From the NCBI GenBank assembly GCA_026625185.1, contig CP113000.1:495622-527621 (forward strand): a stretch of DNA of 32,000 bases. The letters run 5' to 3'. This document shows, piece by piece, positions 1 to 32,000 of the stretch. How positions within the stretch are numbered: the first letter of the stretch is position 1; the number at the start of each line of letters is the position of its first letter. This DNA is from Thermodesulfobacteriota bacterium (GTDB lineage: Bacteria > Desulfobacterota > WTBG01 > JAGOGO01). The translations under genes and the position numbers were made by a program. The notes under the pieces are model-generated. The model searched no databases. It saw nothing but the letters and a program-made list of their open reading frames with translations, and had not been told where the DNA came from.

Positions 1-587
1 CTAAGGTATTGGATCGAGCCAACGTGATTGAATTTCGCGTTGATACAGACCAAATGGAAAAATTTCTTAGTTCCCCGGGTGGGTTGTCTCTTGAATTACT
101 GAAAGGCAAAGGGTCAGCTTTTGGTAGATCTTTTGTAAGTGCAGCAAAGCTCGGAAATGTTGCTATCGAAAAAATCGCTCGTCATACAGAATCGGATTCC
201 ATGCGAATCCTCTCGGAAGACGAAACCCCTTTAGATGTTGAAGAACCTGTTTCCATAAAACTCAGGAAAGACCTTTCAGAGGTATTCAACGTCCTGGCTA
301 AGGTCGGCGCAGAATTTGGTTATCGCACGGTATTCGAGATGAGTCGATTTATCTATTATTACACTCTGATATACGGCAAGGAAGCCAGGTACCTAGATGC
401 TTTTGATGTACAGCTTATGCAAAAACTTTTGCCGAAGTTAAATGGATCAATTCGTAAATTGGGGCCTGTGCTTGAAAGTCTCCAGGAAGTCTGCGCAAAG
501 CATGATCTTCGGATCAGCTTGGAAAAAATCCAGCGAATGAGTCGCAACCTTGACCAAAACGGATTTACGAGTTACGCCGAGGCCTAG
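1..587 (+). CDS. McrB-like AAA+ (AAA_5) NTPase, C-terminal fragment; 5' end outside window
   Basis: The frame is open back to base 3 (KVLDRANVIEF...), so the listed TTG start at 9 is an artefact of the window edge. 'LDRANVIEF' resembles the C-terminal AAA_5/McrB region. The stop (585-587) lies 2 nt before the GTG of a McrC-like partner. Confidence 0.5.
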   Translation, partial: KVLDRANVIEFRVDTDQMEKFLSSPGGLSLELLKGKGSAFGRSFVSAAKLGNVAIEKIARHTESDSMRILSEDETPLDVEEPVSIKLRKDLSEVFNVLAKVGAEFGYRTVFEMSRFIYYYTLIYGKEARYLDAFDVQLMQKLLPKLNGSIRKLGPVLESLQEVCAKHDLRISLEKIQRMSRNLDQNGFTSYAEA

Positions 588-589
588 TC

Positions 590-2950
590 GTGCCACTGCT
601 TGAACATACTGCTGAATTCCCAGGTTCTGGCCACCCACCGATAACAATCTCAATCTATCCTAAAGTCCCAGCCGCCGGTGGACAGGATAGCCTTATAGTA
701 ATAGACCGGTCCCTAAAATATGTTGCGGGCGAAGAAGCCGACATTCAGCTTTTAGAGTCCTGCGAATACGAATTTGAGTTAAGTTCTCCTGGCTATTTAG
801 TGACAACATCGTATGAGTCTGACCGTATTATCATTCCTAGCCGAATAAAACGAGGTAAGCTCTCTGGCACACTTCGTCCCGGGCTATTTGTTGGTTGCCT
901 TGACCTGCTTCTTCTAGATAACCAAAAGAATGTCATATCTAGTTTGCCGGTTGAAATCAGATCAGTGAAACTGTCTTACCGTAATGATTTTCGCAACATG
1001 TTGGATTTCATCATGGAAAAAAGCCTTGGGCTTTTACTTCAAATACGTTCTCCAGCCACAGGAATGCTCACACCAGACCCGGGCCGAACTGCAGAAACCA
1101 TTGCACAACGTTTCGCGTTTCTACGTTCATTAATAGGGTCCAGGGAGTTTCAGGACTCCATAACTCGGATAGCAGTGCTACCCCACTCCCACCTGGAGTG
1201 CCGCGAAATAAAGGTGCCTGTTTCGCGATCATTTAGAGGGACTAAGCGGACCGCAAAGGAACTTGCGAGAGGCTCTCAAAGATTGCAACTTCCTAAAGAG
1301 CATCCCCTCACTGAAATTCTTGACACAGCACCCGTATCTATTGTTATTCATCGCAAGAAAACAACAATAGATACTCCTGAAAACCGCTTCGTCAAATTCG
1401 CCCTTAGGTCATTCCTGACCTTTCTAAACCGCATGAAAAATAGGCTGGAACAGATAGGTGAAAAAACTACGTCTGCTTTATATCATGATGTGGAAGCCCT
1501 TGAGGAAAATCTTGAAGCGATCCTCTACCGCCCTTTCTTCAAGGAAATATCCGATCCGTCAATACTCTCTCTAGGTAGTCCAGTTCTGCAGCAAAAAGGA
1601 GGCTACAGGGAGCTACTTCGGGCTTGGCTGTATTTTGATCTTGCAGCCCGACTCAGTTGGTCTGGAGGGGAAGACGCTTTTAAGGCTGGTCGCAGGGACA
1701 TAGCGATGTTATATGAATATTGGGTTTTCTTCAAACTACTTGATATTATGGGTCAAACATTTGACCTCGAAACTCCTCCCGCGCAAGAACTGGTTACCGA
1801 GACGCCAGATGGTTTCGAATTGAGGTTAAAGGCAGGCGAGTATACCGTCATCAATGCCATTTGTGAGAGATTCGGAAGAAGATTAAATGTTCGTTTTTGT
1901 TACAACCGCACGTTCTCGCGTCATGGGTCTGATGGAATGACCAATTATCCGAAAGCAGGCTCATGGAGTGAAAGAATGAGACCTGACTACACCTTAACAT
2001 TATGGCCAGAACCGTTTACTGAGCTTCAGGCCGAGAATCAGGAACTAATCGTTCATATTCATTTTGATGCCAAGTACAGGGTAGATAATCTTGCGGATTT
2101 GTTTGGCGAAAGCGACAGTGAGCTTGTTGCAAAAATTGACGAACAAATGACTTTGGAAAAGAAAGCTCAAAGGGAGGGAACCTACAAGAGGGCTGACCTA
2201 CTGAAGATGCATGCATACCGTGATGCAATTCGACGGACGGCTGGAGCCTATGTAATATATCCGGGATATCACAAAAGAGTGTGGAGGGGATTCCATGAAA
2301 TCCTTCCTGGACTTGGTGCCTTTCCGTTGCGCCCCGTGGCAAAAGGAGATGACGGAAGCCATGAATTGGAAGAGTTTATCAATCAGGTTGTCGAGCACAT
2401 ATGCGATCGGGCGACCCGACGCGAGCAGGAGAGCTATCATCGCTGGAAAATTAATGAAAATAGTTCGCCCTATCCTGTAAAAGGATGGATGCCAGAATAT
2501 ATTCAGACCCCAGAAGAAAGGCATTCTCCCCCACAAGACACATACGTGTTAATCGGTTTTTACAAGGATGCCCGTCATCTTGATTGGATAAGAATATCAG
2601 GACATTATGAACTCGGCATAGGAGGTTTAGAAGGTCTTGTATCGCTCAACCCAAATATGGCTGGGGCTAGGTATCTCTTATTGCGCTCAGAAGACATGAA
2701 ATGCCGAAATGGGCTGATGTTAATAAATTCAAACGGTCCCCAAATATTTTCAAAGCAGGAACTTATAAACATCGGATATCCTCATGAACCGCAGTCTAAT
2801 TTCTACTTTGTTTTCAGTGTCAACGATGCACCAGCTTTTGGTATTTATTCCTGGGATTTAAATTTGCTGGGTGATAAGATTCCGGACCTTTCAAATGCCA
2901 ATCTCACCATAGCCCTGGATACGTTGCTTAGCATAGCAGCTTCCAGGTGA
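590..2950 (+). CDS. McrC-like / DUF2357-type PD-(D/E)xK nuclease subunit with extra C-terminal domain
   Basis: 786 aa, tightly coupled to the upstream ATPase. Nuclease core 'RPDYTLTLW ... IVHIHFDAKYR' (D ... D-A-K) is followed by 'LLKMHAYRDAI', as in McrC-family partners of McrB-like ATPases. A further ~230 aa (YVLIGFYKDARHLDWI ... YLLLRS ...) has no function I recognise. Confidence 0.7.
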   Translation: MPLLEHTAEFPGSGHPPITISIYPKVPAAGGQDSLIVIDRSLKYVAGEEADIQLLESCEYEFELSSPGYLVTTSYESDRIIIPSRIKRGKLSGTLRPGLFVGCLDLLLLDNQKNVISSLPVEIRSVKLSYRNDFRNMLDFIMEKSLGLLLQIRSPATGMLTPDPGRTAETIAQRFAFLRSLIGSREFQDSITRIAVLPHSHLECREIKVPVSRSFRGTKRTAKELARGSQRLQLPKEHPLTEILDTAPVSIVIHRKKTTIDTPENRFVKFALRSFLTFLNRMKNRLEQIGEKTTSALYHDVEALEENLEAILYRPFFKEISDPSILSLGSPVLQQKGGYRELLRAWLYFDLAARLSWSGGEDAFKAGRRDIAMLYEYWVFFKLLDIMGQTFDLETPPAQELVTETPDGFELRLKAGEYTVINAICERFGRRLNVRFCYNRTFSRHGSDGMTNYPKAGSWSERMRPDYTLTLWPEPFTELQAENQELIVHIHFDAKYRVDNLADLFGESDSELVAKIDEQMTLEKKAQREGTYKRADLLKMHAYRDAIRRTAGAYVIYPGYHKRVWRGFHEILPGLGAFPLRPVAKGDDGSHELEEFINQVVEHICDRATRREQESYHRWKINENSSPYPVKGWMPEYIQTPEERHSPPQDTYVLIGFYKDARHLDWIRISGHYELGIGGLEGLVSLNPNMAGARYLLLRSEDMKCRNGLMLINSNGPQIFSKQELINIGYPHEPQSNFYFVFSVNDAPAFGIYSWDLNLLGDKIPDLSNANLTIALDTLLSIAASR

Positions 2951-3009
2951 CCTTGGTGAGCCGGTTATTATTAAAGTACAACTTGCATTAAAATGACTGA
3001 GGAGTTCTT

Positions 3010-3240
3010 ATGGCAAAACGGTCTGAAGGGATAAGACGACTTGTAATGGCGAGTTCAGTGTTAGCTGTCATGTGTTGGATTGTATTTGCAGCAATAGACA
3101 GTCATTTTTTTTATAAATTCACACCAATTCTTTGGTTGGTTGTCGCAGTTGGAGCGGTCATCGCATACTTTATTCCAAAATTAATATGCATCATTATTTA
3201 TTGGATTATGGAGGGTTTTAGAAAAGATAGAGGCAAATGA
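3010..3240 (+). CDS. small two-TM membrane protein, hypothetical
   Basis: 76 aa. SD-like gaggag sits 5 nt upstream of the ATG. Two hydrophobic helices (VMASSVLAVMCWIVFAAI; ILWLVVAVGAVIAYFIPKLICIIIYWI). No attC-like site separates it from the McrBC-like pair. Confidence 0.5.
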   Translation: MAKRSEGIRRLVMASSVLAVMCWIVFAAIDSHFFYKFTPILWLVVAVGAVIAYFIPKLICIIIYWIMEGFRKDRGK

Positions 3241-3295
3241 ACTCGTACTGCCCTTGAAGCGAAGAGGAAAAGGCAGCCTGTTCGAAGAAGGGGAT

Positions 3296-3359
3296 GTCCA
3301 TAAAATCATAAAATTCTTAACAACTGGTCTTATACGGACCAATATAAACATTGTTAGCT
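3296..3359 (+). repeat. attC-like site, family-1 copy A
   Basis: TTAACAA (3317-3323) is complementary to TTGTTAG (3351-3357). Inner hairpin tggtc-ttatac-gacca. Core GTTAGCT at 3353-3359. Conserved left extension gtccataaaatcataaaatt. The EVE-nuclease gene starts 26 nt later. Confidence 0.55.
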
Positions 3360-3384
3360 ATCCTGATTTTTTGTAGGAGGCAAT

Positions 3385-4398
3385 ATGAATACAAACCGTA
3401 AATCACCCTTCTTACTTAATGGGGTGGTGGCAAATTGGGTCATAGGGAAGACGAAGGGAATCTGGGGGCTCCCGCTAAAGGGACTGACATGGGACTGTGC
3501 GATAGCCCACCTACAAGAACTTGGATTCATCGCAGGTTCCGAAGTCTTGGCCATTTCAGGCCCCAAGGCTCATTTTAGGGCTGTCATCGGGAGCGCCCGT
3601 GGTGTTTATTTTGACACGAGTCCACTATGGCCATTCGGTCGGGGTAGAGAAATCTATCCTGTCAGGATTGAACTGACCAATATCCAGGATATAAATCAGG
3701 ATTGGTTCAACGGGCCCAAAGGTGACTTATGGCGCGTACCATTACAGGACGTATATTTTTCAAAGAGAAGTCTCTATGTCCTCCCTCCTCAGAGTTTTAA
3801 ATACCCTCATGTCAACCAAACCACCGTTTTTGGCACTGCACCCCACAGTTCGGGCGTCCCTCCTACATCTGTTTCGGACTTCATTTCCCTTGAAGATGGC
3901 ACTGCACAGGCATTTTCCCAATTCGGCTTTAAGATTGAACAATTGGGCCACAAACGGCCTTTGGAACGCGTTCCCGATGGCATTGGTATGTTACAACGAT
4001 CCCTTGCCAATTACGCAAAGACCTTGAACGCTAGTCCCTATTTTGTTGTCTGGGACTGTAAATATGACTGTGGCCCCAACGGCCTGAAAGCAGCAGACGA
4101 ACGAGCCATCAAAGAGTACATTGAAACCTACGCTCCAACAAGAAAGGCTGAGGCTGACGCTGGCGTGTTTTGGTTTCTGATTGTCGCCCGCGATAAAGCA
4201 GTTGCAGATAAGGTCTACTCCGGAGTTTCTCAATGGACATGGGTCGGTGAATGTCACCGGCTTGGGCTACGGGGTCTTCGAGTTATCTCTTTATCCACTT
4301 TATTGGGCCTAGTCAAGACCCGCCAATCAGTGGTTGACACAGATGATTTCTTGTTAAGTCTGCTGCCGCGCGAATTTGCCAAACCCTATCTTGGGTAG
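3385..4398 (+). CDS. EVE (PUA-like) domain fused to PD-(D/E)xK restriction-endonuclease-like domain
   Basis: SD aggagg at 3375-3380. The N-terminal ~110 aa fit the archaeal-type EVE pattern (NWVIGKTKGIWGLP ... GSEVLAISGP..FRAVIGSARGVYFD..PLWP ... YPVRIEL). The C-terminal half has 'VPDGIG ... FVVWDCKYD' (PD ... D-x-K). Confidence 0.6.
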   Translation: MNTNRKSPFLLNGVVANWVIGKTKGIWGLPLKGLTWDCAIAHLQELGFIAGSEVLAISGPKAHFRAVIGSARGVYFDTSPLWPFGRGREIYPVRIELTNIQDINQDWFNGPKGDLWRVPLQDVYFSKRSLYVLPPQSFKYPHVNQTTVFGTAPHSSGVPPTSVSDFISLEDGTAQAFSQFGFKIEQLGHKRPLERVPDGIGMLQRSLANYAKTLNASPYFVVWDCKYDCGPNGLKAADERAIKEYIETYAPTRKAEADAGVFWFLIVARDKAVADKVYSGVSQWTWVGECHRLGLRGLRVISLSTLLGLVKTRQSVVDTDDFLLSLLPREFAKPYLG

Positions 4399-4404
4399 GG
4401 CAAT

Positions 4405-4469
4405 AGCTAACGCTGCGGTTGCACAAGGACCGTTCGTGACCACGGGGTTTGTGAGCCGTTGCGTTAGGA
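4405..4469 (+). repeat. integron attC site
   Basis: AGCTAAC (4405-4411) ... GTTAGGA (4463-4469). CTAACGC pairs with GCGTTAG (7 bp). An inner stem CGGTT/CACAA vs TTGTG/AGCCG has one bulged G. Length 65 bp. It starts 7 nt after the stop of the upstream gene, and the next gene starts 25 nt after it. Confidence 0.7.
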
Positions 4470-4493
4470 ACTTTATTATAATGGAGGTATTTA

Positions 4494-5411
4494 ATGGCCA
4501 ATCTTTTTTGGAAGACCCCCAAAGGTGTCTCAGCATTGTTAGCTACTCCCTTTAAGTCTGAAGAAGAATTTGAAAAAATAATCTTCGAGTCATCTGAAGT
4601 CCTAGAAGATATTTTTCTTCTGAAACGTCAGGTTAGAGGAGGTGCAAAGCCAGGTATTCCTGATATTCTCGGTCTAGACAGTGATGGTAATATCTGCATA
4701 ATTGAGTTGAAGAATACAACAGTTGATGCTTCAATAATTCCACAAGTACTACAATATGCCTTCTGGGCGGAACGAAACCCAGATTCAATCAAAAGTCTTT
4801 GGCTGGAAAAAGAAGAAAGACCAGATGATCTTGAAATAAGCTGGGATAACCTCCAAGTTAGGATTATTATTATTGCCCCTTCCATTCTTCGGTCAACCCT
4901 TGGTCTTGTCAATAAGATCAACTACACCGTGGATCTCATTGAACTGAAAAGATGGGTTGAGGGTGATAGCCAGTTTATGCTGGTGAATAAACTTGAAGAA
5001 GTTGAAAAAGTGTCAAAAGCAAAACCAGTAAGTGGCCTTCAGCACTATGATGAGATGTTCTACAAAGGACACTATAACAGCAAGAGCGCAGAACACTTTA
5101 TAAGGTATATCAGGGAGGTGGAGAAACTTGTCCATAGCGAAAAGTGGCCACTCGAGACCAAATTTAATAAATCCTACTGCGGGTTCAAAGCAGGTTTTTT
5201 CAATGCCTTTGGCATTAAATGGATTGGGTCAAAGACCTTTGCATTCTTTTTTAAATTGCCAAACAAAGAAGCAGAACGAATTAAAAAGGGCATGACCAAG
5301 TACGAGACTCCATGGAAGGAGGCAGTTTATTACATTGATCCAACAAAGACTAAAGTTGTCGACTTCAAGCCATTGTTCGAGGCCGCATTCAAGAGACTTA
5401 CAGGAGATTAA
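4494..5411 (+). CDS. NucS/DUF91-like PD-(D/E)xK nuclease with unrelated C-terminal domain
   Basis: SD ggagg at 4483-4487. 'GIPDILGLDSDGNICIIELKNTTVDASIIPQVLQYAFW' matches D ... E-x-K ... Q..Y of NucS/RecB-like nuclease domains. The C-terminal ~130 aa (KFNKSYCGFKAGFFNAFGIKWIGSKTFAFFFKL) resemble DUF4268/DUF5655-type modules (tentative). Confidence 0.65.
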   Translation: MANLFWKTPKGVSALLATPFKSEEEFEKIIFESSEVLEDIFLLKRQVRGGAKPGIPDILGLDSDGNICIIELKNTTVDASIIPQVLQYAFWAERNPDSIKSLWLEKEERPDDLEISWDNLQVRIIIIAPSILRSTLGLVNKINYTVDLIELKRWVEGDSQFMLVNKLEEVEKVSKAKPVSGLQHYDEMFYKGHYNSKSAEHFIRYIREVEKLVHSEKWPLETKFNKSYCGFKAGFFNAFGIKWIGSKTFAFFFKLPNKEAERIKKGMTKYETPWKEAVYYIDPTKTKVVDFKPLFEAAFKRLTGD

Positions 5412-5412
5412 T

Positions 5413-5560
5413 GCCTGTAATAAATGGCTCTATCGGACGGCATACTGCCGCCGCTGATTTCAATCATTATAGCTGAAAAATGAATTATTCACATTTTCAA
5501 CATCGACATAATTTCGCATTATGGTGTGCTGCCCGTGCTGTGCAACGCACGGTGAGCTTG
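5413..5560 (+). repeat. possible long, degenerate attC site
   Basis: Canonical core GTTAGGC at 5554-5560, 61 nt before the next start codon. The left end has only a degenerate inverse core (GCCTGTAAT, 5413-5421) and arm complementarity is weak. There is an internal hairpin ccgtgc/gcacgg (5533-5551). Confidence 0.25.
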
Positions 5561-5621
5561 GTCGTTAGGCCCCTAATATGTTTTTTTGTGGAAACATTTT
5601 ATTAATAAAAGGAGGCTTTAC

Positions 5622-6716
5622 ATGCCGCTAGAAATCGGTATCTGGCGAATTGATAGTGGCCTGAAACAAGTGGACTTTGGGCCGCTGGATATTGAGTCGC
5701 GCTTGGAAGATATCCTAGACAACAATATTGGCATTGCTTCACCGAACTGGCATGTTATAGGGCGACAGGTACGCACTGATCATGGTTTTTTTATCGACTT
5801 GCTCGCAATCGACCGAGACGCTAACCTCGTCGTGATTGAGCTCAAACGTGATAGGACCCACCGCGATATAGTAGCCCAAGTGCTCGACTATGGTTCGTGG
5901 GTTCGGGATCTCAAGGATGACCGGATAGCTCAGATCTTCGATGAATACCAGAAACGATGGCATCCGGACAGAATTATGATTTCCATTGATGAGTCGTTCA
6001 AAAAGAAGTTCGGTATCGCAATGCCAGATGAAATGAATTCCTCTCATGAACTTGTGGTGGTAGCATCGAGTTTGGATCCGAGCACGGAGCGTGTAGTTCG
6101 CTACTTAGCTGACGAATATGATGTTCGTATCAATGCAGTTTTCTTCCGAGTGTTCCGTGATGGCGACCGCGAGTACTTGAGCAGGGCATGGTTCCGTGAT
6201 CCTGCTGAAGTGAGTGCAGGCATGGACGAAGAGACCGTCGCCGGTGAGTGGAACGAGGAGTACTATGTATCCTTCGGTTACGACACGGAAGTTGTGCGCG
6301 ATGGACTTAATAGGGGCTATCTCGTCGCTGGAGGCGGTTCGTGGTACTCGAAGACGCTTGCGATGCTCGAGCTCGGCGCACGCATTTGGGTGAATGTGCC
6401 CGGGTTAGGCTATGTCGGAGTTGGTAAGGTCACGCAAGAGATGCAGCCGGTCGACGAGTTTACCGTGACCGATCAGGCCGGCAAACAGGTGTCGATCATT
6501 GAAGTATCACCGGCAGCAGCATCGCTTAGGCGAGCGAAGGATGATCCTGAAAAGGCAGATTACTTGGTACGGGTCGAATGGCTGAAAACTGTCGACCCAA
6601 ACCAGGCCATCCACGAGAAAGGATTCTTCGGGAACCAGAACTCCGTTGCCCGGCCTCGTTCGCCAAAATGGAACCATACAGTAGAGCGTCTCAAAATACG
6701 ATTTGGGGTCGAGTAG
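5622..6716 (+). CDS. NucS/DUF91-like PD-(D/E)xK nuclease with C-terminal beta-rich (reader-like?) domain
   Basis: I prefer the ATG at 5622 (SD aaaggagg at 5608-5615) over the listed 5586 start. 'FIDLLAIDRDANLVVIELKRDRTHRDIVAQVLDYGSWV' is the same nuclease signature as in 4494-5411. The C-terminal 170 aa (GGGSWYSKTL..GARIWVNVPGLGYVGVGKV ... YLVRVEWLKTV) are of unknown function. The gene is visibly GC-richer than its neighbours. Confidence 0.65.
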   Translation: MPLEIGIWRIDSGLKQVDFGPLDIESRLEDILDNNIGIASPNWHVIGRQVRTDHGFFIDLLAIDRDANLVVIELKRDRTHRDIVAQVLDYGSWVRDLKDDRIAQIFDEYQKRWHPDRIMISIDESFKKKFGIAMPDEMNSSHELVVVASSLDPSTERVVRYLADEYDVRINAVFFRVFRDGDREYLSRAWFRDPAEVSAGMDEETVAGEWNEEYYVSFGYDTEVVRDGLNRGYLVAGGGSWYSKTLAMLELGARIWVNVPGLGYVGVGKVTQEMQPVDEFTVTDQAGKQVSIIEVSPAAASLRRAKDDPEKADYLVRVEWLKTVDPNQAIHEKGFFGNQNSVARPRSPKWNHTVERLKIRFGVE

Positions 6717-6737
6717 AGGAGGGGGTGAGAGATAGAA

Positions 6738-6791
6738 GTCCATAATCTTAACAACTGAGCCTTACGCGGATCAATATAAACATTGTTAATA
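6738..6791 (+). repeat. attC-like site, family-1 copy B
   Basis: gtccataat-CTTAACAAC (6747-6755), hairpin tgagcc-ttacgc-ggatca, then atataaacattGTTAATA (core 6785-6791). It matches copy A with a deletion in the left extension. Confidence 0.55.
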
Positions 6792-6804
6792 TCTTAAAAA
6801 CGAC

Positions 6805-7062
6805 ATGGTAAAAATCACACGATTTCCTGGTTGTAAAGAAAGACGGCGGCGCCTGAATCTGGCCGAAGGTCGCGTATCGTGCCAAGTGTCCTCTCGCTGG
6901 TTGCAGTTCCCTGAGAATGCCACCGCCCTTTCTGACGGCACATATCTGGTTGTTAACGTCATGACGCTCACGCCAGAGGAGAAAGAAAGAAAAATATGCG
7001 AGCTGGTACTTCTCAAGGAAGATCTGCTTGCCATACTTGAGAAATTGCCTACAAAAGAATGA
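6805..7062 (+). CDS. hypothetical small protein (weak call)
   Basis: 85-aa ORF. Only the C-terminal third (MTLTPEEKERKICELVLLKEDLLAILEKLPTKE) looks protein-like, so the true start may be the internal ATG. No recognisable domain. Confidence 0.3.
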   Translation: MVKITRFPGCKERRRRLNLAEGRVSCQVSSRWLQFPENATALSDGTYLVVNVMTLTPEEKERKICELVLLKEDLLAILEKLPTKE

Positions 7063-7090
7063 ACATATCTTGCATTCGCAATTTTGAATT

Positions 7091-7462
7091 ATGGACATCA
7101 CGGTAAAACATCTTGAGGAAGCATGTTTTGATCTCGCGCGCTCAACAAAAGGGGAGATGCGCCCCGTTGATATATCCGAGATAACAGACCTATCGAAAAA
7201 ATTTCTTGCAGTCGCGCTTCAGGAAGAAGAGATCGGCAGAGAACTCGGCGTAACAATCCCTTTACTAACAAGGGCGGTACATTATTTGCGGGAAGCACAT
7301 GCAATACCGCCAATGGGGGGAGACATAGTCTGGTTTAAGAATATGCTTACGGCTGTCCTTGAGATTGCCTGTCCCAATGCTGGCCTTGACGGTCAAGGAA
7401 AGGCCTTCTTGCGCGATCTCCTCAAGGGGATTGGCTCTTTTTTGGATGACAATGAAACCTAA
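7091..7462 (+). CDS. hypothetical protein
   Basis: 123-aa ORF with an unbiased helical-looking sequence, in the same cassette as 6805-7062. The stop codon lies inside an ACCTAAC inverse-core-like heptamer (7457-7463). Confidence 0.5.
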   Translation: MDITVKHLEEACFDLARSTKGEMRPVDISEITDLSKKFLAVALQEEEIGRELGVTIPLLTRAVHYLREAHAIPPMGGDIVWFKNMLTAVLEIACPNAGLDGQGKAFLRDLLKGIGSFLDDNET

Positions 7463-7471
7463 CAAGGGAAG

Positions 7472-7567
7472 GTCCCTAAAATTATAAAATTCTTAACAAC
7501 GGGGTTTTATGCCGACTAAAATCAATTATATGGGTGTTATATAGAAACCATATAAGCATTGTTAGGT
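7472..7567 (+). repeat. attC-like site, family-1 copy C
   Basis: gtccctaaaattataaaattCTTAACAAC (7492-7500), a ~50-nt variable hairpin (ggggttt ... aaacc), then atataagcattGTTAGGT. The core at 7561-7567 fits GTTRRRY exactly. Confidence 0.55.
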
Positions 7568-7585
7568 AGCTGAGAGAGCAGAGCA

Positions 7586-8068
7586 ATGGTCCTTTTTCTC
7601 AAAAACCTCTTATTCACGTTGGTCGTTCCGGGCACAGTCGGAGTCTTTCTCCCCCTAAAGATAGCCGGGGGTCATTCTTCCGCGTCAGGATTGGCCTTCG
7701 CGACCGCCTGCGCTTTTTTCGCTATAGCCACATCGATTTATTTGTGGTGCGTGTGGAATTTCGCTGTGTTTGGGCGTGGCACACCAGCGCCAATTGATCC
7801 TCCCAAGAAACTCATCATGCGCGGGCTCTATCGGTACACCCGAAATCCGATGTATTTGGGAGTCCTCACAGCGATCTTGGGTTGGGCAATCCTTTTTAGA
7901 GCTACGACCTTGGTCTTCTATGCCATGGTGGTGGGAGCTTGCTGCCATCTGTTCATTGTCTTCTATGAGGAGCCCCATCTTCAACGTACATTCGGGAAGG
8001 AGTACGACGATTACCGCGCTCAGGTGAACCGGTGGCTTCCAAAACCCTGGCACAAGTTGGGAGCTTAA
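7586..8068 (+). CDS. isoprenylcysteine carboxyl methyltransferase (ICMT/PEMT)-family membrane methyltransferase
   Basis: 160 aa with 4-5 TM helices. 'GLYRYTRNPMYLGVL' is the family signature, and it is followed by 'EEPHLQRTFGKEYDDYRAQV'. Confidence 0.7.
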   Translation: MVLFLKNLLFTLVVPGTVGVFLPLKIAGGHSSASGLAFATACAFFAIATSIYLWCVWNFAVFGRGTPAPIDPPKKLIMRGLYRYTRNPMYLGVLTAILGWAILFRATTLVFYAMVVGACCHLFIVFYEEPHLQRTFGKEYDDYRAQVNRWLPKPWHKLGA

Positions 8069-8139
8069 AAATTATAAGGCCTCCCGTTGTCACGAGAAAA
8101 AACTTTGGTTGGAGTATACACTCAAAAAAATTGTTAGCA
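8062..8139 (+). repeat. attC-like site, family-1 variant (type 2 left arm)
   Basis: The right arm aaaaaaattGTTAGCA (core 8133-8139) matches family 1. The left arm cttaaaaattataaggcctccc is shared with 10725-10738. ataaggcctcc is complementary to ggagggcctcat at 8146-8157. Confidence 0.4.
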
Positions 8140-8188
8140 CGTTGTGGAGGGCCTCATATGGTGTGTAAATTCGATTTTTCGGCATCCC
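8124..8188 (+). repeat. 65-bp repeat, copy 1 (shared upstream element of two protease cassettes)
   Basis: Aligns with 9017-9082. There is a 22-nt perfect block aaattcgatttttcggcatccc (8167-8188 = 9061-9082) plus the shared blocks ggagggc and tcatat. Confidence 0.7.
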
Positions 8189-8268
8189 CCAGGGGGGTTA
8201 AATTCTATAATTCCATTAATTCTATTCAGCCGCCCGTTAAATTTGTGGCTGATATTTTAGGAGGGTAA
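8158..8268 (+). CDS. possible 36-aa upstream ORF (MVCKFDFSASPRGVKFYNSINSIQPPVKFVADILGG)
   Basis: The ATG is preceded by ggaggg with a 6-nt spacer. Its stop (8266-8268) lies inside the SD of the downstream protease gene. 'KFDFSAS' is also encoded in the second repeat copy, but without a start codon. Confidence 0.3.
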   Translation: MVCKFDFSASPRGVKFYNSINSIQPPVKFVADILGG

Positions 8269-8273
8269 CAACC

Positions 8274-8894
8274 ATGACTCTTATCATTGCAGCTATTTGT
8301 AGGGATGGGGTACTAATCAGATCCGATAAAAGAAGAAAAGTCATGAACTCATCAGGGGAGATTATATACTATGACGATATGGACAAAGTTTTCGTCTCTG
8401 CAGATAAAAGAACTATTATCTACAATCACGGAATCAACGTAATCAAAGGCAAGTCGTGGTATGACCTTGCTATCAGAGCAGAAAATGCAATAAGGAAAGA
8501 AAGTGCTGATGATATCGATACAGCACTTAACAAAGTCGAAAACACCATATCGGCTGAAGTGCTTGCCGAAATATCAAATAATCAACTCGACGATTTCTGT
8601 GCATTTGTAGTGATTCTCAAGACGAGCGGAAACCAGTGGCAGGCAAAGGATATTTCTTGGAAACGTGGAGAAGGCGTCAAAAAGACTCCCCTCGGAAGGA
8701 TCATTTTATCAGGCTCAGGTGAAAAATACATCAAACGGGACAAAAAATGGTGGAATAACAATTACTGGGCATCCCTTAGTATGGACGAAGCCAAAGGGCA
8801 GATTGAAAGGCTTTACTCGATGGCTATCAAAAATCAAAACAACGCTCAAGGAGACGAATTCTCATCGTCATTTAATGATGTGATGGTAACTTGA
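8274..8894 (+). CDS. stand-alone proteasome-beta/HslV-like Ntn (Thr) hydrolase
   Basis: Strong SD aggaggg. 'M-TLIIAAICRDGVLIRSDKR' puts Thr at position 1 after Met removal and Asp at 17. 'DKVF' supplies the Lys (about position 37), and 'ILSGSGEKY' matches the GSG motif of proteasome beta subunits. No alpha-subunit or ATPase partner is adjacent. Confidence 0.6.
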   Translation: MTLIIAAICRDGVLIRSDKRRKVMNSSGEIIYYDDMDKVFVSADKRTIIYNHGINVIKGKSWYDLAIRAENAIRKESADDIDTALNKVENTISAEVLAEISNNQLDDFCAFVVILKTSGNQWQAKDISWKRGEGVKKTPLGRIILSGSGEKYIKRDKKWWNNNYWASLSMDEAKGQIERLYSMAIKNQNNAQGDEFSSSFNDVMVT

Positions 8895-9016
8895 CCCAAC
8901 AAAATGATTGGGTTGACCTTGCCCTACTCGGTAATTGTCTTTTAGTGGTTGTGCAAGACGAAAGAAATAACCCCCTTGAAACAGAAGTTCGAGGATTACA
9001 CATTTAATACAAACCC

Positions 9017-9082
9017 AAAAAAAATTTTGGCGCATTGAGGAGGGCTCATATAGGCCCGGCAAATTCGATTTTTCGGCATCCC
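9017..9082 (+). repeat. 65-bp repeat, copy 2
   Basis: See 8124-8188. The ATG of the small ORF is ATA here and the reading frame is shifted. Confidence 0.7.
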
Positions 9083-9102
9083 GCCCTCTTTTTCGGCAAC
9101 AA

Positions 9103-9159
9103 CTAACAACCTGAAAGTCAGTCCAAGCGAAAAAAATAAAATTTTGATTGTTTTTTAGC
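9103..9159 (+). repeat. degenerate attC-like site (family-1-like)
   Basis: CTAACAAC (9103-9110), hairpin ctga-aag-tcag, then ttgattGTTttttAGC (9148-9159), which resembles cattGTTAGC with a T-run insertion. Confidence 0.3.
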
Positions 9160-9304
9160 CTTTTACGATTTAATATTTAAAAACATTTGGCCCTCGGATT
9201 ATTTGCGGAAACCTTATGCAAGGCTAATGAAATAAAACCATGGCGCTTCACTACTTGGGTTTTAGATCAGTATAAAAATTGCTGGGGGGTGTTGGAGACA
9301 ATAT

Positions 9305-10369
9305 ATGTCGAAACACAGGCGGTTGAAAAATTTTATACCTGCTCCAAAGCAGGTTGTATCTACCGTAGTGCCTAAGATTAACATGGTTGAGTCATTATAT
9401 GATTCGATCATTGAAGGCAATGAGTATGGAAGCATTGTTTCCGTAATTCCAAAGCCAGAGATTGATCTCATTGATGAAATTATTAAAGGCCTTAAAGCTG
9501 TACAATTCATTAGGTTACGACCTTGTTTGGCTTATATTGGGAATGTGATCCGATCTGATGACTATTCAGGCATTGTAACAGCGGATGATTTGCCATTTGC
9601 CGAAATGATAAAAGGAGTTCCCAAAGATACCGAAAGCGTAGATGTCTTTCTTGCAACGATGGGTGGCTCCGCTCATCAGGTAAGCAGATTTGTAAATTTC
9701 TTACGGGCACGATTTAAAGAAGTAGACTTCCTTGTCCCATCATTCTGTATGAGTGCTGGCACTCTATTTGCTCTTTCGGGTGATCATATTTGGATGAATC
9801 CTACTGCTTGCCTTGGTCCTATCGATCCACAAGTGCCCACAAAAGATGGAAGATTCGTCCCAGCACAGGCTTTGCTTCTTCTCATTAGCCAATTACAAGA
9901 ACAAGGCGATGAAGCTTTAAAGAACAAGGGGGCAGTGCCATGGACAGCTGTACGAATTATCGACAGCCTCGACAAGAAAGAATTGGGTGACGCAATTACT
10001 GCCTCGACCTATTCCATTACAATGGCAACCCAATTCCTTATTCAGTACAAATTCAAAAATTGGCAAACTAGGGAAACAAGCCAAATACCCGTCACGGATC
10101 AATATAGGCAAACTCGAGCTTTTGAAATCGCGTCAGCTCTAGCTGCACATGATCGATGGAAAAACCATGGACATTCCATCTCAAGAGATGTATTATGGAA
10201 TGAGATAAAGCTCCAGATTGACCACCCATCACCGGACTTGGAGAAGGCGATATCTAAGCTGTGGGCTCTATTTTTTTGGGTTTTTGACAAAACTCCAATT
10301 ATTAAACTAATAGTCTCGGAAAATTATCGTTTTGCTCGGCATTCCATCATTTTGGAGAAGAAACTATGA
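9305..10369 (+). CDS. SDH-family (serine dehydrogenase proteinase) ClpP/crotonase-fold serine protease
   Basis: 354 aa, SD ggaga. 'VDVFLATMGGSAHQVSRFVNFLRARFKEVDFLVPSFCMSAGTLFALSGDHIWMNPTACLGPIDPQV' matches the SDH/SppA-like core, including the nucleophile Ser in 'MSAGT'. Confidence 0.7.
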   Translation: MSKHRRLKNFIPAPKQVVSTVVPKINMVESLYDSIIEGNEYGSIVSVIPKPEIDLIDEIIKGLKAVQFIRLRPCLAYIGNVIRSDDYSGIVTADDLPFAEMIKGVPKDTESVDVFLATMGGSAHQVSRFVNFLRARFKEVDFLVPSFCMSAGTLFALSGDHIWMNPTACLGPIDPQVPTKDGRFVPAQALLLLISQLQEQGDEALKNKGAVPWTAVRIIDSLDKKELGDAITASTYSITMATQFLIQYKFKNWQTRETSQIPVTDQYRQTRAFEIASALAAHDRWKNHGHSISRDVLWNEIKLQIDHPSPDLEKAISKLWALFFWVFDKTPIIKLIVSENYRFARHSIILEKKL

Positions 10370-10605
10370 TTGAAAAAAATCTCCTAATGCAGCTCGGTTG
10401 GTCGGAAGACCTTATAGATGAAGTAACTAGGGTCTCCAACGAACTTTCGCGAAGCCAACCCTCGCTACCTCAAATCGGACAGACTCCATCGGCTCTTTAC
10501 TCCGACACTTGTGATTCACTTTTCTATAATAGCGACCAATCAAACACAACCGATCAGCTGATTTCGGCCCATAGAAGCCAGATCAAACCATCTCACGGTG
10601 CATAA
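10366..10605 (+). CDS. hypothetical 79-aa protein, translationally coupled to the SDH protease
   Basis: The ATGA overlap with the upstream stop (10366-10369) indicates coupling. The sequence is Ser/Gln/Thr-rich and probably disordered after an N-terminal helix. No recognisable domain. Confidence 0.45.
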   Translation: MIEKNLLMQLGWSEDLIDEVTRVSNELSRSQPSLPQIGQTPSALYSDTCDSLFYNSDQSNTTDQLISAHRSQIKPSHGA

Positions 10606-10724
10606 TGGGCGATCAGCTGGGAAGATAATTTGTTTTCTCATAACGCGTGACCGCGATTCATACCAGCAGGATTTCTATAGACACTGCGTAGAATTTCACA
10701 TACTATCAAAGAGAAGCCAAACAC

Positions 10725-10782
10725 TTATAAGGCCTCCCATTTTCAGGAGAAAAGAATTCTCCTAAAAGCAAAAGGAGGGAGG
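10725..10782 (+). repeat. type-2 repeat / attC-like remnant
   Basis: ttataaggcctccc(a)tt(t)tca(g)gagaaaa matches 8072-8100. Perfect inner hairpin aggagaa-aagaa-ttctcct. cctccc is complementary to gggagg (10776-10782). Confidence 0.35.
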
Positions 10783-10858
10783 AAACTTGCCAAATCGGAA
10801 TGGGCGTTTTTAGCTATTTCTGGCTAATTTTATATATTTTTGCAGGACTAAAGGCCTT

Positions 10859-11131
10859 TTATCTTTTTTCTCCTCTTTCGGTTGCCCCTTCAGTAGACTT
10901 TTCAGTCGCTGCTTCCAGCCTCTCTATTGCTTTCTCTACTTCTGCCCGTTTTTCTTCAGGAATAAGCCCCCGCTTCGAGCTTGCTTACCAAAAGTAGTTT
11001 CATCAAGCGGTTATCTATATGAACCTCTTGGGCAACTTCACTCTCTACTTTATTTATCTTCGGTGCCCCAGCACTATCCAATATGCTTTTAGCATTCGTT
11101 AACTGAATAGCTTCAATTTTCGAATCCCCTC
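10859..11131 (-). pseudogene. frameshifted C-terminal gene fragment of unknown family
   Basis: The minus strand reads ...GDSKIEAIQLTNAKSILDSAGAPKINKVESEVAQEVHIDNRLMKLLLVSKLEAG. It then continues in the +1 frame as LIPEEKRAEVEKAIERLEAATEKSTEGATERGEKR*. No start codon is present. Confidence 0.3.
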
Positions 11132-11405
11132 ATAAATTTCCAACCTGTGTAAAATTGGTCTAGTCAAACTCAAACGAAAAGTGTGCCTGGGGTCTTAGGG
11201 GGGTCTACACCCTTGTAGAAACTAGTCCCTTGAAGAAGAGTAGTGCCGGTGAGAATAGAGCCCTTTGTTGAGGTAATGGTATGAGTACTGGCCTGACTAC
11301 TTTTCAGTTTGTTACACAAAAAAAGTGGGGACAATGTGGGGACAAAATTGGTTGGGAAACAAAAAAGGACTTGGCTGTATCTAGCTAAGTCCTTAATTTT
11401 GTTAA

Positions 11406-11479
11406 CGCGCCCAGGGTGACTCGAACACCCAACCTACGGATTCGTAGTCCGGTACTCTATCCAATTGAGCTATGGGCGC
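11406..11479 (-). tRNA. tRNA-Arg (anticodon ACG)
   Basis: The reverse complement folds as a cloverleaf: acceptor GCGCCCA/TGGGCGC, D-loop AATTGGATA, anticodon loop CT-ACG-AA, T-arm GGGTG-TTCGAGT-CACCC, discriminator G. CCA is not encoded. There is one C/T mismatch at the top of the anticodon stem. Confidence 0.93.
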
Positions 11480-11545
11480 AAAAAAATTAATTTATAATAA
11501 CATTTTTTACCCTTTTCGTCAATATCTTATTCAAAGATATTTTCC

Positions 11546-11917
11546 TCAGCCTTTTCTTTGATAAAACCTAAGGATTAAAAGTCCATAGATGATGATATTG
11601 ATAGTCAATACAAAGACTCCCAAGGTAACCTGCAAACTTCGGGTTAGTTCCTGAGGGTAAATCAAAGGAAAAATATAGTGTTCGATAAACCCCTCCTGAA
11701 AGGCATGTGCTCCGTTTTGTTTTAACAGCCAGGTTTCAAGGTAGGTAAGCGGGCAAATCCATCCGGCGAATTCGATTAAGGCAGCCCATAAAAAAGCCGG
11801 GACATGGATCCAGGCCAGTCGCTTCCATTTTAACGCCAAAAATCCACCTAAAACCGCGAATAAAACAAAAACGAAATGAAGCGCCATAACGAAATCAGCC
11901 AGAACCCGGAAAAGCAT
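11546..11917 (-). CDS. DUF2784-family membrane protein
   Basis: 123 aa with 4 TM helices. 'HFVFVLFAVLGGF ... WIHVPAFLWAALIEFAGWICPLTYLE' fits the DUF2784 pattern (CPLT motif). Confidence 0.6.
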   Translation of the reverse strand: MLFRVLADFVMALHFVFVLFAVLGGFLALKWKRLAWIHVPAFLWAALIEFAGWICPLTYLETWLLKQNGAHAFQEGFIEHYIFPLIYPQELTRSLQVTLGVFVLTINIIIYGLLILRFYQRKG

Positions 11918-12023
11918 TTTCTAACCCTTTTTTTGCCGGTGTAGATACCCACGGACTTACCTCCCGTGGCAATTAAAAAAATAAACCGCCTTGTGGCTTG
12001 AAGCAGAGCATCAAGAACCTATT

Positions 12024-12133
12024 TTGTCATTCCGTGCTTGAGTGAGCTTGCCCCGTACTTGATACGGGGGAATCTATTTCGGATTTCTGGATTTCGGCTC
12101 TAGTGCCCTTCAGGGTATCCGCCGGAATGACAA
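12024..12133. repeat. 110-bp palindromic intergenic element
   Basis: 11-bp perfect terminal inverted repeat ttgtcattccg (12024-12034) / cggaatgacaa (12123-12133). Internal hairpin ccccgta-cttga-tacgggg (12051-12069). Tandem atttcgg motifs at 12076 and 12091. Confidence 0.6.
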
Positions 12134-12208
12134 ACTCGCTGGAAGCAAGGGGATACAATTAGAAAAAATTATTTAATGTTAAACTAATTCCGAATTTTTC
12201 ATTATTTA

Positions 12209-12237
12209 TTGACTTTGTTTTGCAGGTATTTTATCAT
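12209..12237 (+). promoter_or_regulatory. putative sigma-70 promoter of recA
   Basis: TTGACT (12209-12214), 17-nt spacer, TATCAT (12232-12237). This is ~75 nt upstream of the recA ATG. The palindrome AGGAA-ttatt-TTCCT (12266-12280) lies between the promoter and the SD. Confidence 0.45.
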
Positions 12238-12313
12238 ATTTTAATTTAATTTGTCTTCAGCGGGCAGGAATTATTTTCCTAAAACTTGTTTTTTTGATAT
12301 GAGGAGGGATTTA

Positions 12314-13351
12314 ATGTCAACTAATTTCGATCGTACCAAAGCGGTTGACCTGGCTCTTTCCCAGATAGAGCGCCAGTTCGGTAAAGGTTCGATTATGCGG
12401 CTGGGCAGTGACGCTCCGGTAATCAAGGTCCCGGTAATCTCAACGGGTTCTTTGGGATTGGACGTTGCTTTGGGAGTAGGAGGGCTTCCCCGGGGGAGGG
12501 TGGTTGAGATTTTTGGGCCTGAGTCATCAGGCAAGACCACGCTTGCTCTGGAGGTGATTGCTGAGGCACACAAGCAAAACGGCATTGCCGCTTTTGTTGA
12601 TGCTGAGAATGCTCTGGATGTCGGGTATGCCCGAAGTTTGGGGGTAAAAACCGATGATTTGCTTATCTCCCAACCGGATACCGGCGAGCAGGCCTTAGAA
12701 ATTTCCGAGGTTTTAATAAGAAGCGGGGGTATTGATGTTCTGGTCATTGATTCGGTCGCAGCCTTAGTGCCCCGGGCTGAACTCGAAGGCGACATGGGGG
12801 ATTCTCACATGGGGCTGCAGGCCCGGCTTATGTCGCAGGCCCTAAGAAAGCTTACATCCGCCATCAGCAAGTCAAAGACGATTATGATCTTTACCAACCA
12901 AATCCGGATGAAAATCGGAGTGTTTTTCGGGAACCCGGAAACCACGACCGGTGGCAATGCTCTTAAATTTTACTCTTCAGTGCGGCTTGATATCCGCCGG
13001 ACGGGAGCCATAAAAGCCGGAGAAGACGTGATCGGGAGCCGCACCCGGGTAAAGGTGGTAAAGAACAAGCTGGCCCCGCCTTTTCGGGAAGCAGAATTTG
13101 ATATTATCTATGGCGAGGGTATTTCACGGGCGGGTGAAGTGGTTGATATGGGAGTGGATAAAGGAATTATCGAAAAAAGCGGCACTTGGTATTCCTATAA
13201 AGGAGAGCGGGTTGGACAAGGCCGGGAGAATGCCAGAAAGTTCCTGCAAGGAAATCCCGAACTGGAAGAGAAAATTACTCAGGAGATTCGCAATAAACTC
13301 GGCTTAGATAATGTGGTGGATACCAAGCCGGAAGAAGGGGAAGAGGAGTAA
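12314..13351 (+). CDS. recA: recombinase RecA
   Basis: I prefer the ATG at 12314 (SD gaggaggg at 12301-12308) over the listed 12251 start. Walker A '[12 protein letters not shown]', 'VIDSVAAL', '[11 protein letters not shown]' and '[19 protein letters not shown]' are all canonical RecA blocks. Confidence 0.97.
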
Positions 13352-13375
13352 TTAAAAACCCTTGAAGGAGTAATC

Positions 13376-14545
13376 ATGCAATTTCAGGAGATCTTGAAAA
13401 CGGCACTAAGTAAAGGGGCATCGGATGTTCACCTTAAAGTGGGGGTCCCGCCGATTTTGCGGATTGACGGACTGTTGCGGGCTATGAAAGAAGCCAGCCG
13501 CCTTTCTCCCGAAATGACAAAAGAGATCGCCTACGCAATTATGAGTGAACGTCAGAAGGCACGTTTCCAGGAGGCTAATGAAGTTGACATTTCTTATGCG
13601 ATACCGGGATTAGGACGGTTTCGGGTAAATATATTTATGCAGCGAGGTTCGGTTTCCCTGGCGTTAAGAGCAATCCCCCATAAGATCCCCAATATTGAAG
13701 AGCTGTTGCTTCCCAAAGTGATTGAAAAAATAGCGATGGAACGGAGGGGGCTGATCCTGGTAACCGGAACTACCGGAAGCGGCAAGTCAACGACGTTAGC
13801 ATCGATGGTAAACCATATTAATAATTACCGGAATGCCCATGTTATTACGATCGAAGATCCCATTGAGTTTCTCCATCGGGATAAAAAAAGTATCATTAAC
13901 CAGAGAGAGGTAGGAGAAGACACCCCTTCGTTCAACAACGCCCTCCGGGTGGCTTTGCGTCAGGACCCGGACGTGATTCTGGTGGGAGAAATGCGGGATT
14001 TGGAAACCATCGAGACAGCGATCTTGGCGGCGGAAACCGGGCATTTGGTTATGAGCACGCTTCACACCCTTGACGCCACCGAAACCATCAACCGAATCAT
14101 CGCAGTGTTCCCTCCTTTCCAGCAGGAACAAATCCGCCTTGAACTCGCGTCGATTCTTAAGGGAATTATTTCGCAGCGGTTAATGCAGAAATCAGACGGC
14201 GTTGGCCGGGTTCCGGCGGTTGAGGTATTAGTCGCCACTGCCCGGGTGAAGGAGTATATTACCGATAAAAACCGAACCAAGGAGATTGGGGAGGCGATTG
14301 CCGAAGGCCACGTTCAATACGGTATGCAGACTTTTGACCAGTCTCTCATGGCCTTGCTAAGTCAAAACCTCATCACCTATGCAGAAGCCCTTAATCAAGC
14401 AACTAATCCTGATGACTTTGCTCTGAAAGTCAGCGGTGTTTCTTCTACCAGCGACACGACCTGGGATAACTTTACGGCAGGAGCGGAAAAAGGGGAAGAA
14501 GCGATGGAGATTGACCAGAGCGAGTCAGGCTTTGAGTGGGAATAA
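13376..14545 (+). CDS. pilT: type IV pilus twitching-motility ATPase PilT
   Basis: Walker A 'GTTGSGKSTTLASM', Asp/Walker B box 'DPDVILVGEMRD', His box 'GHLVMSTLHT' and N-terminal 'GASDVHLKVGVPP'. There is an acidic ~35-aa C-terminal tail. Confidence 0.9.
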   Translation: MQFQEILKTALSKGASDVHLKVGVPPILRIDGLLRAMKEASRLSPEMTKEIAYAIMSERQKARFQEANEVDISYAIPGLGRFRVNIFMQRGSVSLALRAIPHKIPNIEELLLPKVIEKIAMERRGLILVTGTTGSGKSTTLASMVNHINNYRNAHVITIEDPIEFLHRDKKSIINQREVGEDTPSFNNALRVALRQDPDVILVGEMRDLETIETAILAAETGHLVMSTLHTLDATETINRIIAVFPPFQQEQIRLELASILKGIISQRLMQKSDGVGRVPAVEVLVATARVKEYITDKNRTKEIGEAIAEGHVQYGMQTFDQSLMALLSQNLITYAEALNQATNPDDFALKVSGVSSTSDTTWDNFTAGAEKGEEAMEIDQSESGFEWE

Positions 14546-15029
14546 AAAAAATTTTTATGGAGGTCTGGACGAGGGAGAACAACTGAAAAAGGCAAAAGGA
14601 ATCGCCCTTAGATTACTTGCCCTCCGGCCTCGGAGTTGTAAAGAAGTTTCGGGGAAGCTCGTTCAAAAAGGTTTTCTCCCTTCGGTAATAGAAAATGTCG
14701 TGGTCTATCTTATTGACTATGGTTATCTCAATGACCAAAAATTTGCCCAAGCATTGGCGGTGCATTTATTAGAGAATAAAAAGTTTGGCTTTGCCCGGAT
14801 TGGGGCGACTCTCAAGGAACGTGGGTTATCTCCGGAATTGGCAAAAGCAACGATTTCTCATTTACAACAAAATTATTCCGAAGAAAAAACCGCCCTCCAG
14901 ATTATGAAGAGGCGGTTTTCCAATTTTAATGCGCTTCGGGCCACCCCGAAAGACAAAAACCGTATTATCCAGTTTTTGAGGCGCAGGGGATTTTCCTGGG
15001 AAACTATTTCGGATGTGTTGATGATATGA
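14532..15029 (+). CDS. recX: recombination regulator RecX (start uncertain)
   Basis: 'KGIALRLLALRPRSCKEVSGKLVQKGF' plus repeated three-helix modules, positioned next to the recA operon and alaS. The listed ATG at 14436 would overlap pilT by 110 nt. The in-frame TTG at 14532 gives 165 aa. Confidence 0.75.
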   Translation: MSGNKKNFYGGLDEGEQLKKAKGIALRLLALRPRSCKEVSGKLVQKGFLPSVIENVVVYLIDYGYLNDQKFAQALAVHLLENKKFGFARIGATLKERGLSPELAKATISHLQQNYSEEKTALQIMKRRFSNFNALRATPKDKNRIIQFLRRRGFSWETISDVLMI

Positions 15030-17683
15030 AAAAAAGATCAGGCAGTGAGATTCGTAGGTTGTTTTTGGAGTATTTTGAGAATAAAAGCCATAAGGTGGTT
15101 AAAAGCTCACCCCTTATTCCCAAAAACGACCCCACGCTTCTTTTTACCAATGCGGGAATGGTGCAGTTTAAAGGAGTGTTTTTAGGACAAGAAACACGGG
15201 ATTATCTCCGGGCAACTTCATCGCAAAAATGCTTTCGCGCAAGCGGAAAACACAATGACTTGGAAAACGTCGGACATACCGCCCGCCACCACACGTTTTT
15301 TGAAATGCTCGGAAACTTCTCCTTTGGGGATTATTTCAAAGAAGGGGCAATAGAGTTTAGCTGGGAATTTTTAACGACGACCTTGGAACTTCCTCTGGAA
15401 AGACTTTGGGTCACGGTTTATGAAGAAGACGACGAAGCTGAAAAGATCTGGCTTCGGAAAACCGGAATACCGCAAAGCCGGATTGTCCGGATGGGGAAAG
15501 AAGACAATTTTTGGGCTATGGGCGACACCGGACCGTGCGGTCCATGCTCAGAGATTATTATTGATCAAGGCCCTGAGGTTGGGTGCGGCCAACCTGATTG
15601 TAAAGTGGGGTGTGATTGCGACCGTTATCTTGAGCTGTGGAATCTGGTTTTCATGCAGTTCAACCAGGATGAGAAAGGGGTTATGACTCCTTTACCCAAA
15701 CCGAGTATAGACACCGGTATGGGGTTAGAGCGCGTCAGCGCTGTTGTCCAGGGGGTAAAGAGCAATTACGATATTGACCTTCTGAGAAACATTATCGCCT
15801 TTATTGAACAACTCTCTGAGAAAGGTTATGGAAAAGCACTTCGGGATGATATTTCGATGCAGGTTATTGCCGACCACGGTCGAGCGGTTGCCTTTCTCAT
15901 CGCTGATGGTGTGATTCCGTCTAATGAGGGCCGGGGGTATGTGCTTCGCCGGGTAATCCGCCGGGCGGTTCGTCATGGGAAAAAACTTGGGTTAACAAAG
16001 CCGTTTCTTTTTCAAACGACCGGAGTCGTGGTTGATATCATGCGGGATGCTTACCCGGAATTAGCAGACGCGCGAAATTTTATCGCCCAGGCAGTCAAAA
16101 ACGAAGAAGAGCGGTTCTCAGAAACATTAGAGGTCGGGTTAAAACTTTTACAGGAAGAAATCGAAAATGTAAAAACAAAAAACCAGGCGTCTGTGCCGGG
16201 AGAGGTGATTTTTAAACTTTATGACACCTATGGGTTTCCCCTCGACCTAACTGCGGATATTGTGCGGGAAATGGGACTCGGGATCGATGAAGAAGGATTT
16301 CAAAAGGCCATGAATTCCCAACGGGCAAAAGCCCGGGAAGCCTGGAAAGGTTCAGGTGAAGAAGCGACCCAGGAAGTTTACCAAAAACTTATTCATGAGG
16401 GCATGAAAACGGTTTTTCGCGGCTATGAATCCCTTGAAGGCGATTCCACGATCGGATGTATTCTGGTCAAAGATTTTCTGCGGGATGAGGTTGGTTCAGG
16501 AGAGGTGGCTCACATCGTAACCTTAGATACCCCCTTTTACGGGGAAAGCGGAGGGCAGGTGGGAGACAAAGGCTGGATGGAAGGTGAGGGGTGGACCGGG
16601 GAGGTGCTGGACACGCTTCGTCCGCTGCCGGAACTTATCCTTCATCAGGTTAAAGTAACCAAAGGTAAAGCGAGAAAAGGAACCAGGGTTAAACTTGTTG
16701 TTGACGCGCGGGAAAGAAGAGCAGTGGCGGCAAATCATACTACCACGCACATTCTTCAGTCGGTTCTCCGGGAGGTTCTCGGCGATCATGTCCATCAGGA
16801 AGGTTCTCTGGTTACCCCTGAACGGTTCCGCTTTGACTTTACCCATTTTTCTCCTCTCTCAGAGCGGGAACTTAAGCGGGTGGAAGAACTGGTTAATCAA
16901 AGAATTCGGGAAAACGCACCCGTAAAGGTGGAAACCCTTACGCTTGAGGAAGCCCAGCAAAAAGGCGCGATCGCTCTTTTTGGCGAAAAATACGGGGAAA
17001 CGGTAAGAATGGTGCAAGTGGGAAGTTTTAGCCGAGAGCTTTGTGGGGGGACGCATGCGGCTTTTTCCGGGGACATAGGGTTTTTTAAGCTCATTTCGGA
17101 AACTGGTGTGGCGGCGGGTGTTCGCAGAATCGAAGCAGTTACCGGAGAGGGAGCGTGGCAGTATATTCGTACCTGGCAAGAAGAAGTTGAAGAACTGGAA
17201 ACTCTTTTAAAAACCCCTAAAGGCGAATTAGTAAGCAGGGTCAAAAAACTTTTAGAAGAGGAGAAGAATCTTCATCGGGAATTAGAAAAATTTAAAAGTC
17301 AAATGGCCAGCAATCAATCTCGAGATCTTTTAAGCGAGGTCAAAACCATCGCCGGGATTAAGGTGCTGGTGGCCCAGGTTGAAGCTCCTGATCCCAAGGT
17401 TCTTCGGGAGTTTGCTGATAAAGTGCGGGATCGCATTGGTTCCGGGATTATCGTTTTGGGCGCAAAAAGTGAGGATAAGGCGATACTCTTGGTTATGGTT
17501 ACCAAAGACCTCACCTCTCGTTTTTCCGCGGGGGAGTTAATAAAGCCGATCGCCTCATTGGTGGGAGGCAAGGGAGGGGGAAGGCCGGATTTAGCTCAAG
17601 CAGGGGGGCCGTTTAAAGAGAAGCTCGAAGAGGCTTTAACAAAAGCACCTGAGGCCATCGCTCACGCTGATGCGAAGGTTTAG
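15026..17683 (+). CDS. alaS: alanine--tRNA ligase
   Basis: 885 aa. 'FTNAGMVQFK', 'RHHTFFEMLGNFSFGDYFK', editing-domain 'HTTTHIL ... CGGTH' and C-terminal DHHA1 'GGKGGGRPDLAQAGG'. It overlaps the recX stop by 4 nt. Confidence 0.97.
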   Translation: MKKRSGSEIRRLFLEYFENKSHKVVKSSPLIPKNDPTLLFTNAGMVQFKGVFLGQETRDYLRATSSQKCFRASGKHNDLENVGHTARHHTFFEMLGNFSFGDYFKEGAIEFSWEFLTTTLELPLERLWVTVYEEDDEAEKIWLRKTGIPQSRIVRMGKEDNFWAMGDTGPCGPCSEIIIDQGPEVGCGQPDCKVGCDCDRYLELWNLVFMQFNQDEKGVMTPLPKPSIDTGMGLERVSAVVQGVKSNYDIDLLRNIIAFIEQLSEKGYGKALRDDISMQVIADHGRAVAFLIADGVIPSNEGRGYVLRRVIRRAVRHGKKLGLTKPFLFQTTGVVVDIMRDAYPELADARNFIAQAVKNEEERFSETLEVGLKLLQEEIENVKTKNQASVPGEVIFKLYDTYGFPLDLTADIVREMGLGIDEEGFQKAMNSQRAKAREAWKGSGEEATQEVYQKLIHEGMKTVFRGYESLEGDSTIGCILVKDFLRDEVGSGEVAHIVTLDTPFYGESGGQVGDKGWMEGEGWTGEVLDTLRPLPELILHQVKVTKGKARKGTRVKLVVDARERRAVAANHTTTHILQSVLREVLGDHVHQEGSLVTPERFRFDFTHFSPLSERELKRVEELVNQRIRENAPVKVETLTLEEAQQKGAIALFGEKYGETVRMVQVGSFSRELCGGTHAAFSGDIGFFKLISETGVAAGVRRIEAVTGEGAWQYIRTWQEEVEELETLLKTPKGELVSRVKKLLEEEKNLHRELEKFKSQMASNQSRDLLSEVKTIAGIKVLVAQVEAPDPKVLREFADKVRDRIGSGIIVLGAKSEDKAILLVMVTKDLTSRFSAGELIKPIASLVGGKGGGRPDLAQAGGPFKEKLEEALTKAPEAIAHADAKV

Positions 17684-17736
17684 TCCTTTTTATTTTTTCT
17701 GGTCAAAAAAATGGAACTTTAGTGTCTTAGGGAGAT

Positions 17737-18537
17737 TTATTTAATTGATATTTTTACCTCTTCAAATTTTTCTTCCCGACCGGGGTCTTCCAACAGGCTT
17801 TCTGTCTCGGGGGCAAGGGGACTGTCAGGGTATTCTTTTAAAAGCGCGATAAATTGATCTCGGGCATTTTCCGGTTGATTTGCGCGGAGGTAAAGCTTTC
17901 CGATTTGAAACATAAGCTGATCAGGGGAGACAATGTACTCCCGGTAATTTTGTAATGCTTCTACATAGCGATAGAGGGCAGAGTTATATTCTTTGGTTCG
18001 GAAATAAAAATTTGCTATATAAAGAATTTGCTCGGCCAGATTTTTTTTACATTTCTCGATTTTTTTTCGGGCAGAAGAAACGTAAGGAGAAGAGGGAAAT
18101 AAAGCCACCAGTGTCTCGAAATGTTTCACTGCCTCCTGAGTGAAAGTTTGATCCCGATCAATTGAGCAGATTTGTTTATAGTAGGACATGCCCATCTGGT
18201 AATAGACGTAGTCGATAAATTTATACTTAGGATGCAGGCGGGAAAATTCTTGATACTTAATAACAGCGGTCCCATATTGTTTTTGATAATAGAGGCAGTC
18301 AGCCATTTTTAATTCCGATTTAACTCCCAAATCGCTGACGGGATAGCGGGTACGACACTGTTGAAAGGCTTCAAATGCATCAATATAATTATTTTTTTTA
18401 TATAAATTCATGCCCTTGGAGTAAAGCTCCTCAGCCGGGGCTGCGGGAGGCAGTTCTTTTTTCCCTTTAAAAAGGCCGCAAGCGCTTGAACAACAACAAG
18501 CAATAACGAGAAGAACAATAAGAATAATATTTCTCAT
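17737..18537 (-). CDS. bamD: outer membrane protein assembly factor BamD (TPR lipoprotein)
   Basis: Signal peptide with lipobox (LLVIAC), TPR-like repeats, and 'AEELYSKGMNLYKKNNYIDAFEAFQ ... YP.S' typical of BamD/YfiO. Confidence 0.8.
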   Translation of the reverse strand: MRNIILIVLLVIACCCSSACGLFKGKKELPPAAPAEELYSKGMNLYKKNNYIDAFEAFQQCRTRYPVSDLGVKSELKMADCLYYQKQYGTAVIKYQEFSRLHPKYKFIDYVYYQMGMSYYKQICSIDRDQTFTQEAVKHFETLVALFPSSPYVSSARKKIEKCKKNLAEQILYIANFYFRTKEYNSALYRYVEALQNYREYIVSPDQLMFQIGKLYLRANQPENARDQFIALLKEYPDSPLAPETESLLEDPGREEKFEEVKISIK

Positions 18538-18646
18538 ACCATATATCCGGTTGATAAAAATTTTAATAAAATGGATTTCATGCTGCCATAGGCAGTTATA
18601 TTTGTCAAGTTAATCTACATCCCGACTAAGAAAGAAGGGGGTTGGT

Positions 18647-19471
18647 TTGATTATTGATTTTCATTTTCATGTAGGGAAAAGTGAACAATATTTGCCGTGG
18701 GCGAGGGCCTGGAGCAGCAAATATGGCATAGATTCTGACGCAATTCTCGATAAAAAGACGATCAGCCAGTTCCTGGCAACGGAAGGGGTTGACTATGCTG
18801 TGGCTTTGGCAGAGCTAAGTCCGGCTACTACTGGGTGGGTTTCTAATGAATTTGTGGCTGATTTTTGTGGGGGCATCCCTGCGCTAATACCTTTTGCTAA
18901 TATTAATCCTTTTGTTATCTCCCGGCCGGCTGAAAAACTAACTTACTACGTTCAGGAAATGGGGTTTCGGGGACTTAAACTTCTTCCCAGCTACCAATAC
19001 TTTTATCCGAATGATCCCTTTCTCTACCCGATTTACGAAAAAGCCCAGGCACTCAAAATACCGGTTTTAATCCACACCGGAAGTTCAACCTTTAAAGGCA
19101 CCAGAATAAAATATGCCGACCCTTTGTATATTGATGATGTGGCGGTCGATTTTCCTGACTTAGTGATTGTGCAGGCTCACGGCGGGAGAGGTTTTTGGTA
19201 TGATCGGGCTTTTTTTATGGCAAAAATCCACCCGAATGTTTACCTGGAGATATCAGGATTACCGCCACAAAAAACACTGGAATATTTTCCTAATCTGGAG
19301 GAGGAAGCCGATAAAATAATTTTCGGGTCTGATTGGCCGGGGATTCCGGGGATTAAAAAGAATATTGAAGCAATTCGCAATCTTCCTCTTAAGGAAGAGA
19401 CTAAAAAAAAGATCCTTGGTTTCAATGCGGCCCGGATTTTGGGAATCATACCAAGTAGCATTCAAAAGTAA
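18647..19471 (+). CDS. amidohydrolase-2 family metal-dependent hydrolase (TIM barrel)
   Basis: 'IIDFHFHV' at the N-terminus (HxH metal site), 'VLIHTG' and 'IIFGSDWP' motifs of PF04909-type amidohydrolases. TTG start with SD aagggggt. Confidence 0.75.
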   Translation: MIIDFHFHVGKSEQYLPWARAWSSKYGIDSDAILDKKTISQFLATEGVDYAVALAELSPATTGWVSNEFVADFCGGIPALIPFANINPFVISRPAEKLTYYVQEMGFRGLKLLPSYQYFYPNDPFLYPIYEKAQALKIPVLIHTGSSTFKGTRIKYADPLYIDDVAVDFPDLVIVQAHGGRGFWYDRAFFMAKIHPNVYLEISGLPPQKTLEYFPNLEEEADKIIFGSDWPGIPGIKKNIEAIRNLPLKEETKKKILGFNAARILGIIPSSIQK

Positions 19472-19555
19472 ATCGAGGCGGCGACGAGGAGACAACAAAG
19501 ATATGCAAATGAAGGCGACTTGGAATCAAGGTTTAAGCATGGGAAAGAGAGTGCA

Positions 19556-20944
19556 ATGAAGGATTCAGTGGCTATCATTTTAGCAGCCGGCGAAGGAAAG
19601 CGGATGAAGTCTGCTACCGCGAAAATTCTTCATCCTTTAGCGGGGAAACCCTTGCTTTTTTATCCCCTCAATGCGGCCCGGAAGGTTAAGTCGCAGAAAA
19701 TTATCGTGGTGGTTGGCTATCAAGGGGAAAAAGTAAAAAGAACTTTTTCTGATGAAGATATTATTTTTGTTACTCAGTGGAAACAATTGGGAACCGGTCA
19801 TGCTGCAGCAAGCGCTCGTGATGCTTTGACCGGATTTAAGGGAGATGTTCTCATCCTTTGCGGTGATATTCCTTTAATTAAAGATTCTACGCTGGCGACA
19901 TTGATTGCGCTCCACCAGGAGGCAAAAAATTTAGTAACGGTTTTAACGACAACGATGAAGAACCCGACCGGGTATGGGCGTATCGTTCGAGACCACAAGG
20001 GACTCGTCCAAAAAATCATAGAAGACAAGGATGCTACCTCTCAAGAAAAAGAGATCTCGGAGATTAATTCAGGCATCTATTGCTTTGACGCAGAATTTCT
20101 TTTTGAGGCCCTCGAATCGCTTTCTCGGCAGAATGCCCAAAATGAATATTATCTCACCGACACTATCGCGATCGCCCGGGATCGGGGAAAGAGCGTGGGT
20201 GCGGTGTGCGCTGCCGATGAAACCGAAGTAATGGGTATCAACAACCGGATCGAGCTTGCTCAGGCAAGTGACGTCATGAGGATGCAGATTCTTGAGAAAC
20301 TCATGCTCGAAGGCGTTTCCGTCATTAATCCTAAAGATACCTATATCGACTTTGGTGTGACCATCGGGAAGGACACGCTTATCTGTCCGAACACCTTTCT
20401 CATGGGGAATACCGACATCGGGGAGAATTGCCTAATCGAACCCGGCTGTCAAATCAAGGATAGTAAGATCGGCAACCAGGTAACCGTGCGATTGGCATCC
20501 GTTATCCACGAAAGCATTATCCGGGATCGCGCGACAATCGGTCCTTTTGCGCATATCCGGCCAGGATCGGATGTGGGTGAAGGAGTCCGGATCGGAAACT
20601 TTGTGGAGGTAAAGAAAACTACTATCGGGAAAGGTTCGAAAGCGTCCCACCTTACCTATCTGGGCGACACAACTGTGGGAAGCGAGGTAAATGTAGGAGC
20701 CGGAACGATTACCTGCAACTACGATGGCGTCTCCAAACACCAAACCATTATCGAGGATGGGGTATTCATCGGAAGCAATACCGAACTGGTCGCTCCGGTA
20801 AAGATTGGTAAGGAGGCTCTTATTGGCGCGGGTTCAACCATAACCAAAAATGTGCCCCCAGGGAATCTTGCTATCAGTCGCGCTAAACAGGTTAATTTAC
20901 CCAAGAAGCCTTTTTTAGGGAAAAAAGAAGAGAAGGAGCCTTAA
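19556..20944 (+). CDS. glmU: bifunctional UDP-GlcNAc diphosphorylase / GlcN-1-P N-acetyltransferase
   Basis: I prefer the ATG at 19556. 'AIILAAGEGKRMKS', 'EYYLTD' and C-terminal left-handed beta-helix hexapeptide repeats. It lies immediately upstream of glmS. Confidence 0.95.
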   Translation: MKDSVAIILAAGEGKRMKSATAKILHPLAGKPLLFYPLNAARKVKSQKIIVVVGYQGEKVKRTFSDEDIIFVTQWKQLGTGHAAASARDALTGFKGDVLILCGDIPLIKDSTLATLIALHQEAKNLVTVLTTTMKNPTGYGRIVRDHKGLVQKIIEDKDATSQEKEISEINSGIYCFDAEFLFEALESLSRQNAQNEYYLTDTIAIARDRGKSVGAVCAADETEVMGINNRIELAQASDVMRMQILEKLMLEGVSVINPKDTYIDFGVTIGKDTLICPNTFLMGNTDIGENCLIEPGCQIKDSKIGNQVTVRLASVIHESIIRDRATIGPFAHIRPGSDVGEGVRIGNFVEVKKTTIGKGSKASHLTYLGDTTVGSEVNVGAGTITCNYDGVSKHQTIIEDGVFIGSNTELVAPVKIGKEALIGAGSTITKNVPPGNLAISRAKQVNLPKKPFLGKKEEKEP

Positions 20945-20946
20945 CC

Positions 20947-22776
20947 ATGTGCGGCATCATCGGCTATATGGGAAAACGTAATGTTCAGGAAGTTCTCCTG
21001 AGCGGTCTCCGGAGGCTTGAGTACCGGGGCTATGACTCAGCCGGGATAGCTGTTTTTCATCAGGGCACGATCGCAATCAGTCGCACGGAAGGGAAAATCG
21101 AAAATCTGGAAAAGCAGGTAAAAGACAGTTTATTTGACGGCGACGTTGGGATCGGACATACGCGCTGGGCTACCCACGGCCGGCCCTCAGAAGAAAACGC
21201 GCATCCTCATAGAGATGGTTCGGTGACCATCGTGCACAATGGGATCATCGAAAATTACCTTTCCCTGAAGGAGATGCTGAATAAGAAGGGACACACCTTT
21301 CAGTCCGAAACCGACACCGAGGTTATCGCCCATCTCATCAACCAATACTTCACGGAGGGAAAAGAGTTTGAAGACGCTGTCAGGCAGGCGCTTCAGAAAT
21401 TGAAAGGCACGTATGGCCTCGGGATCATCTGTGAAAAATTTCCTCATATGCTTATTGCGGCCCGAAGGGAAAGTCCGATGATCGTCGGCTTAGGGGAAGA
21501 CGAGTACTTTATTGCCTCCGATATTCCGGCTATCCTCAATTATACCCGCACGATGATCTTTTTAGAGGATGGAGAGATGGCGGTGCTCTCAGAGCATGGA
21601 CCGAGGATTTTCAACCTCAAGGGGAAGCACATTCAGCGGGAACCCAAAATAATTTCGTGGGATCCGGTTATGGCGGAGAAGCAAGGATATAAGCATTTTA
21701 TGCTCAAGGAGATATTCGAACAGCCCCAGGCAATTGCCGATACCATCAGGGGAAGAGTGGCGGAATCTACCAATGAAATTTTCTTTGAACAGATTAATCT
21801 TCCGCCGCAAAACGTTAAGCGGATTGAACGGATTACAATCGTGGCCTGTGGAACATCGTATCATGCCGGGCTGGTAGGCAAGTTTATTATCGAAGGCCTT
21901 ACTCGCATACCGGTGGAGGTTGATCACGGATCGGAATTTCGCTATCGCAATCCATTAGTGGATGATACAACCCTCATGATTCTTATTTCCCAATCCGGTG
22001 AGACAGCAGACACCTTAGCGGCTTTAAAAGAGGGAAAGCGAAAAGGAACGAAGCTGCTGGCGATTTGTAATGTGGTGGATTCCAGTCTGGTGCGGGGGGC
22101 TGATGGCGTTATGTACACCCGGGCCGGCCCGGAGATCGGCGTGGCTTCGACCAAGGCATTTACTACTCAAATCATTACCCTGTATCTTTTTACGCTTTAC
22201 CTGGGACGGGCACGAGGCTCTTTTTCTGCCAAGGTTTTTCGGGAATTGATTGAAGACCTGCTCAAAGTTTCCCATCAGGCAGAGCACATTTTGGCCCAAG
22301 AGAAAAAGATAAAAGAGGTTGCCCGGAGGTATATGGGATATAACAACTTTCTTTATCTTGGTCGGGGAATAAATTATCCGATTGCCTTGGAAGGCGCTTT
22401 AAAACTTAAAGAAATATCTTACATTCATGCTGAAGGTTATCCTGCGGGAGAGATGAAGCATGGACCAATCGCCCTGATTGACGAACACACCCCAAGCGTG
22501 GTTTTACTGACCAAAAACGGAACCTATGAAAAGATGCTGGGAAACATCGAGGAAATCAAAGCCCGAGAAGGAAAAGTAATAGCAGTTTCTTCTTATAAAG
22601 ATAGGAGTTTGAAAAAAAAGGTTGATGAATTTCTCCTCCTTCCTTCCAATAACCCTTATCTCACAGCGGTTCTGCTTACGATACCTTTGCAGCTTTTAGC
22701 CTATCATGTGGCAGTATTACGAGGCACGGATGTTGATCAGCCCAGAAACCTGGCAAAAAGCGTAACGGTTGAGTGA
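20947..22776 (+). CDS. glmS: glutamine--fructose-6-phosphate aminotransferase
   Basis: N-terminal nucleophile 'MCGIIGY', two SIS domains ('ISQSGETADTL'), C-terminal 'PRNLAKSVTVE'. 609 aa. Confidence 0.97.
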   Translation: MCGIIGYMGKRNVQEVLLSGLRRLEYRGYDSAGIAVFHQGTIAISRTEGKIENLEKQVKDSLFDGDVGIGHTRWATHGRPSEENAHPHRDGSVTIVHNGIIENYLSLKEMLNKKGHTFQSETDTEVIAHLINQYFTEGKEFEDAVRQALQKLKGTYGLGIICEKFPHMLIAARRESPMIVGLGEDEYFIASDIPAILNYTRTMIFLEDGEMAVLSEHGPRIFNLKGKHIQREPKIISWDPVMAEKQGYKHFMLKEIFEQPQAIADTIRGRVAESTNEIFFEQINLPPQNVKRIERITIVACGTSYHAGLVGKFIIEGLTRIPVEVDHGSEFRYRNPLVDDTTLMILISQSGETADTLAALKEGKRKGTKLLAICNVVDSSLVRGADGVMYTRAGPEIGVASTKAFTTQIITLYLFTLYLGRARGSFSAKVFRELIEDLLKVSHQAEHILAQEKKIKEVARRYMGYNNFLYLGRGINYPIALEGALKLKEISYIHAEGYPAGEMKHGPIALIDEHTPSVVLLTKNGTYEKMLGNIEEIKAREGKVIAVSSYKDRSLKKKVDEFLLLPSNNPYLTAVLLTIPLQLLAYHVAVLRGTDVDQPRNLAKSVTVE

Positions 22777-23852
22777 CCATGAATTTTCAAGCGCCAGGTA
22801 ACGCCACGGTCATTGGAAGTTTCCCTCACGCGGAGGCGGACGACGCCCTCCGCATTATCATGGAGTGTGTCCCCACAATTCCGGCCTGGCCTCAGCTCCC
22901 TTTTTATCCGGAAGAACGGATGGTACGACAATATAATGAAGGAATGCCGGGATTACGCATGAAGGAGGATAACGTCTTCTTTGACACCTCCCAACCGGAG
23001 TTCGAAACTGAGCTTTTGGAATTCTACGAAGAATATTTAAAAGTTCTCGATATGGAGCAGATGCCGCTCGATCACAAACTGGGAATTTCCCCTGCTTATA
23101 GCCGAGGATTCCATGTCTTGTATAAGACGTTAGCGGGAGTTGGGTACAAGCCTTTAGCGGTTAAAGGACAAATCGCCGGTCCGTTAACGTTAGCGACCAC
23201 GCTTACTGATCAAGATAGAAGGAGCGCCTATTATGACTCCCGGCTGAGAGACGTAGTGATCAAGACCCTGGCGATAAAGGCCAAGTGGCAGATTCATCAG
23301 CTTCGGGCCATAGGAGCCCCGGTTATTATTTTTATTGATGAGCCCTCTCTTGCTGCCTATGGGTCGAGCGCTTTTTTAGGTATTTCTGAAGACGATGTAA
23401 AAAATGACCTGCAGGAGGTTATTGAACAGATTCACAGCGAAGGGGCGCTCGCGGGAATTCACTGCTGTGAAAACACTGACTGGAGCTTACTCATAAAAGC
23501 TAATCCCGACATCCTTAATTTTGACGCCTACGGTTTTTTTGATAAATTAATTTTATACGCTCAAGACGTAAAGGATTTTATCCAACGAGATAAGATCCTC
23601 GCCTGGGGACTTATACCCACCGGCAATCCTGAGGATATTAAAAAAGAAACTGCCGGTTCACTCATTGAGAGGTGGAAGGGCTATCTAGCGGCATTAGAAC
23701 GGCTTAACATCGAGCGTAAGCGCATTATCTCCCAATCTCTGATTACCCCAAGCTGTGGGACGGGAACGTTAACCCCGGATTTGTCGGAGCGGGTTATGCA
23801 TCTTCTTCGGGAAGTATCGGAAATTTTACAACGAGATTATGTGGAGTATTAA
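22773..23852 (+). CDS. cobalamin-independent methionine synthase / URO-D-like (CIMS superfamily) protein
   Basis: 359 aa, overlaps the glmS stop. 'GSFPH', 'VKGQIAGPLTLA', 'IFIDEPSL' and 'IHCCENTDW' resemble the MetE C-terminal-like fold. The assignment is by-eye only. Confidence 0.45.
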   Translation: MTMNFQAPGNATVIGSFPHAEADDALRIIMECVPTIPAWPQLPFYPEERMVRQYNEGMPGLRMKEDNVFFDTSQPEFETELLEFYEEYLKVLDMEQMPLDHKLGISPAYSRGFHVLYKTLAGVGYKPLAVKGQIAGPLTLATTLTDQDRRSAYYDSRLRDVVIKTLAIKAKWQIHQLRAIGAPVIIFIDEPSLAAYGSSAFLGISEDDVKNDLQEVIEQIHSEGALAGIHCCENTDWSLLIKANPDILNFDAYGFFDKLILYAQDVKDFIQRDKILAWGLIPTGNPEDIKKETAGSLIERWKGYLAALERLNIERKRIISQSLITPSCGTGTLTPDLSERVMHLLREVSEILQRDYVEY

Positions 23853-24313
23853 CCTCCCCGCTTGAGTAATCTGTCCAGGCTTAAGATTCCTCGGTCATAA
23901 AAAAGAACCTGCAGAGAAAGGGTAAACAAAAGCAAATCTCTGATGAAATATAGAAGAGTGATCTTATGTGCTCCGTCGGCAGAAAAGCAGCCGCAGGTTA
24001 TATCGAGACCTCGCAACCAGGTTGATCCAATTGCTCCTAAAAACAACGCCATGAGCACGGTTACCATGACAATGCTCCCCCCGGAAAATAACCCTACGAG
24101 CAGAAAAATCCCCGAAACCAGTTCCAACCAGGGCAGGACAATGGCAAAAAGATTAACACTCACGAGGGGCATGATGCGATAATTAATCACTGCCTGGGCG
24201 AATTGATCCGGCTCCAAAATTTTACTCACACCGGCGTAAATAAAGATAGCTCCTAAGAGTATTCTTCCGATTAAGGCAGTATACGGATGAGCGATAAATT
24301 TTTTAACCATCAT
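23849..24313 (-). CDS. MauE/DoxX-family membrane protein
   Basis: Start trimmed to the ATG at 24313, which forms an ATGA overlap with the rhodanese stop. 4 TM helices and the 'CGCFS' motif typical of MauE/DoxX proteins. Confidence 0.7.
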   Translation of the reverse strand: MMVKKFIAHPYTALIGRILLGAIFIYAGVSKILEPDQFAQAVINYRIMPLVSVNLFAIVLPWLELVSGIFLLVGLFSGGSIVMVTVLMALFLGAIGSTWLRGLDITCGCFSADGAHKITLLYFIRDLLLFTLSLQVLFYDRGILSLDRLLKRGG

Positions 24314-24786
24314 CCCTCTCCCCTTTTTATAGGCATCCCATTTTCCCTCCACTCTTCCCAACCTCCTTCAAATACTTTCACCAGAGCATACCCGTTTTCT
24401 TTAAGTAAAAAGGCCAGGTCTTCGGCATTGGAACATTCCAGCCCCTCACAATACGTGATAATTTCCCGGTCACACGGGATGTCTTTGAGGACAACCGAAG
24501 CTTTTTCAGAAAATTCATAATAAGGAAGGTTCTTCGCCCCGGGAATGTGACCTTCGGCAAATTCTTCCGGCGAGCGGGCATCGAGAATGACAACCCCGGG
24601 CTGTTCATATCTTCCCTTGAGCGTCTGGAGGGAGATGGTATTGCTGTCCTTATTTTCAGAGAGAGGGGATAATAGTTTGGGTCTCAGAAGAGGGAGGCCA
24701 TCAGAGCGAAAAAAGTTGGTCACAAAAGCCAAAATTGTCGCAAAAAGAAAAATACCTATGAACTCTATAATTGATCGTTTCAACAT
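24310..24786 (-). CDS. membrane-anchored rhodanese-domain sulfurtransferase
   Basis: N-terminal TM helix. 'VILDARSPEEFAEGHIPGAKNLP' and the active-site loop 'ITYCEGLECSNA'. Coupled to the DoxX/MauE gene. Confidence 0.8.
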   Translation of the reverse strand: MLKRSIIEFIGIFLFATILAFVTNFFRSDGLPLLRPKLLSPLSENKDSNTISLQTLKGRYEQPGVVILDARSPEEFAEGHIPGAKNLPYYEFSEKASVVLKDIPCDREIITYCEGLECSNAEDLAFLLKENGYALVKVFEGGWEEWRENGMPIKRGEG

Positions 24787-24877
24787 TACCGGTAAAAGTG
24801 CTGCCCAAAAAAAAACCTCCTGCCTGAGAAAAGAAGCTTTTGGGGCAAAAAAATATTATTAATTACGTAATCCTAAT

Positions 24878-25081
24878 TTATTCAAGCTCTAAAGATTGGT
24901 CCATCTCAATGACCGGTTCACTGAAAATAATCACCGTCTGTGATATGGGTAAAAATATCCGATGACGATTTTCTTTAATTTTAATGACAAGATCATAATA
25001 GCCCTTTTCATTTGTCTGCTGGAGAACCCCGGAGGTACCTTTTAGTCCAAGAAGCTCATTATAGATAAAAACTTTCTCCAT
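24878..25081 (-). CDS. hypothetical 67-aa protein
   Basis: Clean ORF with an SD-like aaaggacgcc upstream. Beta-rich sequence, no recognisable family. Confidence 0.45.
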   Translation of the reverse strand: MEKVFIYNELLGLKGTSGVLQQTNEKGYYDLVIKIKENRHRIFLPISQTVIIFSEPVIEMDQSLELE

Positions 25082-25210
25082 GGTGGCGTCCTTTGTTGAG
25101 ATTATCAGAACCAGGTGCTTATCTTTTATAATCAGCTAAATTTAATGTTCCAATGCTTCATATTATATTGTATCATCAGACAATTTTGTCAAGGAATTAT
25201 TTGAAATCTA

Positions 25211-25239
25211 TTGACAATTTCATTTAAACAGAATATAAA
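25211..25239 (+). promoter_or_regulatory. near-consensus sigma-70 promoter reading into cassette array 2
   Basis: TTGACA (25211-25216), 17-nt spacer, TATAAA (25234-25239). The -10 overlaps the start of repeat copy F. Confidence 0.4.
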
Positions 25240-25451
25240 TCTTTTAATCTAAGCAAGTTTGAGGGCACTATCGGATAAAACCAGGATTTGCGAAGTAAAA
25301 TCAATTCCCTGGGAAAAAGGACAGCTTACTTAGAAGCGGGAGTACCAAGGGAGGGTGGGGTCAATCAAGGCGATGCTTCCTTCGTGGAAACCGCCCGCTC
25401 TACCGCAAAAAAGGCCGGGTGATTTACTTACTCTATAATTAATTGTTAAAC
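25234..25451 (+). repeat. family-1 repeat copy F (diverged, ~150-nt structured insert)
   Basis: The left arm ataaatcttttaatCTAAGCAAG ... ggcacTATCGGA resembles aaatcataaaattCTTAACAAC ... ggtcTTATACGGA. The right arm ctataattaattGTTAAAC has a core at 25445-25451 that fits GTTRRRY. The interior has long-range stems (gaagcggg/cccgctc, ccaaggga/tccttcgtgg). Confidence 0.4.
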
Positions 25452-25463
25452 TGGAGGAAAGCT

Positions 25464-25775
25464 ATGAAAAAAATTATAATAATTGCAATGTTAATTAGTC
25501 TTTTGTCTATCCCTGCCGGGTCATTCGCCCAAACAGGCGATCGTCCCTGTCCCACAATGGGTGAAAAGCTTGCAGATTTATGCCTTCTAAGGCCTGTTTG
25601 CCTTGTCGGGGCCTGCGTGTCTACCGGGCTTTGTGTTGCCGTTTCTATCCCAGCAACTCTTATGGGGGCCGGTCCAGAGGTTGGCGATGCCCTATTTGTA
25701 ACTCCCTGGCGATACACTGCTGATAGACCACTTGGCGAATTTTGTTATTATAAAGACGGCACCCCGATAAGATAA
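25464..25775 (+). CDS. small secreted protein, hypothetical
   Basis: ATG at 25464 with SD ggagga at 25453-25458. Signal peptide MKKIIIIAMLISLLSIPAGSFA|Q. The mature ~80 aa are Cys-rich. No known family. Confidence 0.55.
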   Translation: MKKIIIIAMLISLLSIPAGSFAQTGDRPCPTMGEKLADLCLLRPVCLVGACVSTGLCVAVSIPATLMGAGPEVGDALFVTPWRYTADRPLGEFCYYKDGTPIR

Positions 25776-25834
25776 TTAAAATATTTTTACTTTAATTAAT
25801 GAGGATTGAGGGCAATGCTTTTCACAAAATAAAA

Positions 25835-25876
25835 AAGGCCGTATTGCCATAAATAAAATGGCAAGGGCCTTTTTCT
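25835..25876 (+). terminator. rho-independent terminator
   Basis: aaggccgtattgccat / atggcaagggcctt stem (ggcc and ttgccat/atggcaa paired, small internal bulge) followed by tttttc. Confidence 0.65.
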
Positions 25877-25902
25877 GCTTTGGGGAGTAGCACAATCGGT
25901 TC

Positions 25903-26110
25903 AATCTGAAATTTTAACAGGGGTGTTATGCCGATCCGTATAACACACCTACAAAAACGGTGGGTATTTTAAATAAACTGTAATAATCAACCATTATGGC
26001 TCAATTTTAAGATGCTTTTTAGGTGTCTTATATGGATTGGGTAACCAATTTGGGGACTTATATTTATCCGTATAATCACTGTTAAGTTCCATCAAATTCA
26101 ATCGTTATAG
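25903..26110 (+). repeat. family-1 repeat copy E (long, ~208 bp)
   Basis: The left arm aatctgaaatTTTAACAGgggtgttatgccgat matches copy C closely (cTTAACAACggggttttatgccgac). The right arm ccatcaaattcaatcGTTATAG (26104-26110) resembles copy D (ccaatataactatcGTTATGC). It contains the direct repeat ATCCGTATAAYCAC at 25934 and 26066. Confidence 0.45.
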
Positions 26111-26118
26111 GAGGGCGT

Positions 26119-26970
26119 ATGACTATCTATGAACAGTTGTTAGATTACTGTGAGGCACAGAAACGAATATATGGAAAGGTGACCTTCACATCAGGTGAAT
26201 TGAAAGACGCTCTTCTCGAAAGCCATGGCACTCCCAGAACCAGCACCCTTCCACCAGACTATTGTTACAACATTATGAACGATGGTATTCATTTCAAGCA
26301 TCATCTATTTGAACAAATTGGAGAAACCTACAAGTTCTTGGGTCCAGGCTATCTGTATTCCGGGGTCATTACCTGGAAAGGTACCCCAGTGGGTGCTTGG
26401 CAAGAAGGCAGCTTCTTCTTATGGAAATTGTTTCGGAAGGTAAATCGCAGGTATTACAGGCCCGAGTTGAGGCCAACAGAAACGAGCGAGGCAAGTCCAG
26501 GTACTCTTCAAGAGGTGATTGAGCGTGGTAATATTTCTCCTGGCTCTTTGCATACGGTTGATAGCCCGGCTCCAGAAGAAAACCTTTTGCTTCCCTTTAT
26601 TGATGTTCGGGAGGTCCAGAGAAAGGACGCAACAGTTTCAAGAATCATAAGAGACACCAAGCAAACAAAATTGATTAAGCAACTCTACAAACATTGCTGC
26701 CAGGTTTGCGGAATCGCATTGCAGACATCTGCCGGTCCCTATGCTGAAGCTGCTCATATCGTTCCCCTTGGCCAACCGCATAATGGATCAGACACAGTCG
26801 ACAATATTCTATGCCTTTGCCCAAACCACCATGTTCTATTCGACTATGGCGCATTCTCAGTCAGCGATTCTCTTATCCTATTGGGAATGCCCGGAAAATT
26901 ATCCGTGCATCCACAACATATAATCAGCAAGAAGTACCTTGCGCATCACAGAAATCGAAACATTAAATAA
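26119..26970 (+). CDS. HNH_2-type endonuclease with uncharacterised N-terminal domain
   Basis: SD aggaggg. The C-terminus 'CCQVCGIAL ... YAEAAHIVPL ... DTVDNILCLCPNHHVLFDYGAF' is the HNH_2 motif seen in type IV (modification-dependent) restriction enzymes. The N-terminal ~180 aa (PPDYCYNIMNDGIHF ... FEQIGETYKFLG) are unassigned. Confidence 0.8.
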   Translation: MTIYEQLLDYCEAQKRIYGKVTFTSGELKDALLESHGTPRTSTLPPDYCYNIMNDGIHFKHHLFEQIGETYKFLGPGYLYSGVITWKGTPVGAWQEGSFFLWKLFRKVNRRYYRPELRPTETSEASPGTLQEVIERGNISPGSLHTVDSPAPEENLLLPFIDVREVQRKDATVSRIIRDTKQTKLIKQLYKHCCQVCGIALQTSAGPYAEAAHIVPLGQPHNGSDTVDNILCLCPNHHVLFDYGAFSVSDSLILLGMPGKLSVHPQHIISKKYLAHHRNRNIK

Positions 26971-26979
26971 ACACTTGGC

Positions 26980-27037
26980 ACCTAACCAAAGGATTCACCG
27001 GTTGGCTTAAAGCCGCCGGTGATCCTTGCAGTTGGGC
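26980..27037 (+). repeat. integron attC site (canonical, 58 bp)
   Basis: ACCTAAC (fits RYYYAAC, 26980-26986) ... GTTGGGC (fits GTTRRRY, 27031-27037). AAGGATTCACCGG pairs with CCGGTGATCCTT with one extrahelical T. Apical stem ggctt/aagcc. Confidence 0.85.
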
Positions 27038-27062
27038 AGTAATTTAAAGCGAATTAATTTAT

Positions 27063-27908
27063 ATGGGTCATCATTATCTACCACAATATTATTTAAAAGG
27101 ATTTACAGAAACGCCCGATAATATGTTATGGGCTTATGAAAAAGGTACTGGAAATAAATTTAATACTCAAATCAAAAGCTTAGCCAATATTACAGATTTT
27201 TATTCGGAGGAAACCGAACAATATTTAGCAAATGACATTGAAGGTCCAGCAAATGAGGTTCTTGATAAAATTCGTAGTCGGCATTTAATCAGTGAAGAAG
27301 ATAAAAATACTTTTGCAGAGTATATGGCAGTAATGTGGAAACGTGTACCTCGTGCGAAAGAATATTTAAAAAACATGGCACCTCGCCTTGCCGATGAAAT
27401 AGGAAAAAAATTGAGCACTGATTTGAGTTATATAGTTGAGCAAGCGCCGGAAAAAACGGAGTTTATAGAAAAGCGACAAAAGGAAATCGACGATATTTTA
27501 GCAATTTATGCCACAGATCCCCCTAAAGATATTTGGCTGGGAAATATTCCTCCAGAACGAACACCAAGAATTGTTGAGGCAATGAAGGCAATGACTTGGA
27601 CATTCTGGGAATTTGATCAATATCCAGCATTTTTAACATGCGATAATCCGGTTTTCTATTTCACGTGGATGGGTGTTGGAAAAAAAGAATCAGAGATTTC
27701 CTTTCCAATTTCAAGTCATATTGTTTTATGGGCGACATGGAGAGCAGATTTGCCTCGTAATTTCATAACGGCTTCTTCCCAAATTGTAAAGGAAATGAAC
27801 AGAAGAATTGTTCACAATGCGAACAGGTTTGCTTTTCATTGCAGAGATGAGCATTGGATAGTTCCTTTTATAAAAAAGGAAATTTGGAAGCTGAATCGAA
27901 TTGCGTAA
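27063..27908 (+). CDS. DUF4238 domain protein
   Basis: The N-terminal 'HHYLPQYYLKGF' is the DUF4238 signature. 281 aa, a single-gene cassette between two canonical attC sites. Confidence 0.8.
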   Translation: MGHHYLPQYYLKGFTETPDNMLWAYEKGTGNKFNTQIKSLANITDFYSEETEQYLANDIEGPANEVLDKIRSRHLISEEDKNTFAEYMAVMWKRVPRAKEYLKNMAPRLADEIGKKLSTDLSYIVEQAPEKTEFIEKRQKEIDDILAIYATDPPKDIWLGNIPPERTPRIVEAMKAMTWTFWEFDQYPAFLTCDNPVFYFTWMGVGKKESEISFPISSHIVLWATWRADLPRNFITASSQIVKEMNRRIVHNANRFAFHCRDEHWIVPFIKKEIWKLNRIA

Positions 27909-27925
27909 TTTTGAATTTAATGTTT

Positions 27926-27992
27926 GCCCAACCAGGCGTTTCACCGACCCACTAGGGCTTCGGCGAGTGGGCCGGTGAACTAATCGTTCGGT
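27926..27992 (+). repeat. integron attC site (67 bp)
   Basis: GCCCAAC (27926-27932), unpaired spacer CAGGCG / CTAATC, and a 14-of-15-bp stem TTCACCGACCCACT / AGTGGGCCGGTGAA. The core GTTCGGT (27986-27992) has one deviation from GTTRRRY. Confidence 0.8.
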
Positions 27993-28003
27993 GAATAATT
28001 ATA

Positions 28004-28699
28004 GTGTCCTTTAAAATGAATGCATATGCTTTAAATCTCGCAGTTCTTGAAGGTCATGGAAATGTAGAAAAAAATGCTTTTGAACTAAGCTATGGTTTAT
28101 TTCATGGTACAGCTTTTGGTATCGCTCTTGATTTGTTTCTGACTGCTGCCCACGTTTTCAAAGATGCTCAGGGAGATGGCGAAGTAGCCTTGGCTCGGCT
28201 TACACCCGGCCACTTCCATGCTCAGACGGTAAGGGATTTTGAAATTTTTGATGATATTGACCTCGCTCTTCTGAATTGTAATAACCTGTCTGCAGAGATA
28301 TTGCCATTTAACTTTACACCCCTCAATTTTCTTGTTGATGTTTTCACTATGGGTTATCCCTTTGGATTCGAACCTCCAGTTTACCACCTTAGGGCCTTCA
28401 AAGGGCATATTGTTACCCGTCGAGGCTTGACAAGCTTGCCGGGAGTTCCTCTTGGATATGAACTATCGTTTGTGCCACCACCGGGATTATCGGGTGCCCC
28501 GCTTCTGACACTCTTGCCTGACGGTTCTCCAGTGATAGCAGGAATGGTACTTCAGCATCATATTGCAGAGTACCGCAAACGCCGAATGGAATTAGGGATA
28601 GCTCTCGATATAGGAGAAATACTCACTTTGGAAAGCCGAATTGTTGGGGGTAATATAGCTGAACGACTTTTTAATCGAAAACGTCTTGTTCGCAAATGA
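28004..28699 (+). CDS. cytoplasmic trypsin-like (S1/Trypsin_2) serine protease
   Basis: Catalytic triad motifs in the correct order: 'FLTAAHVF' (His), 'DIDLALL' (Asp), 'PPPGLSGAPLL' (Ser). No signal peptide. The start is either GTG 28004 or ATG 28016. Confidence 0.7.
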   Translation: MSFKMNAYALNLAVLEGHGNVEKNAFELSYGLFHGTAFGIALDLFLTAAHVFKDAQGDGEVALARLTPGHFHAQTVRDFEIFDDIDLALLNCNNLSAEILPFNFTPLNFLVDVFTMGYPFGFEPPVYHLRAFKGHIVTRRGLTSLPGVPLGYELSFVPPPGLSGAPLLTLLPDGSPVIAGMVLQHHIAEYRKRRMELGIALDIGEILTLESRIVGGNIAERLFNRKRLVRK

Positions 28700-28737
28700 A
28701 AGCAATAAAGACAGACATTGAGAACACCGAACAAACT

Positions 28738-28788
28738 CATTAACTCGGACTGGCAATTTCGCTGCGCTCCATTGTCATCCGGTTATGC
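28738..28788 (+). repeat. integron attC site (short, 51 bp)
   Basis: CATTAAC ... GTTATGC (TAAC/GTTA paired). cggaCtggcaat pairs with attgtcatccg with one bulged C and one mismatch. 13-nt loop. Confidence 0.65.
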
Positions 28789-28814
28789 GGAGCTTTATAT
28801 TAAAAAAAGGGAAT

Positions 28815-28922
28815 GTCCCTAAAATCATAAAATTCTTAACAACGGCTCCTTATGCTGAATTTTTTTATAAATTAGATAATACATTTTGGTTTTTATAGGG
28901 ACCAATATAACTATCGTTATGC
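28815..28922 (+). repeat. attC-like site, family-1 copy D
   Basis: gtccctaaaatcataaaattCTTAACAAC (28835-28843), a ~60-nt AT-rich variable region, then gggaccaatataactatcGTTATGC (28916-28922). It begins 26 nt after the preceding attC. Confidence 0.55.
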
Positions 28923-29584
28923 TAAATCAAAAACCCGATAAATGCGTGCCTGCCACTGATTTGTGTGCTCATAGCGATTCTGCTGAGCGCTCGGAGTACC
29001 TGCGGCATGGTCGAAAACTTGAGTATTTTACCATCGGTTGGAACATAGTGGAGGCTGGTGTTGCTGTTGTTGCCGGCTGGTTTGCCGGAAGCATTGCTTT
29101 GGTAGGTTTTGGAGTTGATTCGCTCATAGAGAGTATTTCCGGTTCAATACTTCTTTGGCGTTTATCCTCTCCCGTTCATGACGAGAGTCGTGAGCGGATC
29201 GCCATCAAACTCGTGGGTATCAGTTTTCTTATTCTTGCCGCATATATCGCTTTCGATGCTACCCAGTCCCTCCTCGTTCATGAGCCGCCGAACGCAAGCA
29301 TTATCGGCATCGGTCTATCGGTCGCCTCGCTCATCATCATGCCTATCCTCGCTCGCGCAAAACGCCTATCTGCGATAAATCTGGAGAGCCGCGCAATGAA
29401 GGCCGACTCACGCCAGACCGATTTTTGTGCCTATCTTTCGGCTATTTTGCTCGGCGGCCTTATGCTTAATGCACTTTTCGGTTGGTGGTGGGCCGACCCC
29501 GTGGCAGCGCTGATTATGGTGCCAATTATTGCGCGGGAAGGCTTTGAAGGCTTGCGCGGGGAGGTTTGTAATGACTGTCGTTAA
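28919..29584 (+). CDS. cation diffusion facilitator-type cation transporter (TMD-only form)
   Basis: ATG at 28919. 'AGSIALVGFGVDSLIESISG' and 'KADSRQTDFCAYLS', with 5-6 TM helices. It lacks the usual cytoplasmic C-terminal domain. Visibly GC-richer than the neighbouring cassettes. Confidence 0.7.
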   Translation: MLNQKPDKCVPATDLCAHSDSAERSEYLRHGRKLEYFTIGWNIVEAGVAVVAGWFAGSIALVGFGVDSLIESISGSILLWRLSSPVHDESRERIAIKLVGISFLILAAYIAFDATQSLLVHEPPNASIIGIGLSVASLIIMPILARAKRLSAINLESRAMKADSRQTDFCAYLSAILLGGLMLNALFGWWWADPVAALIMVPIIAREGFEGLRGEVCNDCR

Positions 29585-29659
29585 GATGCGACAAAACTAT
29601 TCGTGGAAAAATTTCTTTTCAAAGTACAGACGGTATAATTATTATTAGGAGAGAAAGAA

Positions 29660-30073
29660 ATGCAACTATCCAAGCTCATCGCGAGAATGGCAGCCGTAAT
29701 ATACCTGTCGGCGAGCCTGGGGGCTTTTTTCAGCGCCGACTATTATCGCAAGGTCTCAGAGGATCTGTTCAACAACGCAGGACTGACCTACCTGGCCGGT
29801 TTCATGACCATCATCATTGGATTGCTCATCGTGCATTACCACAATATTTGGGCGAAGAACTGGACGGTTCTGGTCACTTTTCTTGGCTGGCTCGCTCTGC
29901 TGAAAGGGCTCCTCTTAATCGTCTGCCCGGGGTTTATGCATAGCTTATCCGAAGGAATGCTCACAGAATGGGGTTTAAAAATCTTCCCATATACTTCCTT
30001 TTGTCTGGGGTTATTGTTTGGTTATTTCGGGTTTTTGTCGGCCACGCCTCCTAACCAATCACTCCGGAATTAG
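29660..30073 (+). CDS. hypothetical 4-TM membrane protein
   Basis: 137 aa, SD aggagag. Four hydrophobic helices. No attC-like site separates it from the CDF gene, so the two are probably one cassette. Confidence 0.5.
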   Translation: MQLSKLIARMAAVIYLSASLGAFFSADYYRKVSEDLFNNAGLTYLAGFMTIIIGLLIVHYHNIWAKNWTVLVTFLGWLALLKGLLLIVCPGFMHSLSEGMLTEWGLKIFPYTSFCLGLLFGYFGFLSATPPNQSLRN

Positions 30074-30332
30074 GGATGGGAAATGCGTTGAAGGTTCGTT
30101 CTCCGCTTGCACCCGATGAACCGGTGACGCTAATGCCTCAAAAAAGCTGTGGGAGCACGTCAAGTGCGCCGGGATAAACCAGCATGGACTATGGAATGAG
30201 GAGGGAAAAGTGATAGGATTGGACAACGTGCCCAACCTTATGCTACAATAACTTTTAATGAGAATAAAACGATCGAGATAAAATTAATGGTATTGATTCA
30301 GCTTCGCTTCTCGTTCGGCAGAAGGAAAAATA

Positions 30333-30485
30333 ATGATAGAAATTCGCAAAGAACAACCTGATGAGGATATTCCTGTTATTCGGGTTATCAATGAACGAGA
30401 TTTCAGACAGCCGCCCAAAACCAAACCGTTAGGCGACCCAGCATCCAAATCGAGAACACTCGGTCCCATTCTTTGTCGGACATGA
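30333..30485 (+). pseudogene. GNAT-family N-acetyltransferase remnant
   Basis: 'MIEIRKEQPDEDIPVIRVINERDF' is a typical GNAT N-terminus. The frame ends after 50 codons, and a shifted frame continues as PFFVGHDGGGH* (compare 'lvae.dG.vvGH'). No acetyl-CoA-binding motif follows. Confidence 0.45.
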
Positions 30486-30562
30486 CGGAGGCGGTCATTA
30501 GTGCAACCGTCTCTTTGCGTTAATTGACCACGGGGTAACATAGAAAGAAAAAAAGTGATTTC

Positions 30563-32000
30563 ATGGAACACGGCTCAACCAATTCAACAATTAATCGCAT
30601 TGGGTTCATCGGCAACTACCTGCCGCGCCAGTGCGGCATCGCCACATTTACCACCGACTTATGTGAGGCCATAGCCGCCGAATTTGACGGCACAACGTGC
30701 ATTGCCCTGCCCGTCAACGACCTCGATGCCGGCTATGCCTACCCGGCCCGCGTGCGCTTTGAACTGACGGAAAAGGATGTTGACTCCTACCGCCGCGCCG
30801 CCGACTTCCTGAATATCAACAGCGTGGACCTGGTCTGCCTGCAACACGAATACGGCATTTATGGCGGACGGGCGGGCAGCCACATCCTGGCTCTCCTACG
30901 TGAACTGCGCATGCCGATCGTTACGACTTTTCACACCATTCTGCATGATCCCGACCCCGATCAGCAACGGGTGCTGGAAGAAGTCGCAGCCCTGTCCGAC
31001 CGGTTGGTGGTCATGAGTGAGCGCGGCAGGGAATTCTTAGAAAAAGTTTATGGAATCCAGCCGGAGAAAATTGATTTTATCCCCCACGGCATCCCTGATG
31101 TGCCGTTTATGGACCCGAGTTTTCACAAAGACCTTTTTGGCGTCGAGGGCAAAACCGTCTTACTCAGTTTTGGTTTGCTCTCAGCGAACAAAGGGGTCGA
31201 AACGGTTATTGCCGCTCTGCCCGCCATTTTGGCCCGCCATCCGAACGTGGTCTACATCATCCTCGGCGCCACCCATCCTCAAGTCGTGCGGAACGAAGGC
31301 GAAACCTATCGGCTGTCTCTGCAATGGCTGGCCCATGAGAAAGGTGTGGAAGGTCAGGTGATTTTTTATAACCGCTTTGTCAGTTTGGAAGAACTGGTCG
31401 AGTTTATCGGCGCGGCGGATATTTACATCACCCCTTATCTCAACGAGGTCCAGATCACCTCGGGTACTCTGGCCTATACCCTGGGGGCGGGCAAGGCCGT
31501 GATTTCGACACCCTACTGGTATGCGGAAGAAATGCTGGCCGAAGAACGGGGAGCGCTGGTTCCCTTCCGCGACCCAGCGGCATTGGCTGAGCAAGTGATT
31601 GACCTGTTGGACAACGAGGCCAAACGCCACGCCATGCGCAAACGGGCGTATCTGTTCGGGCGAGCGATGGTCTGGCCTATCGTGGCCCGAAGCTACATGG
31701 AGAGTTTTAAACGCGCCCGGGACGAACGCCGTCATTTCACCCCGTCGGGCTTCGCCGTCAAACCGCTTGATAAACGTCCTAGTGAACTCCCCCCTCTCAA
31801 ACTCGATCATTTACACCTCATGACGGACGACACCGGCATGTTGCAACATGCCAGTTTCACGATACCCAACTATCGGGAGGGTTACAGCATCGACGACAAC
31901 GCCCGCGCCCTGATCGTGAGCACTCACCTTGAAGAACTGGGCAGCGGCGAGGCATTTAAACTGGCTTCTCGTTATCTCGCTTTCATCGGGTATGCCTTCA
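30563..32000 (+). CDS. GT-B (group 1 / GT4-like) glycosyltransferase with C-terminal extension, 3' end outside window
   Basis: My own translation from the ATG at 30563 is open to the window end (479 codons): MEHGSTNSTINRIGFIGNYLPRQCGIATFTTDL ... LLSFGLLSANKGVE ... ADIYITPYLNEVQITSGTLAYTLGAGKAVISTP ... It is not in the ORF track because no stop is reached. The minus-strand ORFs listed here are its antisense shadows. Confidence 0.8.
   Translation, partial: MEHGSTNSTINRIGFIGNYLPRQCGIATFTTDLCEAIAAEFDGTTCIALPVNDLDAGYAYPARVRFELTEKDVDSYRRAADFLNINSVDLVCLQHEYGIYGGRAGSHILALLRELRMPIVTTFHTILHDPDPDQQRVLEEVAALSDRLVVMSERGREFLEKVYGIQPEKIDFIPHGIPDVPFMDPSFHKDLFGVEGKTVLLSFGLLSANKGVETVIAALPAILARHPNVVYIILGATHPQVVRNEGETYRLSLQWLAHEKGVEGQVIFYNRFVSLEELVEFIGAADIYITPYLNEVQITSGTLAYTLGAGKAVISTPYWYAEEMLAEERGALVPFRDPAALAEQVIDLLDNEAKRHAMRKRAYLFGRAMVWPIVARSYMESFKRARDERRHFTPSGFAVKPLDKRPSELPPLKLDHLHLMTDDTGMLQHASFTIPNYREGYSIDDNARALIVSTHLEELGSGEAFKLASRYLAFIGYAF

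Follow-up and report, generated by a model that had tools for sequence, protein, structure and literature searches.

The window analysed here, a 32,000-nt stretch of DNA from an uncultured Thermodesulfobacteriota ('deltaproteobacterial') genome, probably holds two CALINs, clusters of integron-type gene cassettes that lack a nearby integron integrase; an integrase (IntI) would act on them in trans, and a conserved 75-nt repeat would serve the lineage as its own type of attC site. Array 1 (3.2-11.1 kb) and array 2 (25.9-30.1 kb) each have their genes on one strand, with a recA-alaS-glmS core block in between. The CALIN reading of the arrays holds, because we observed canonical, co-oriented attC anatomy on the + strand, a covariance model for attC ranked the gaps of the arrays first, cassette content varies between related genomes, and no IntI was found nearby. 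The phenomenon is real but ordinary in kind, namely an integrase-less integron cassette cluster. About half of the junctions are copies of the lineage-specific 75-base repeat and not textbook recombination sites.

Canonical attC sites

As a reference for geometry we used 13 real class-1 attC sites taken from plasmids, with the layout R''(7)-5-L''(8, one extra base)...L'(7)-5/6-GTTRRRY, and the covariance model, R1, was trained only on these sites. Two + strand sites of array 2 fit this layout exactly: 26980-27037 (ACCTAAC-5-GAT[T]CACC...GGTGATC-6-GTTGGGC; folding z -4.2, none of 200 shuffles equally stable) and 27926-27992 (GCCCAAC-5-GTT[T]CACC...GGTGAAC-5-GTTCGGT; z -2.8). Two further + strand sites come near to it. 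In array 1, 4405-4469 has R'' AGCTAAC, a 5-nt spacer, L'' GGTTGCAC with the extra base, L' GTGAGCC, a 5-nt spacer and R' GTTAGGA (bottom-strand dG -14 kcal/mol, z -2.9; rule-based score 12), and is the one canonical attC among the eight palindromic sites that a sequence-only reading had listed there. The near-canonical site 28739-28788 of array 2 (CATTAAC...GTTATGC, z -1.1) carries its extra base, a C, on the 5' arm. The 3' arm of 4405-4469, GTGAGCCGTTGC|GTTA, was found again in an attC of locus L071, and in the comparison of L071 with L068 a canonical junction maps at ..GC|GTTAAAA. Folding of the bottom strands was one of the checks that the sequence-only reading had proposed. At all four sites the extra base is on the + strand 5' arm (the R''-L'' arm), corresponding to the 3' arm in the bottom strand.

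A scan with an attC model had been proposed as well. The four best R1 matches in the window (27926-27992, 5415-5472, 28726-28800 and 26980-27037) are all on the + strand and all in array gaps, the + strand of these gaps making up about 4% of the search space, yet their E-values are marginal (0.25-1.6; 14 bits and E 0.25 for the top match, 27926-27992) and 4405-4469 was missed on the + strand. In loci found by way of the 75-nt repeat, R1 gave 29.9 bits (E 3e-4) in L057, 28.2 bits (E 8e-4) in L008 and 24.3 bits (E 7e-3) in L030, always on the repeat's own strand. The rule-based count of sites exceeds that of shuffled sequence only modestly (with a score of at least 13, 2 sites vs 0.31 expected).

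Cassettes and junctions of the two arrays

Several general features of array 1 are as first described: between 3.0 and 10.6 kb every sizeable ORF reads along the + strand; base composition is uneven (cassette ORF GC 0.37 to 0.52 vs 0.47 in the core, with 0.514 for 5622-6716 and 0.401 for 8274-8894); and genes start with their own Shine-Dalgarno sequence 20-33 nt past the GTT (3385, 4494, 6805, 7586). The listed sites fared less evenly, and all features that follow are on the + strand. A small attC-like hairpin at 3238..3283, read from the sequence as GAAC-TCGTA-CTGCCCTT...AAGGCAG-CCT-GTTC, sits right behind the stop codon that closes ORF 3010-3240. A short-form member of the 75-nt repeat family follows at 3285..3359 (its left module, ...GTCCATAAAATCATAAAATTCTTAACAAC, leads into a hairpin element with a GTTAGCT end; bottom-strand z -3.0), at which R1 found no match in its search of the window. 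The next cassette ORF (3385..4398, 337 aa; no family match found) leads to the canonical site 4405-4469, and beyond it lies an ORF with a NucS-like nuclease fold (4494..5411; full-length match to the PADLOC candidate defence gene PDC-S18, E 1.8e-134). The interval 5413-5560, offered as a possible site, is not a single palindrome; it contains an attC-shaped, decayed site at 5415..5472 with AAT/ATT in place of the AAC/GTT cores (R1 13.7 bits, E 0.3, second in the window; z -2.8) and a separate hairpin at 5520..5570, which reads GTGAGC-TTGGTC-GTTAGGC at its end (GTTAGGC at 5564-5570) and is possibly the 3' half of another attC. A second NucS-like ORF (5622..6716) has a full-length match to the PADLOC candidate PDC-S11 (E 1.5e-129). 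After it come a repeat copy with a shortened left module (6738..6791, z -1.3), a cassette of two ORFs (6805..7462; 85 aa and 123 aa, no family match found for either), and a long-form repeat copy (7461..7567, z -1.1), a form shared with L065, where it stands ahead of the same gene as here. That gene, a PEMT/ICMT-type methyltransferase (7586..8068), is present in three further contexts: L026, L039 and L065.

The site proposed at 8062-8139 was wrongly delimited: the inverted repeat proper pairs 8074-8086 with 8136-8150, has the left core TTAAA, and belongs to a degenerate site of a second repeat type (8062..8161, GCTTAAA-AATTA-TAAGGCCTCC...GGAGGGCCTCA-TATGG; z -0.4), whose counterpart in L026 has an intact R'' (GCCTAAC). 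An AT-rich ORF (8274..8894, 206 aa, GC 0.40; no family match found) is next, and the palindrome proposed at 9103-9159 is unsupported, as it folds at chance level (z -0.04; 88 of 200 shuffles as good). Two overlapping ORFs (9305..10605) encode a ClpP-like SDH-type protease (354 aa) and a 79-aa product. The last listed site, 10725-10782, is a plain hairpin (z -2.1) that has no GTT core on its right side; together with the left half of the second repeat type it spans 10715..10782 (CCAAAC-ACTTA-TAAGGCCTCCC), and the same type (R''-ACTTA-TAAGGCCTCCC) also ends the arrays of L026 and L007.

Array 2 has the same kinds of sites as array 1 without the island features described below. It starts with a diverged long member of the repeat family (25900..26085, TTTTAAC...GTTAAGT), and cassette ORFs of the HNH/DUF7225 (26119-26970), DUF4238 (27063-27908), trypsin-like (28004-28699) and cation-efflux (28919-29584) types follow, the last behind a long-form repeat copy at 28804..28922. 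A 137-aa ORF (29660-30073) precedes the right end at 30050..30090 (CCTAAC...ATTAGG).

The 75-nt repeat

Three of the sites listed for array 1 (3296-3359, 6738-6791 and 7472-7567) do have the TTAAC...GTTAG ends attributed to them, but they fold weakly and represent a single conserved repeat, whose copies start at 3285, 6738 and 7461, put at about 11-25 nt further left than had been read. The sequence-only reading had missed that these are a lineage-specific repeat failing two attC tests: its spacing is 6/3 vs 5/5-6, and R1 has no match to it. More than 90 copies were found in metagenomes, and the family is shared among related species, occurring in two GTDB MAG species and on 61 metagenome contigs. 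Its core, measured from R'' to R', is just about 46 nt long, and an extra invariant stretch of about 30 nt lies 5' of R''; we saw no covariation in any of the repeat's helices. Copies occur in arrays of 2-4, in one orientation, 400-2000 nt apart. Around half of them lie less than 40 nt past an upstream stop codon, and genes begin 0-35 nt after the GTT.

Comparison of loci shows that the repeat interior moves with the downstream gene in 4-5 of the 7 informative pairs (interiors 100% identical vs 72% background), with the breakpoint in the invariant left module and not at G|TT, and this is the opposite of an attC owned by the upstream cassette. These breakpoints speak for a different account, which we hold to be unlikely: the repeat would not be an attC at all but the site of another process that exchanges units of hairpin element, gene and left module, with the canonical attC sites as a second, independent layer. 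Candidates for such a process are a recombinase that works in the AT-rich, invariant left module, a top-strand cut by IntI at TCTTAA|C, and plain homologous recombination. It would suit this account that left module and hairpin element also occur apart, the former between GGGGAC/GGGGTC direct repeats, that the G-T wobbles of the candidate helices pair on the + strand only, and that a canonical attC often lies directly 5' of a repeat copy, the two not being separated by any ORF (28739-28788 before 28804, 18 nt on; 1039-1109 before 1116 in L030). However, no recurrent recombinase was found among 130 non-redundant proteins adjoining the arrays, and the same breakpoints would be expected, with no new enzyme, if homologous recombination took place within the longest identical stretch. 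The repeat also terminates in a well-formed GTTRRRY box with the variation that an R' should show, about half of its copies are the sole element between ORFs, and the homology limits of cassette c1 (L025 vs L051) fall near both GTT cores, as in a canonical cassette. We infer that the repeat may be a functional attC.

Genomic context and the search for an integrase

Array 1 appears to be cargo of an island integrated at a tRNA-Arg gene and equipped with its own, non-IntI integrase, a setting that the first reading had overlooked. This tyrosine integrase (SAM_3 and Phage_integrase domains; non-integron) lies 12.7 kb upstream of the array's first site, and the island also has a primpol/AAA_25 helicase and restriction-modification (RM) cargo. 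The 12.7 kb form an operon-like RM/primase/integrase block in which we found no cassettes and no IntI. On the other side, a conserved island end segment (11117..11404) precedes the tRNA-Arg (ACG) gene (11405..11480, - strand), and the cassette that comes last before this segment differs between L026/L039 and L007; in L026/L039 the PEMT cassette joins it directly at 11117, skipping 8101-11117 of the window. The 3' 46 nt of the tRNA-Arg are duplicated in L026/L039, the rest of the gene being absent from the copy. Related genomes have different cassettes at both loci: in L024/L040, homology to the right flank of array 2 begins at 30075 and the cassettes differ. Relatives at 75% AlaS identity keep the core synteny and have neither array. 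The polymorphism of array 1 could in part reflect different islands at one tRNA instead of cassette shuffling.

For array 1 the first reading had left two possibilities, a CALIN or the far end of a large sedentary chromosomal integron. The former holds. The latter, with intI further upstream, is very improbable and not supported: the array is bounded on both sides, by the RM/primase/integrase island on the left and by the conserved 290-nt segment and tRNA-Arg on the right, and so is not the tail of such an integron. The homogeneity of the 75-nt repeat does recall the attC families of sedentary chromosomal integrons (SCI), but several short arrays, located on different contigs, occur in this lineage.

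The same context could suggest a generic tRNA-linked defence island whose palindromes are terminators or REP/MITE-type repeats with a superficial likeness to attC. The RM system as upstream cargo, the integrase and primase-helicase, the partial tRNA-Arg copy and the shuffle-like folding of several listed sites fit this explanation, and listed with them is the count of terminator-like structures, which is at chance level here and not above it. We nevertheless consider it distinctly improbable, given an asymmetric attC geometry counted as exact at three sites, significant co-oriented matches of the independent model R1 in homologous arrays, repeats in strictly one orientation at gene-sized spacing, no T-runs after the sites, and an array 2 with the same sites outside any island features.

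No recombinase of any kind was found within the window, as the sequence-only reading had stated. The search for intI that it proposed found none in the window, in its 10-kb flanks or across 280 kb of related loci, and tblastn with IntI1 (a query 100% identical to plasmid IntI1) was likewise negative for the window plus 376 kb of loci. Both tyrosine recombinases in the vicinity score far below the NCBIfam cut-off for integron integrases.

Discussion

CALINs are defined by at least two attC sites on one strand, separated by less than 4 kb, with no intI nearby, and, as here, tend to be small arrays of mostly unknown cassettes with several clusters per genome (PMC4889954). That study places half of them in genomes that lack intI, suggests that they may originate by insertion at secondary sites, and finds attC similarity within them to be particularly low (PMC4889954). 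The arrays studied here differ from those in that only some junctions are canonical attC sites, the rest being a homogeneous repeat, and in that one array is carried on a tRNA-integrated island. Like tRNA-integrated islands with a P4-type integrase and primase-helicase, that island combines a tyrosine integrase, a helicase, RM cargo and a tRNA at one end, and a related locus has a partial 3' tRNA copy, but part of the island's cargo is attC-bounded cassettes. Homogeneous SCI families such as the Vibrio cholerae repeats (PMC12614218) are likewise lineage-specific, highly similar and mixed with heterologous attC; unlike them, our arrays have no adjacent intI/attI, and the repeat has a core of about 46 nt, 6/3 spacing and an invariant extension of about 30 nt 5' of R'' that holds the exchange points.

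In the CALIN reading that we favour, a cassette would be a promoterless + strand gene or gene pair closed either by a canonical attC or by the 75-nt repeat, whose ends (TCTTAAC...GTTRRRY) are attC-like. Such cassettes would be captured and shuffled by an IntI whose gene lies elsewhere, in the genome or the community, through exchange at G|TT on the folded attC bottom strand; this action in trans is an assumption, intI having been seen nowhere in the lineage. The homogeneous repeat would represent an attC type proper to the lineage, comparable to the VCRs of Vibrio, and its long invariant stretch may allow homologous recombination as well. Array 1 would be part of the cargo of an island of about 21 kb at tRNA-Arg with a non-integron tyrosine integrase of its own. 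Array 2 lies between core genes. Several cassettes may serve against phages: as in anti-phage integron cassettes (bioRxiv 10.1101/2024.07.02.601719; PMC12614218), single-gene nuclease-type candidates (PDC-S18, PDC-S11) occur as cassettes, with HNH, DUF4238 and protease genes also one per cassette, although here, unlike there, the PADLOC PDC families are candidates only.

Gene Content on Either Side of the Core Block

A conserved core block occupies 12.2–23.9 kb and encodes recA, a PilT-like ATPase, recX, alaS, bamD, an amidohydrolase, glmU, glmS and a 359-aa protein. The last of these (22773–23852) has no Pfam family and is found in the same place after glmS in every relative that we examined (the downstream flank L002 and loci L084–L086). 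By AlaS, the closest named relatives are MAGs labelled Deltaproteobacteria or Thermodesulfobacteriota, with 76% and 68% identity. Short, unrelated genes on the + strand fill two stretches, one on each side of the core block. Array 1 (~3.2–11.1 kb) ends 290 nt short of a minus-strand tRNA-Arg gene (11405–11480), and array 2 (~25.9–30.1 kb) ends on the right at the start of the glycosyltransferase genes. The sequence-only reading had described array 1 as a run of + strand genes of heterogeneous composition, and we confirm both the orientation and the heterogeneity, with ORF GC contents of 0.37–0.52 vs 0.47 in the core. Between the last recognisable site and the segment that ends the array region, a frameshifted ORF (...KLLLVSKLEAG / LIPEEKRAEVEKAIERLEAA...) is present on the minus strand at 10870–11125.

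Two cassette ORFs gave full-length matches to PADLOC defence candidates, namely 4494–5411 to PDC-S18 (E 1.8e-134) and 5622–6716 to PDC-S11 (E 1.5e-129), while the matches of HNH, DUF4238 and trypsin-like cassettes to defence families were weak. The remaining cassettes encode a PEMT-type methyltransferase, an SDH-type protease, a cation-efflux protein and several ORFs without a family.

Canonical attC Sites in Both Arrays

Because an Rfam search, at both gathering and E-value thresholds, returned tRNA only and no match to attC (the cassette recombination site), we fetched class-1 integrons of plasmids as a reference, using an IntI1 query 100% identical to the database copies. The 13 distinct attC sites obtained all follow the textbook layout, in which R'' (RYYYAAC) is separated by 5 nt from an L'' of 8 nt that includes one extra base and, after a variable middle part, a 7-nt L' is separated by 5 or 6 nt from R' (GTTRRRY). 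Two + strand sites in array 2 fit this layout exactly, 26980–27037 (ACCTAAC-5-GAT[T]CACC...GGTGATC-6-GTTGGGC) and 27926–27992 (GCCCAAC-5-GTT[T]CACC...GGTGAAC-5-GTTCGGT), and two more on the same strand, 4405–4469 and 28739–28788, fit it nearly, the former well enough to be counted as conforming. The conserved ends RYYYAAC...GTTRRRY, the L''/L' pairing, the extrahelical base on the R''-L'' arm and the 5 and 5–6 nt spacers are in place at 26980–27037, 27926–27992 and 4405–4469, and nearly so at 28739–28788. In all four canonical sites the extra base is on the 5' arm of the + strand, which matches the direction of the genes; this asymmetry is what sets cassette orientation.

A rule-based attC scanner, used for the top sites only since its background is high below a score of 12 (~7 matches per shuffled window), gave two sites at scores of at least 13 against 0.31 expected. 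We also built a covariance model, R1, trained on the 13 class-1 sites alone, which finds every class-1 site again, including several outside the training set. Within the window its matches are marginal (E 0.25–1.6) and 4405–4469 is missed; its top four, namely 27926–27992, 5415–5472, the 28739 site and 26980–27037, all lie on the + strand in array gaps (~4% of the search space). Significant matches came from loci recovered through the 75-nt repeat described below (L057, 29.9 bits; L008, 28.2 bits; L030, 24.3 bits; E 3e-4 to 7e-3). In each of these the match and the repeat share a strand, and the repeat is therefore found together with canonical attC sites in the same co-oriented arrays.

Array 2 accordingly holds three canonical sites (26980–27037, 27926–27992 and 28739–28788), and array 1 holds 4405–4469 and the decayed 5415–5472. 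If the 75-nt repeats are not counted, array 1 has two canonical sites to support it, one strong and the other weak. Array 2 (25900–30090) also contains two repeat-family copies, lies between core genes and is without island features.

The eight attC-type palindromes that had been listed in array 1 are uneven in quality, and the outcome differs from site to site. The strongest is 4405–4469, a hairpin with AAC/GTT cores and a bottom-strand dG of −14 kcal/mol (z −2.9). Those at 3296–3359, 6738–6791 and 7472–7567 are copies of one shared repeat that starts further left. The palindrome placed at 5413–5560 is not a single structure; it includes the attC-shaped 5415–5472, but with AAT/ATT cores, and a separate hairpin nearby ends in GTTAGGC at 5564. 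The limits 8062–8139 are wrong, the true inverted repeat pairing 8074–8086 with 8136–8150, and 9103–9159 folds no more stably than shuffled sequence (z −0.04). A plain hairpin does exist at 10725–10782, but the right-hand GTT is absent.

Homologous segments of ~75 nt lie at 8110–8190 and 9010–9085 and share an exact 22-nt repeat (AAATTCGATTTTTCGGCATCCC, at 8167 and 9061), the GTT core reading TTT in the second copy; both resemble the 3' half of a single attC type with a common cassette leader behind it. At 3238–3283, a 46-nt attC-like mini hairpin comes immediately after a 76-aa membrane ORF, and a copy of the repeat family follows it directly. This order of attC and then repeat, with no intervening ORF, recurs at 28739–28922 and in the compared loci L025, L030, L062 and L066.

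A 75-nt Repeat With attC-Like Ends

The shared repeat has the 75-nt consensus AAGGGGnCGTCCATAAAATTATAAAATTCTTAACAACGGnGTCTTATACGGATCAATATAAACATT followed by GTTAGnC. An exact 23-nt pattern taken from it was found on five contigs of two GTDB MAG species ('uncultured delta proteobacterium') and on 61 JGI metagenome contigs, and no copy was found in a viral contig collection. In contigs with several copies the repeat is always in a single orientation at spacings of 400–2000 nt. About half of all copies lie <40 nt downstream of an ORF, and genes start 0–35 nt past the GTT. No copies occur within the 11.6-kb core block of the window. Scatter in both orientations through ordinary intergenic DNA, as for a REP or MITE element, would have argued against cassettes; the single orientation and gene-sized spacing speak against such an element. 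A promoter or terminator function also found no support, with counts at or under shuffle expectation and one promoter-like match, in the long form at 7493–7522.

The repeat can be drawn as an attC, with R'' TCTTAAC, L'' GT[C]TTATA, L' TATAAAC and R' GTTRRRY, and the extra C then falls on the arm where it is expected. Its spacers, however, are 6 and 3 nt instead of the canonical lengths; the core from R'' to R' is ~46 nt, and an invariant extension of ~30 nt precedes R''. R1 gave no match at 3285–3359, 6738–6791, 7461–7567 or 28804–28922, even when filters were switched off and matches up to E 10 were allowed, and the element therefore lacks both canonical box spacing and recognition by the attC model. 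Covariation among 53 distinct copies supported none of four candidate helices, in a family that is too conserved for this analysis and whose invariance is partly produced by the search pattern itself. The two halves of the repeat are also found apart, and the left module lies between GGGGAC/GGGGTC direct repeats.

L043 (~895–915) and L057 (~770–780), two otherwise identical contigs, differ by a 10-nt tandem duplication (CATTGTTGGG) that only one of them has, exactly where a long repeat copy reaches its R' end. Several unrelated contigs have, upstream of their arrays, a conserved segment of ~90 nt with a hairpin of the form AAAAAGGCC...GGCCTTTTT (window 25791–25885; L021 190–278; L041 6100–6196; L053 3043–3125; L044 793–1066), and a related GGCC hairpin is found at the start of a cassette common to L026, L036, L039 and L051.

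Where Exchange Occurs at the Repeat

An attC site belongs to the upstream cassette and is exchanged at G↓TT. Comparison of locus pairs pointed elsewhere for the repeat: in pairs with only the downstream gene in common, the interior of the repeat was identical in 4–5 of 7, against a background identity of 72%, and the exchange point is therefore in the invariant left module and not at G↓TT. At a canonical attC, by comparison, the one junction resolved (L071 vs L068) maps at GC↓GTTAAAA, while for a repeat-bounded cassette, c1, homology between L025 and L051 ends near both GTT cores. If the repeat is read backwards (R'' = GCCTAAC, R' = GTTAAGA), the joint movement of its interior and the gene downstream would make sense; we rejected this reading as a canonical attC, as the extra bases are then on the wrong arm and all canonical sites and genes point the opposite way.

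The repeat breakpoints fit homologous recombination within the longest identical stretch, and they equally fit top-strand cleavage at TCTTAA↓C or the action of a different recombinase. A tentative and, in our view, improbable proposal is that the 75-nt element would be an undescribed cassette-junction module, composed of an invariant, AT-rich left module of ~40 nt (GTCCATAAAATTATAAAATTCTTAACAAC) that is itself the exchange point, fused to an attC-like hairpin that moves together with the gene downstream of it; shuffling in this lineage would then proceed not by canonical bottom-strand IntI exchange at G↓TT but by cleavage on the top strand or R'' side, or by another recombinase. The element departs from attC on two counts yet behaves as a cassette boundary.

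No Integron Integrase Near the Arrays, and a Probable tRNA-Linked Island

A tblastn search with IntI1 over the window and 376 kb of compared loci returned only the generic C-termini of two tyrosine recombinases, which score 60 and 46 bits vs the NCBIfam integron-integrase cut-off of 265 and look XerC/D-like. Across 66 loci, the 130 non-redundant proteins of ≥150 aa include no recurrent recombinase or transposase. The earlier statement that no intI is present stands, as no integron integrase lies within 4 kb (or 10 kb) of the cassettes, and neither intI nor attI was found beside the array over the window and its flanks of 9.4 kb upstream (L001) and 8.3 kb downstream (L002). Of the two interpretations offered before, our analysis supports the CALIN (a cluster of attC-bounded cassettes without a nearby integron integrase) but not the tail of a large sedentary chromosomal integron. 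CALINs are a described class; according to Cury et al. (PMC4889954), half of them are found in genomes that lack intI, and one proposed origin is insertion at secondary sites.

The DNA upstream of array 1 (L001 1–10000 and window 9–2950) carries an island-type gene set: a 412-aa tyrosine integrase that is not IntI, a RovC-like protein, a primpol-helicase, Vsr, two Dcm methylases, an AAA_23 protein and a DUF2357/PDDEXK nuclease (590–2950). In the related loci L026 and L039, the segment that ends the array region is followed by only the 3' 46 nt of tRNA-Arg (L026 2105–2150 and the corresponding stretch of L039; window 11405–11450) and then by unrelated DNA, and in L007 the same segment adjoins tRNA-Asp. 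The lone tRNA-Arg 3' end would be an att-repeat signature of integration at a tRNA gene. Array 1 therefore looks like the cargo of a tRNA-integrating island. A direct repeat of tRNA-Arg was not found in the 9.4 kb upstream or the window, and a search for the far island end with the primase-helicase did not return the exact protein, the best match being 63% identical.

Turnover of Cassettes Between Related Genomes

The content of both arrays is clearly polymorphic. The PEMT cassette (7586–8068) is also present in L026, L039 and L065 with different neighbours, and in L026 and L039 it is the last cassette and is followed directly by the equivalent of window 11117–11448, so that window 8101–11117 is missing there. 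Rightward from 30075, L024 and L040 match the flank of array 2 at 93% identity but carry different cassettes, and relatives at 75% AlaS identity keep the core synteny with neither array present. If the cassettes are independent units, their junctions should lie at G↓TT; one canonical junction does, and the repeat junctions fall mostly in the left module. L026 (~3290–3440) and L039, otherwise 99% identical, also differ by an indel of 150 nt with palindromic sequences of the CCCCGCCGCTTGCGGCG type at its borders.

Discussion

Our analysis adds integrase-less cassette arrays to a poorly sampled anaerobic lineage, where they lie partly on what looks like a tRNA-integrating island, carry candidate anti-phage nucleases and turn over at the same loci between related genomes. 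Integron cassettes are currently regarded as stores of defence genes that leak into secondary sites, and these arrays fit that view. Copies of the 75-nt repeat abound in sediment and wetland-type metagenomes. The repeat stays homogeneous from species to species and its ends resemble those of attC, but it has non-canonical spacing, and exchange falls in the wrong place for attC. If it is a functional attC, the known structural range of attC would be wider, and models trained on class-1 sites, such as R1, would miss sites of this kind; if it is not, a second shuffling mechanism would be at work inside cassette arrays.

Follow-up and report, generated by a model that had tools for sequence, protein, structure and literature searches.

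Repeats resembling truncated attI sites lie where accessory and phage-defence gene modules meet in a Thermodesulfobacteriota genus

The stretch of DNA analysed here (the window) comprises 32,000 nucleotides of contig CP113000.1 from a Thermodesulfobacteriota bacterium (positions 495,622 to 527,621, forward strand). Positions 1-11404 form the right part of an island of 21.9 kb that is integrated at a tRNA-Arg gene (11405-11480, minus strand), and homology to other genomes of the genus begins at 11399. A second variable island spans 25131-30075; a same-genus genome (G002) has a DUF6125 gene in its place. Repeats of one family, all on the plus strand, divide the cargo of both islands: copies A, B and C lie in the left one, and copies E and D in the right one; arrays flank a recA-alaS-glmS block on both sides. 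The plus-strand cargo from A to B (3385-6716) consists of genes for a 337-aa unknown protein, PDC-S18 (4494-5411) and PDC-S11 (5586-6716), the latter two being NucS-like candidate defence genes matched over their full length with 446 and 430 bits. Two small plus-strand ORFs of 85 and 123 aa, neither with a family match, lie between B and C (6805-7462), while a DUF7225-HNH nuclease, a DUF4238 protein and a trypsin-like peptidase are encoded on the same strand from E to D (26119-28699). The repeats delimit modules of accessory and phage-defence genes, and copies divide co-oriented accessory genes in cassette-like arrays, in support of the integron tie made in the original prediction.

The window was searched with a sequence model trained solely on short-form copies from elsewhere in the genome. 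Of the eight copies that had been listed, five belong to the family: the model matched A (3289-3359), B (6745-6789), C (7465-7526 and 7532-7568), D (28808-28868 and 28888-28923) and E (25910-25943 and 26052-26087), but not the copy at 25234 or the variants at 8062 and 9103. Mechanical repeat finding groups A, C and D in one family and, through the right arm, A, B, D and E in another (families D1-D3). The left arm, the inner motif and the right arm had been quoted correctly. The left arm bears a 30-45 nt genus-specific leader and terminates in the inverse-core-like TTCTTAAC, and the right arm runs from CTTATRCGGATC through ATATAAAC and a 3-nt spacer to GTTAGGC. In the consensus boxes, TCTTAAC and GTTAGGC, the AAC and GTT hardly vary. 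A GTTRRRY motif lies at the right end, and conservation across the family ends directly after the GTT of this R box (G/TT).

Copy A (3285-3359) is a short form with a model match of 74.4 bits. On its left side, a purine-rich and GGGGATGTCC far-left module is followed by ATAAAATCATAAAATTC and then by TTCTTAAC (3314-3321); on its right side stand the attI-like unit CTTATACGGACC, the L-box-like ATATAAAC, the 3-nt spacer and the R box GTTAGCT (G at 3353). Next come the RBS and, at 3385, the ATG of the 337-aa ORF. Copy B (6738-6791), also short, begins 22 nt past the PDC-S11 stop and ends 14 nt ahead of the 85-aa ORF; its left arm is truncated (GTCCATAA/TCTTAAC), its R box is GTTAATA (G at 6785), and it matches the short-form model over positions 24-71 with 34.7 bits. 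Copy C (7461-7567) is an intermediate form with a full left arm and the R box GTTAGGT (G at 7561); it begins where the ORF at 7091-7462 ends, at the stop codon. Copy D (28804-28922) is a long form composed of a full left arm, half of a unit U1 (CCTTATGCTGA), a U2-like insert, a unit U3 and the R box GTTATGC (G at 28916), within which an ATG (28919) is one called start of a cation-efflux gene. Copy E (25900-26087) is a full-length region with a hairpin (hairpin 1, 25920-25949, GGGGTGTTATGCCGATCCGTATAACACACC), an AT-rich spacer, U2 (26022-26051), U3 (26052-26080) and the R box GTTAAGT (G at 26081), situated between an upstream terminator and the HNH/DUF7225 gene at 26119. The centre varies much as originally described, from an 8-nt loop in A and B to an extra of about 37 nt in C, 47 nt in D and 140 nt in E. 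The shared left arm of about 30 nt holds for the full copies but not for B, in which most of it is missing.

The three rejected stretches are of other kinds. The DNA at 25234 is ordinary conserved intergenic sequence, also found in a relative without the downstream island. The segment 8062-8105 pairs with 10715-10758 in a separate small repeat (family D5), and the variant at 9103 falls to another small repeat, formed by about 8120-8200 with 9020-9090.

The genome-wide count that had been proposed gives about 52 elements: both arms are present in 19, just the left arm in 18 and just the right arm in 15. The family is found in all four genomes of the genus, in which a 24-nt left-arm pattern (at most 3 mismatches) occurs 27, 9, 12 and 5 times; its reversed control has no occurrence in the same four genomes, and the pattern has no match in the 37 other relatives searched. 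A co-oriented ORF of at least 70 aa starts just downstream of 44 of the 52 elements, as compared to 8 of 52 in the control orientation, and arrays with one ORF per repeat are present at 1.438-1.444 Mb and 2.198-2.203 Mb. Two pairs of loci that share an element, one pair also sharing the upstream gene, have different downstream sequences, with the points of divergence at -3 and +5 nt relative to the G of GTT. For a duplicated cassette (1.441 Mb and 2.199 Mb) and an orthologous trio, similarity breaks off within or close to the left arm and R'' instead of at G/TT. Among the near-identical strains compared, no gain or loss was seen at the copies in the window.

The left-arm-only copies, some 18 in number, and the restriction of the family to one genus would suit a self-spreading repeat of the REP/RAYT or MITE kind, moved by Y1 (HUH) transposase-like genes, which contains or mimics an attI core and has only a secondary link to accessory genes. 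In line with this, the far-left module GGGGACGTCCATAAAATTATAACATTCT forms an inverted pair around a gene with Y1_Tnp and DnaA_C-HTH domains (762,594-763,692; Y1_Tnp 42.9 bits), and also lies about 300 nt upstream of two paralogues of that gene. As in REP/RAYT systems, the inverted pair around the Y1_Tnp gene is made of a short repeat that recurs at dozens of extragenic sites; here, however, the shared module is non-palindromic, and the copies are polar, fused to an integron-type site and counted in tens rather than hundreds. The left module is not a hairpin (76-nt fold, z -0.24), the ends of the element are unrelated and lack terminal inverted repeats, no target duplications are seen in about 50 copies, and insertion polymorphism of a bare element was not found. 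Neither the strong polarity toward the downstream gene nor the occurrence of the right arm alone and beside intI genes, in other taxa without the left module, is in keeping with such a repeat, and we regard this origin as very unlikely.

The tightest association of the elements is with the start of the downstream gene, whose RBS and start codon lie 10-75 nt past the R end. This positioning raises the possibility of a portable cis-regulatory module, such as a promoter, operator or 5' leader, that drives or silences accessory genes and is conserved for a regulator or RNA polymerase. TTAACA/TTGACA and TATAAA/TATAAT hexamers are present in the sequence; the right-arm-only copies come after terminators, so that the next gene needs its own promoter; and attI regions toward which intI points must permit cassette expression. 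However, the hexamers are 21 nt apart in the main form and from 15 to more than 60 nt apart across forms, which gives no single sigma-70 geometry. At the Rfam gathering thresholds, the tRNA-Arg is the sole match in the window and the repeats match no family; RNA-type covariation is likewise absent. A regulatory module would also leave the attI homology and the sharp end of conservation at GTT unexplained, and as the whole explanation it is highly improbable, although a regulatory role is compatible with sites of attI type and does not exclude them.

The original prediction had likened the family to the VCR-like attC sites of a sedentary integron. The tie to integrons stands, since the genome holds three intI remnants, each followed by a long family member; the folded attC does not, as the folds are weak. 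The consensus folds at -1.1 kcal/mol on the top strand (z -0.04) and -2.2 kcal/mol on the bottom strand (z -1.5), and the copies in the window at -2.3 to -7.6 kcal/mol, far more weakly than the control, a canonical attC beside the genome's own integron relic (-25.6 kcal/mol on the bottom strand, z -4.4). None of the three candidate helices is supported by covariation above shuffles: in 32 short copies, which vary little from one another, 83-88% of the cells are paired and all measures equal those of shuffled controls. The complementarity of GTCCCTA and TAGGGAC, which had been taken to allow alternative folds, is present in the consensus (79% of cells paired) but equal to or below shuffled controls. 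It had also been reasoned that covariation confined to a non-attC fold would argue against attC; as no fold covaries, this gave no decision.

Some traits of a classical attC, in which the bottom strand forms a hairpin that contains R and L boxes and extrahelical bases and serves IntI as a single-stranded substrate, are nevertheless present. The R'' and R' boxes correspond to TCTTAAC and GTTAGGC, with Y instead of R as the first R'' base (RYYYAAC). The L''-like GTcTTATA is one base longer than the L' TATAAAC and leaves one C unpaired, with 83% of cells paired in that register, albeit in a helix without covariation support. The centre is variable in length, and the copies follow cassette ORFs in the right orientation. 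On the other hand, the R''-L'' and L'-R' spacers are 6 and 3 nt, as compared to about 5 and 6 in attC. From R'' to R' the short form measures 46-47 nt, under the attC range of 57-141 bp (PMC12901181), inside which the long forms (88-120 nt) fall. In addition, the right arm is homologous to attI, and the cassettes of this IntI clade bear unrelated GC-rich attC sites; a classical attC family is accordingly hard to credit, and we give it only a slight chance. The asymmetry that had been called untypical of attC is accounted for if the right arm is a truncated attI read as double-stranded DNA. Weak folding and the absence of covariation likewise fit a site read as duplex DNA.

The resemblance to attI emerges from the intI genes. 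There is no intI inside the window, and each of the three remnants in the genome is directly followed at its 3' end, on the same strand, by a long family member. Intact IntI genes of 340-367 aa, 61-84% identical to the genome's remnant, occur in independent metagenome contigs with the same architecture at their 3' side; in 10 contigs, the G of GTT lies 166-171 nt past the end of the IntI match. The right arm is homologous to the attI core behind intact IntI genes (at least 10 metagenome contigs), corresponding to roughly the last 33 nt of the attI of the lineage's 'inverted-integrase' integrons, and carries a single repeat unit similar to an IntI box, an L-like box with AAC at its end and an R box. 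With the short-repeat model, 7 of 15 matches (over 80 loci) fall on the attI core at a fixed offset, in 7 contigs, a target interval that makes up less than 1% of the searched DNA. In one contig (L092), a duplicated cassette starts exactly at the G/TT step of GTTAGGT, once after the attI-like site and once after a canonical attC; the site there is therefore an attI with a defined crossover point.

The right arms of copies A-E are colinear with the attI cores of the metagenome contigs, and the long copies retain more of attI (U1, U2). Copy E retains all of it (hairpin 1, spacer, U2 and U3) and aligns over about 175 nt, with 30 invariant columns, to six whole attI regions that follow intI genes; given this colinearity, it is an orphan attI. 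The integrons of this IntI clade, including the genome's own relic, use ordinary GC-rich attC sites. The rule that attI adjoins intI, one per integron, holds only where a long copy follows one of the three intI remnants, and adjacency to intI fails for the five copies in the window and for about 50 in the genome. As attI is normally single-copy in an integron, these dispersed copies count against an attI reading. The left arm is conserved, yet has no attI counterpart. On balance, these genus-specific repeats are probably integron-derived recombination or junction sites of the attI type rather than folded attC sites; from their sequence, they look like cut-down copies of the attI of the lineage's now-dead integrons.

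The attI1 of class 1 integrons (...CCCTAAAACAAAGTTAGGC) has 65 bp with DR2, DR1, an L box and the R box GTTRRRY, and is bound as a duplex by four IntI1. The sites described here share with it the upstream direct-repeat units resembling an IntI core site and the succession of an AAC-ending L-like box, 3 nt and GTTAGGC, with no need for a stable hairpin. In contrast, they show no identity to it past the R box, and the attI of this clade has an extra palindromic hairpin right after the intI stop, with intI facing attI. The L and R boxes of attI1 are quoted in PMC12901181. Transcription of intI toward attI is known from Treponema denticola (PMC3607928), and the 'inverted integrase' group, of which it is an example, has been named (PMC3575428). 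The genome's three relics and contigs L089-L112 have the same layout, whereas the arrays in Treponema use conventional attC. We know of no multiplied attI-like sites described in Treponema.

The closest likeness is to delta-attI cassettes, in which a truncated attI (L box, crossover G and TTRRRY) takes the place of attC. Excision and insertion by IntI1 have been shown for cassettes of this type and for attI1-gene-attI1 units, and delta-attI cassettes are proposed to stem from an unusual crossover joining the L box of attI with the R'' of an attC (PMC12901181). The joining of the R''-like TTCTTAAC to attI-derived sequence fits such a crossover. Delta-attI cassettes, however, are 26 sporadic cases in clinical class 1 and class 2 integrons beside a working IntI, whereas the repeats here are the dominant junction throughout a genus, about 50 per genome, chromosomal and spread over several islands, with a long extra left arm and no intact IntI. 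The arrays also recall CALIN, clusters of attC without an integron integrase (IntegronFinder; Cury et al. 2016, PMC4889954), as well as the homogeneous attC arrays of sedentary chromosomal integrons, among them the Vibrio VCRs, in that co-oriented small accessory, toxin-antitoxin and defence genes are split by one lineage-specific repeat, with the integrase absent nearby and remnants elsewhere in the genome. The layout is that of CALIN, with rows of sites, co-oriented genes and no IntI near; CALIN are defined by folded attC, whereas these repeats are non-folding, shorter, differently spaced in their boxes and homologous to attI.

If the sites are of attI type, the mobile unit would consist of TTAGGC, the RBS, one or more genes, the left arm and the truncated attI up to the G. 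Such a site would be bound, chiefly in duplex form, by an IntI provided either in cis or in trans, as attI1 sets a precedent for, and would presumably be cleaved at G/TT. Modules could then have been exchanged, inserted or excised by recombination between two such sites, or between one of them and an attC or attI. None of the four genomes of the genus yielded an intact IntI, although a copy may have been missed in the three relatives, which are 84-95% complete; activity here can hardly be current. Every intI copy of this genome is broken, and the arrays, among them the ones that flank the recA-alaS-glmS block, are therefore most likely frozen relics. A bolder proposal is that the genus runs, or recently ran, a cassette system on duplex attI-type sites, with exchange between attI-like sites as its main pathway rather than a curiosity of the laboratory, and a Y1-linked left module that plants sites beside new genes; we hold this to be rather unlikely.

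Integron cassettes are defined by a folded attC, and attI is viewed as one docking site per integron. In the genus described here, each genome has about 50 attI-derived junctions that separate accessory and defence genes, and to our knowledge the sole parallel is the handful of delta-attI cassettes in clinical integrons. Should the sites be mere fossils, the result would be a tidy account of an odd repeat family, of modest interest. If instead they are, or recently were, IntI substrates, a wider range of DNA would be mobilisable by integron integrases, tools based on attC folding would overlook a class of cassette arrays, and genuine sites may appear 'non-canonical'. The birth of cassettes is a long-standing open question of integron biology. 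Its link with Y1-transposase genes makes the left arm a starting point for testing how recombination sites join genes, and the planting of sites by the left module, if true, would be a route of cassette birth.

Repeat finding and direct reading of the window established copies A (3285–3359), B (6738–6791), C (7461–7567) and D (28804–28922) as forward-strand members of one repeat family, together with copy E (25900–26087), which is longer and more divergent. R1, a sequence-only covariance model built from ten short copies drawn from across the genome, matched exactly these five places in the window and no others. The original prediction had listed a further copy, F, at 25234 and variants at 8062 and 9103, none of which gave an R1 match. 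The F stretch is conserved with a related contig (L069) that lacks the downstream island, and 8062 and 9103 fall into two small repeats of other kinds. These form pairs unrelated to the main family, at about 8120–8200 with 9020–9090 and at 8062–8105 with 10715–10758; one reads AAAAAAATT..GGAGGGC.TCATAT..AAATTCGATTTTTCGGCATCCC and the other AGC..A.A.TTATAAGGCCTCCC.TT.TCA.GAGAAAA. Genome-wide, the family comprises 52 elements, of which 19 have both arms, 18 lack the right arm and 15 lack the left. All four genomes of the genus contain it, the three sister genomes having 26–35 R1 matches apiece, many of them right-arm-only. The left-arm pattern found no match in 37 other relatives, and a reversed control pattern gave none within the genus. 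One stretch of two elements and two genes is duplicated 4.25 kb apart with 100% identity (2,459,700–2,460,330 and 2,463,960–2,464,585 of the genome).

The sequence of the short form is (G)AAAGAAAGGGGACGTCC-ATAAAATTATAAAATTC-TTAAC-AACGGG-GTCTTATA-CGGATCAA-TATAAAC-AYT-GTTAGGC and ends in the R box, GTTRRRY. Longer forms are extended between CTTATGCCGA and the final unit, U3, which is preceded by a unit U2 (aGGTnTCTTATAnGGATTGGGTAACGCATTT). In the longest, E-type form, a perfect or near-perfect hairpin 1 is followed by some 80 nt of AT-rich spacer and then by U2 and U3. The stems of hairpin 1 are kept by compensatory changes (GTCTTAT/ATAAGAC, GTGTTAT/ATAACAC and GTTTTAT/ATAAAAC, a handful of variants read by eye), and the CAATCTGAAATTTT stretch to its left in E-type copies is weakly similar to the last codons of intI, of which it may be a relic. 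MAFFT misaligned the right arms when short and long forms were taken together, and the arms were extracted separately instead. In copy D, the R box GTTATGC (28916–28922) holds the ATG at which one gene caller starts a cation-efflux gene, so that the crossover point would fall inside the translation start region.

The genome is a single contig of 3.30 Mb with 44% GC, of which the window covers 495,622–527,621; its AlaS falls in a cluster of proteins labelled Thermodesulfobacteriota or Deltaproteobacteria bacterium. The housekeeping centre of the window (11.4–25.1 kb) holds tRNA-Arg, DUF2784, recA, a PilT-like ATPase, recX, alaS, bamD, glmU, glmS and other genes, and is flanked by accessory DNA on both sides. 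The A, B, C array is part of a 21.9-kb island that has integrated at tRNA-Arg and covers positions 1–11404 of the window and about 485,144–495,621 of the genome. A 45-nt direct repeat of the 3' part of the tRNA lies at window coordinate −10,477, adjoined by a gene for a 414-aa tyrosine integrase, and homology to the sister genomes begins at the tRNA-Arg. Copies E and D lie in a right-hand island (25,131–30,075), in place of which one sister genome (G002) and contig L066 carry a DUF6125 gene. Synteny with the three sister genomes, L066 and L069 showed that both flanks of the recA–alaS–glmS block have been swapped wholesale, and a clean single-cassette indel is therefore not readable from these comparisons. 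Just upstream of copy A (3–2950), a 786-aa DUF2357 and PD-(D/E)XK (PDDEXK_7) protein is preceded by an ORF open at its 5' end; we take the two to resemble an McrBC-like restriction module.

The repeats had been proposed to be a VCR-like attC family of a sedentary integron. An attC site is defined as 57–141 bp long, with R''-L'' and L'-R' regions and extrahelical bases, and recombines on its bottom strand after the first base of R' (PMC12901181). As an internal control we used the canonical attC located after the first cassette in the integron relic of this genome (81 nt, 2,994,064–2,994,144; GCCCAAC-AAACG-...-CTTAAC-GTTGGCG), which folds at −25.6 kcal/mol on the bottom strand (z −4.4) and −18.3 on the top strand. 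The window copies, folded as single-stranded DNA, reached only −2.3 to −7.6 kcal/mol (z −0.2 to −2.9), and the family consensus −1.1 (top strand) and −2.2 kcal/mol (bottom strand). Under the published definition, the family departs from attC in hairpin stability, in its main form, which is too short, and in box spacing, and agrees only in its terminal motifs. A classical attC reading is unlikely. Covariation was scored on 32 distinct short copies from the four genomes (alignment A3) for three candidate pairings, namely the hairpin with the second-AAC register, the hairpin with the first-AAC register, and the GTCC/GGAC alternative fold of the original prediction. Pairable cells amounted to 79–88% across the three, which is a property of the consensus, and all covariation measures lay at the shuffled mean with none of the folds better, the GTCC/GGAC fold included; structure can therefore be argued neither way from the repeat family.

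A search with the integron-integrase model TIGR02249 found no intact intI in the genome, and strong fragments instead. The largest is a frameshifted, N-terminally truncated remnant at 2,992,856–2,993,438 with the IntI-specific ALDRKYPHA patch, whose two pieces jointly score 273 bits over model positions 118–315. A C-terminal stump lies at 2,874,425–2,874,640, and a 36-nt tail at 965,050–965,085. An E-type family member lies directly 3' of all three remnants, on the same strand, and is followed by a ribosome-binding site and a gene start unless an IS interrupts the sequence. At 965,050–965,260, only the last ~36 nt of intI are left directly after another gene's terminator, with a whole attI region and then a gene downstream. 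Intact IntI is encoded in eight of 41 genomes of the class, and none was found in the four genomes of the genus, of which the three relatives are 84–95% complete.

A search of metagenome contigs with the 102-residue C-terminal part of the intI remnant recovered IntI relatives 61–84% identical to it, in open frames of 340–367 aa (364–367 aa on contigs L092 and L093). On the 3' side of these genes, the stop codon is followed by hairpin 1, a spacer, U2, U3 and GTTRRRY, the G of GTT lying 166–171 nt past the end of the IntI protein match in ten contigs; further downstream are co-oriented cassettes whose attC sites are GC-rich and of the ordinary kind. Transcription of intI toward attI is the layout of the 'inverted integrase' group (PMC3607928; PMC3575428), which these integrons have in common with it. 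The 3' side of intact intI genes in other genera of the class held no related sequence, and the related attI surfaced only through close relatives of the genome's own intI remnant. In contig L092 (Ga0209270_1004228), the first cassette is duplicated (3188–3664 and 6666–7142), one copy following the candidate attI and the other an attC, and both start exactly at G|TTAGGT, which shows the site to be attI and pins down its crossover point. For its IntI clade, this intact related integron provides a clean natural record of where crossover takes place.

When R1, which was built without these contigs, was run on both strands of 80 loci (355 kb), seven of its 15 matches fell on U3, 124–160 nt past the IntI match, an interval that makes up less than 1% of the search space. 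The right arms of copies A–E are colinear with 14 attI cores (alignment A4), with the invariant pattern TTAT..C.GA.C..TATAA.C.TTGTT and conservation that ends right after GTT. Copy E is colinear with whole attI regions over ~175 nt (alignment A5), its 30 invariant columns being concentrated in hairpin 1, U2 and U3. Together, the R1 matches and the two alignments indicate, at the level of sequence, that the right arm of the family is a truncated attI and copy E a complete, orphan attI. Because attI1 is bound as duplex DNA through its R box, L box and upstream repeats (PMC12901181), asymmetry, weak folding and high primary-sequence conservation would be expected of such sites, and the asymmetry flagged in the original prediction as untypical of attC would be accounted for by an attI-type right arm. 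In another organism, a U2 and U3 element of the family lies upstream of an intact intI (contig L107, SDBS01050537.1, 2170–2245); the attI-type unit thus also occurs outside the genus and elsewhere than immediately 3' of intI.

Of the 52 elements, 44 have a co-oriented ORF of 70 aa or more that starts within 120 nt of the right end, as compared to 8 of 52 in the control orientation. The arrays at 1.438–1.444 Mb and 2.198–2.203 Mb are tightly packed with one ORF per repeat, and one of them has received an IS30. A 196-aa tyrosine recombinase with the catalytic domain only (2,197,100–2,197,690) adjoins the downstream end of the latter array, and could be an alternative enzyme for the sites of the family. 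Between A and B in the window, full-length PADLOC matches mark PDC-S18 (4494–5411, 446 bits) and PDC-S11 (5586–6716, 430 bits) as candidate defence genes; they are adjacent to each other and follow an unknown 337-aa gene, and both bear a weak NucS_C-like nuclease signature. Two small orphan ORFs lie between B and C, and genes for an HNH nuclease, a DUF4238 protein and a trypsin-like protein between E and D. That the repeats are a regulatory module placed before genes would be partly compatible with an integron origin, and is unlikely as the explanation of the family. A sigma-70 promoter was rejected as the main explanation, as the hexamers are present but their spacing is 21 nt and variable. 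At gathering thresholds, Rfam detected only tRNA-Arg in the window.

In two pairs that have the element in common (one of them also the upstream gene) and differ downstream, divergence sets in, counted from the G of GTT, at −3 and +5 nt, as cassette logic predicts. A cassette duplicated between 1.441 Mb and 2.199 Mb is near-identical only as far as TTCTTAAC of the next element, and an orthologous trio has the downstream gene and element in common from ~13 nt left of the AAC in TTCTTAAC, pointing to exchange also in or close to the R''-like box. Delta-attI cassettes have been proposed to originate in an uncommon crossover that joins the L box of attI to the R'' of an attC (PMC12901181). No gain or loss was seen between near-identical strains, all contigs with identical cargo proteins having the same neighbours. 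The breakpoint evidence, from few examples, is mixed.

The far-left module of the left arm, GGGGACGTCCATAAAATTATAA(A/C)ATTCT, is often preceded by GAAAGAAAGG-type tandem units and also occurs alone. It forms an inverted pair around a Y1_Tnp and DnaA_C-HTH gene (762,594–763,692) and lies ~300 nt upstream of two paralogues of that gene. This association with Y1_Tnp genes is real, and feeds both the alternative of a self-spreading, Y1-linked repeat (REP/RAYT) and a reading in which Y1-linked activity would have attached the sites to new genes. The former, which is partly compatible with an origin from integrons, is in our estimate unlikely. The genome has four Y1_Tnp (IS200-like) genes of 314–335 aa (762,450–763,800; 834,350–835,900; 835,990–837,400; 1,357,300–1,358,830), each framed by inverted arms of short tandem repeats, for example TAAGAAGGGG six times or GAAAATTTAG. 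The module is near three of the four, and the C-terminal DnaA-type HTH was seen only for the gene at 762,622–763,626.

New here are the finding that the repeats are homologous to attI, the attC control from within the genome, and the removal of F, 8062 and 9103 from the family. The attI-type sites of this genome are probably no longer active, and we consider it reasonably probable that the repeats are attI-type junction sites of integron origin, which decayed integrons of the inverted-integrase group have left behind.

Follow-up and report, generated by a model that had tools for sequence, protein, structure and literature searches.

A putative proteasome-like Ntn hydrolase without an adjacent ATPase or alpha-subunit gene, probably spread as an integron cassette

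Proteasome-type threonine peptidases are usually seen as gated, ATPase-fed cytoplasmic machines. A single gene of this apparent type in a 32,000-nt stretch of Thermodesulfobacteriota DNA (contig CP113000.1, positions 495,622 to 527,621; hereafter the window) raises the question of what such an enzyme might be where no dedicated ATPase or alpha partner accompanies it, and how it reached its present position. The reading preferred here, with a rough probability of 0.7, is that the gene encodes a catalytically competent, proteasome-like Ntn hydrolase without a dedicated ATPase or alpha partner, and that it has been spread as an integron cassette whose recombination sites have decayed in the window copy. 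Its biological role would be accessory, and defence- or stress-related proteolysis is the leading guess, drawn from the neighbourhood only.

The ORF at 8274..8894 (+ strand), with the N-terminus MTLIIAAICRDG, is a genuine gene. Its 206-aa product is assigned to an unnamed family of proteasome-beta/HslV-like Ntn hydrolases from the ORF, the AF2 model, Foldseek, family conservation and hhalign. GC content at the gene is 41%, vs 46-49% in the recA-alaS and glmU-glmS core genes. The 90% cluster to which AlaS belongs bears names of Thermodesulfobacteriota and Deltaproteobacteria. Family members are nearly all metagenomic, and the only named nr entries seen were the Verrucomicrobiota MAG proteins MDA0294302.1 and MDA1046494.1. 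Close relatives were found in one of 185,579 species genomes and on eight metagenome contigs (alignment A1 search). Single-sequence and family-profile searches of Pfam, NCBIfam, PDB, PHROG and PADLOC returned nothing significant for the protein, and PADLOC-DB 2.0 held no match for it or for six relatives. Weak matches to Abhydrolase_2, thioredoxin-like proteins and designed helical repeats were dismissed as chance. The proteasome family PF00227 did not match the window protein, which falls below the curated gathering cut-off, and TIGR03690 reached 13.9 bits at the N-terminus (E 0.034; cut-off 191.9). PF00227 was nevertheless the Pfam family that most often matched members weakly (4/58, best E 5e-4).

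Homology to the proteasome rests on predicted structure and weak profile signals, because no search reached a curated family threshold. The AF2 single-chain model (pLDDT 91.3, pTM 0.88) has the order six beta strands, H1, H2, four beta strands, H3/H4 and a final beta strand, with which it ends, without an H5 helix. This order corresponds to S1-S11 and H1-H4 of the proteasome-type alpha-beta-beta-alpha Ntn fold, and the model supports that assignment. Foldseek against PDB gave 92 matches at E<=1e-3 (best E 3.4e-7, TM 0.55-0.64), and the best 50 of the 92 were all 20S beta/alpha, HslV or Anbu chains. The modelled fold is that originally predicted, and no non-Ntn fold stands among those best 50. 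Against BFVD, the best viral match was a phage protein annotated as 'proteasome beta type-2 subunit' (E 3.4e-9). Identity in the structural alignments to HslV and beta subunits is 9-18%. In hhalign, family alignment A2 matched a small HslV/PsmB/PrcB/Pre2 profile with E 1e-4 at a probability of only 58%, and the broader profile A4 gave E 1.7e-3 and 16%. The reference profile A3 (HslV, CodW, PsmB, PrcB, Pre2) may contain small errors, and its hhalign statistics serve as support only. About 30 of 36 weak PDB profile matches were proteasome subunits, as judged by description.

The candidate catalytic residues are Thr2, Asp18 and Lys38, together with Gly53 and the G147-S148-G149 loop. Thr2 adjoins Met1, Asp18 becomes Asp17 after Met1 loss, Lys38 lies within D-K-V-F, and S146-G147-S148-G149 is followed by Y152; the Thr after Met, Asp17, DKVF Lys and SGSG..Y of the original prediction are all present in the protein. 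In the hhalign register, T2 equals Thr1, D18 residue 17, K38 Lys33 and G147-S148-G149 the GSG loop (G128-S129-G130). An alignment of 58 relatives (16-60% identity to the query) has D18, K38, H52 and G147 without exception, and conservation reaches at least 90% at M1, T2, L3, G53, N55, E126 and W129, which argues that the predicted Thr/Asp/Lys signature is not a chance pattern. Of 170 family N-termini, 129 begin Met-Thr and one Met-Ser, and most others have Met or AxA directly before Thr. Several positions are less canonical. G53 ends model strand 47-53, but hhalign pairs it with HslV G49 and not G45, and the register of the oxyanion Gly is ambiguous. Many distant members have Asp in place of Ser148, the equivalent of Ser129, and Ser is thus confined to the subfamily. 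The position of proteasome Asp166 is apparently taken by Gln188. Compared with HslV, about 8 residues are inserted behind the strand that G53 ends, and an extra hairpin segment precedes Lys38. On the predicted fold and this conservation, the Ntn active-site reading is supported.

Maturation would be simple. Thr is a permitted second residue for methionine aminopeptidase, and E. coli HslV is matured likewise by the removal of Met1. In most members, methionine aminopeptidase would remove Met1 and expose the Thr N-terminus. In the Verrucomicrobiota branch, Met is replaced by a signal-peptide-like extension, in which a basic n-region and a hydrophobic core (KD about 3) lead to an AxA that adjoins Thr; here, signal peptidase I may cleave after AxA and so expose the same residue. 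The free Thr hydroxyl would attack an amide bond while Lys38 and Asp18 relay protons in the manner of the 20S proteasome, and the acyl-enzyme would then be resolved by water. The family-specific His52 (invariant and next to Gly53), Glu126 and Trp129 probably shape a specialised substrate pocket. A peptide or an unfolded protein is the default guess for the substrate.

The orphan status of the gene, also part of the original prediction, holds beyond the window. No HslU, AAA+ unfoldase or alpha-type subunit is encoded in the 32 kb, in which the ATPases found were RecA and PilT, with an SMC-like AAA_23 protein just upstream of the window. Neither HslU, an alpha subunit nor any recurrent neighbour was found across about ten independent genomic contexts of relatives, and linkage of the homologues to HslU, as expected of an ordinary hslV paralogue, was not seen. 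A paralogous second subunit was sought beside the relatives and none was found; a 207-aa neighbour in locus L007 and the other neighbours are mutually unrelated. The upstream unit in the window, a PEMT/ICMT-family membrane methyltransferase (7586..8068, +; Pfam), and the downstream unit, an SDH-type ClpP-like serine protease (9305..10369, +; PF01972, 2.6e-12), are absent beside relatives and are not conserved partners.

These observations bear on the alternative that survives best, unlikely as it is: that the protein has a proteasome-like Ntn fold but acts as a specific amidase, transpeptidase, ligase, or small-molecule or glycopeptide amidohydrolase, perhaps as a monomer, with His52, Glu126 and Trp129 forming the substrate site. 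None of these three conserved residues belongs to the canonical proteasome site, and the insertion after the G53 strand counts on the same side. Connectase sets a precedent as a proteasome-like fold that can be a monomeric ligase; Fuchs, Alva and Lupas 2021 (PMC8665760) discuss it, and also insertions that they consider to preclude rings. A weak match to the N-terminal domain of connectase (PF09894, E 0.006) was obtained with one member. The exported-looking Verrucomicrobiota variants, lying between GH106/rhamnosidase genes and AraC regulators, would work in a periplasm without ATP, and no context contains an unfoldase partner. On the other hand, it is proteolytic beta subunits and HslV that head the structural matches, and not connectase, the protein has the Thr/Asp/Lys triad and GSG loop of the peptidases, and the glycoside-hydrolase neighbours occur in one lineage only, where the hydrolase gene runs in the opposite direction. 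A catalytically competent proteasome-like hydrolase remains the preferred reading.

The route of spread is clearest in the relatives. All six cassette relatives (loci L007-L010, L012-L014) have a core site GTT(G/T)G(G/T)(T/G) at -14..-8, so that 7 nt separate it from the ATG. Where the 3' flank could be read, in four of them (L007, L008, L012, L014), the stop codon abuts ACCCAAC (TGA-CCCAAC), an R'' half-site complementary to the core site at the cassette 5' end. The attC hairpins of the same four are 60-86 nt long, with z -1.7 to -3.4, and end in a GTT-type site (ATTGGGG in L007). One cassette (P0013) occurs in both L008 and L009, each time behind a different gene. By its sequence borders, the gene in these six relatives is a compact integron cassette, and it would spread as a compact, promoterless, single-gene unit. 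They resemble integron cassettes and the arrays termed CALIN in being single promoterless ORFs placed 7 nt after a GTT-type core site, four of them ending in attC.

The window resembles CALIN arrays in holding co-oriented single-gene units, all on the + strand, separated by attC-type sites. A canonical site of 111 nt, ACCTAAC ... GTTAGGT, lies at 7457..7567 (+) between the preceding and PEMT/ICMT-like units (strict R''/R' scan; z -3.6), and it follows from this site that the hydrolase gene lies in an array of cassette-like units. Another, AGCTAAC ... GTTAGGA, separates two upstream single-gene units (4405..4472, +; dG -32.5, z -4.5), a third canonical attC-type site occupies 26980-27037, and a family of attC-like repeats occurs at 3270, 6715, 7450, 25990 and 28790. 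The strict RYYYAAC/GTTRRRY scan gave two clean sites, and the others were picked manually on the basis of repeats and folding. A relaxed scan (NNNNAAC...GTTNNNN with folding) gave 15 sites vs 7-23 in shuffles and was discarded as uninformative. No integrase domain was found in window ORFs of at least 90 aa or in 1.7 kb further upstream (L001), which would fit a CALIN as well as an integrase lying beyond the window. On the preferred reading, the cassette belongs to an array beside recA that has no integrase and that also contains candidate defence cassettes.

That neighbourhood is the ground for the next alternative, a doubtful one, in which the protein is a single-gene anti-phage or anti-mobile-element effector, or a counter-defence protease of a mobile element, and destroys a specific invader or host protein. 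PADLOC identifies the candidate defence genes PDC-S18 (1.8e-134) and PDC-S11 (1.7e-129) at two and three units upstream, and a DUF2357/PD-(D/E)XK + AAA_23 pair also lies upstream. Relatives adjoin a PIN toxin, SMODS, type I, IIG and III restriction genes, a TIR protein and a BrxP/SspD-like PAPS reductase, and one relative is a moron-like gene within a prophage. Chromosomal integron cassettes have been reported to encode many defence systems (bioRxiv 10.1101/2024.07.02.601686). Against this, the family has no PADLOC or PHROG match, the integron-cassette papers compared mention neither proteasome, HslV, Ntn nor protease, some members sit amid housekeeping or carbohydrate genes, and association with islands is expected of any accessory cassette gene. 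A fuller version, equally tentative, makes the enzyme an ATP-independent, self-sufficient threonine protease or specific amidase borne on integron cassettes and acting as a one-gene defence or counter-defence system, with a Sec-exported sister branch whose Thr is unmasked by signal peptidase. If true, this would be the first proteasome-like enzyme family spread as integron cassettes, and the exported branch would be the first extracytoplasmic proteasome-type hydrolase.

Under the preferred reading of a cassette-borne hydrolase, the recombination sites of the window copy would have decayed, and the former core site would now read as a Shine-Dalgarno sequence. The Shine-Dalgarno-like stretch AGGAGGGT (8259..8266, +; leader alignment) contains a GGAGGG that ends 8 nt before the ATG, and GGAGGGT (8260-8266) occupies -14..-8, exactly the core-site position of the six cassette relatives. 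The Shine-Dalgarno of the window copy may therefore have arisen by core-site mutation. At the other end, an attC remnant (8894..8918, +) begins with an R''-type half-site ACCCAAC (8894-8900), which shares its first base with the end of the TGA stop and recurs in L007, L008, L012 and L014. The remnant is unlike the 60-86-nt attC of the relatives in being a 26-nt hairpin, GACCCAACAAAATGATTGGGTTGACC (8893-8918; dG -7.9, z -3.1), and the wider region around it gives z -1.6. The window flanks 8066-8165 and 8950-9090 fold no better than shuffles. The window copy thus has neither an intact 3' attC nor a 5' core site of the form G|TTRRRY (it reads GGAGGGT instead), and it further departs from integron cassettes in its flanking repeat of about 68 nt and in the absence of IntI from the 32 kb. 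Between 8069 and 8273, nothing promoter-like was detected by a sigma-70 scan. Because its borders are eroded, do not fold as attC and have no integrase present, the window copy is probably no longer mobile; of the mobile cassette originally proposed, the cassette origin stands through the core sites and attC of the relatives, and present mobility probably does not.

The upstream border also contains a 36-aa mini-ORF (MVCKFDF...ILGG; 8158..8268, +), which had been proposed as a uORF or a sign of translational coupling. Its ATG stands 6 nt behind a GGAGGG (8146-8151), and JGI called it as a gene. Its TAA (8266-8268) immediately follows the GGAGGG (8260-8265) of the hydrolase gene and so falls between main Shine-Dalgarno and start. 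Nevertheless, a real leader peptide that regulates the hydrolase gene, or is translationally coupled to it, is very improbable. The mini-ORF is probably spurious because its start lies inside the direct repeat of about 68 nt that flanks the gene (upstream copy CAAAAAAATTGTTAGCACGTTGTGGAGGGCC..CATATGG..AAATTCGATTTTTCGGCATCCC, 8122..8190, +; downstream copy 9015..9084, +; both by alignment), of which an exact 22-mer occurs twice with 0 occurrences expected. The Shine-Dalgarno, ATG and first ten codons are all within the repeat, and the same region recurs 894 nt downstream in non-coding DNA, with ATA for ATG and no ORF. In the six cassette relatives, the 7 nt between core site and ATG leave no room for such an ORF, which is not conserved with the gene, and the mini-ORF is the tail of a 78-aa open frame starting inside the preceding gene, as is typical of chance ORFs. 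The upstream repeat copy contains a core-like site, GTTAGCA (8132-8138). The repeat was considered as a functional attC and was rejected, since it folds no better than shuffles.

Among characterised machines, the 20S beta subunits are the top structural matches (yeast beta, E 3.4e-7; Plasmodium beta1, TM 0.64), account for almost all of the weak profile matches together with other proteasome subunits, and have the Thr/Asp/Lys arrangement in common with the family. Differences from the 20S proteasome are the lack of an alpha subunit or second proteasome-like gene in the window or beside relatives, the lack of an autocatalytic propeptide in most members, the apparent Asp166 to Gln188 change, the Ser129 equivalent that is not conserved family-wide, and scores far below the TIGR03690 and PF00227 thresholds. 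Anbu is encoded in an operon with ATP-grasp, alpha-E and transglutaminase-like genes and has a long C-terminal H5 helix. Its structures stand at Foldseek ranks 41-50, but those three domains are absent in all contexts and the model has no H5. HslV (ClpQ) is similar in its Ntn fold (Foldseek E about 1e-5 to 1e-4), its Met-Thr start without a long propeptide, the aligned equivalents of Thr1, residue 17, Lys33 and GSG, and its compact subunit, whose chain stops shortly behind the last strand, likewise without H5. The family differs from HslV in length (206 vs about 175 aa), in structural identity of about 10-15%, in the extra hairpin segment and insertion described above and in the conserved His52, Glu126 and Trp129. 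Furthermore, hslU is not adjacent in any context examined, the genes are carried on cassettes, prophages and islands and not in a conserved heat-shock operon, and some members are apparently exported. That the gene is an ordinary hslV paralogue or bacterial 20S beta subunit, with its HslU or alpha/ATPase encoded elsewhere in the genome, is scarcely credible, since the fold, the triad and the Met-Thr start in common with HslV stand against the 9-18% structural identity, the TIGR03690 score of 13.9 vs 191.9 bits and missing PF00227 match, an adjacent HslU or alpha subunit in 0 of about ten contexts, signal-peptide variants that could not meet a cytoplasmic ATPase, and a close relative in only one of 185,579 species genomes, a distribution not expected of a housekeeping gene.

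The original prediction had also held a stand-alone, mobile proteasome-like protease to be undescribed, and this was overstated. Anbu, BPH, connectase and 22 further families are described as stand-alone proteasome homologues without ATPase, and two of the 22, PPH and AAH, occur also in phages (Fuchs, Alva and Lupas 2021, PMC8665760). The present family resembles these in being orphan, in its conserved active-site residues, in the lack of a co-occurring AAA+ partner, in its patchy distribution and, for some, in carriage by mobile elements. The survey that defined the 22 families searched NCBI nr, stated that propeptides are confined to proteasome beta and HslV, and mentions neither integrons nor signal peptides (PMC8665760). 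None of its accessions, among them those of PHD ('proteasome homolog of Deltaproteobacteria'), DPH, GPH and WPH, was found among the cluster members looked up, a comparison by accession only. The family, its carriage on integron cassettes and its signal-peptide variants are not described there and may be new.

The family would join the catalogue of orphan proteasome homologues, and a partnerless family that keeps the full catalytic signature would widen the known range of the proteasome fold: here the hydrolase would travel on an integron cassette of 0.7 kb, and one lineage seemingly matures it with signal peptidase and exports it from the cytoplasm. Many integron cassettes are now turning out to encode phage defence, and the gene is a small, testable candidate for screens of cassette function. 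The window copy may illustrate cassette fixation, its core site mutated into a ribosome-binding site and its attC collapsed. Elsewhere in the window, Rfam returned tRNA only, and a 79-aa ORF (10366-10605) overlaps the ClpP-like gene.

The hydrolase, encoded by the gene at 8274..8894 (+ strand; 206 aa; start MTLIIAAICRDGVLIRSDKRRKV), is predicted to represent a Pfam-less family of proteasome-like threonine hydrolases borne by integron cassettes, prophages, and islands and including variants that are apparently exported. The open reading frame and all the catalytic-signature residues named in the original prediction are present in the sequence: Thr2 lies directly behind Met1, Asp18 becomes Asp17 once Met is gone, Lys38 falls within D-K-V-F, and S146-G147-S148-G149 is followed by Tyr152. 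Across 58 family members having 16–60% identity to the window hydrolase, D18, K38, H52, and G147 are invariant and conservation is 90% or higher at M1, T2, L3, G53, N55, E126, and W129, which upholds the claimed Thr, Asp, and Lys signature. The (N/H)-H-G motif that holds His52, together with Glu126 and Trp129, makes up the family-specific invariants; these lie outside the canonical proteasome-type site (PMC8665760, PMC4792962), and they probably set the substrate pocket. A JGI metagenome contig from sample 3300028916 matches the window, and its proteins recur on a 3.3-Mb contig; at 90% identity, AlaS groups with proteins bearing the names Thermodesulfobacteriota or Deltaproteobacteria.

Searched as a single sequence, the hydrolase gave nothing significant in Pfam, NCBIfam, or PDB. 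The sole hint was a match of its N-terminal 47 residues to TIGR03690 (bacterial 20S beta; E 0.034, 13.9 bits), below the cut-off of 191.9, and at sequence level the protein thus falls outside curated families. Close relatives number 27 (42–73% identity) in a collection of 5.8 billion proteins, an exhaustive library contains 44 cluster representatives of the family, and a family-profile search recovered 137 proteins; no family protein found carries a Pfam domain. The family is nearly all metagenomic, the named nr entries seen being only hypothetical proteins of Verrucomicrobiota MAGs, and one of 185,579 species genomes has a close relative.

The AlphaFold2 model, built on the 27-sequence alignment (pLDDT 91.3, pTM 0.88), has six strands, two long helices, four strands, a helical pair, and a last strand, in this order. 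Foldseek returned 92 PDB matches at E ≤ 1e-3, and the best 50 of the 92 are all 20S beta/alpha, HslV, or Anbu (best E 3.4e-7; TM 0.55–0.64; identity 9–18%), while the top viral structural match is a phage protein annotated as 'proteasome beta type-2 subunit' (E 3.4e-9). Profile-profile comparison of the family with a reference profile of mature HslV, CodW, PsmB, PrcB, and Pre2, whose statistics are taken as supporting only, gave E 1e-4 (1.7e-3 with the broader family profile) and set T2 at Thr1, D18 at residue 17, K38 at Lys33, and G147-S148-G149 at G128-S129-G130. About 30 of the 36 weak PDB matches of the broader profile are proteasome subunits by description, and among Pfam families, weak matches of individual members fall most often on PF00227 (4 of 58). 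The model, Foldseek, and profile evidence together make the predicted proteasome-type Ntn fold secure, in agreement with the fold originally claimed.

Thr is always placed in family sequences so as to become residue 1, a hallmark of Ntn hydrolases that argues for a predicted active enzyme. The protein begins with Met-Thr in 129 of 170 family members and with Met-Ser in one; 11 seeming N-terminal extensions have Met directly ahead of Thr, which suggests over-called start codons. Three routes would free the Thr. Met aminopeptidase would cut off Met1; Thr is a permitted P1' residue for this enzyme, and E. coli HslV is matured in this way. Signal peptidase I would cut according to the -3/-1 rule, and autoprocessing of a short propeptide could also expose Thr. 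Extensions of 29–52 residues occur in a Verrucomicrobiota group (P0020, P0025 and its cluster, P0029, P0081), each with a basic n-region, a hydrophobic core (Kyte-Doolittle about 3 over 10 residues), and A/V-x-A abutting Thr, and these variants are apparently exported. Two more members have the short leaders MPLTLA|T and MLSIAMST|T. The signal-peptide-bearing and short-leader Verrucomicrobiota variants (L003/L016, L011/L017, L015, L018) are chromosomal, with no attC sites at these loci, and have GH106/rhamnosidase genes on one side and AraC-type regulators on the other, surroundings that may hint at an extracytoplasmic role tied to polysaccharide use. The relative P0027 (300 aa; L010 845–1747) carries about 100 additional, unrelated residues at its C-terminus, which may reflect a frameshift or fusion and which overlap the beginning of a gene for a type IIG-like methyltransferase.

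The novelty first attributed to a stand-alone proteasome-like protease was overstated, as such homologues are already established: Anbu, BPH, and connectase are characterized, and Fuchs, Alva, and Lupas described 22 further families (PMC8665760). All keep Thr1/Ser1, Asp17, Lys33, and Gly47, no AAA+ partner co-occurs with any of them, and two of the 22, PPH and AAH, also occur in phages (PMC8665760). The hydrolase family might coincide with one of the 22, for instance PHD ('proteasome homolog of Deltaproteobacteria'; PMC8665760), the present host being a deltaproteobacterium in the old sense. That survey drew on NCBI nr, whereas the hydrolase family is nearly absent from nr. The same survey confines propeptides to proteasome beta and HslV and nowhere refers to integrons or signal peptides (PMC8665760), and the words proteasome, HslV, Ntn, and protease do not occur in the integron-cassette papers examined. 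The family matches the picture of stand-alone homologues and is therefore not a new kind of system.

Six relatives (L007, L008, L010, L012, L013, L014) have a GTT(G/T)G(G/T)(T/G) core site at exactly -14..-8 from the ATG, leaving only 7 nt between the two. CCCAAC (ACTTGACCCAAC), the complement of the core site, comes immediately after the stop codon in all four readable 3' flanks (L007, L008, L012, L014), and an imperfect hairpin of 60–86 nt (z -1.7 to -3.4) extends from it to GTTATAT, GTTGCGC, or GTTAGTT (ATTGGGG in L007). The P0013 cassette lies behind two unrelated upstream genes (in L008 and L009), after near-identical attC sites. Judged by these features, the relatives have the anatomy of integron gene cassettes.

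The window contains co-oriented single-gene units with canonical attC-type sites between them (4405–4472, 7457–7567, 26980–27037; z -3.6 to -7.3) and an attC-like repeat family with copies at 3270, 6715, 7450, 25990, and 28790. At the hydrolase gene itself, the -14..-8 site reads GGAGGGT (window taGGAGGGTaacaaccATG vs. tcGTTTGGTaacaattATG in L012), the 3' attC has shrunk to ACCCAAC and a 26-nt hairpin, and the flanks are no more strongly folded than shuffled sequences; GC is 41%, against 46–49% in the recA-alaS and glmU-glmS core genes. We infer a fossilized cassette whose old core site now acts as the Shine-Dalgarno sequence. Of the mobile cassette originally proposed, the cassette origin stands, through the core sites and attC hairpins of relatives; the window copy has decayed borders, and domain searches found no integrase in the window. 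The first array ends near recA and a tRNA-Arg(ACG) gene (11405–11480, minus strand). The stretch of about 0.8 kb (10606–11404) that separates the last cassette-like unit from this tRNA gene holds a single short called ORF and includes a tandem-like GTGGGGACAA motif near 11310; the 10606–11480 region could mark one border of an integrated element.

The mini-ORF (8158..8268; 36 aa), called as a gene by JGI, was proposed as a uORF or as translationally coupled to the hydrolase. It has GGAGGG 6 nt ahead of its ATG, and its TAA falls between the main GGAGGG (8260–8265) and the hydrolase ATG at 8274. One copy of a direct repeat (about 68 nt) lies on each side of the hydrolase gene; an exact 22-mer of the repeat was observed twice against a chance expectation of none. 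The upstream copy (8122–8190) contains the mini-ORF's SD-like motif, start codon, and first ten codons; in the downstream copy (9015–9084), ATA replaces ATG, and no ORF is present. The mini-ORF is moreover the end part of a 78-aa open frame that begins inside the preceding gene. Since it starts within a repeat, has no room in the 7-nt spacing of relatives, and ends a longer frame, the mini-ORF is most likely not a gene, and the proposed uORF or coupling role is unsupported. A second repeat of 44 nt (TTATAAGGCCTCCC...) occurs at 8062–8105 and 10715–10758, each time after a gene end. Neither repeat has an attC-like fold (z about 0 to -1.5), and they could be decayed attC, MITE/REP-like, or regulatory elements.

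Orphan status was borne out. The 32-kb window has no AAA+ unfoldase, HslU or alpha partner, or second proteasome-like gene; the contexts of relatives, which differ wholly from one another, do not show the constant HslU linkage of an ordinary hslV paralogue, and all-against-all BLAST of immediate neighbors found no protein in common. Besides the Verrucomicrobiota loci, relatives lie next to a PIN/AF2212 toxin-antitoxin pair, SMODS nucleotidyltransferase, and resolvases, next to mutS, near thiI, or next to a type IIG-like methyltransferase and antitoxin. Distant members occur next to a TIR protein and ORC/CDC6-like ATPase, between a type I restriction system and a ParB/PAPS-reductase cluster, within a prophage, and amid housekeeping genes. 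In the window, the hydrolase gene neighbors a PEMT/ICMT-like methyltransferase (7586–8068) and is followed immediately by an SDH-type ClpP-like serine protease (PF01972; 9305–10369), whose stop is overlapped by 4 nt (ATGA) by a 79-aa ORF (10366–10605). Two unrelated proteases are thus adjacent, a pairing absent beside relatives. In two contigs (L020 8001–10394 and a second one), P0149, a distant member about 18% identical, is followed by a 536-aa ORC/CDC6-like AAA+ protein with a weak PADLOC mad8 match, and the surrounding island also encodes TIR and FRG proteins; P0149 and the AAA+ protein may form a two-gene system in that branch, and the pairing is not kept in P0155.

Integron cassettes have been reported as stores of defence genes (bioRxiv 10.1101/2024.07.02.601686), and the window array has strong matches to PADLOC candidates: the units at 4494–5411 and 5586–6716 match PDC-S18 (E 1.8e-134, full length) and PDC-S11 (E 1.7e-129). 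On these grounds a defence role of the hydrolase is worth testing, and no more than that. The two units are neighboring and single-gene, both have a weak NucS_C-like nuclease domain, and they are set apart by canonical or attC-like sites. A 786-aa DUF2357 and PD-(D/E)XK (PDDEXK_7) protein is encoded at 590–2950, and ahead of it, upstream of the window (L001 1–2314), lies the gene for an SMC-like AAA_23 ATPase that is at least 783 aa long; the pair, which has no PADLOC match, resembles a defence-type module of two genes, a nuclease and an ATPase. A second cassette-like array (25990–30100) lies beyond the recA-to-glmS core genes and encodes an HNH endonuclease with DUF7225 (26119–26970), a DUF4238 protein (27063–27908), a trypsin-like peptidase (28004–28699), and a cation-efflux protein (28886–29584), its units being split by the canonical attC at 26980–27037 and by copies of the attC-like repeat family of the first array.

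Follow-up and report, generated by a model that had tools for sequence, protein, structure and literature searches.

Three genes predicted to encode proteases occur within a single 32,000-nt window (the whole stretch of bacterial DNA analysed here), which raises the question of whether they belong to one system or represent separate units. ORFs were called at 8274–8894, 9305–10369 and 28004–28699, where the initial annotation had placed a proteasome-like Thr hydrolase, an SDH/ClpP-fold Ser protease and a trypsin-like Ser protease, respectively. All three are real genes with many homologues (27 for the Thr hydrolase, more than 487 for the SDH protease and 143 for the trypsin-like protein) and with their catalytic residues kept, and the fold assignments were borne out by AF2 models and Foldseek searches, Pfam matches and invariant residues. 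Judging from the missing N-terminal signal or TM segments, the three proteins would be cytoplasmic. The proposal that they had been convergently recruited to a shared role did not fare as well. In 106 related loci, comprising 26 chromosomal or metagenomic and 80 viral ones, the three families never share a locus, and they differ in distribution and in kind of mobility. A shared role is unsupported because the families never co-occur elsewhere, and we lean slightly towards reading the window as three independent accessory units, namely a Thr-hydrolase cassette, an SDH two-gene operon and a trypsin-like cassette, rather than as one system. Their presence in one window would reflect defence-rich accessory gene pools flanking a core block, not a functional link.

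The layout of the locus was analyzed in search of cassette boundaries. The three genes had been described as lying within 20 kb of cassette DNA, a description that does not hold, as the region from 11405 to about 25000 consists of housekeeping genes. This core block of about 13.5 kb comprises tRNA-Arg, DUF2784, recA, pilT, recX, alaS, bamD, amidohydrolase, glmU, glmS, mauE and rhodanese genes. It begins at tRNA-Arg(ACG) (11405–11480, minus strand), where the left variable region ends. A tRNA-Arg-derived direct repeat marking an integrated island was sought and none was found, and no integrase ORF was present among the window ORFs scanned with Pfam. The locus is made of two attC clusters, one on either side of the core block, with units of three different kinds of mobility; it is not a single long array in which the proteases would be three equivalent cassettes. 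Detection of attC sites was heuristic and noisy, since strict settings lost true sites and lenient settings flagged coding DNA; for this reason, attC calls rest on strong hairpins and junction homology. On this basis, the trypsin-like gene is a single-gene cassette and the Thr hydrolase probably a decayed one, but cassette status could not be assigned to the SDH gene. The SDH protease, which has a coupled partner, is also no protease-only unit.

The gene at 8274–8894 (plus strand) encodes a propeptide-less (MT...) N-terminal-nucleophile Thr hydrolase of 206 aa, similar to proteasome beta subunits and HslV. Its AF2 model (pLDDT 92.9) shows the four-layer alpha-beta-beta-alpha fold of beta subunits, and the top 50 Foldseek matches in the PDB consisted entirely of 20S beta subunits and HslV (E values down to 4e-8; TM-scores of 0.5–0.65, about 0.6). 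Searches by sequence alone yielded no informative match for this protein in Pfam, NCBIfam, PHROGs, PADLOC or PDB phmmer; there was no match to PF00227, and only one of 41 relatives matched that family (E 5e-4), so that the fold was identified by structure and profile methods only. Candidate catalytic residues are T2, D18 and K38, together with H52-G53 and S146-G147-S148-G149. Across the 41 relatives, whose identity goes down to 17%, there is no variation at D18 and K38 and almost none at T2, G147 is conserved, and in the family profile T2, D18 and K38 align with Thr1, Asp17 and Lys33 of beta2. Removal of Met1 would expose the Thr as nucleophile. Among 1.84 billion representatives the family forms just 69 clusters, which makes it extremely small. 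No ATPase ORF, and hence no hslU-type AAA+ unfoldase gene, was found within 8069–9304, nor was an ATPase present among the called genes of three further Thr-hydrolase loci (L001–L003), the P0015 contig or the ORF lists of short contigs. The enzyme would probably self-assemble and then, with no ATPase as partner, act on unfolded proteins or peptides.

A class of partnerless orphan proteasome homologues has been described before (Fuchs, Alva and Lupas 2021, PMC8665760). The Thr hydrolase shares the beta-like fold and the Thr1/Asp17/Lys33-type residues with HslV, BPH, Anbu and the 22 orphan families of that study and, like the non-HslV orphan homologues, it is propeptide-less and has neither an adjacent AAA+ ATPase nor an informative operon. 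It differs from them in that sequence searches fall short of PF00227 and the family is very small; it may equal one of the 22 named families (e.g. PHD; PMC8665760). Moreover, its close members occur as integron cassettes, a setting absent from PMC8665760. In four close homologues (L019, L020, L021 and L026), the junctions homologous to those of the window bear R' boxes and attCs that fold. At the decayed 5' junction of the window gene (8260–8266, plus strand), 7–8 nt before the ATG, the sequence reads GGAGGGT, versus the attC R' box GTTKGGT of the homologous cassettes. The decayed attC at the other end (8893–8954, plus strand) retains an R'' box ACCCAAC (8893–8899), whose homologue is found in the attCs of L019 and L021, as well as an R' box GTTGTGC (8948–8954), and does not now fold as one hairpin (z −1.3). 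The Thr hydrolase is probably a decayed cassette whose close homologues are intact cassettes; it would have been acquired as a single-gene integron cassette with recombination sites that have since decayed. Among orphan proteasome homologues it would be the first whose genomic context is informative, and integron cassettes would offer a way into a protein class with a function left open ever since it was described.

The second gene (9305–10369, plus strand) encodes an SDH-type ClpP-fold Ser protease of 354 aa with a helical C-terminal half. The protein matches PF01972 at 46.8 bits (cut-off 31.3) and reaches 57.6 bits against NCBIfam NF047768 (cut-off 250), and RefSeq gives its E. coli relatives the name 'SDH family Clp fold serine proteinase'. 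Its AF2 model (pLDDT 87.4) matched the 1510-N protease, ClpP and SppA in Foldseek, showing a ClpP fold in which the catalytic residues follow one another as Ser, Asp and His; 32 close and 17 distant homologues, prophage relatives included, all keep these residues (S150, D174 and H288) unchanged. The ClpP-fold core and a nucleophilic Ser in an MSAG motif are shared with the 1510-N/NfeD stomatin-specific protease, ClpP and SppA and, like 1510-N, the SDH protease forms an operon with a dedicated partner protein. Unlike these three enzymes, it has the Ser-Asp-His order with the His lying some 140 residues further downstream; its C-terminal half is large, helical and without PDB match, it lacks a membrane anchor, and its partner measures only 53–92 aa. 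In the window, this partner is an ORF of 79 aa (10366–10605, plus strand), which overlaps the protease gene by 4 bp (ATGA) and is translationally coupled to it; its N-terminus contains the conserved motif MIxxxLLxxLGWSEDLIxEVTRV and its tail is variable and rich in Ser, Thr and Gln. A small downstream ORF with the conserved N-terminal motif was found in 7/7 chromosomal loci, and an equivalent small ORF in about 72 of the 80 viral ones, although homology between phage-type and window-type partners was not demonstrable. These observations contradict, for the SDH gene, the earlier statement that none of the proteases has a recognisable partner. The small protein may be a regulator or a dedicated substrate of the protease.

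With respect to mobility, a heuristic search of eight homologue loci found no attC-like hairpin flanking the SDH pair. In the window, an imperfect hairpin with an attC-like layout and a non-consensus R' box runs across the 3' terminus of the small ORF, including its stop codon (10550–10620). Flanks of the SDH loci are not conserved and contain no common non-coding element. The pair had no match in PADLOC v2, and the literature searched for SDH-family Clp/PF01972 proteins and their E. coli relatives contained nothing relevant. The SDH pair is best explained as an autonomous mobile module, a so far undescribed two-gene unit.

Relatives of the SDH pair were found in prophages. Three E. coli prophages carry the pair in the rexAB slot, where it follows cI directly and precedes N, and 20 of 5,426 complete E. 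coli genomes have it at this classic position. The proteins of the E. coli prophage pair are WP_021518647.1 and WP_167851737.1, present for instance in strain E94. Among the 80 viral loci, tblastn detected a cI homologue just upstream of the pair in 19, and Pfam identified four further repressors. The window copy lies in a chromosomal variable region, not in a prophage, and the placement downstream of a repressor is seen in relatives only, so the argument from the rexAB slot rests on relatives that are 31–53% identical. These relatives would be lysogen-expressed 'morons' located right after the cI repressor, on account of which we consider a phage-exclusion or abortive-infection module to be the most likely function of the pair. 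The relatives of the SDH pair, a two-gene unit in diverse temperate phages, share the slot right downstream of cI, co-oriented with it, with lambda RexAB and other exclusion modules of the prophage immunity region, such as BstA (PMC8585504). The SDH pair differs from RexA/RexB and BstA in having no sequence or fold relation to them, in its protease as putative effector and in the chromosomal location of the window copy. If it is a defence module, a ClpP-fold protease system would be added to the anti-phage repertoire, one that is directly testable in E. coli.

The third gene (28004–28699, plus strand; start at 28016 in the public annotation) is the sole gene of its cassette and encodes a chymotrypsin-fold Ser protease of 231 aa that matches PF13365 (Trypsin_2) at 33.6 bits (cut-off 27.6). 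Its catalytic residues H50 (TAAHV), D86 (IDLAL) and S163 (GLSGAP) do not vary across 25 sequences. One attC lies directly upstream (27926–27992, plus strand) and another closes the cassette (28738–28788, plus strand). Homologues in two other genomes, L018 and L014, are likewise attC-flanked, the former adjoining an intI-type integrase with five upstream attCs. The gene is a true single-gene integron cassette in the window and in both of these genomes. This active-looking protease, which recurs in other integrons, could be a defence effector. Known protease effectors, such as retron type XI with its trypsin-like domain, SAVED-CHAT and Lit, offer a comparison in that the window protein shares the trypsin-fold catalytic domain, but sensor, RT, SAVED and NTPase domains are all missing from it, and its PADLOC matches, which are domain-level hits to RT-Protease_XI at an E value of only about 3e-4, are far too weak for membership.

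The genomic neighbourhood was inspected for defence functions. As had been noted initially, the proteases lie near nuclease-type defence candidates, which include PDC-S18 (E 1.8e-134), PDC-S11 (E 1.7e-129), DUF2357+PDDEXK_7, an HNH/mREase_IV-like gene and DUF4238. PADLOC-DB v2.0.0 contained no match for the 206-, 354- and 79-aa proteins, nor for ten prophage relatives and partners. Integrons are documented defence libraries (10.1101/2024.07.02.601686; 10.64898/2026.03.17.712381), and the trypsin-like gene resembles the integron anti-phage cassettes (Darracq et al., 10.1101/2024.07.02.601686; 10.64898/2026.03.17.712381) in being a short, attC-bounded single-ORF unit in an array with defence candidates, a format that the Thr hydrolase shares through its homologues. 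In contrast to those arrays, the window has no integrase and its arrays flank a core-gene block. The words protease, peptidase and trypsin are absent from the main text of both reports. A defence role is plausible from context, and most strongly so for the SDH pair, because each gene sits in a gene pool rich in anti-phage functions. A more specific proposal, which we put forward only tentatively, is that the SDH protease and its coupled partner of 53–92 aa constitute an undescribed, widespread anti-phage exclusion or abortive-infection system acting by regulated proteolysis, housed in the cI-N slot of temperate phages and in free chromosomal islets, and that the cassette-borne proteasome-like and trypsin-like enzymes are single-protein defence effectors of like logic.

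Other explanations were weighed against these readings. The intact catalytic residues of all three enzymes, their location among defence-candidate cassettes and the known capacity of integron cassettes to hold compact defence genes (10.1101/2024.07.02.601686) are what would be expected if three minimal protease-only cassettes had been convergently recruited to one undescribed role, for example proteolytic abortive infection or phage-protein cleavage. This we consider improbable, given the lack of co-occurrence in the 106 loci, the constant partner of the SDH protease in chromosomal loci and its frequent one in viral loci, and the 13.5 kb of core genes separating the two variable regions; moreover, convergence cannot be established from one window. 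Ordinary accessory physiology riding on mobile DNA, in the form of peptide turnover, stress proteostasis or nutrient scavenging, is also rather unlikely, if somewhat less so. For the 22 orphan families of proteasome homologues, no informative context was found (Fuchs et al., PMC8665760); distant homologues of the Thr hydrolase (L001) adjoin glycoside hydrolases, without defence or mobile-element neighbours, and some carry signal peptides; and two of six chromosomal SDH contexts (L008 and L009) are metabolic neighbourhoods, also without defence or mobile-element neighbours. Against it stand the repeated presence of the SDH pair in the prophage immunity region, an SDH homologue (L006) that adjoins BrxA/BrxB (BREX) and PDC-S15, and the cassette arrays in which the trypsin-like and Thr-hydrolase genes accompany PDC-S11, PDC-S18, DUF4238 and HNH genes.

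Two further alternatives concern single units. The SDH pair might be a lysis-lysogeny regulator, with an ImmA-like anti-repressor protease directed against the neighbouring repressor, or else an addiction module of the toxin-antitoxin type, as its co-oriented position immediately downstream of a cI-type repressor in many prophages and its compact two-gene format, found also on a small integrase-bearing islet (L012), would allow. We hold this to be quite doubtful: the prophage repressors beside the pair are LexA-family S24 proteins, and such repressors self-cleave; no repressor or prophage lies near the copies of the window, L006, L008 and L009; and in Gram-positive-type loci (L036) the pair follows an endolysin instead. 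As to the 206-aa protein, it could be a connectase-like peptide ligase or transpeptidase, or another Ntn amidohydrolase, rather than a protease, since a sequence-specific ligase belongs to the proteasome-like family (PMC7980362, as cited in PMC8665760), TM-scores against beta subunits lie at only about 0.6 and no match to PF00227 passes the threshold. The T1/D17/K33 arrangement and GSG-like motif are nevertheless of the hydrolytic beta-subunit type, and the secondary structure of the model lacks a connectase-like helical insertion between strands 3 and 4, making this option very improbable.

Finally, repeats were observed around the two left protease genes. Copies of a 75-nt repeat lie upstream of the Thr-hydrolase gene (8118–8191, plus strand) and of the SDH gene (9014–9085, plus strand) and share the identical 22-mer AAATTCGATTTTTCGGCATCCC. 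They correspond to no Rfam family and to no promoter or terminator consensus, and are absent from the 18 homologue loci compared. An arrangement of the Thr hydrolase and the SDH pair as one operon, suggested by this shared upstream repeat, was rejected because the families never co-occur elsewhere. In addition, two direct repeats of 44 nt, 80% identical to each other (8062–8105 and 10715–10758, both plus strand), together bracket the Thr-hydrolase and SDH units, and the copy at 8062–8105 may be the left half of a related attC.

The window is DNA of a Thermodesulfobacteriota MAG, with exact matches to locus tags OS130_02420 and OS130_02520 of a 3.3-Mb contig, and Pfam, PADLOC and ARAGORN divided it into a variable, a core and a second variable block. 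The left variable region (1 to about 11400) carries genes for a DUF2357+PDDEXK_7 protein (590-2950), the NucS/PD-(D/E)xK-like PADLOC candidates PDC-S18 (4494-5411, E 1.8e-134) and PDC-S11 (5586-6716, E 1.7e-129), and a PEMT-like methyltransferase (7586-8068), its remaining genes being a 206-aa ORF (8274-8894), an SDH protease ORF (9305-10369) and a 79-aa ORF (10366-10605). The core block (11405 to about 25000) contains tRNA-Arg(ACG), DUF2784, recA, pilT-like, recX, alaS, bamD, amidohydrolase, glmU, glmS, mauE and rhodanese genes. Three short genes, HNH/mREase-IV-like (26119-26970), DUF4238 (27063-27908) and Trypsin_2 (28004-28699), make up the right variable region (26119-28699), the first two being cassettes of the right-hand array. 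Short genes of both variable regions are separated by attC-type sites (RYYYAAC ... GTTRRRY, imperfect hairpins), for example at 3314-3360, 4405-4469, 6746-6792 and 7491-7568 on the left and at 26980-27037, 27926-27992 and 28738-28788 on the right. These sites bound same-orientation cassette clusters at 3285-7568 and 26057-28919, which lie on either side of ~13.5 kb of housekeeping genes, from tRNA-Arg to rhodanese; the initial annotation was therefore wrong to place the three proteases within 20 kb of cassette DNA. Because no integrase ORF was found within the window, both clusters resemble arrays of the CALIN type. They have one attC subtype in common, with the shared stretch AAGGGnAnGTCCnTAAAATnATAAAATTCTTAACAAC, and the PDC-S18 and PDC-S11 genes each form a cassette bounded by attCs.

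The trypsin-like gene is a true single-gene cassette, bounded by the attCs at 27926-27992 and 28738-28788, between which a second ORF would not fit. Its 231-aa product passes PF13365, and all 25 family members compared retain H50, D86 and S163; by sequence profile, the nearest solved relative is, weakly, a MarP-type protease (E 1.5e-4). A 75%-identical homologue in locus L018 has attC-like hairpins immediately on both sides, in an array beginning at an intI-type integrase, and a homologue in L014 is arranged in the same way; the L014 array has also received a group II intron reverse transcriptase (RVT_1+GIIM, 1939-3309). In L017 (6001-8719), a 64%-identical homologue lies ~400 bp upstream of a gene for a 537-aa CHAT-domain protease, on a mobile element that also carries Rad52, RNase H and AEP-primase genes.

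Library searches returned nothing for the 206-aa protein, whose family is very small: a collection of 5.8 billion proteins holds 27 of them, and profile search among 1.84 billion cluster representatives retrieved only 69. With the family alignment as input, AlphaFold2 produced a confident model (pLDDT 92.9), and 20S beta subunits and HslV accounted for all of its 50 best PDB matches (E down to 4e-8, TM about 0.5-0.65). M1, D18, K38, H52 and G147 are invariant, and T2 nearly so, across 41 relatives down to 17% identity, and family-profile alignment equated T2/D18/K38 with Thr1/Asp17/Lys33 of beta2 subunits. The earlier description of this protein as a proteasome-like Thr protease is therefore correct. 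No ATPase or other partner gene was adjacent to it in the window or in the homologue loci, as Fuchs, Alva and Lupas also described for 22 orphan proteasome-homologue families (PMC8665760).

The genes for close Thr-hydrolase homologues (56-79% identity) occur as integron cassettes. The L019 gene lies between two attCs that fold strongly (94-172 and 800-885), the downstream one refolding with z -3.2 and -4.4 on its two strands; in L021 an attC directly follows the stop codon, in L026 one directly precedes the start codon, and in L020 an R' box, GTTGGGT, lies 7 nt 5' of the ATG. The cassette junctions are homologous to those of the window, with TGA-CCCAAC (R'' box) after the stop in all of them and GGT(A/C)ACAA before the ATG in common. 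In the window, the 5' R' box has the sequence GGAGGGT where GTTKGGT would be expected, and the 3' attC (8893-8954) has lost the ability to fold into a single hairpin (z -1.3). The window copy thus appears to be a decayed cassette, and is probably immobile. Distant homologues from PVC-group bacteria (about 42% identity) are not cassettes and occur in unrelated contexts. Several of these (proteins P0020 and P0025; L022 1780-2487; L024 991-1731) have signal-peptide-like N-terminal extensions ending in AxA directly before the catalytic Thr (e.g. ...HSARA|TLIV), so that their nucleophile may be exposed by signal peptidase cleavage and not by autoprocessing or Met removal.

The 354-aa SDH protein passes PF01972, and the N-terminal half of its model (pLDDT 87.4) gave structural matches to the 1510-N stomatin protease, ClpP and SppA; the helical C-terminal half had no PDB match. 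The residues S150 (MSAGT motif), D174 (LGPIDPQ) and H288 are unchanged in 32 close homologues and in 17 distant ones, some of them phage proteins. The stop codon of the gene overlaps the start of the 79-aa ORF (ATGA). An ORF of 68-83 aa occupies the same position in every independent homologue locus fetched (L006-L013), its products sharing MIxxxLLxxLGWSEDLIxEVTRV as N-terminal motif, with a tail that varies. Relatives of the protease (31-53% identity) were found in 131 IMG/VR contigs, and in about 72 of the 80 viral loci fetched a tightly linked ORF of 53-92 aa lies directly 3' of the protease gene, many of the encoded partners having in common a helix and, after it, the motif G-hydrophobic-hydrophobic-x-x-P-x-[FY]-x-[LI]. 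The main correction to the earlier claim is that this protease gene does not stand alone.

Three different E. coli prophages, lambdoid or P22-like, have the SDH pair directly downstream of, and co-oriented with, a LexA-family cI repressor gene. It is located between cI and N in L110 and at the corresponding place in L108, before the early-left genes ral, cIII, kil and gam; rexAB has the same position in lambda. Of 5,426 complete E. coli genomes, 20 encode the pair, which RefSeq annotates as 'SDH family Clp fold serine proteinase | hypothetical protein'. In the viral set, 19 of 80 loci encode a cI homologue close upstream. Of ten loci scanned with Pfam, five had S24 or CI-type repressors upstream, four of them beyond those already counted, and in one the pair follows an endolysin. 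Chromosomal contexts are mixed: a 67%-identical pair in L006 (1-5443) adjoins a BREX locus (BrxA E 3.5e-100, BrxB E 7e-43) and a PDC-S15/FRG gene, those of L010 and L012 are on integrase-bearing islets, and those of L008 and L009 are among metabolic genes. The L012 islet (6740-9159) is a minimal integrative one: its sole cargo is the pair, which has the 3' end of a tRNA gene on one side and, on the other, a convergent gene for a 295-aa tyrosine recombinase. In eight homologue loci, no attC-like hairpins were found on either side of the pair. In the window, an imperfect hairpin at 10550-10620, with two CAGCTG-containing arms, spans the 79-aa ORF stop codon; its layout is attC-like, with a non-consensus R' box on the gene strand. 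The contexts best support an autonomous mobile module of two genes, of the kind known as a prophage 'moron'. Its function would most likely be exclusion or abortive infection, with the small protein as a putative regulator or substrate of the protease, and the pair lends itself to direct tests in E. coli.

Single-protein and protease-bearing defence systems are known, among them Lit, retron type XI and SAVED-CHAT. A defence role for the three proteases, proposed earlier, is plausible; a shared role and stand-alone status are unsupported, and the original observation was confirmed in part, the three folds having held. For convergent recruitment, one window offers no statistical basis. Searches by tblastn with the three proteins and the small partner revealed no locus with two of the families among the 26 non-viral loci fetched, and viral scans found the SDH family alone, the other two being absent from IMG/VR. 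Moreover, three kinds of mobility are represented, a live cassette (trypsin-like), an apparently decayed cassette (Thr hydrolase) and a two-gene prophage or islet module (SDH pair). The best explanation for finding the three genes together is that two accessory regions, both defence-rich, happen to lie on either side of one core block.

Integrons are established stores of compact defence genes (10.1101/2024.07.02.601686; 10.64898/2026.03.17.712381, the latter citing three 2025 papers), and orphan proteasome homologues are an established class (PMC8665760). PADLOC v2 matched none of the SDH-pair proteases or partners, and literature searches found no paper on the SDH family. Within the limits of these searches, the cassette association of the proteasome-like family and the repeated occurrence of trypsin-like family members as cassettes appear to be undescribed. 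So, most notably, do the conserved architecture of protease plus small partner in the SDH family and its placement in the cI-N slot.

Two repeats were noted around the left-hand protease genes. One of ~75 nt, with the identical 22-mer AAATTCGATTTTTCGGCATCCC, lies upstream of the Thr-hydrolase gene (8118-8191) and of the SDH gene (9014-9085); it showed no Rfam match, promoter or terminator consensus, or stable fold, and was absent from 18 fetched loci. The other, a 44-nt direct repeat (80% identity, with TTATAAGGCCTCCC) at 8062-8105 and 10715-10758, brackets the block with both protease units and may stem from two related, degenerate attCs, of which it would be the left half.
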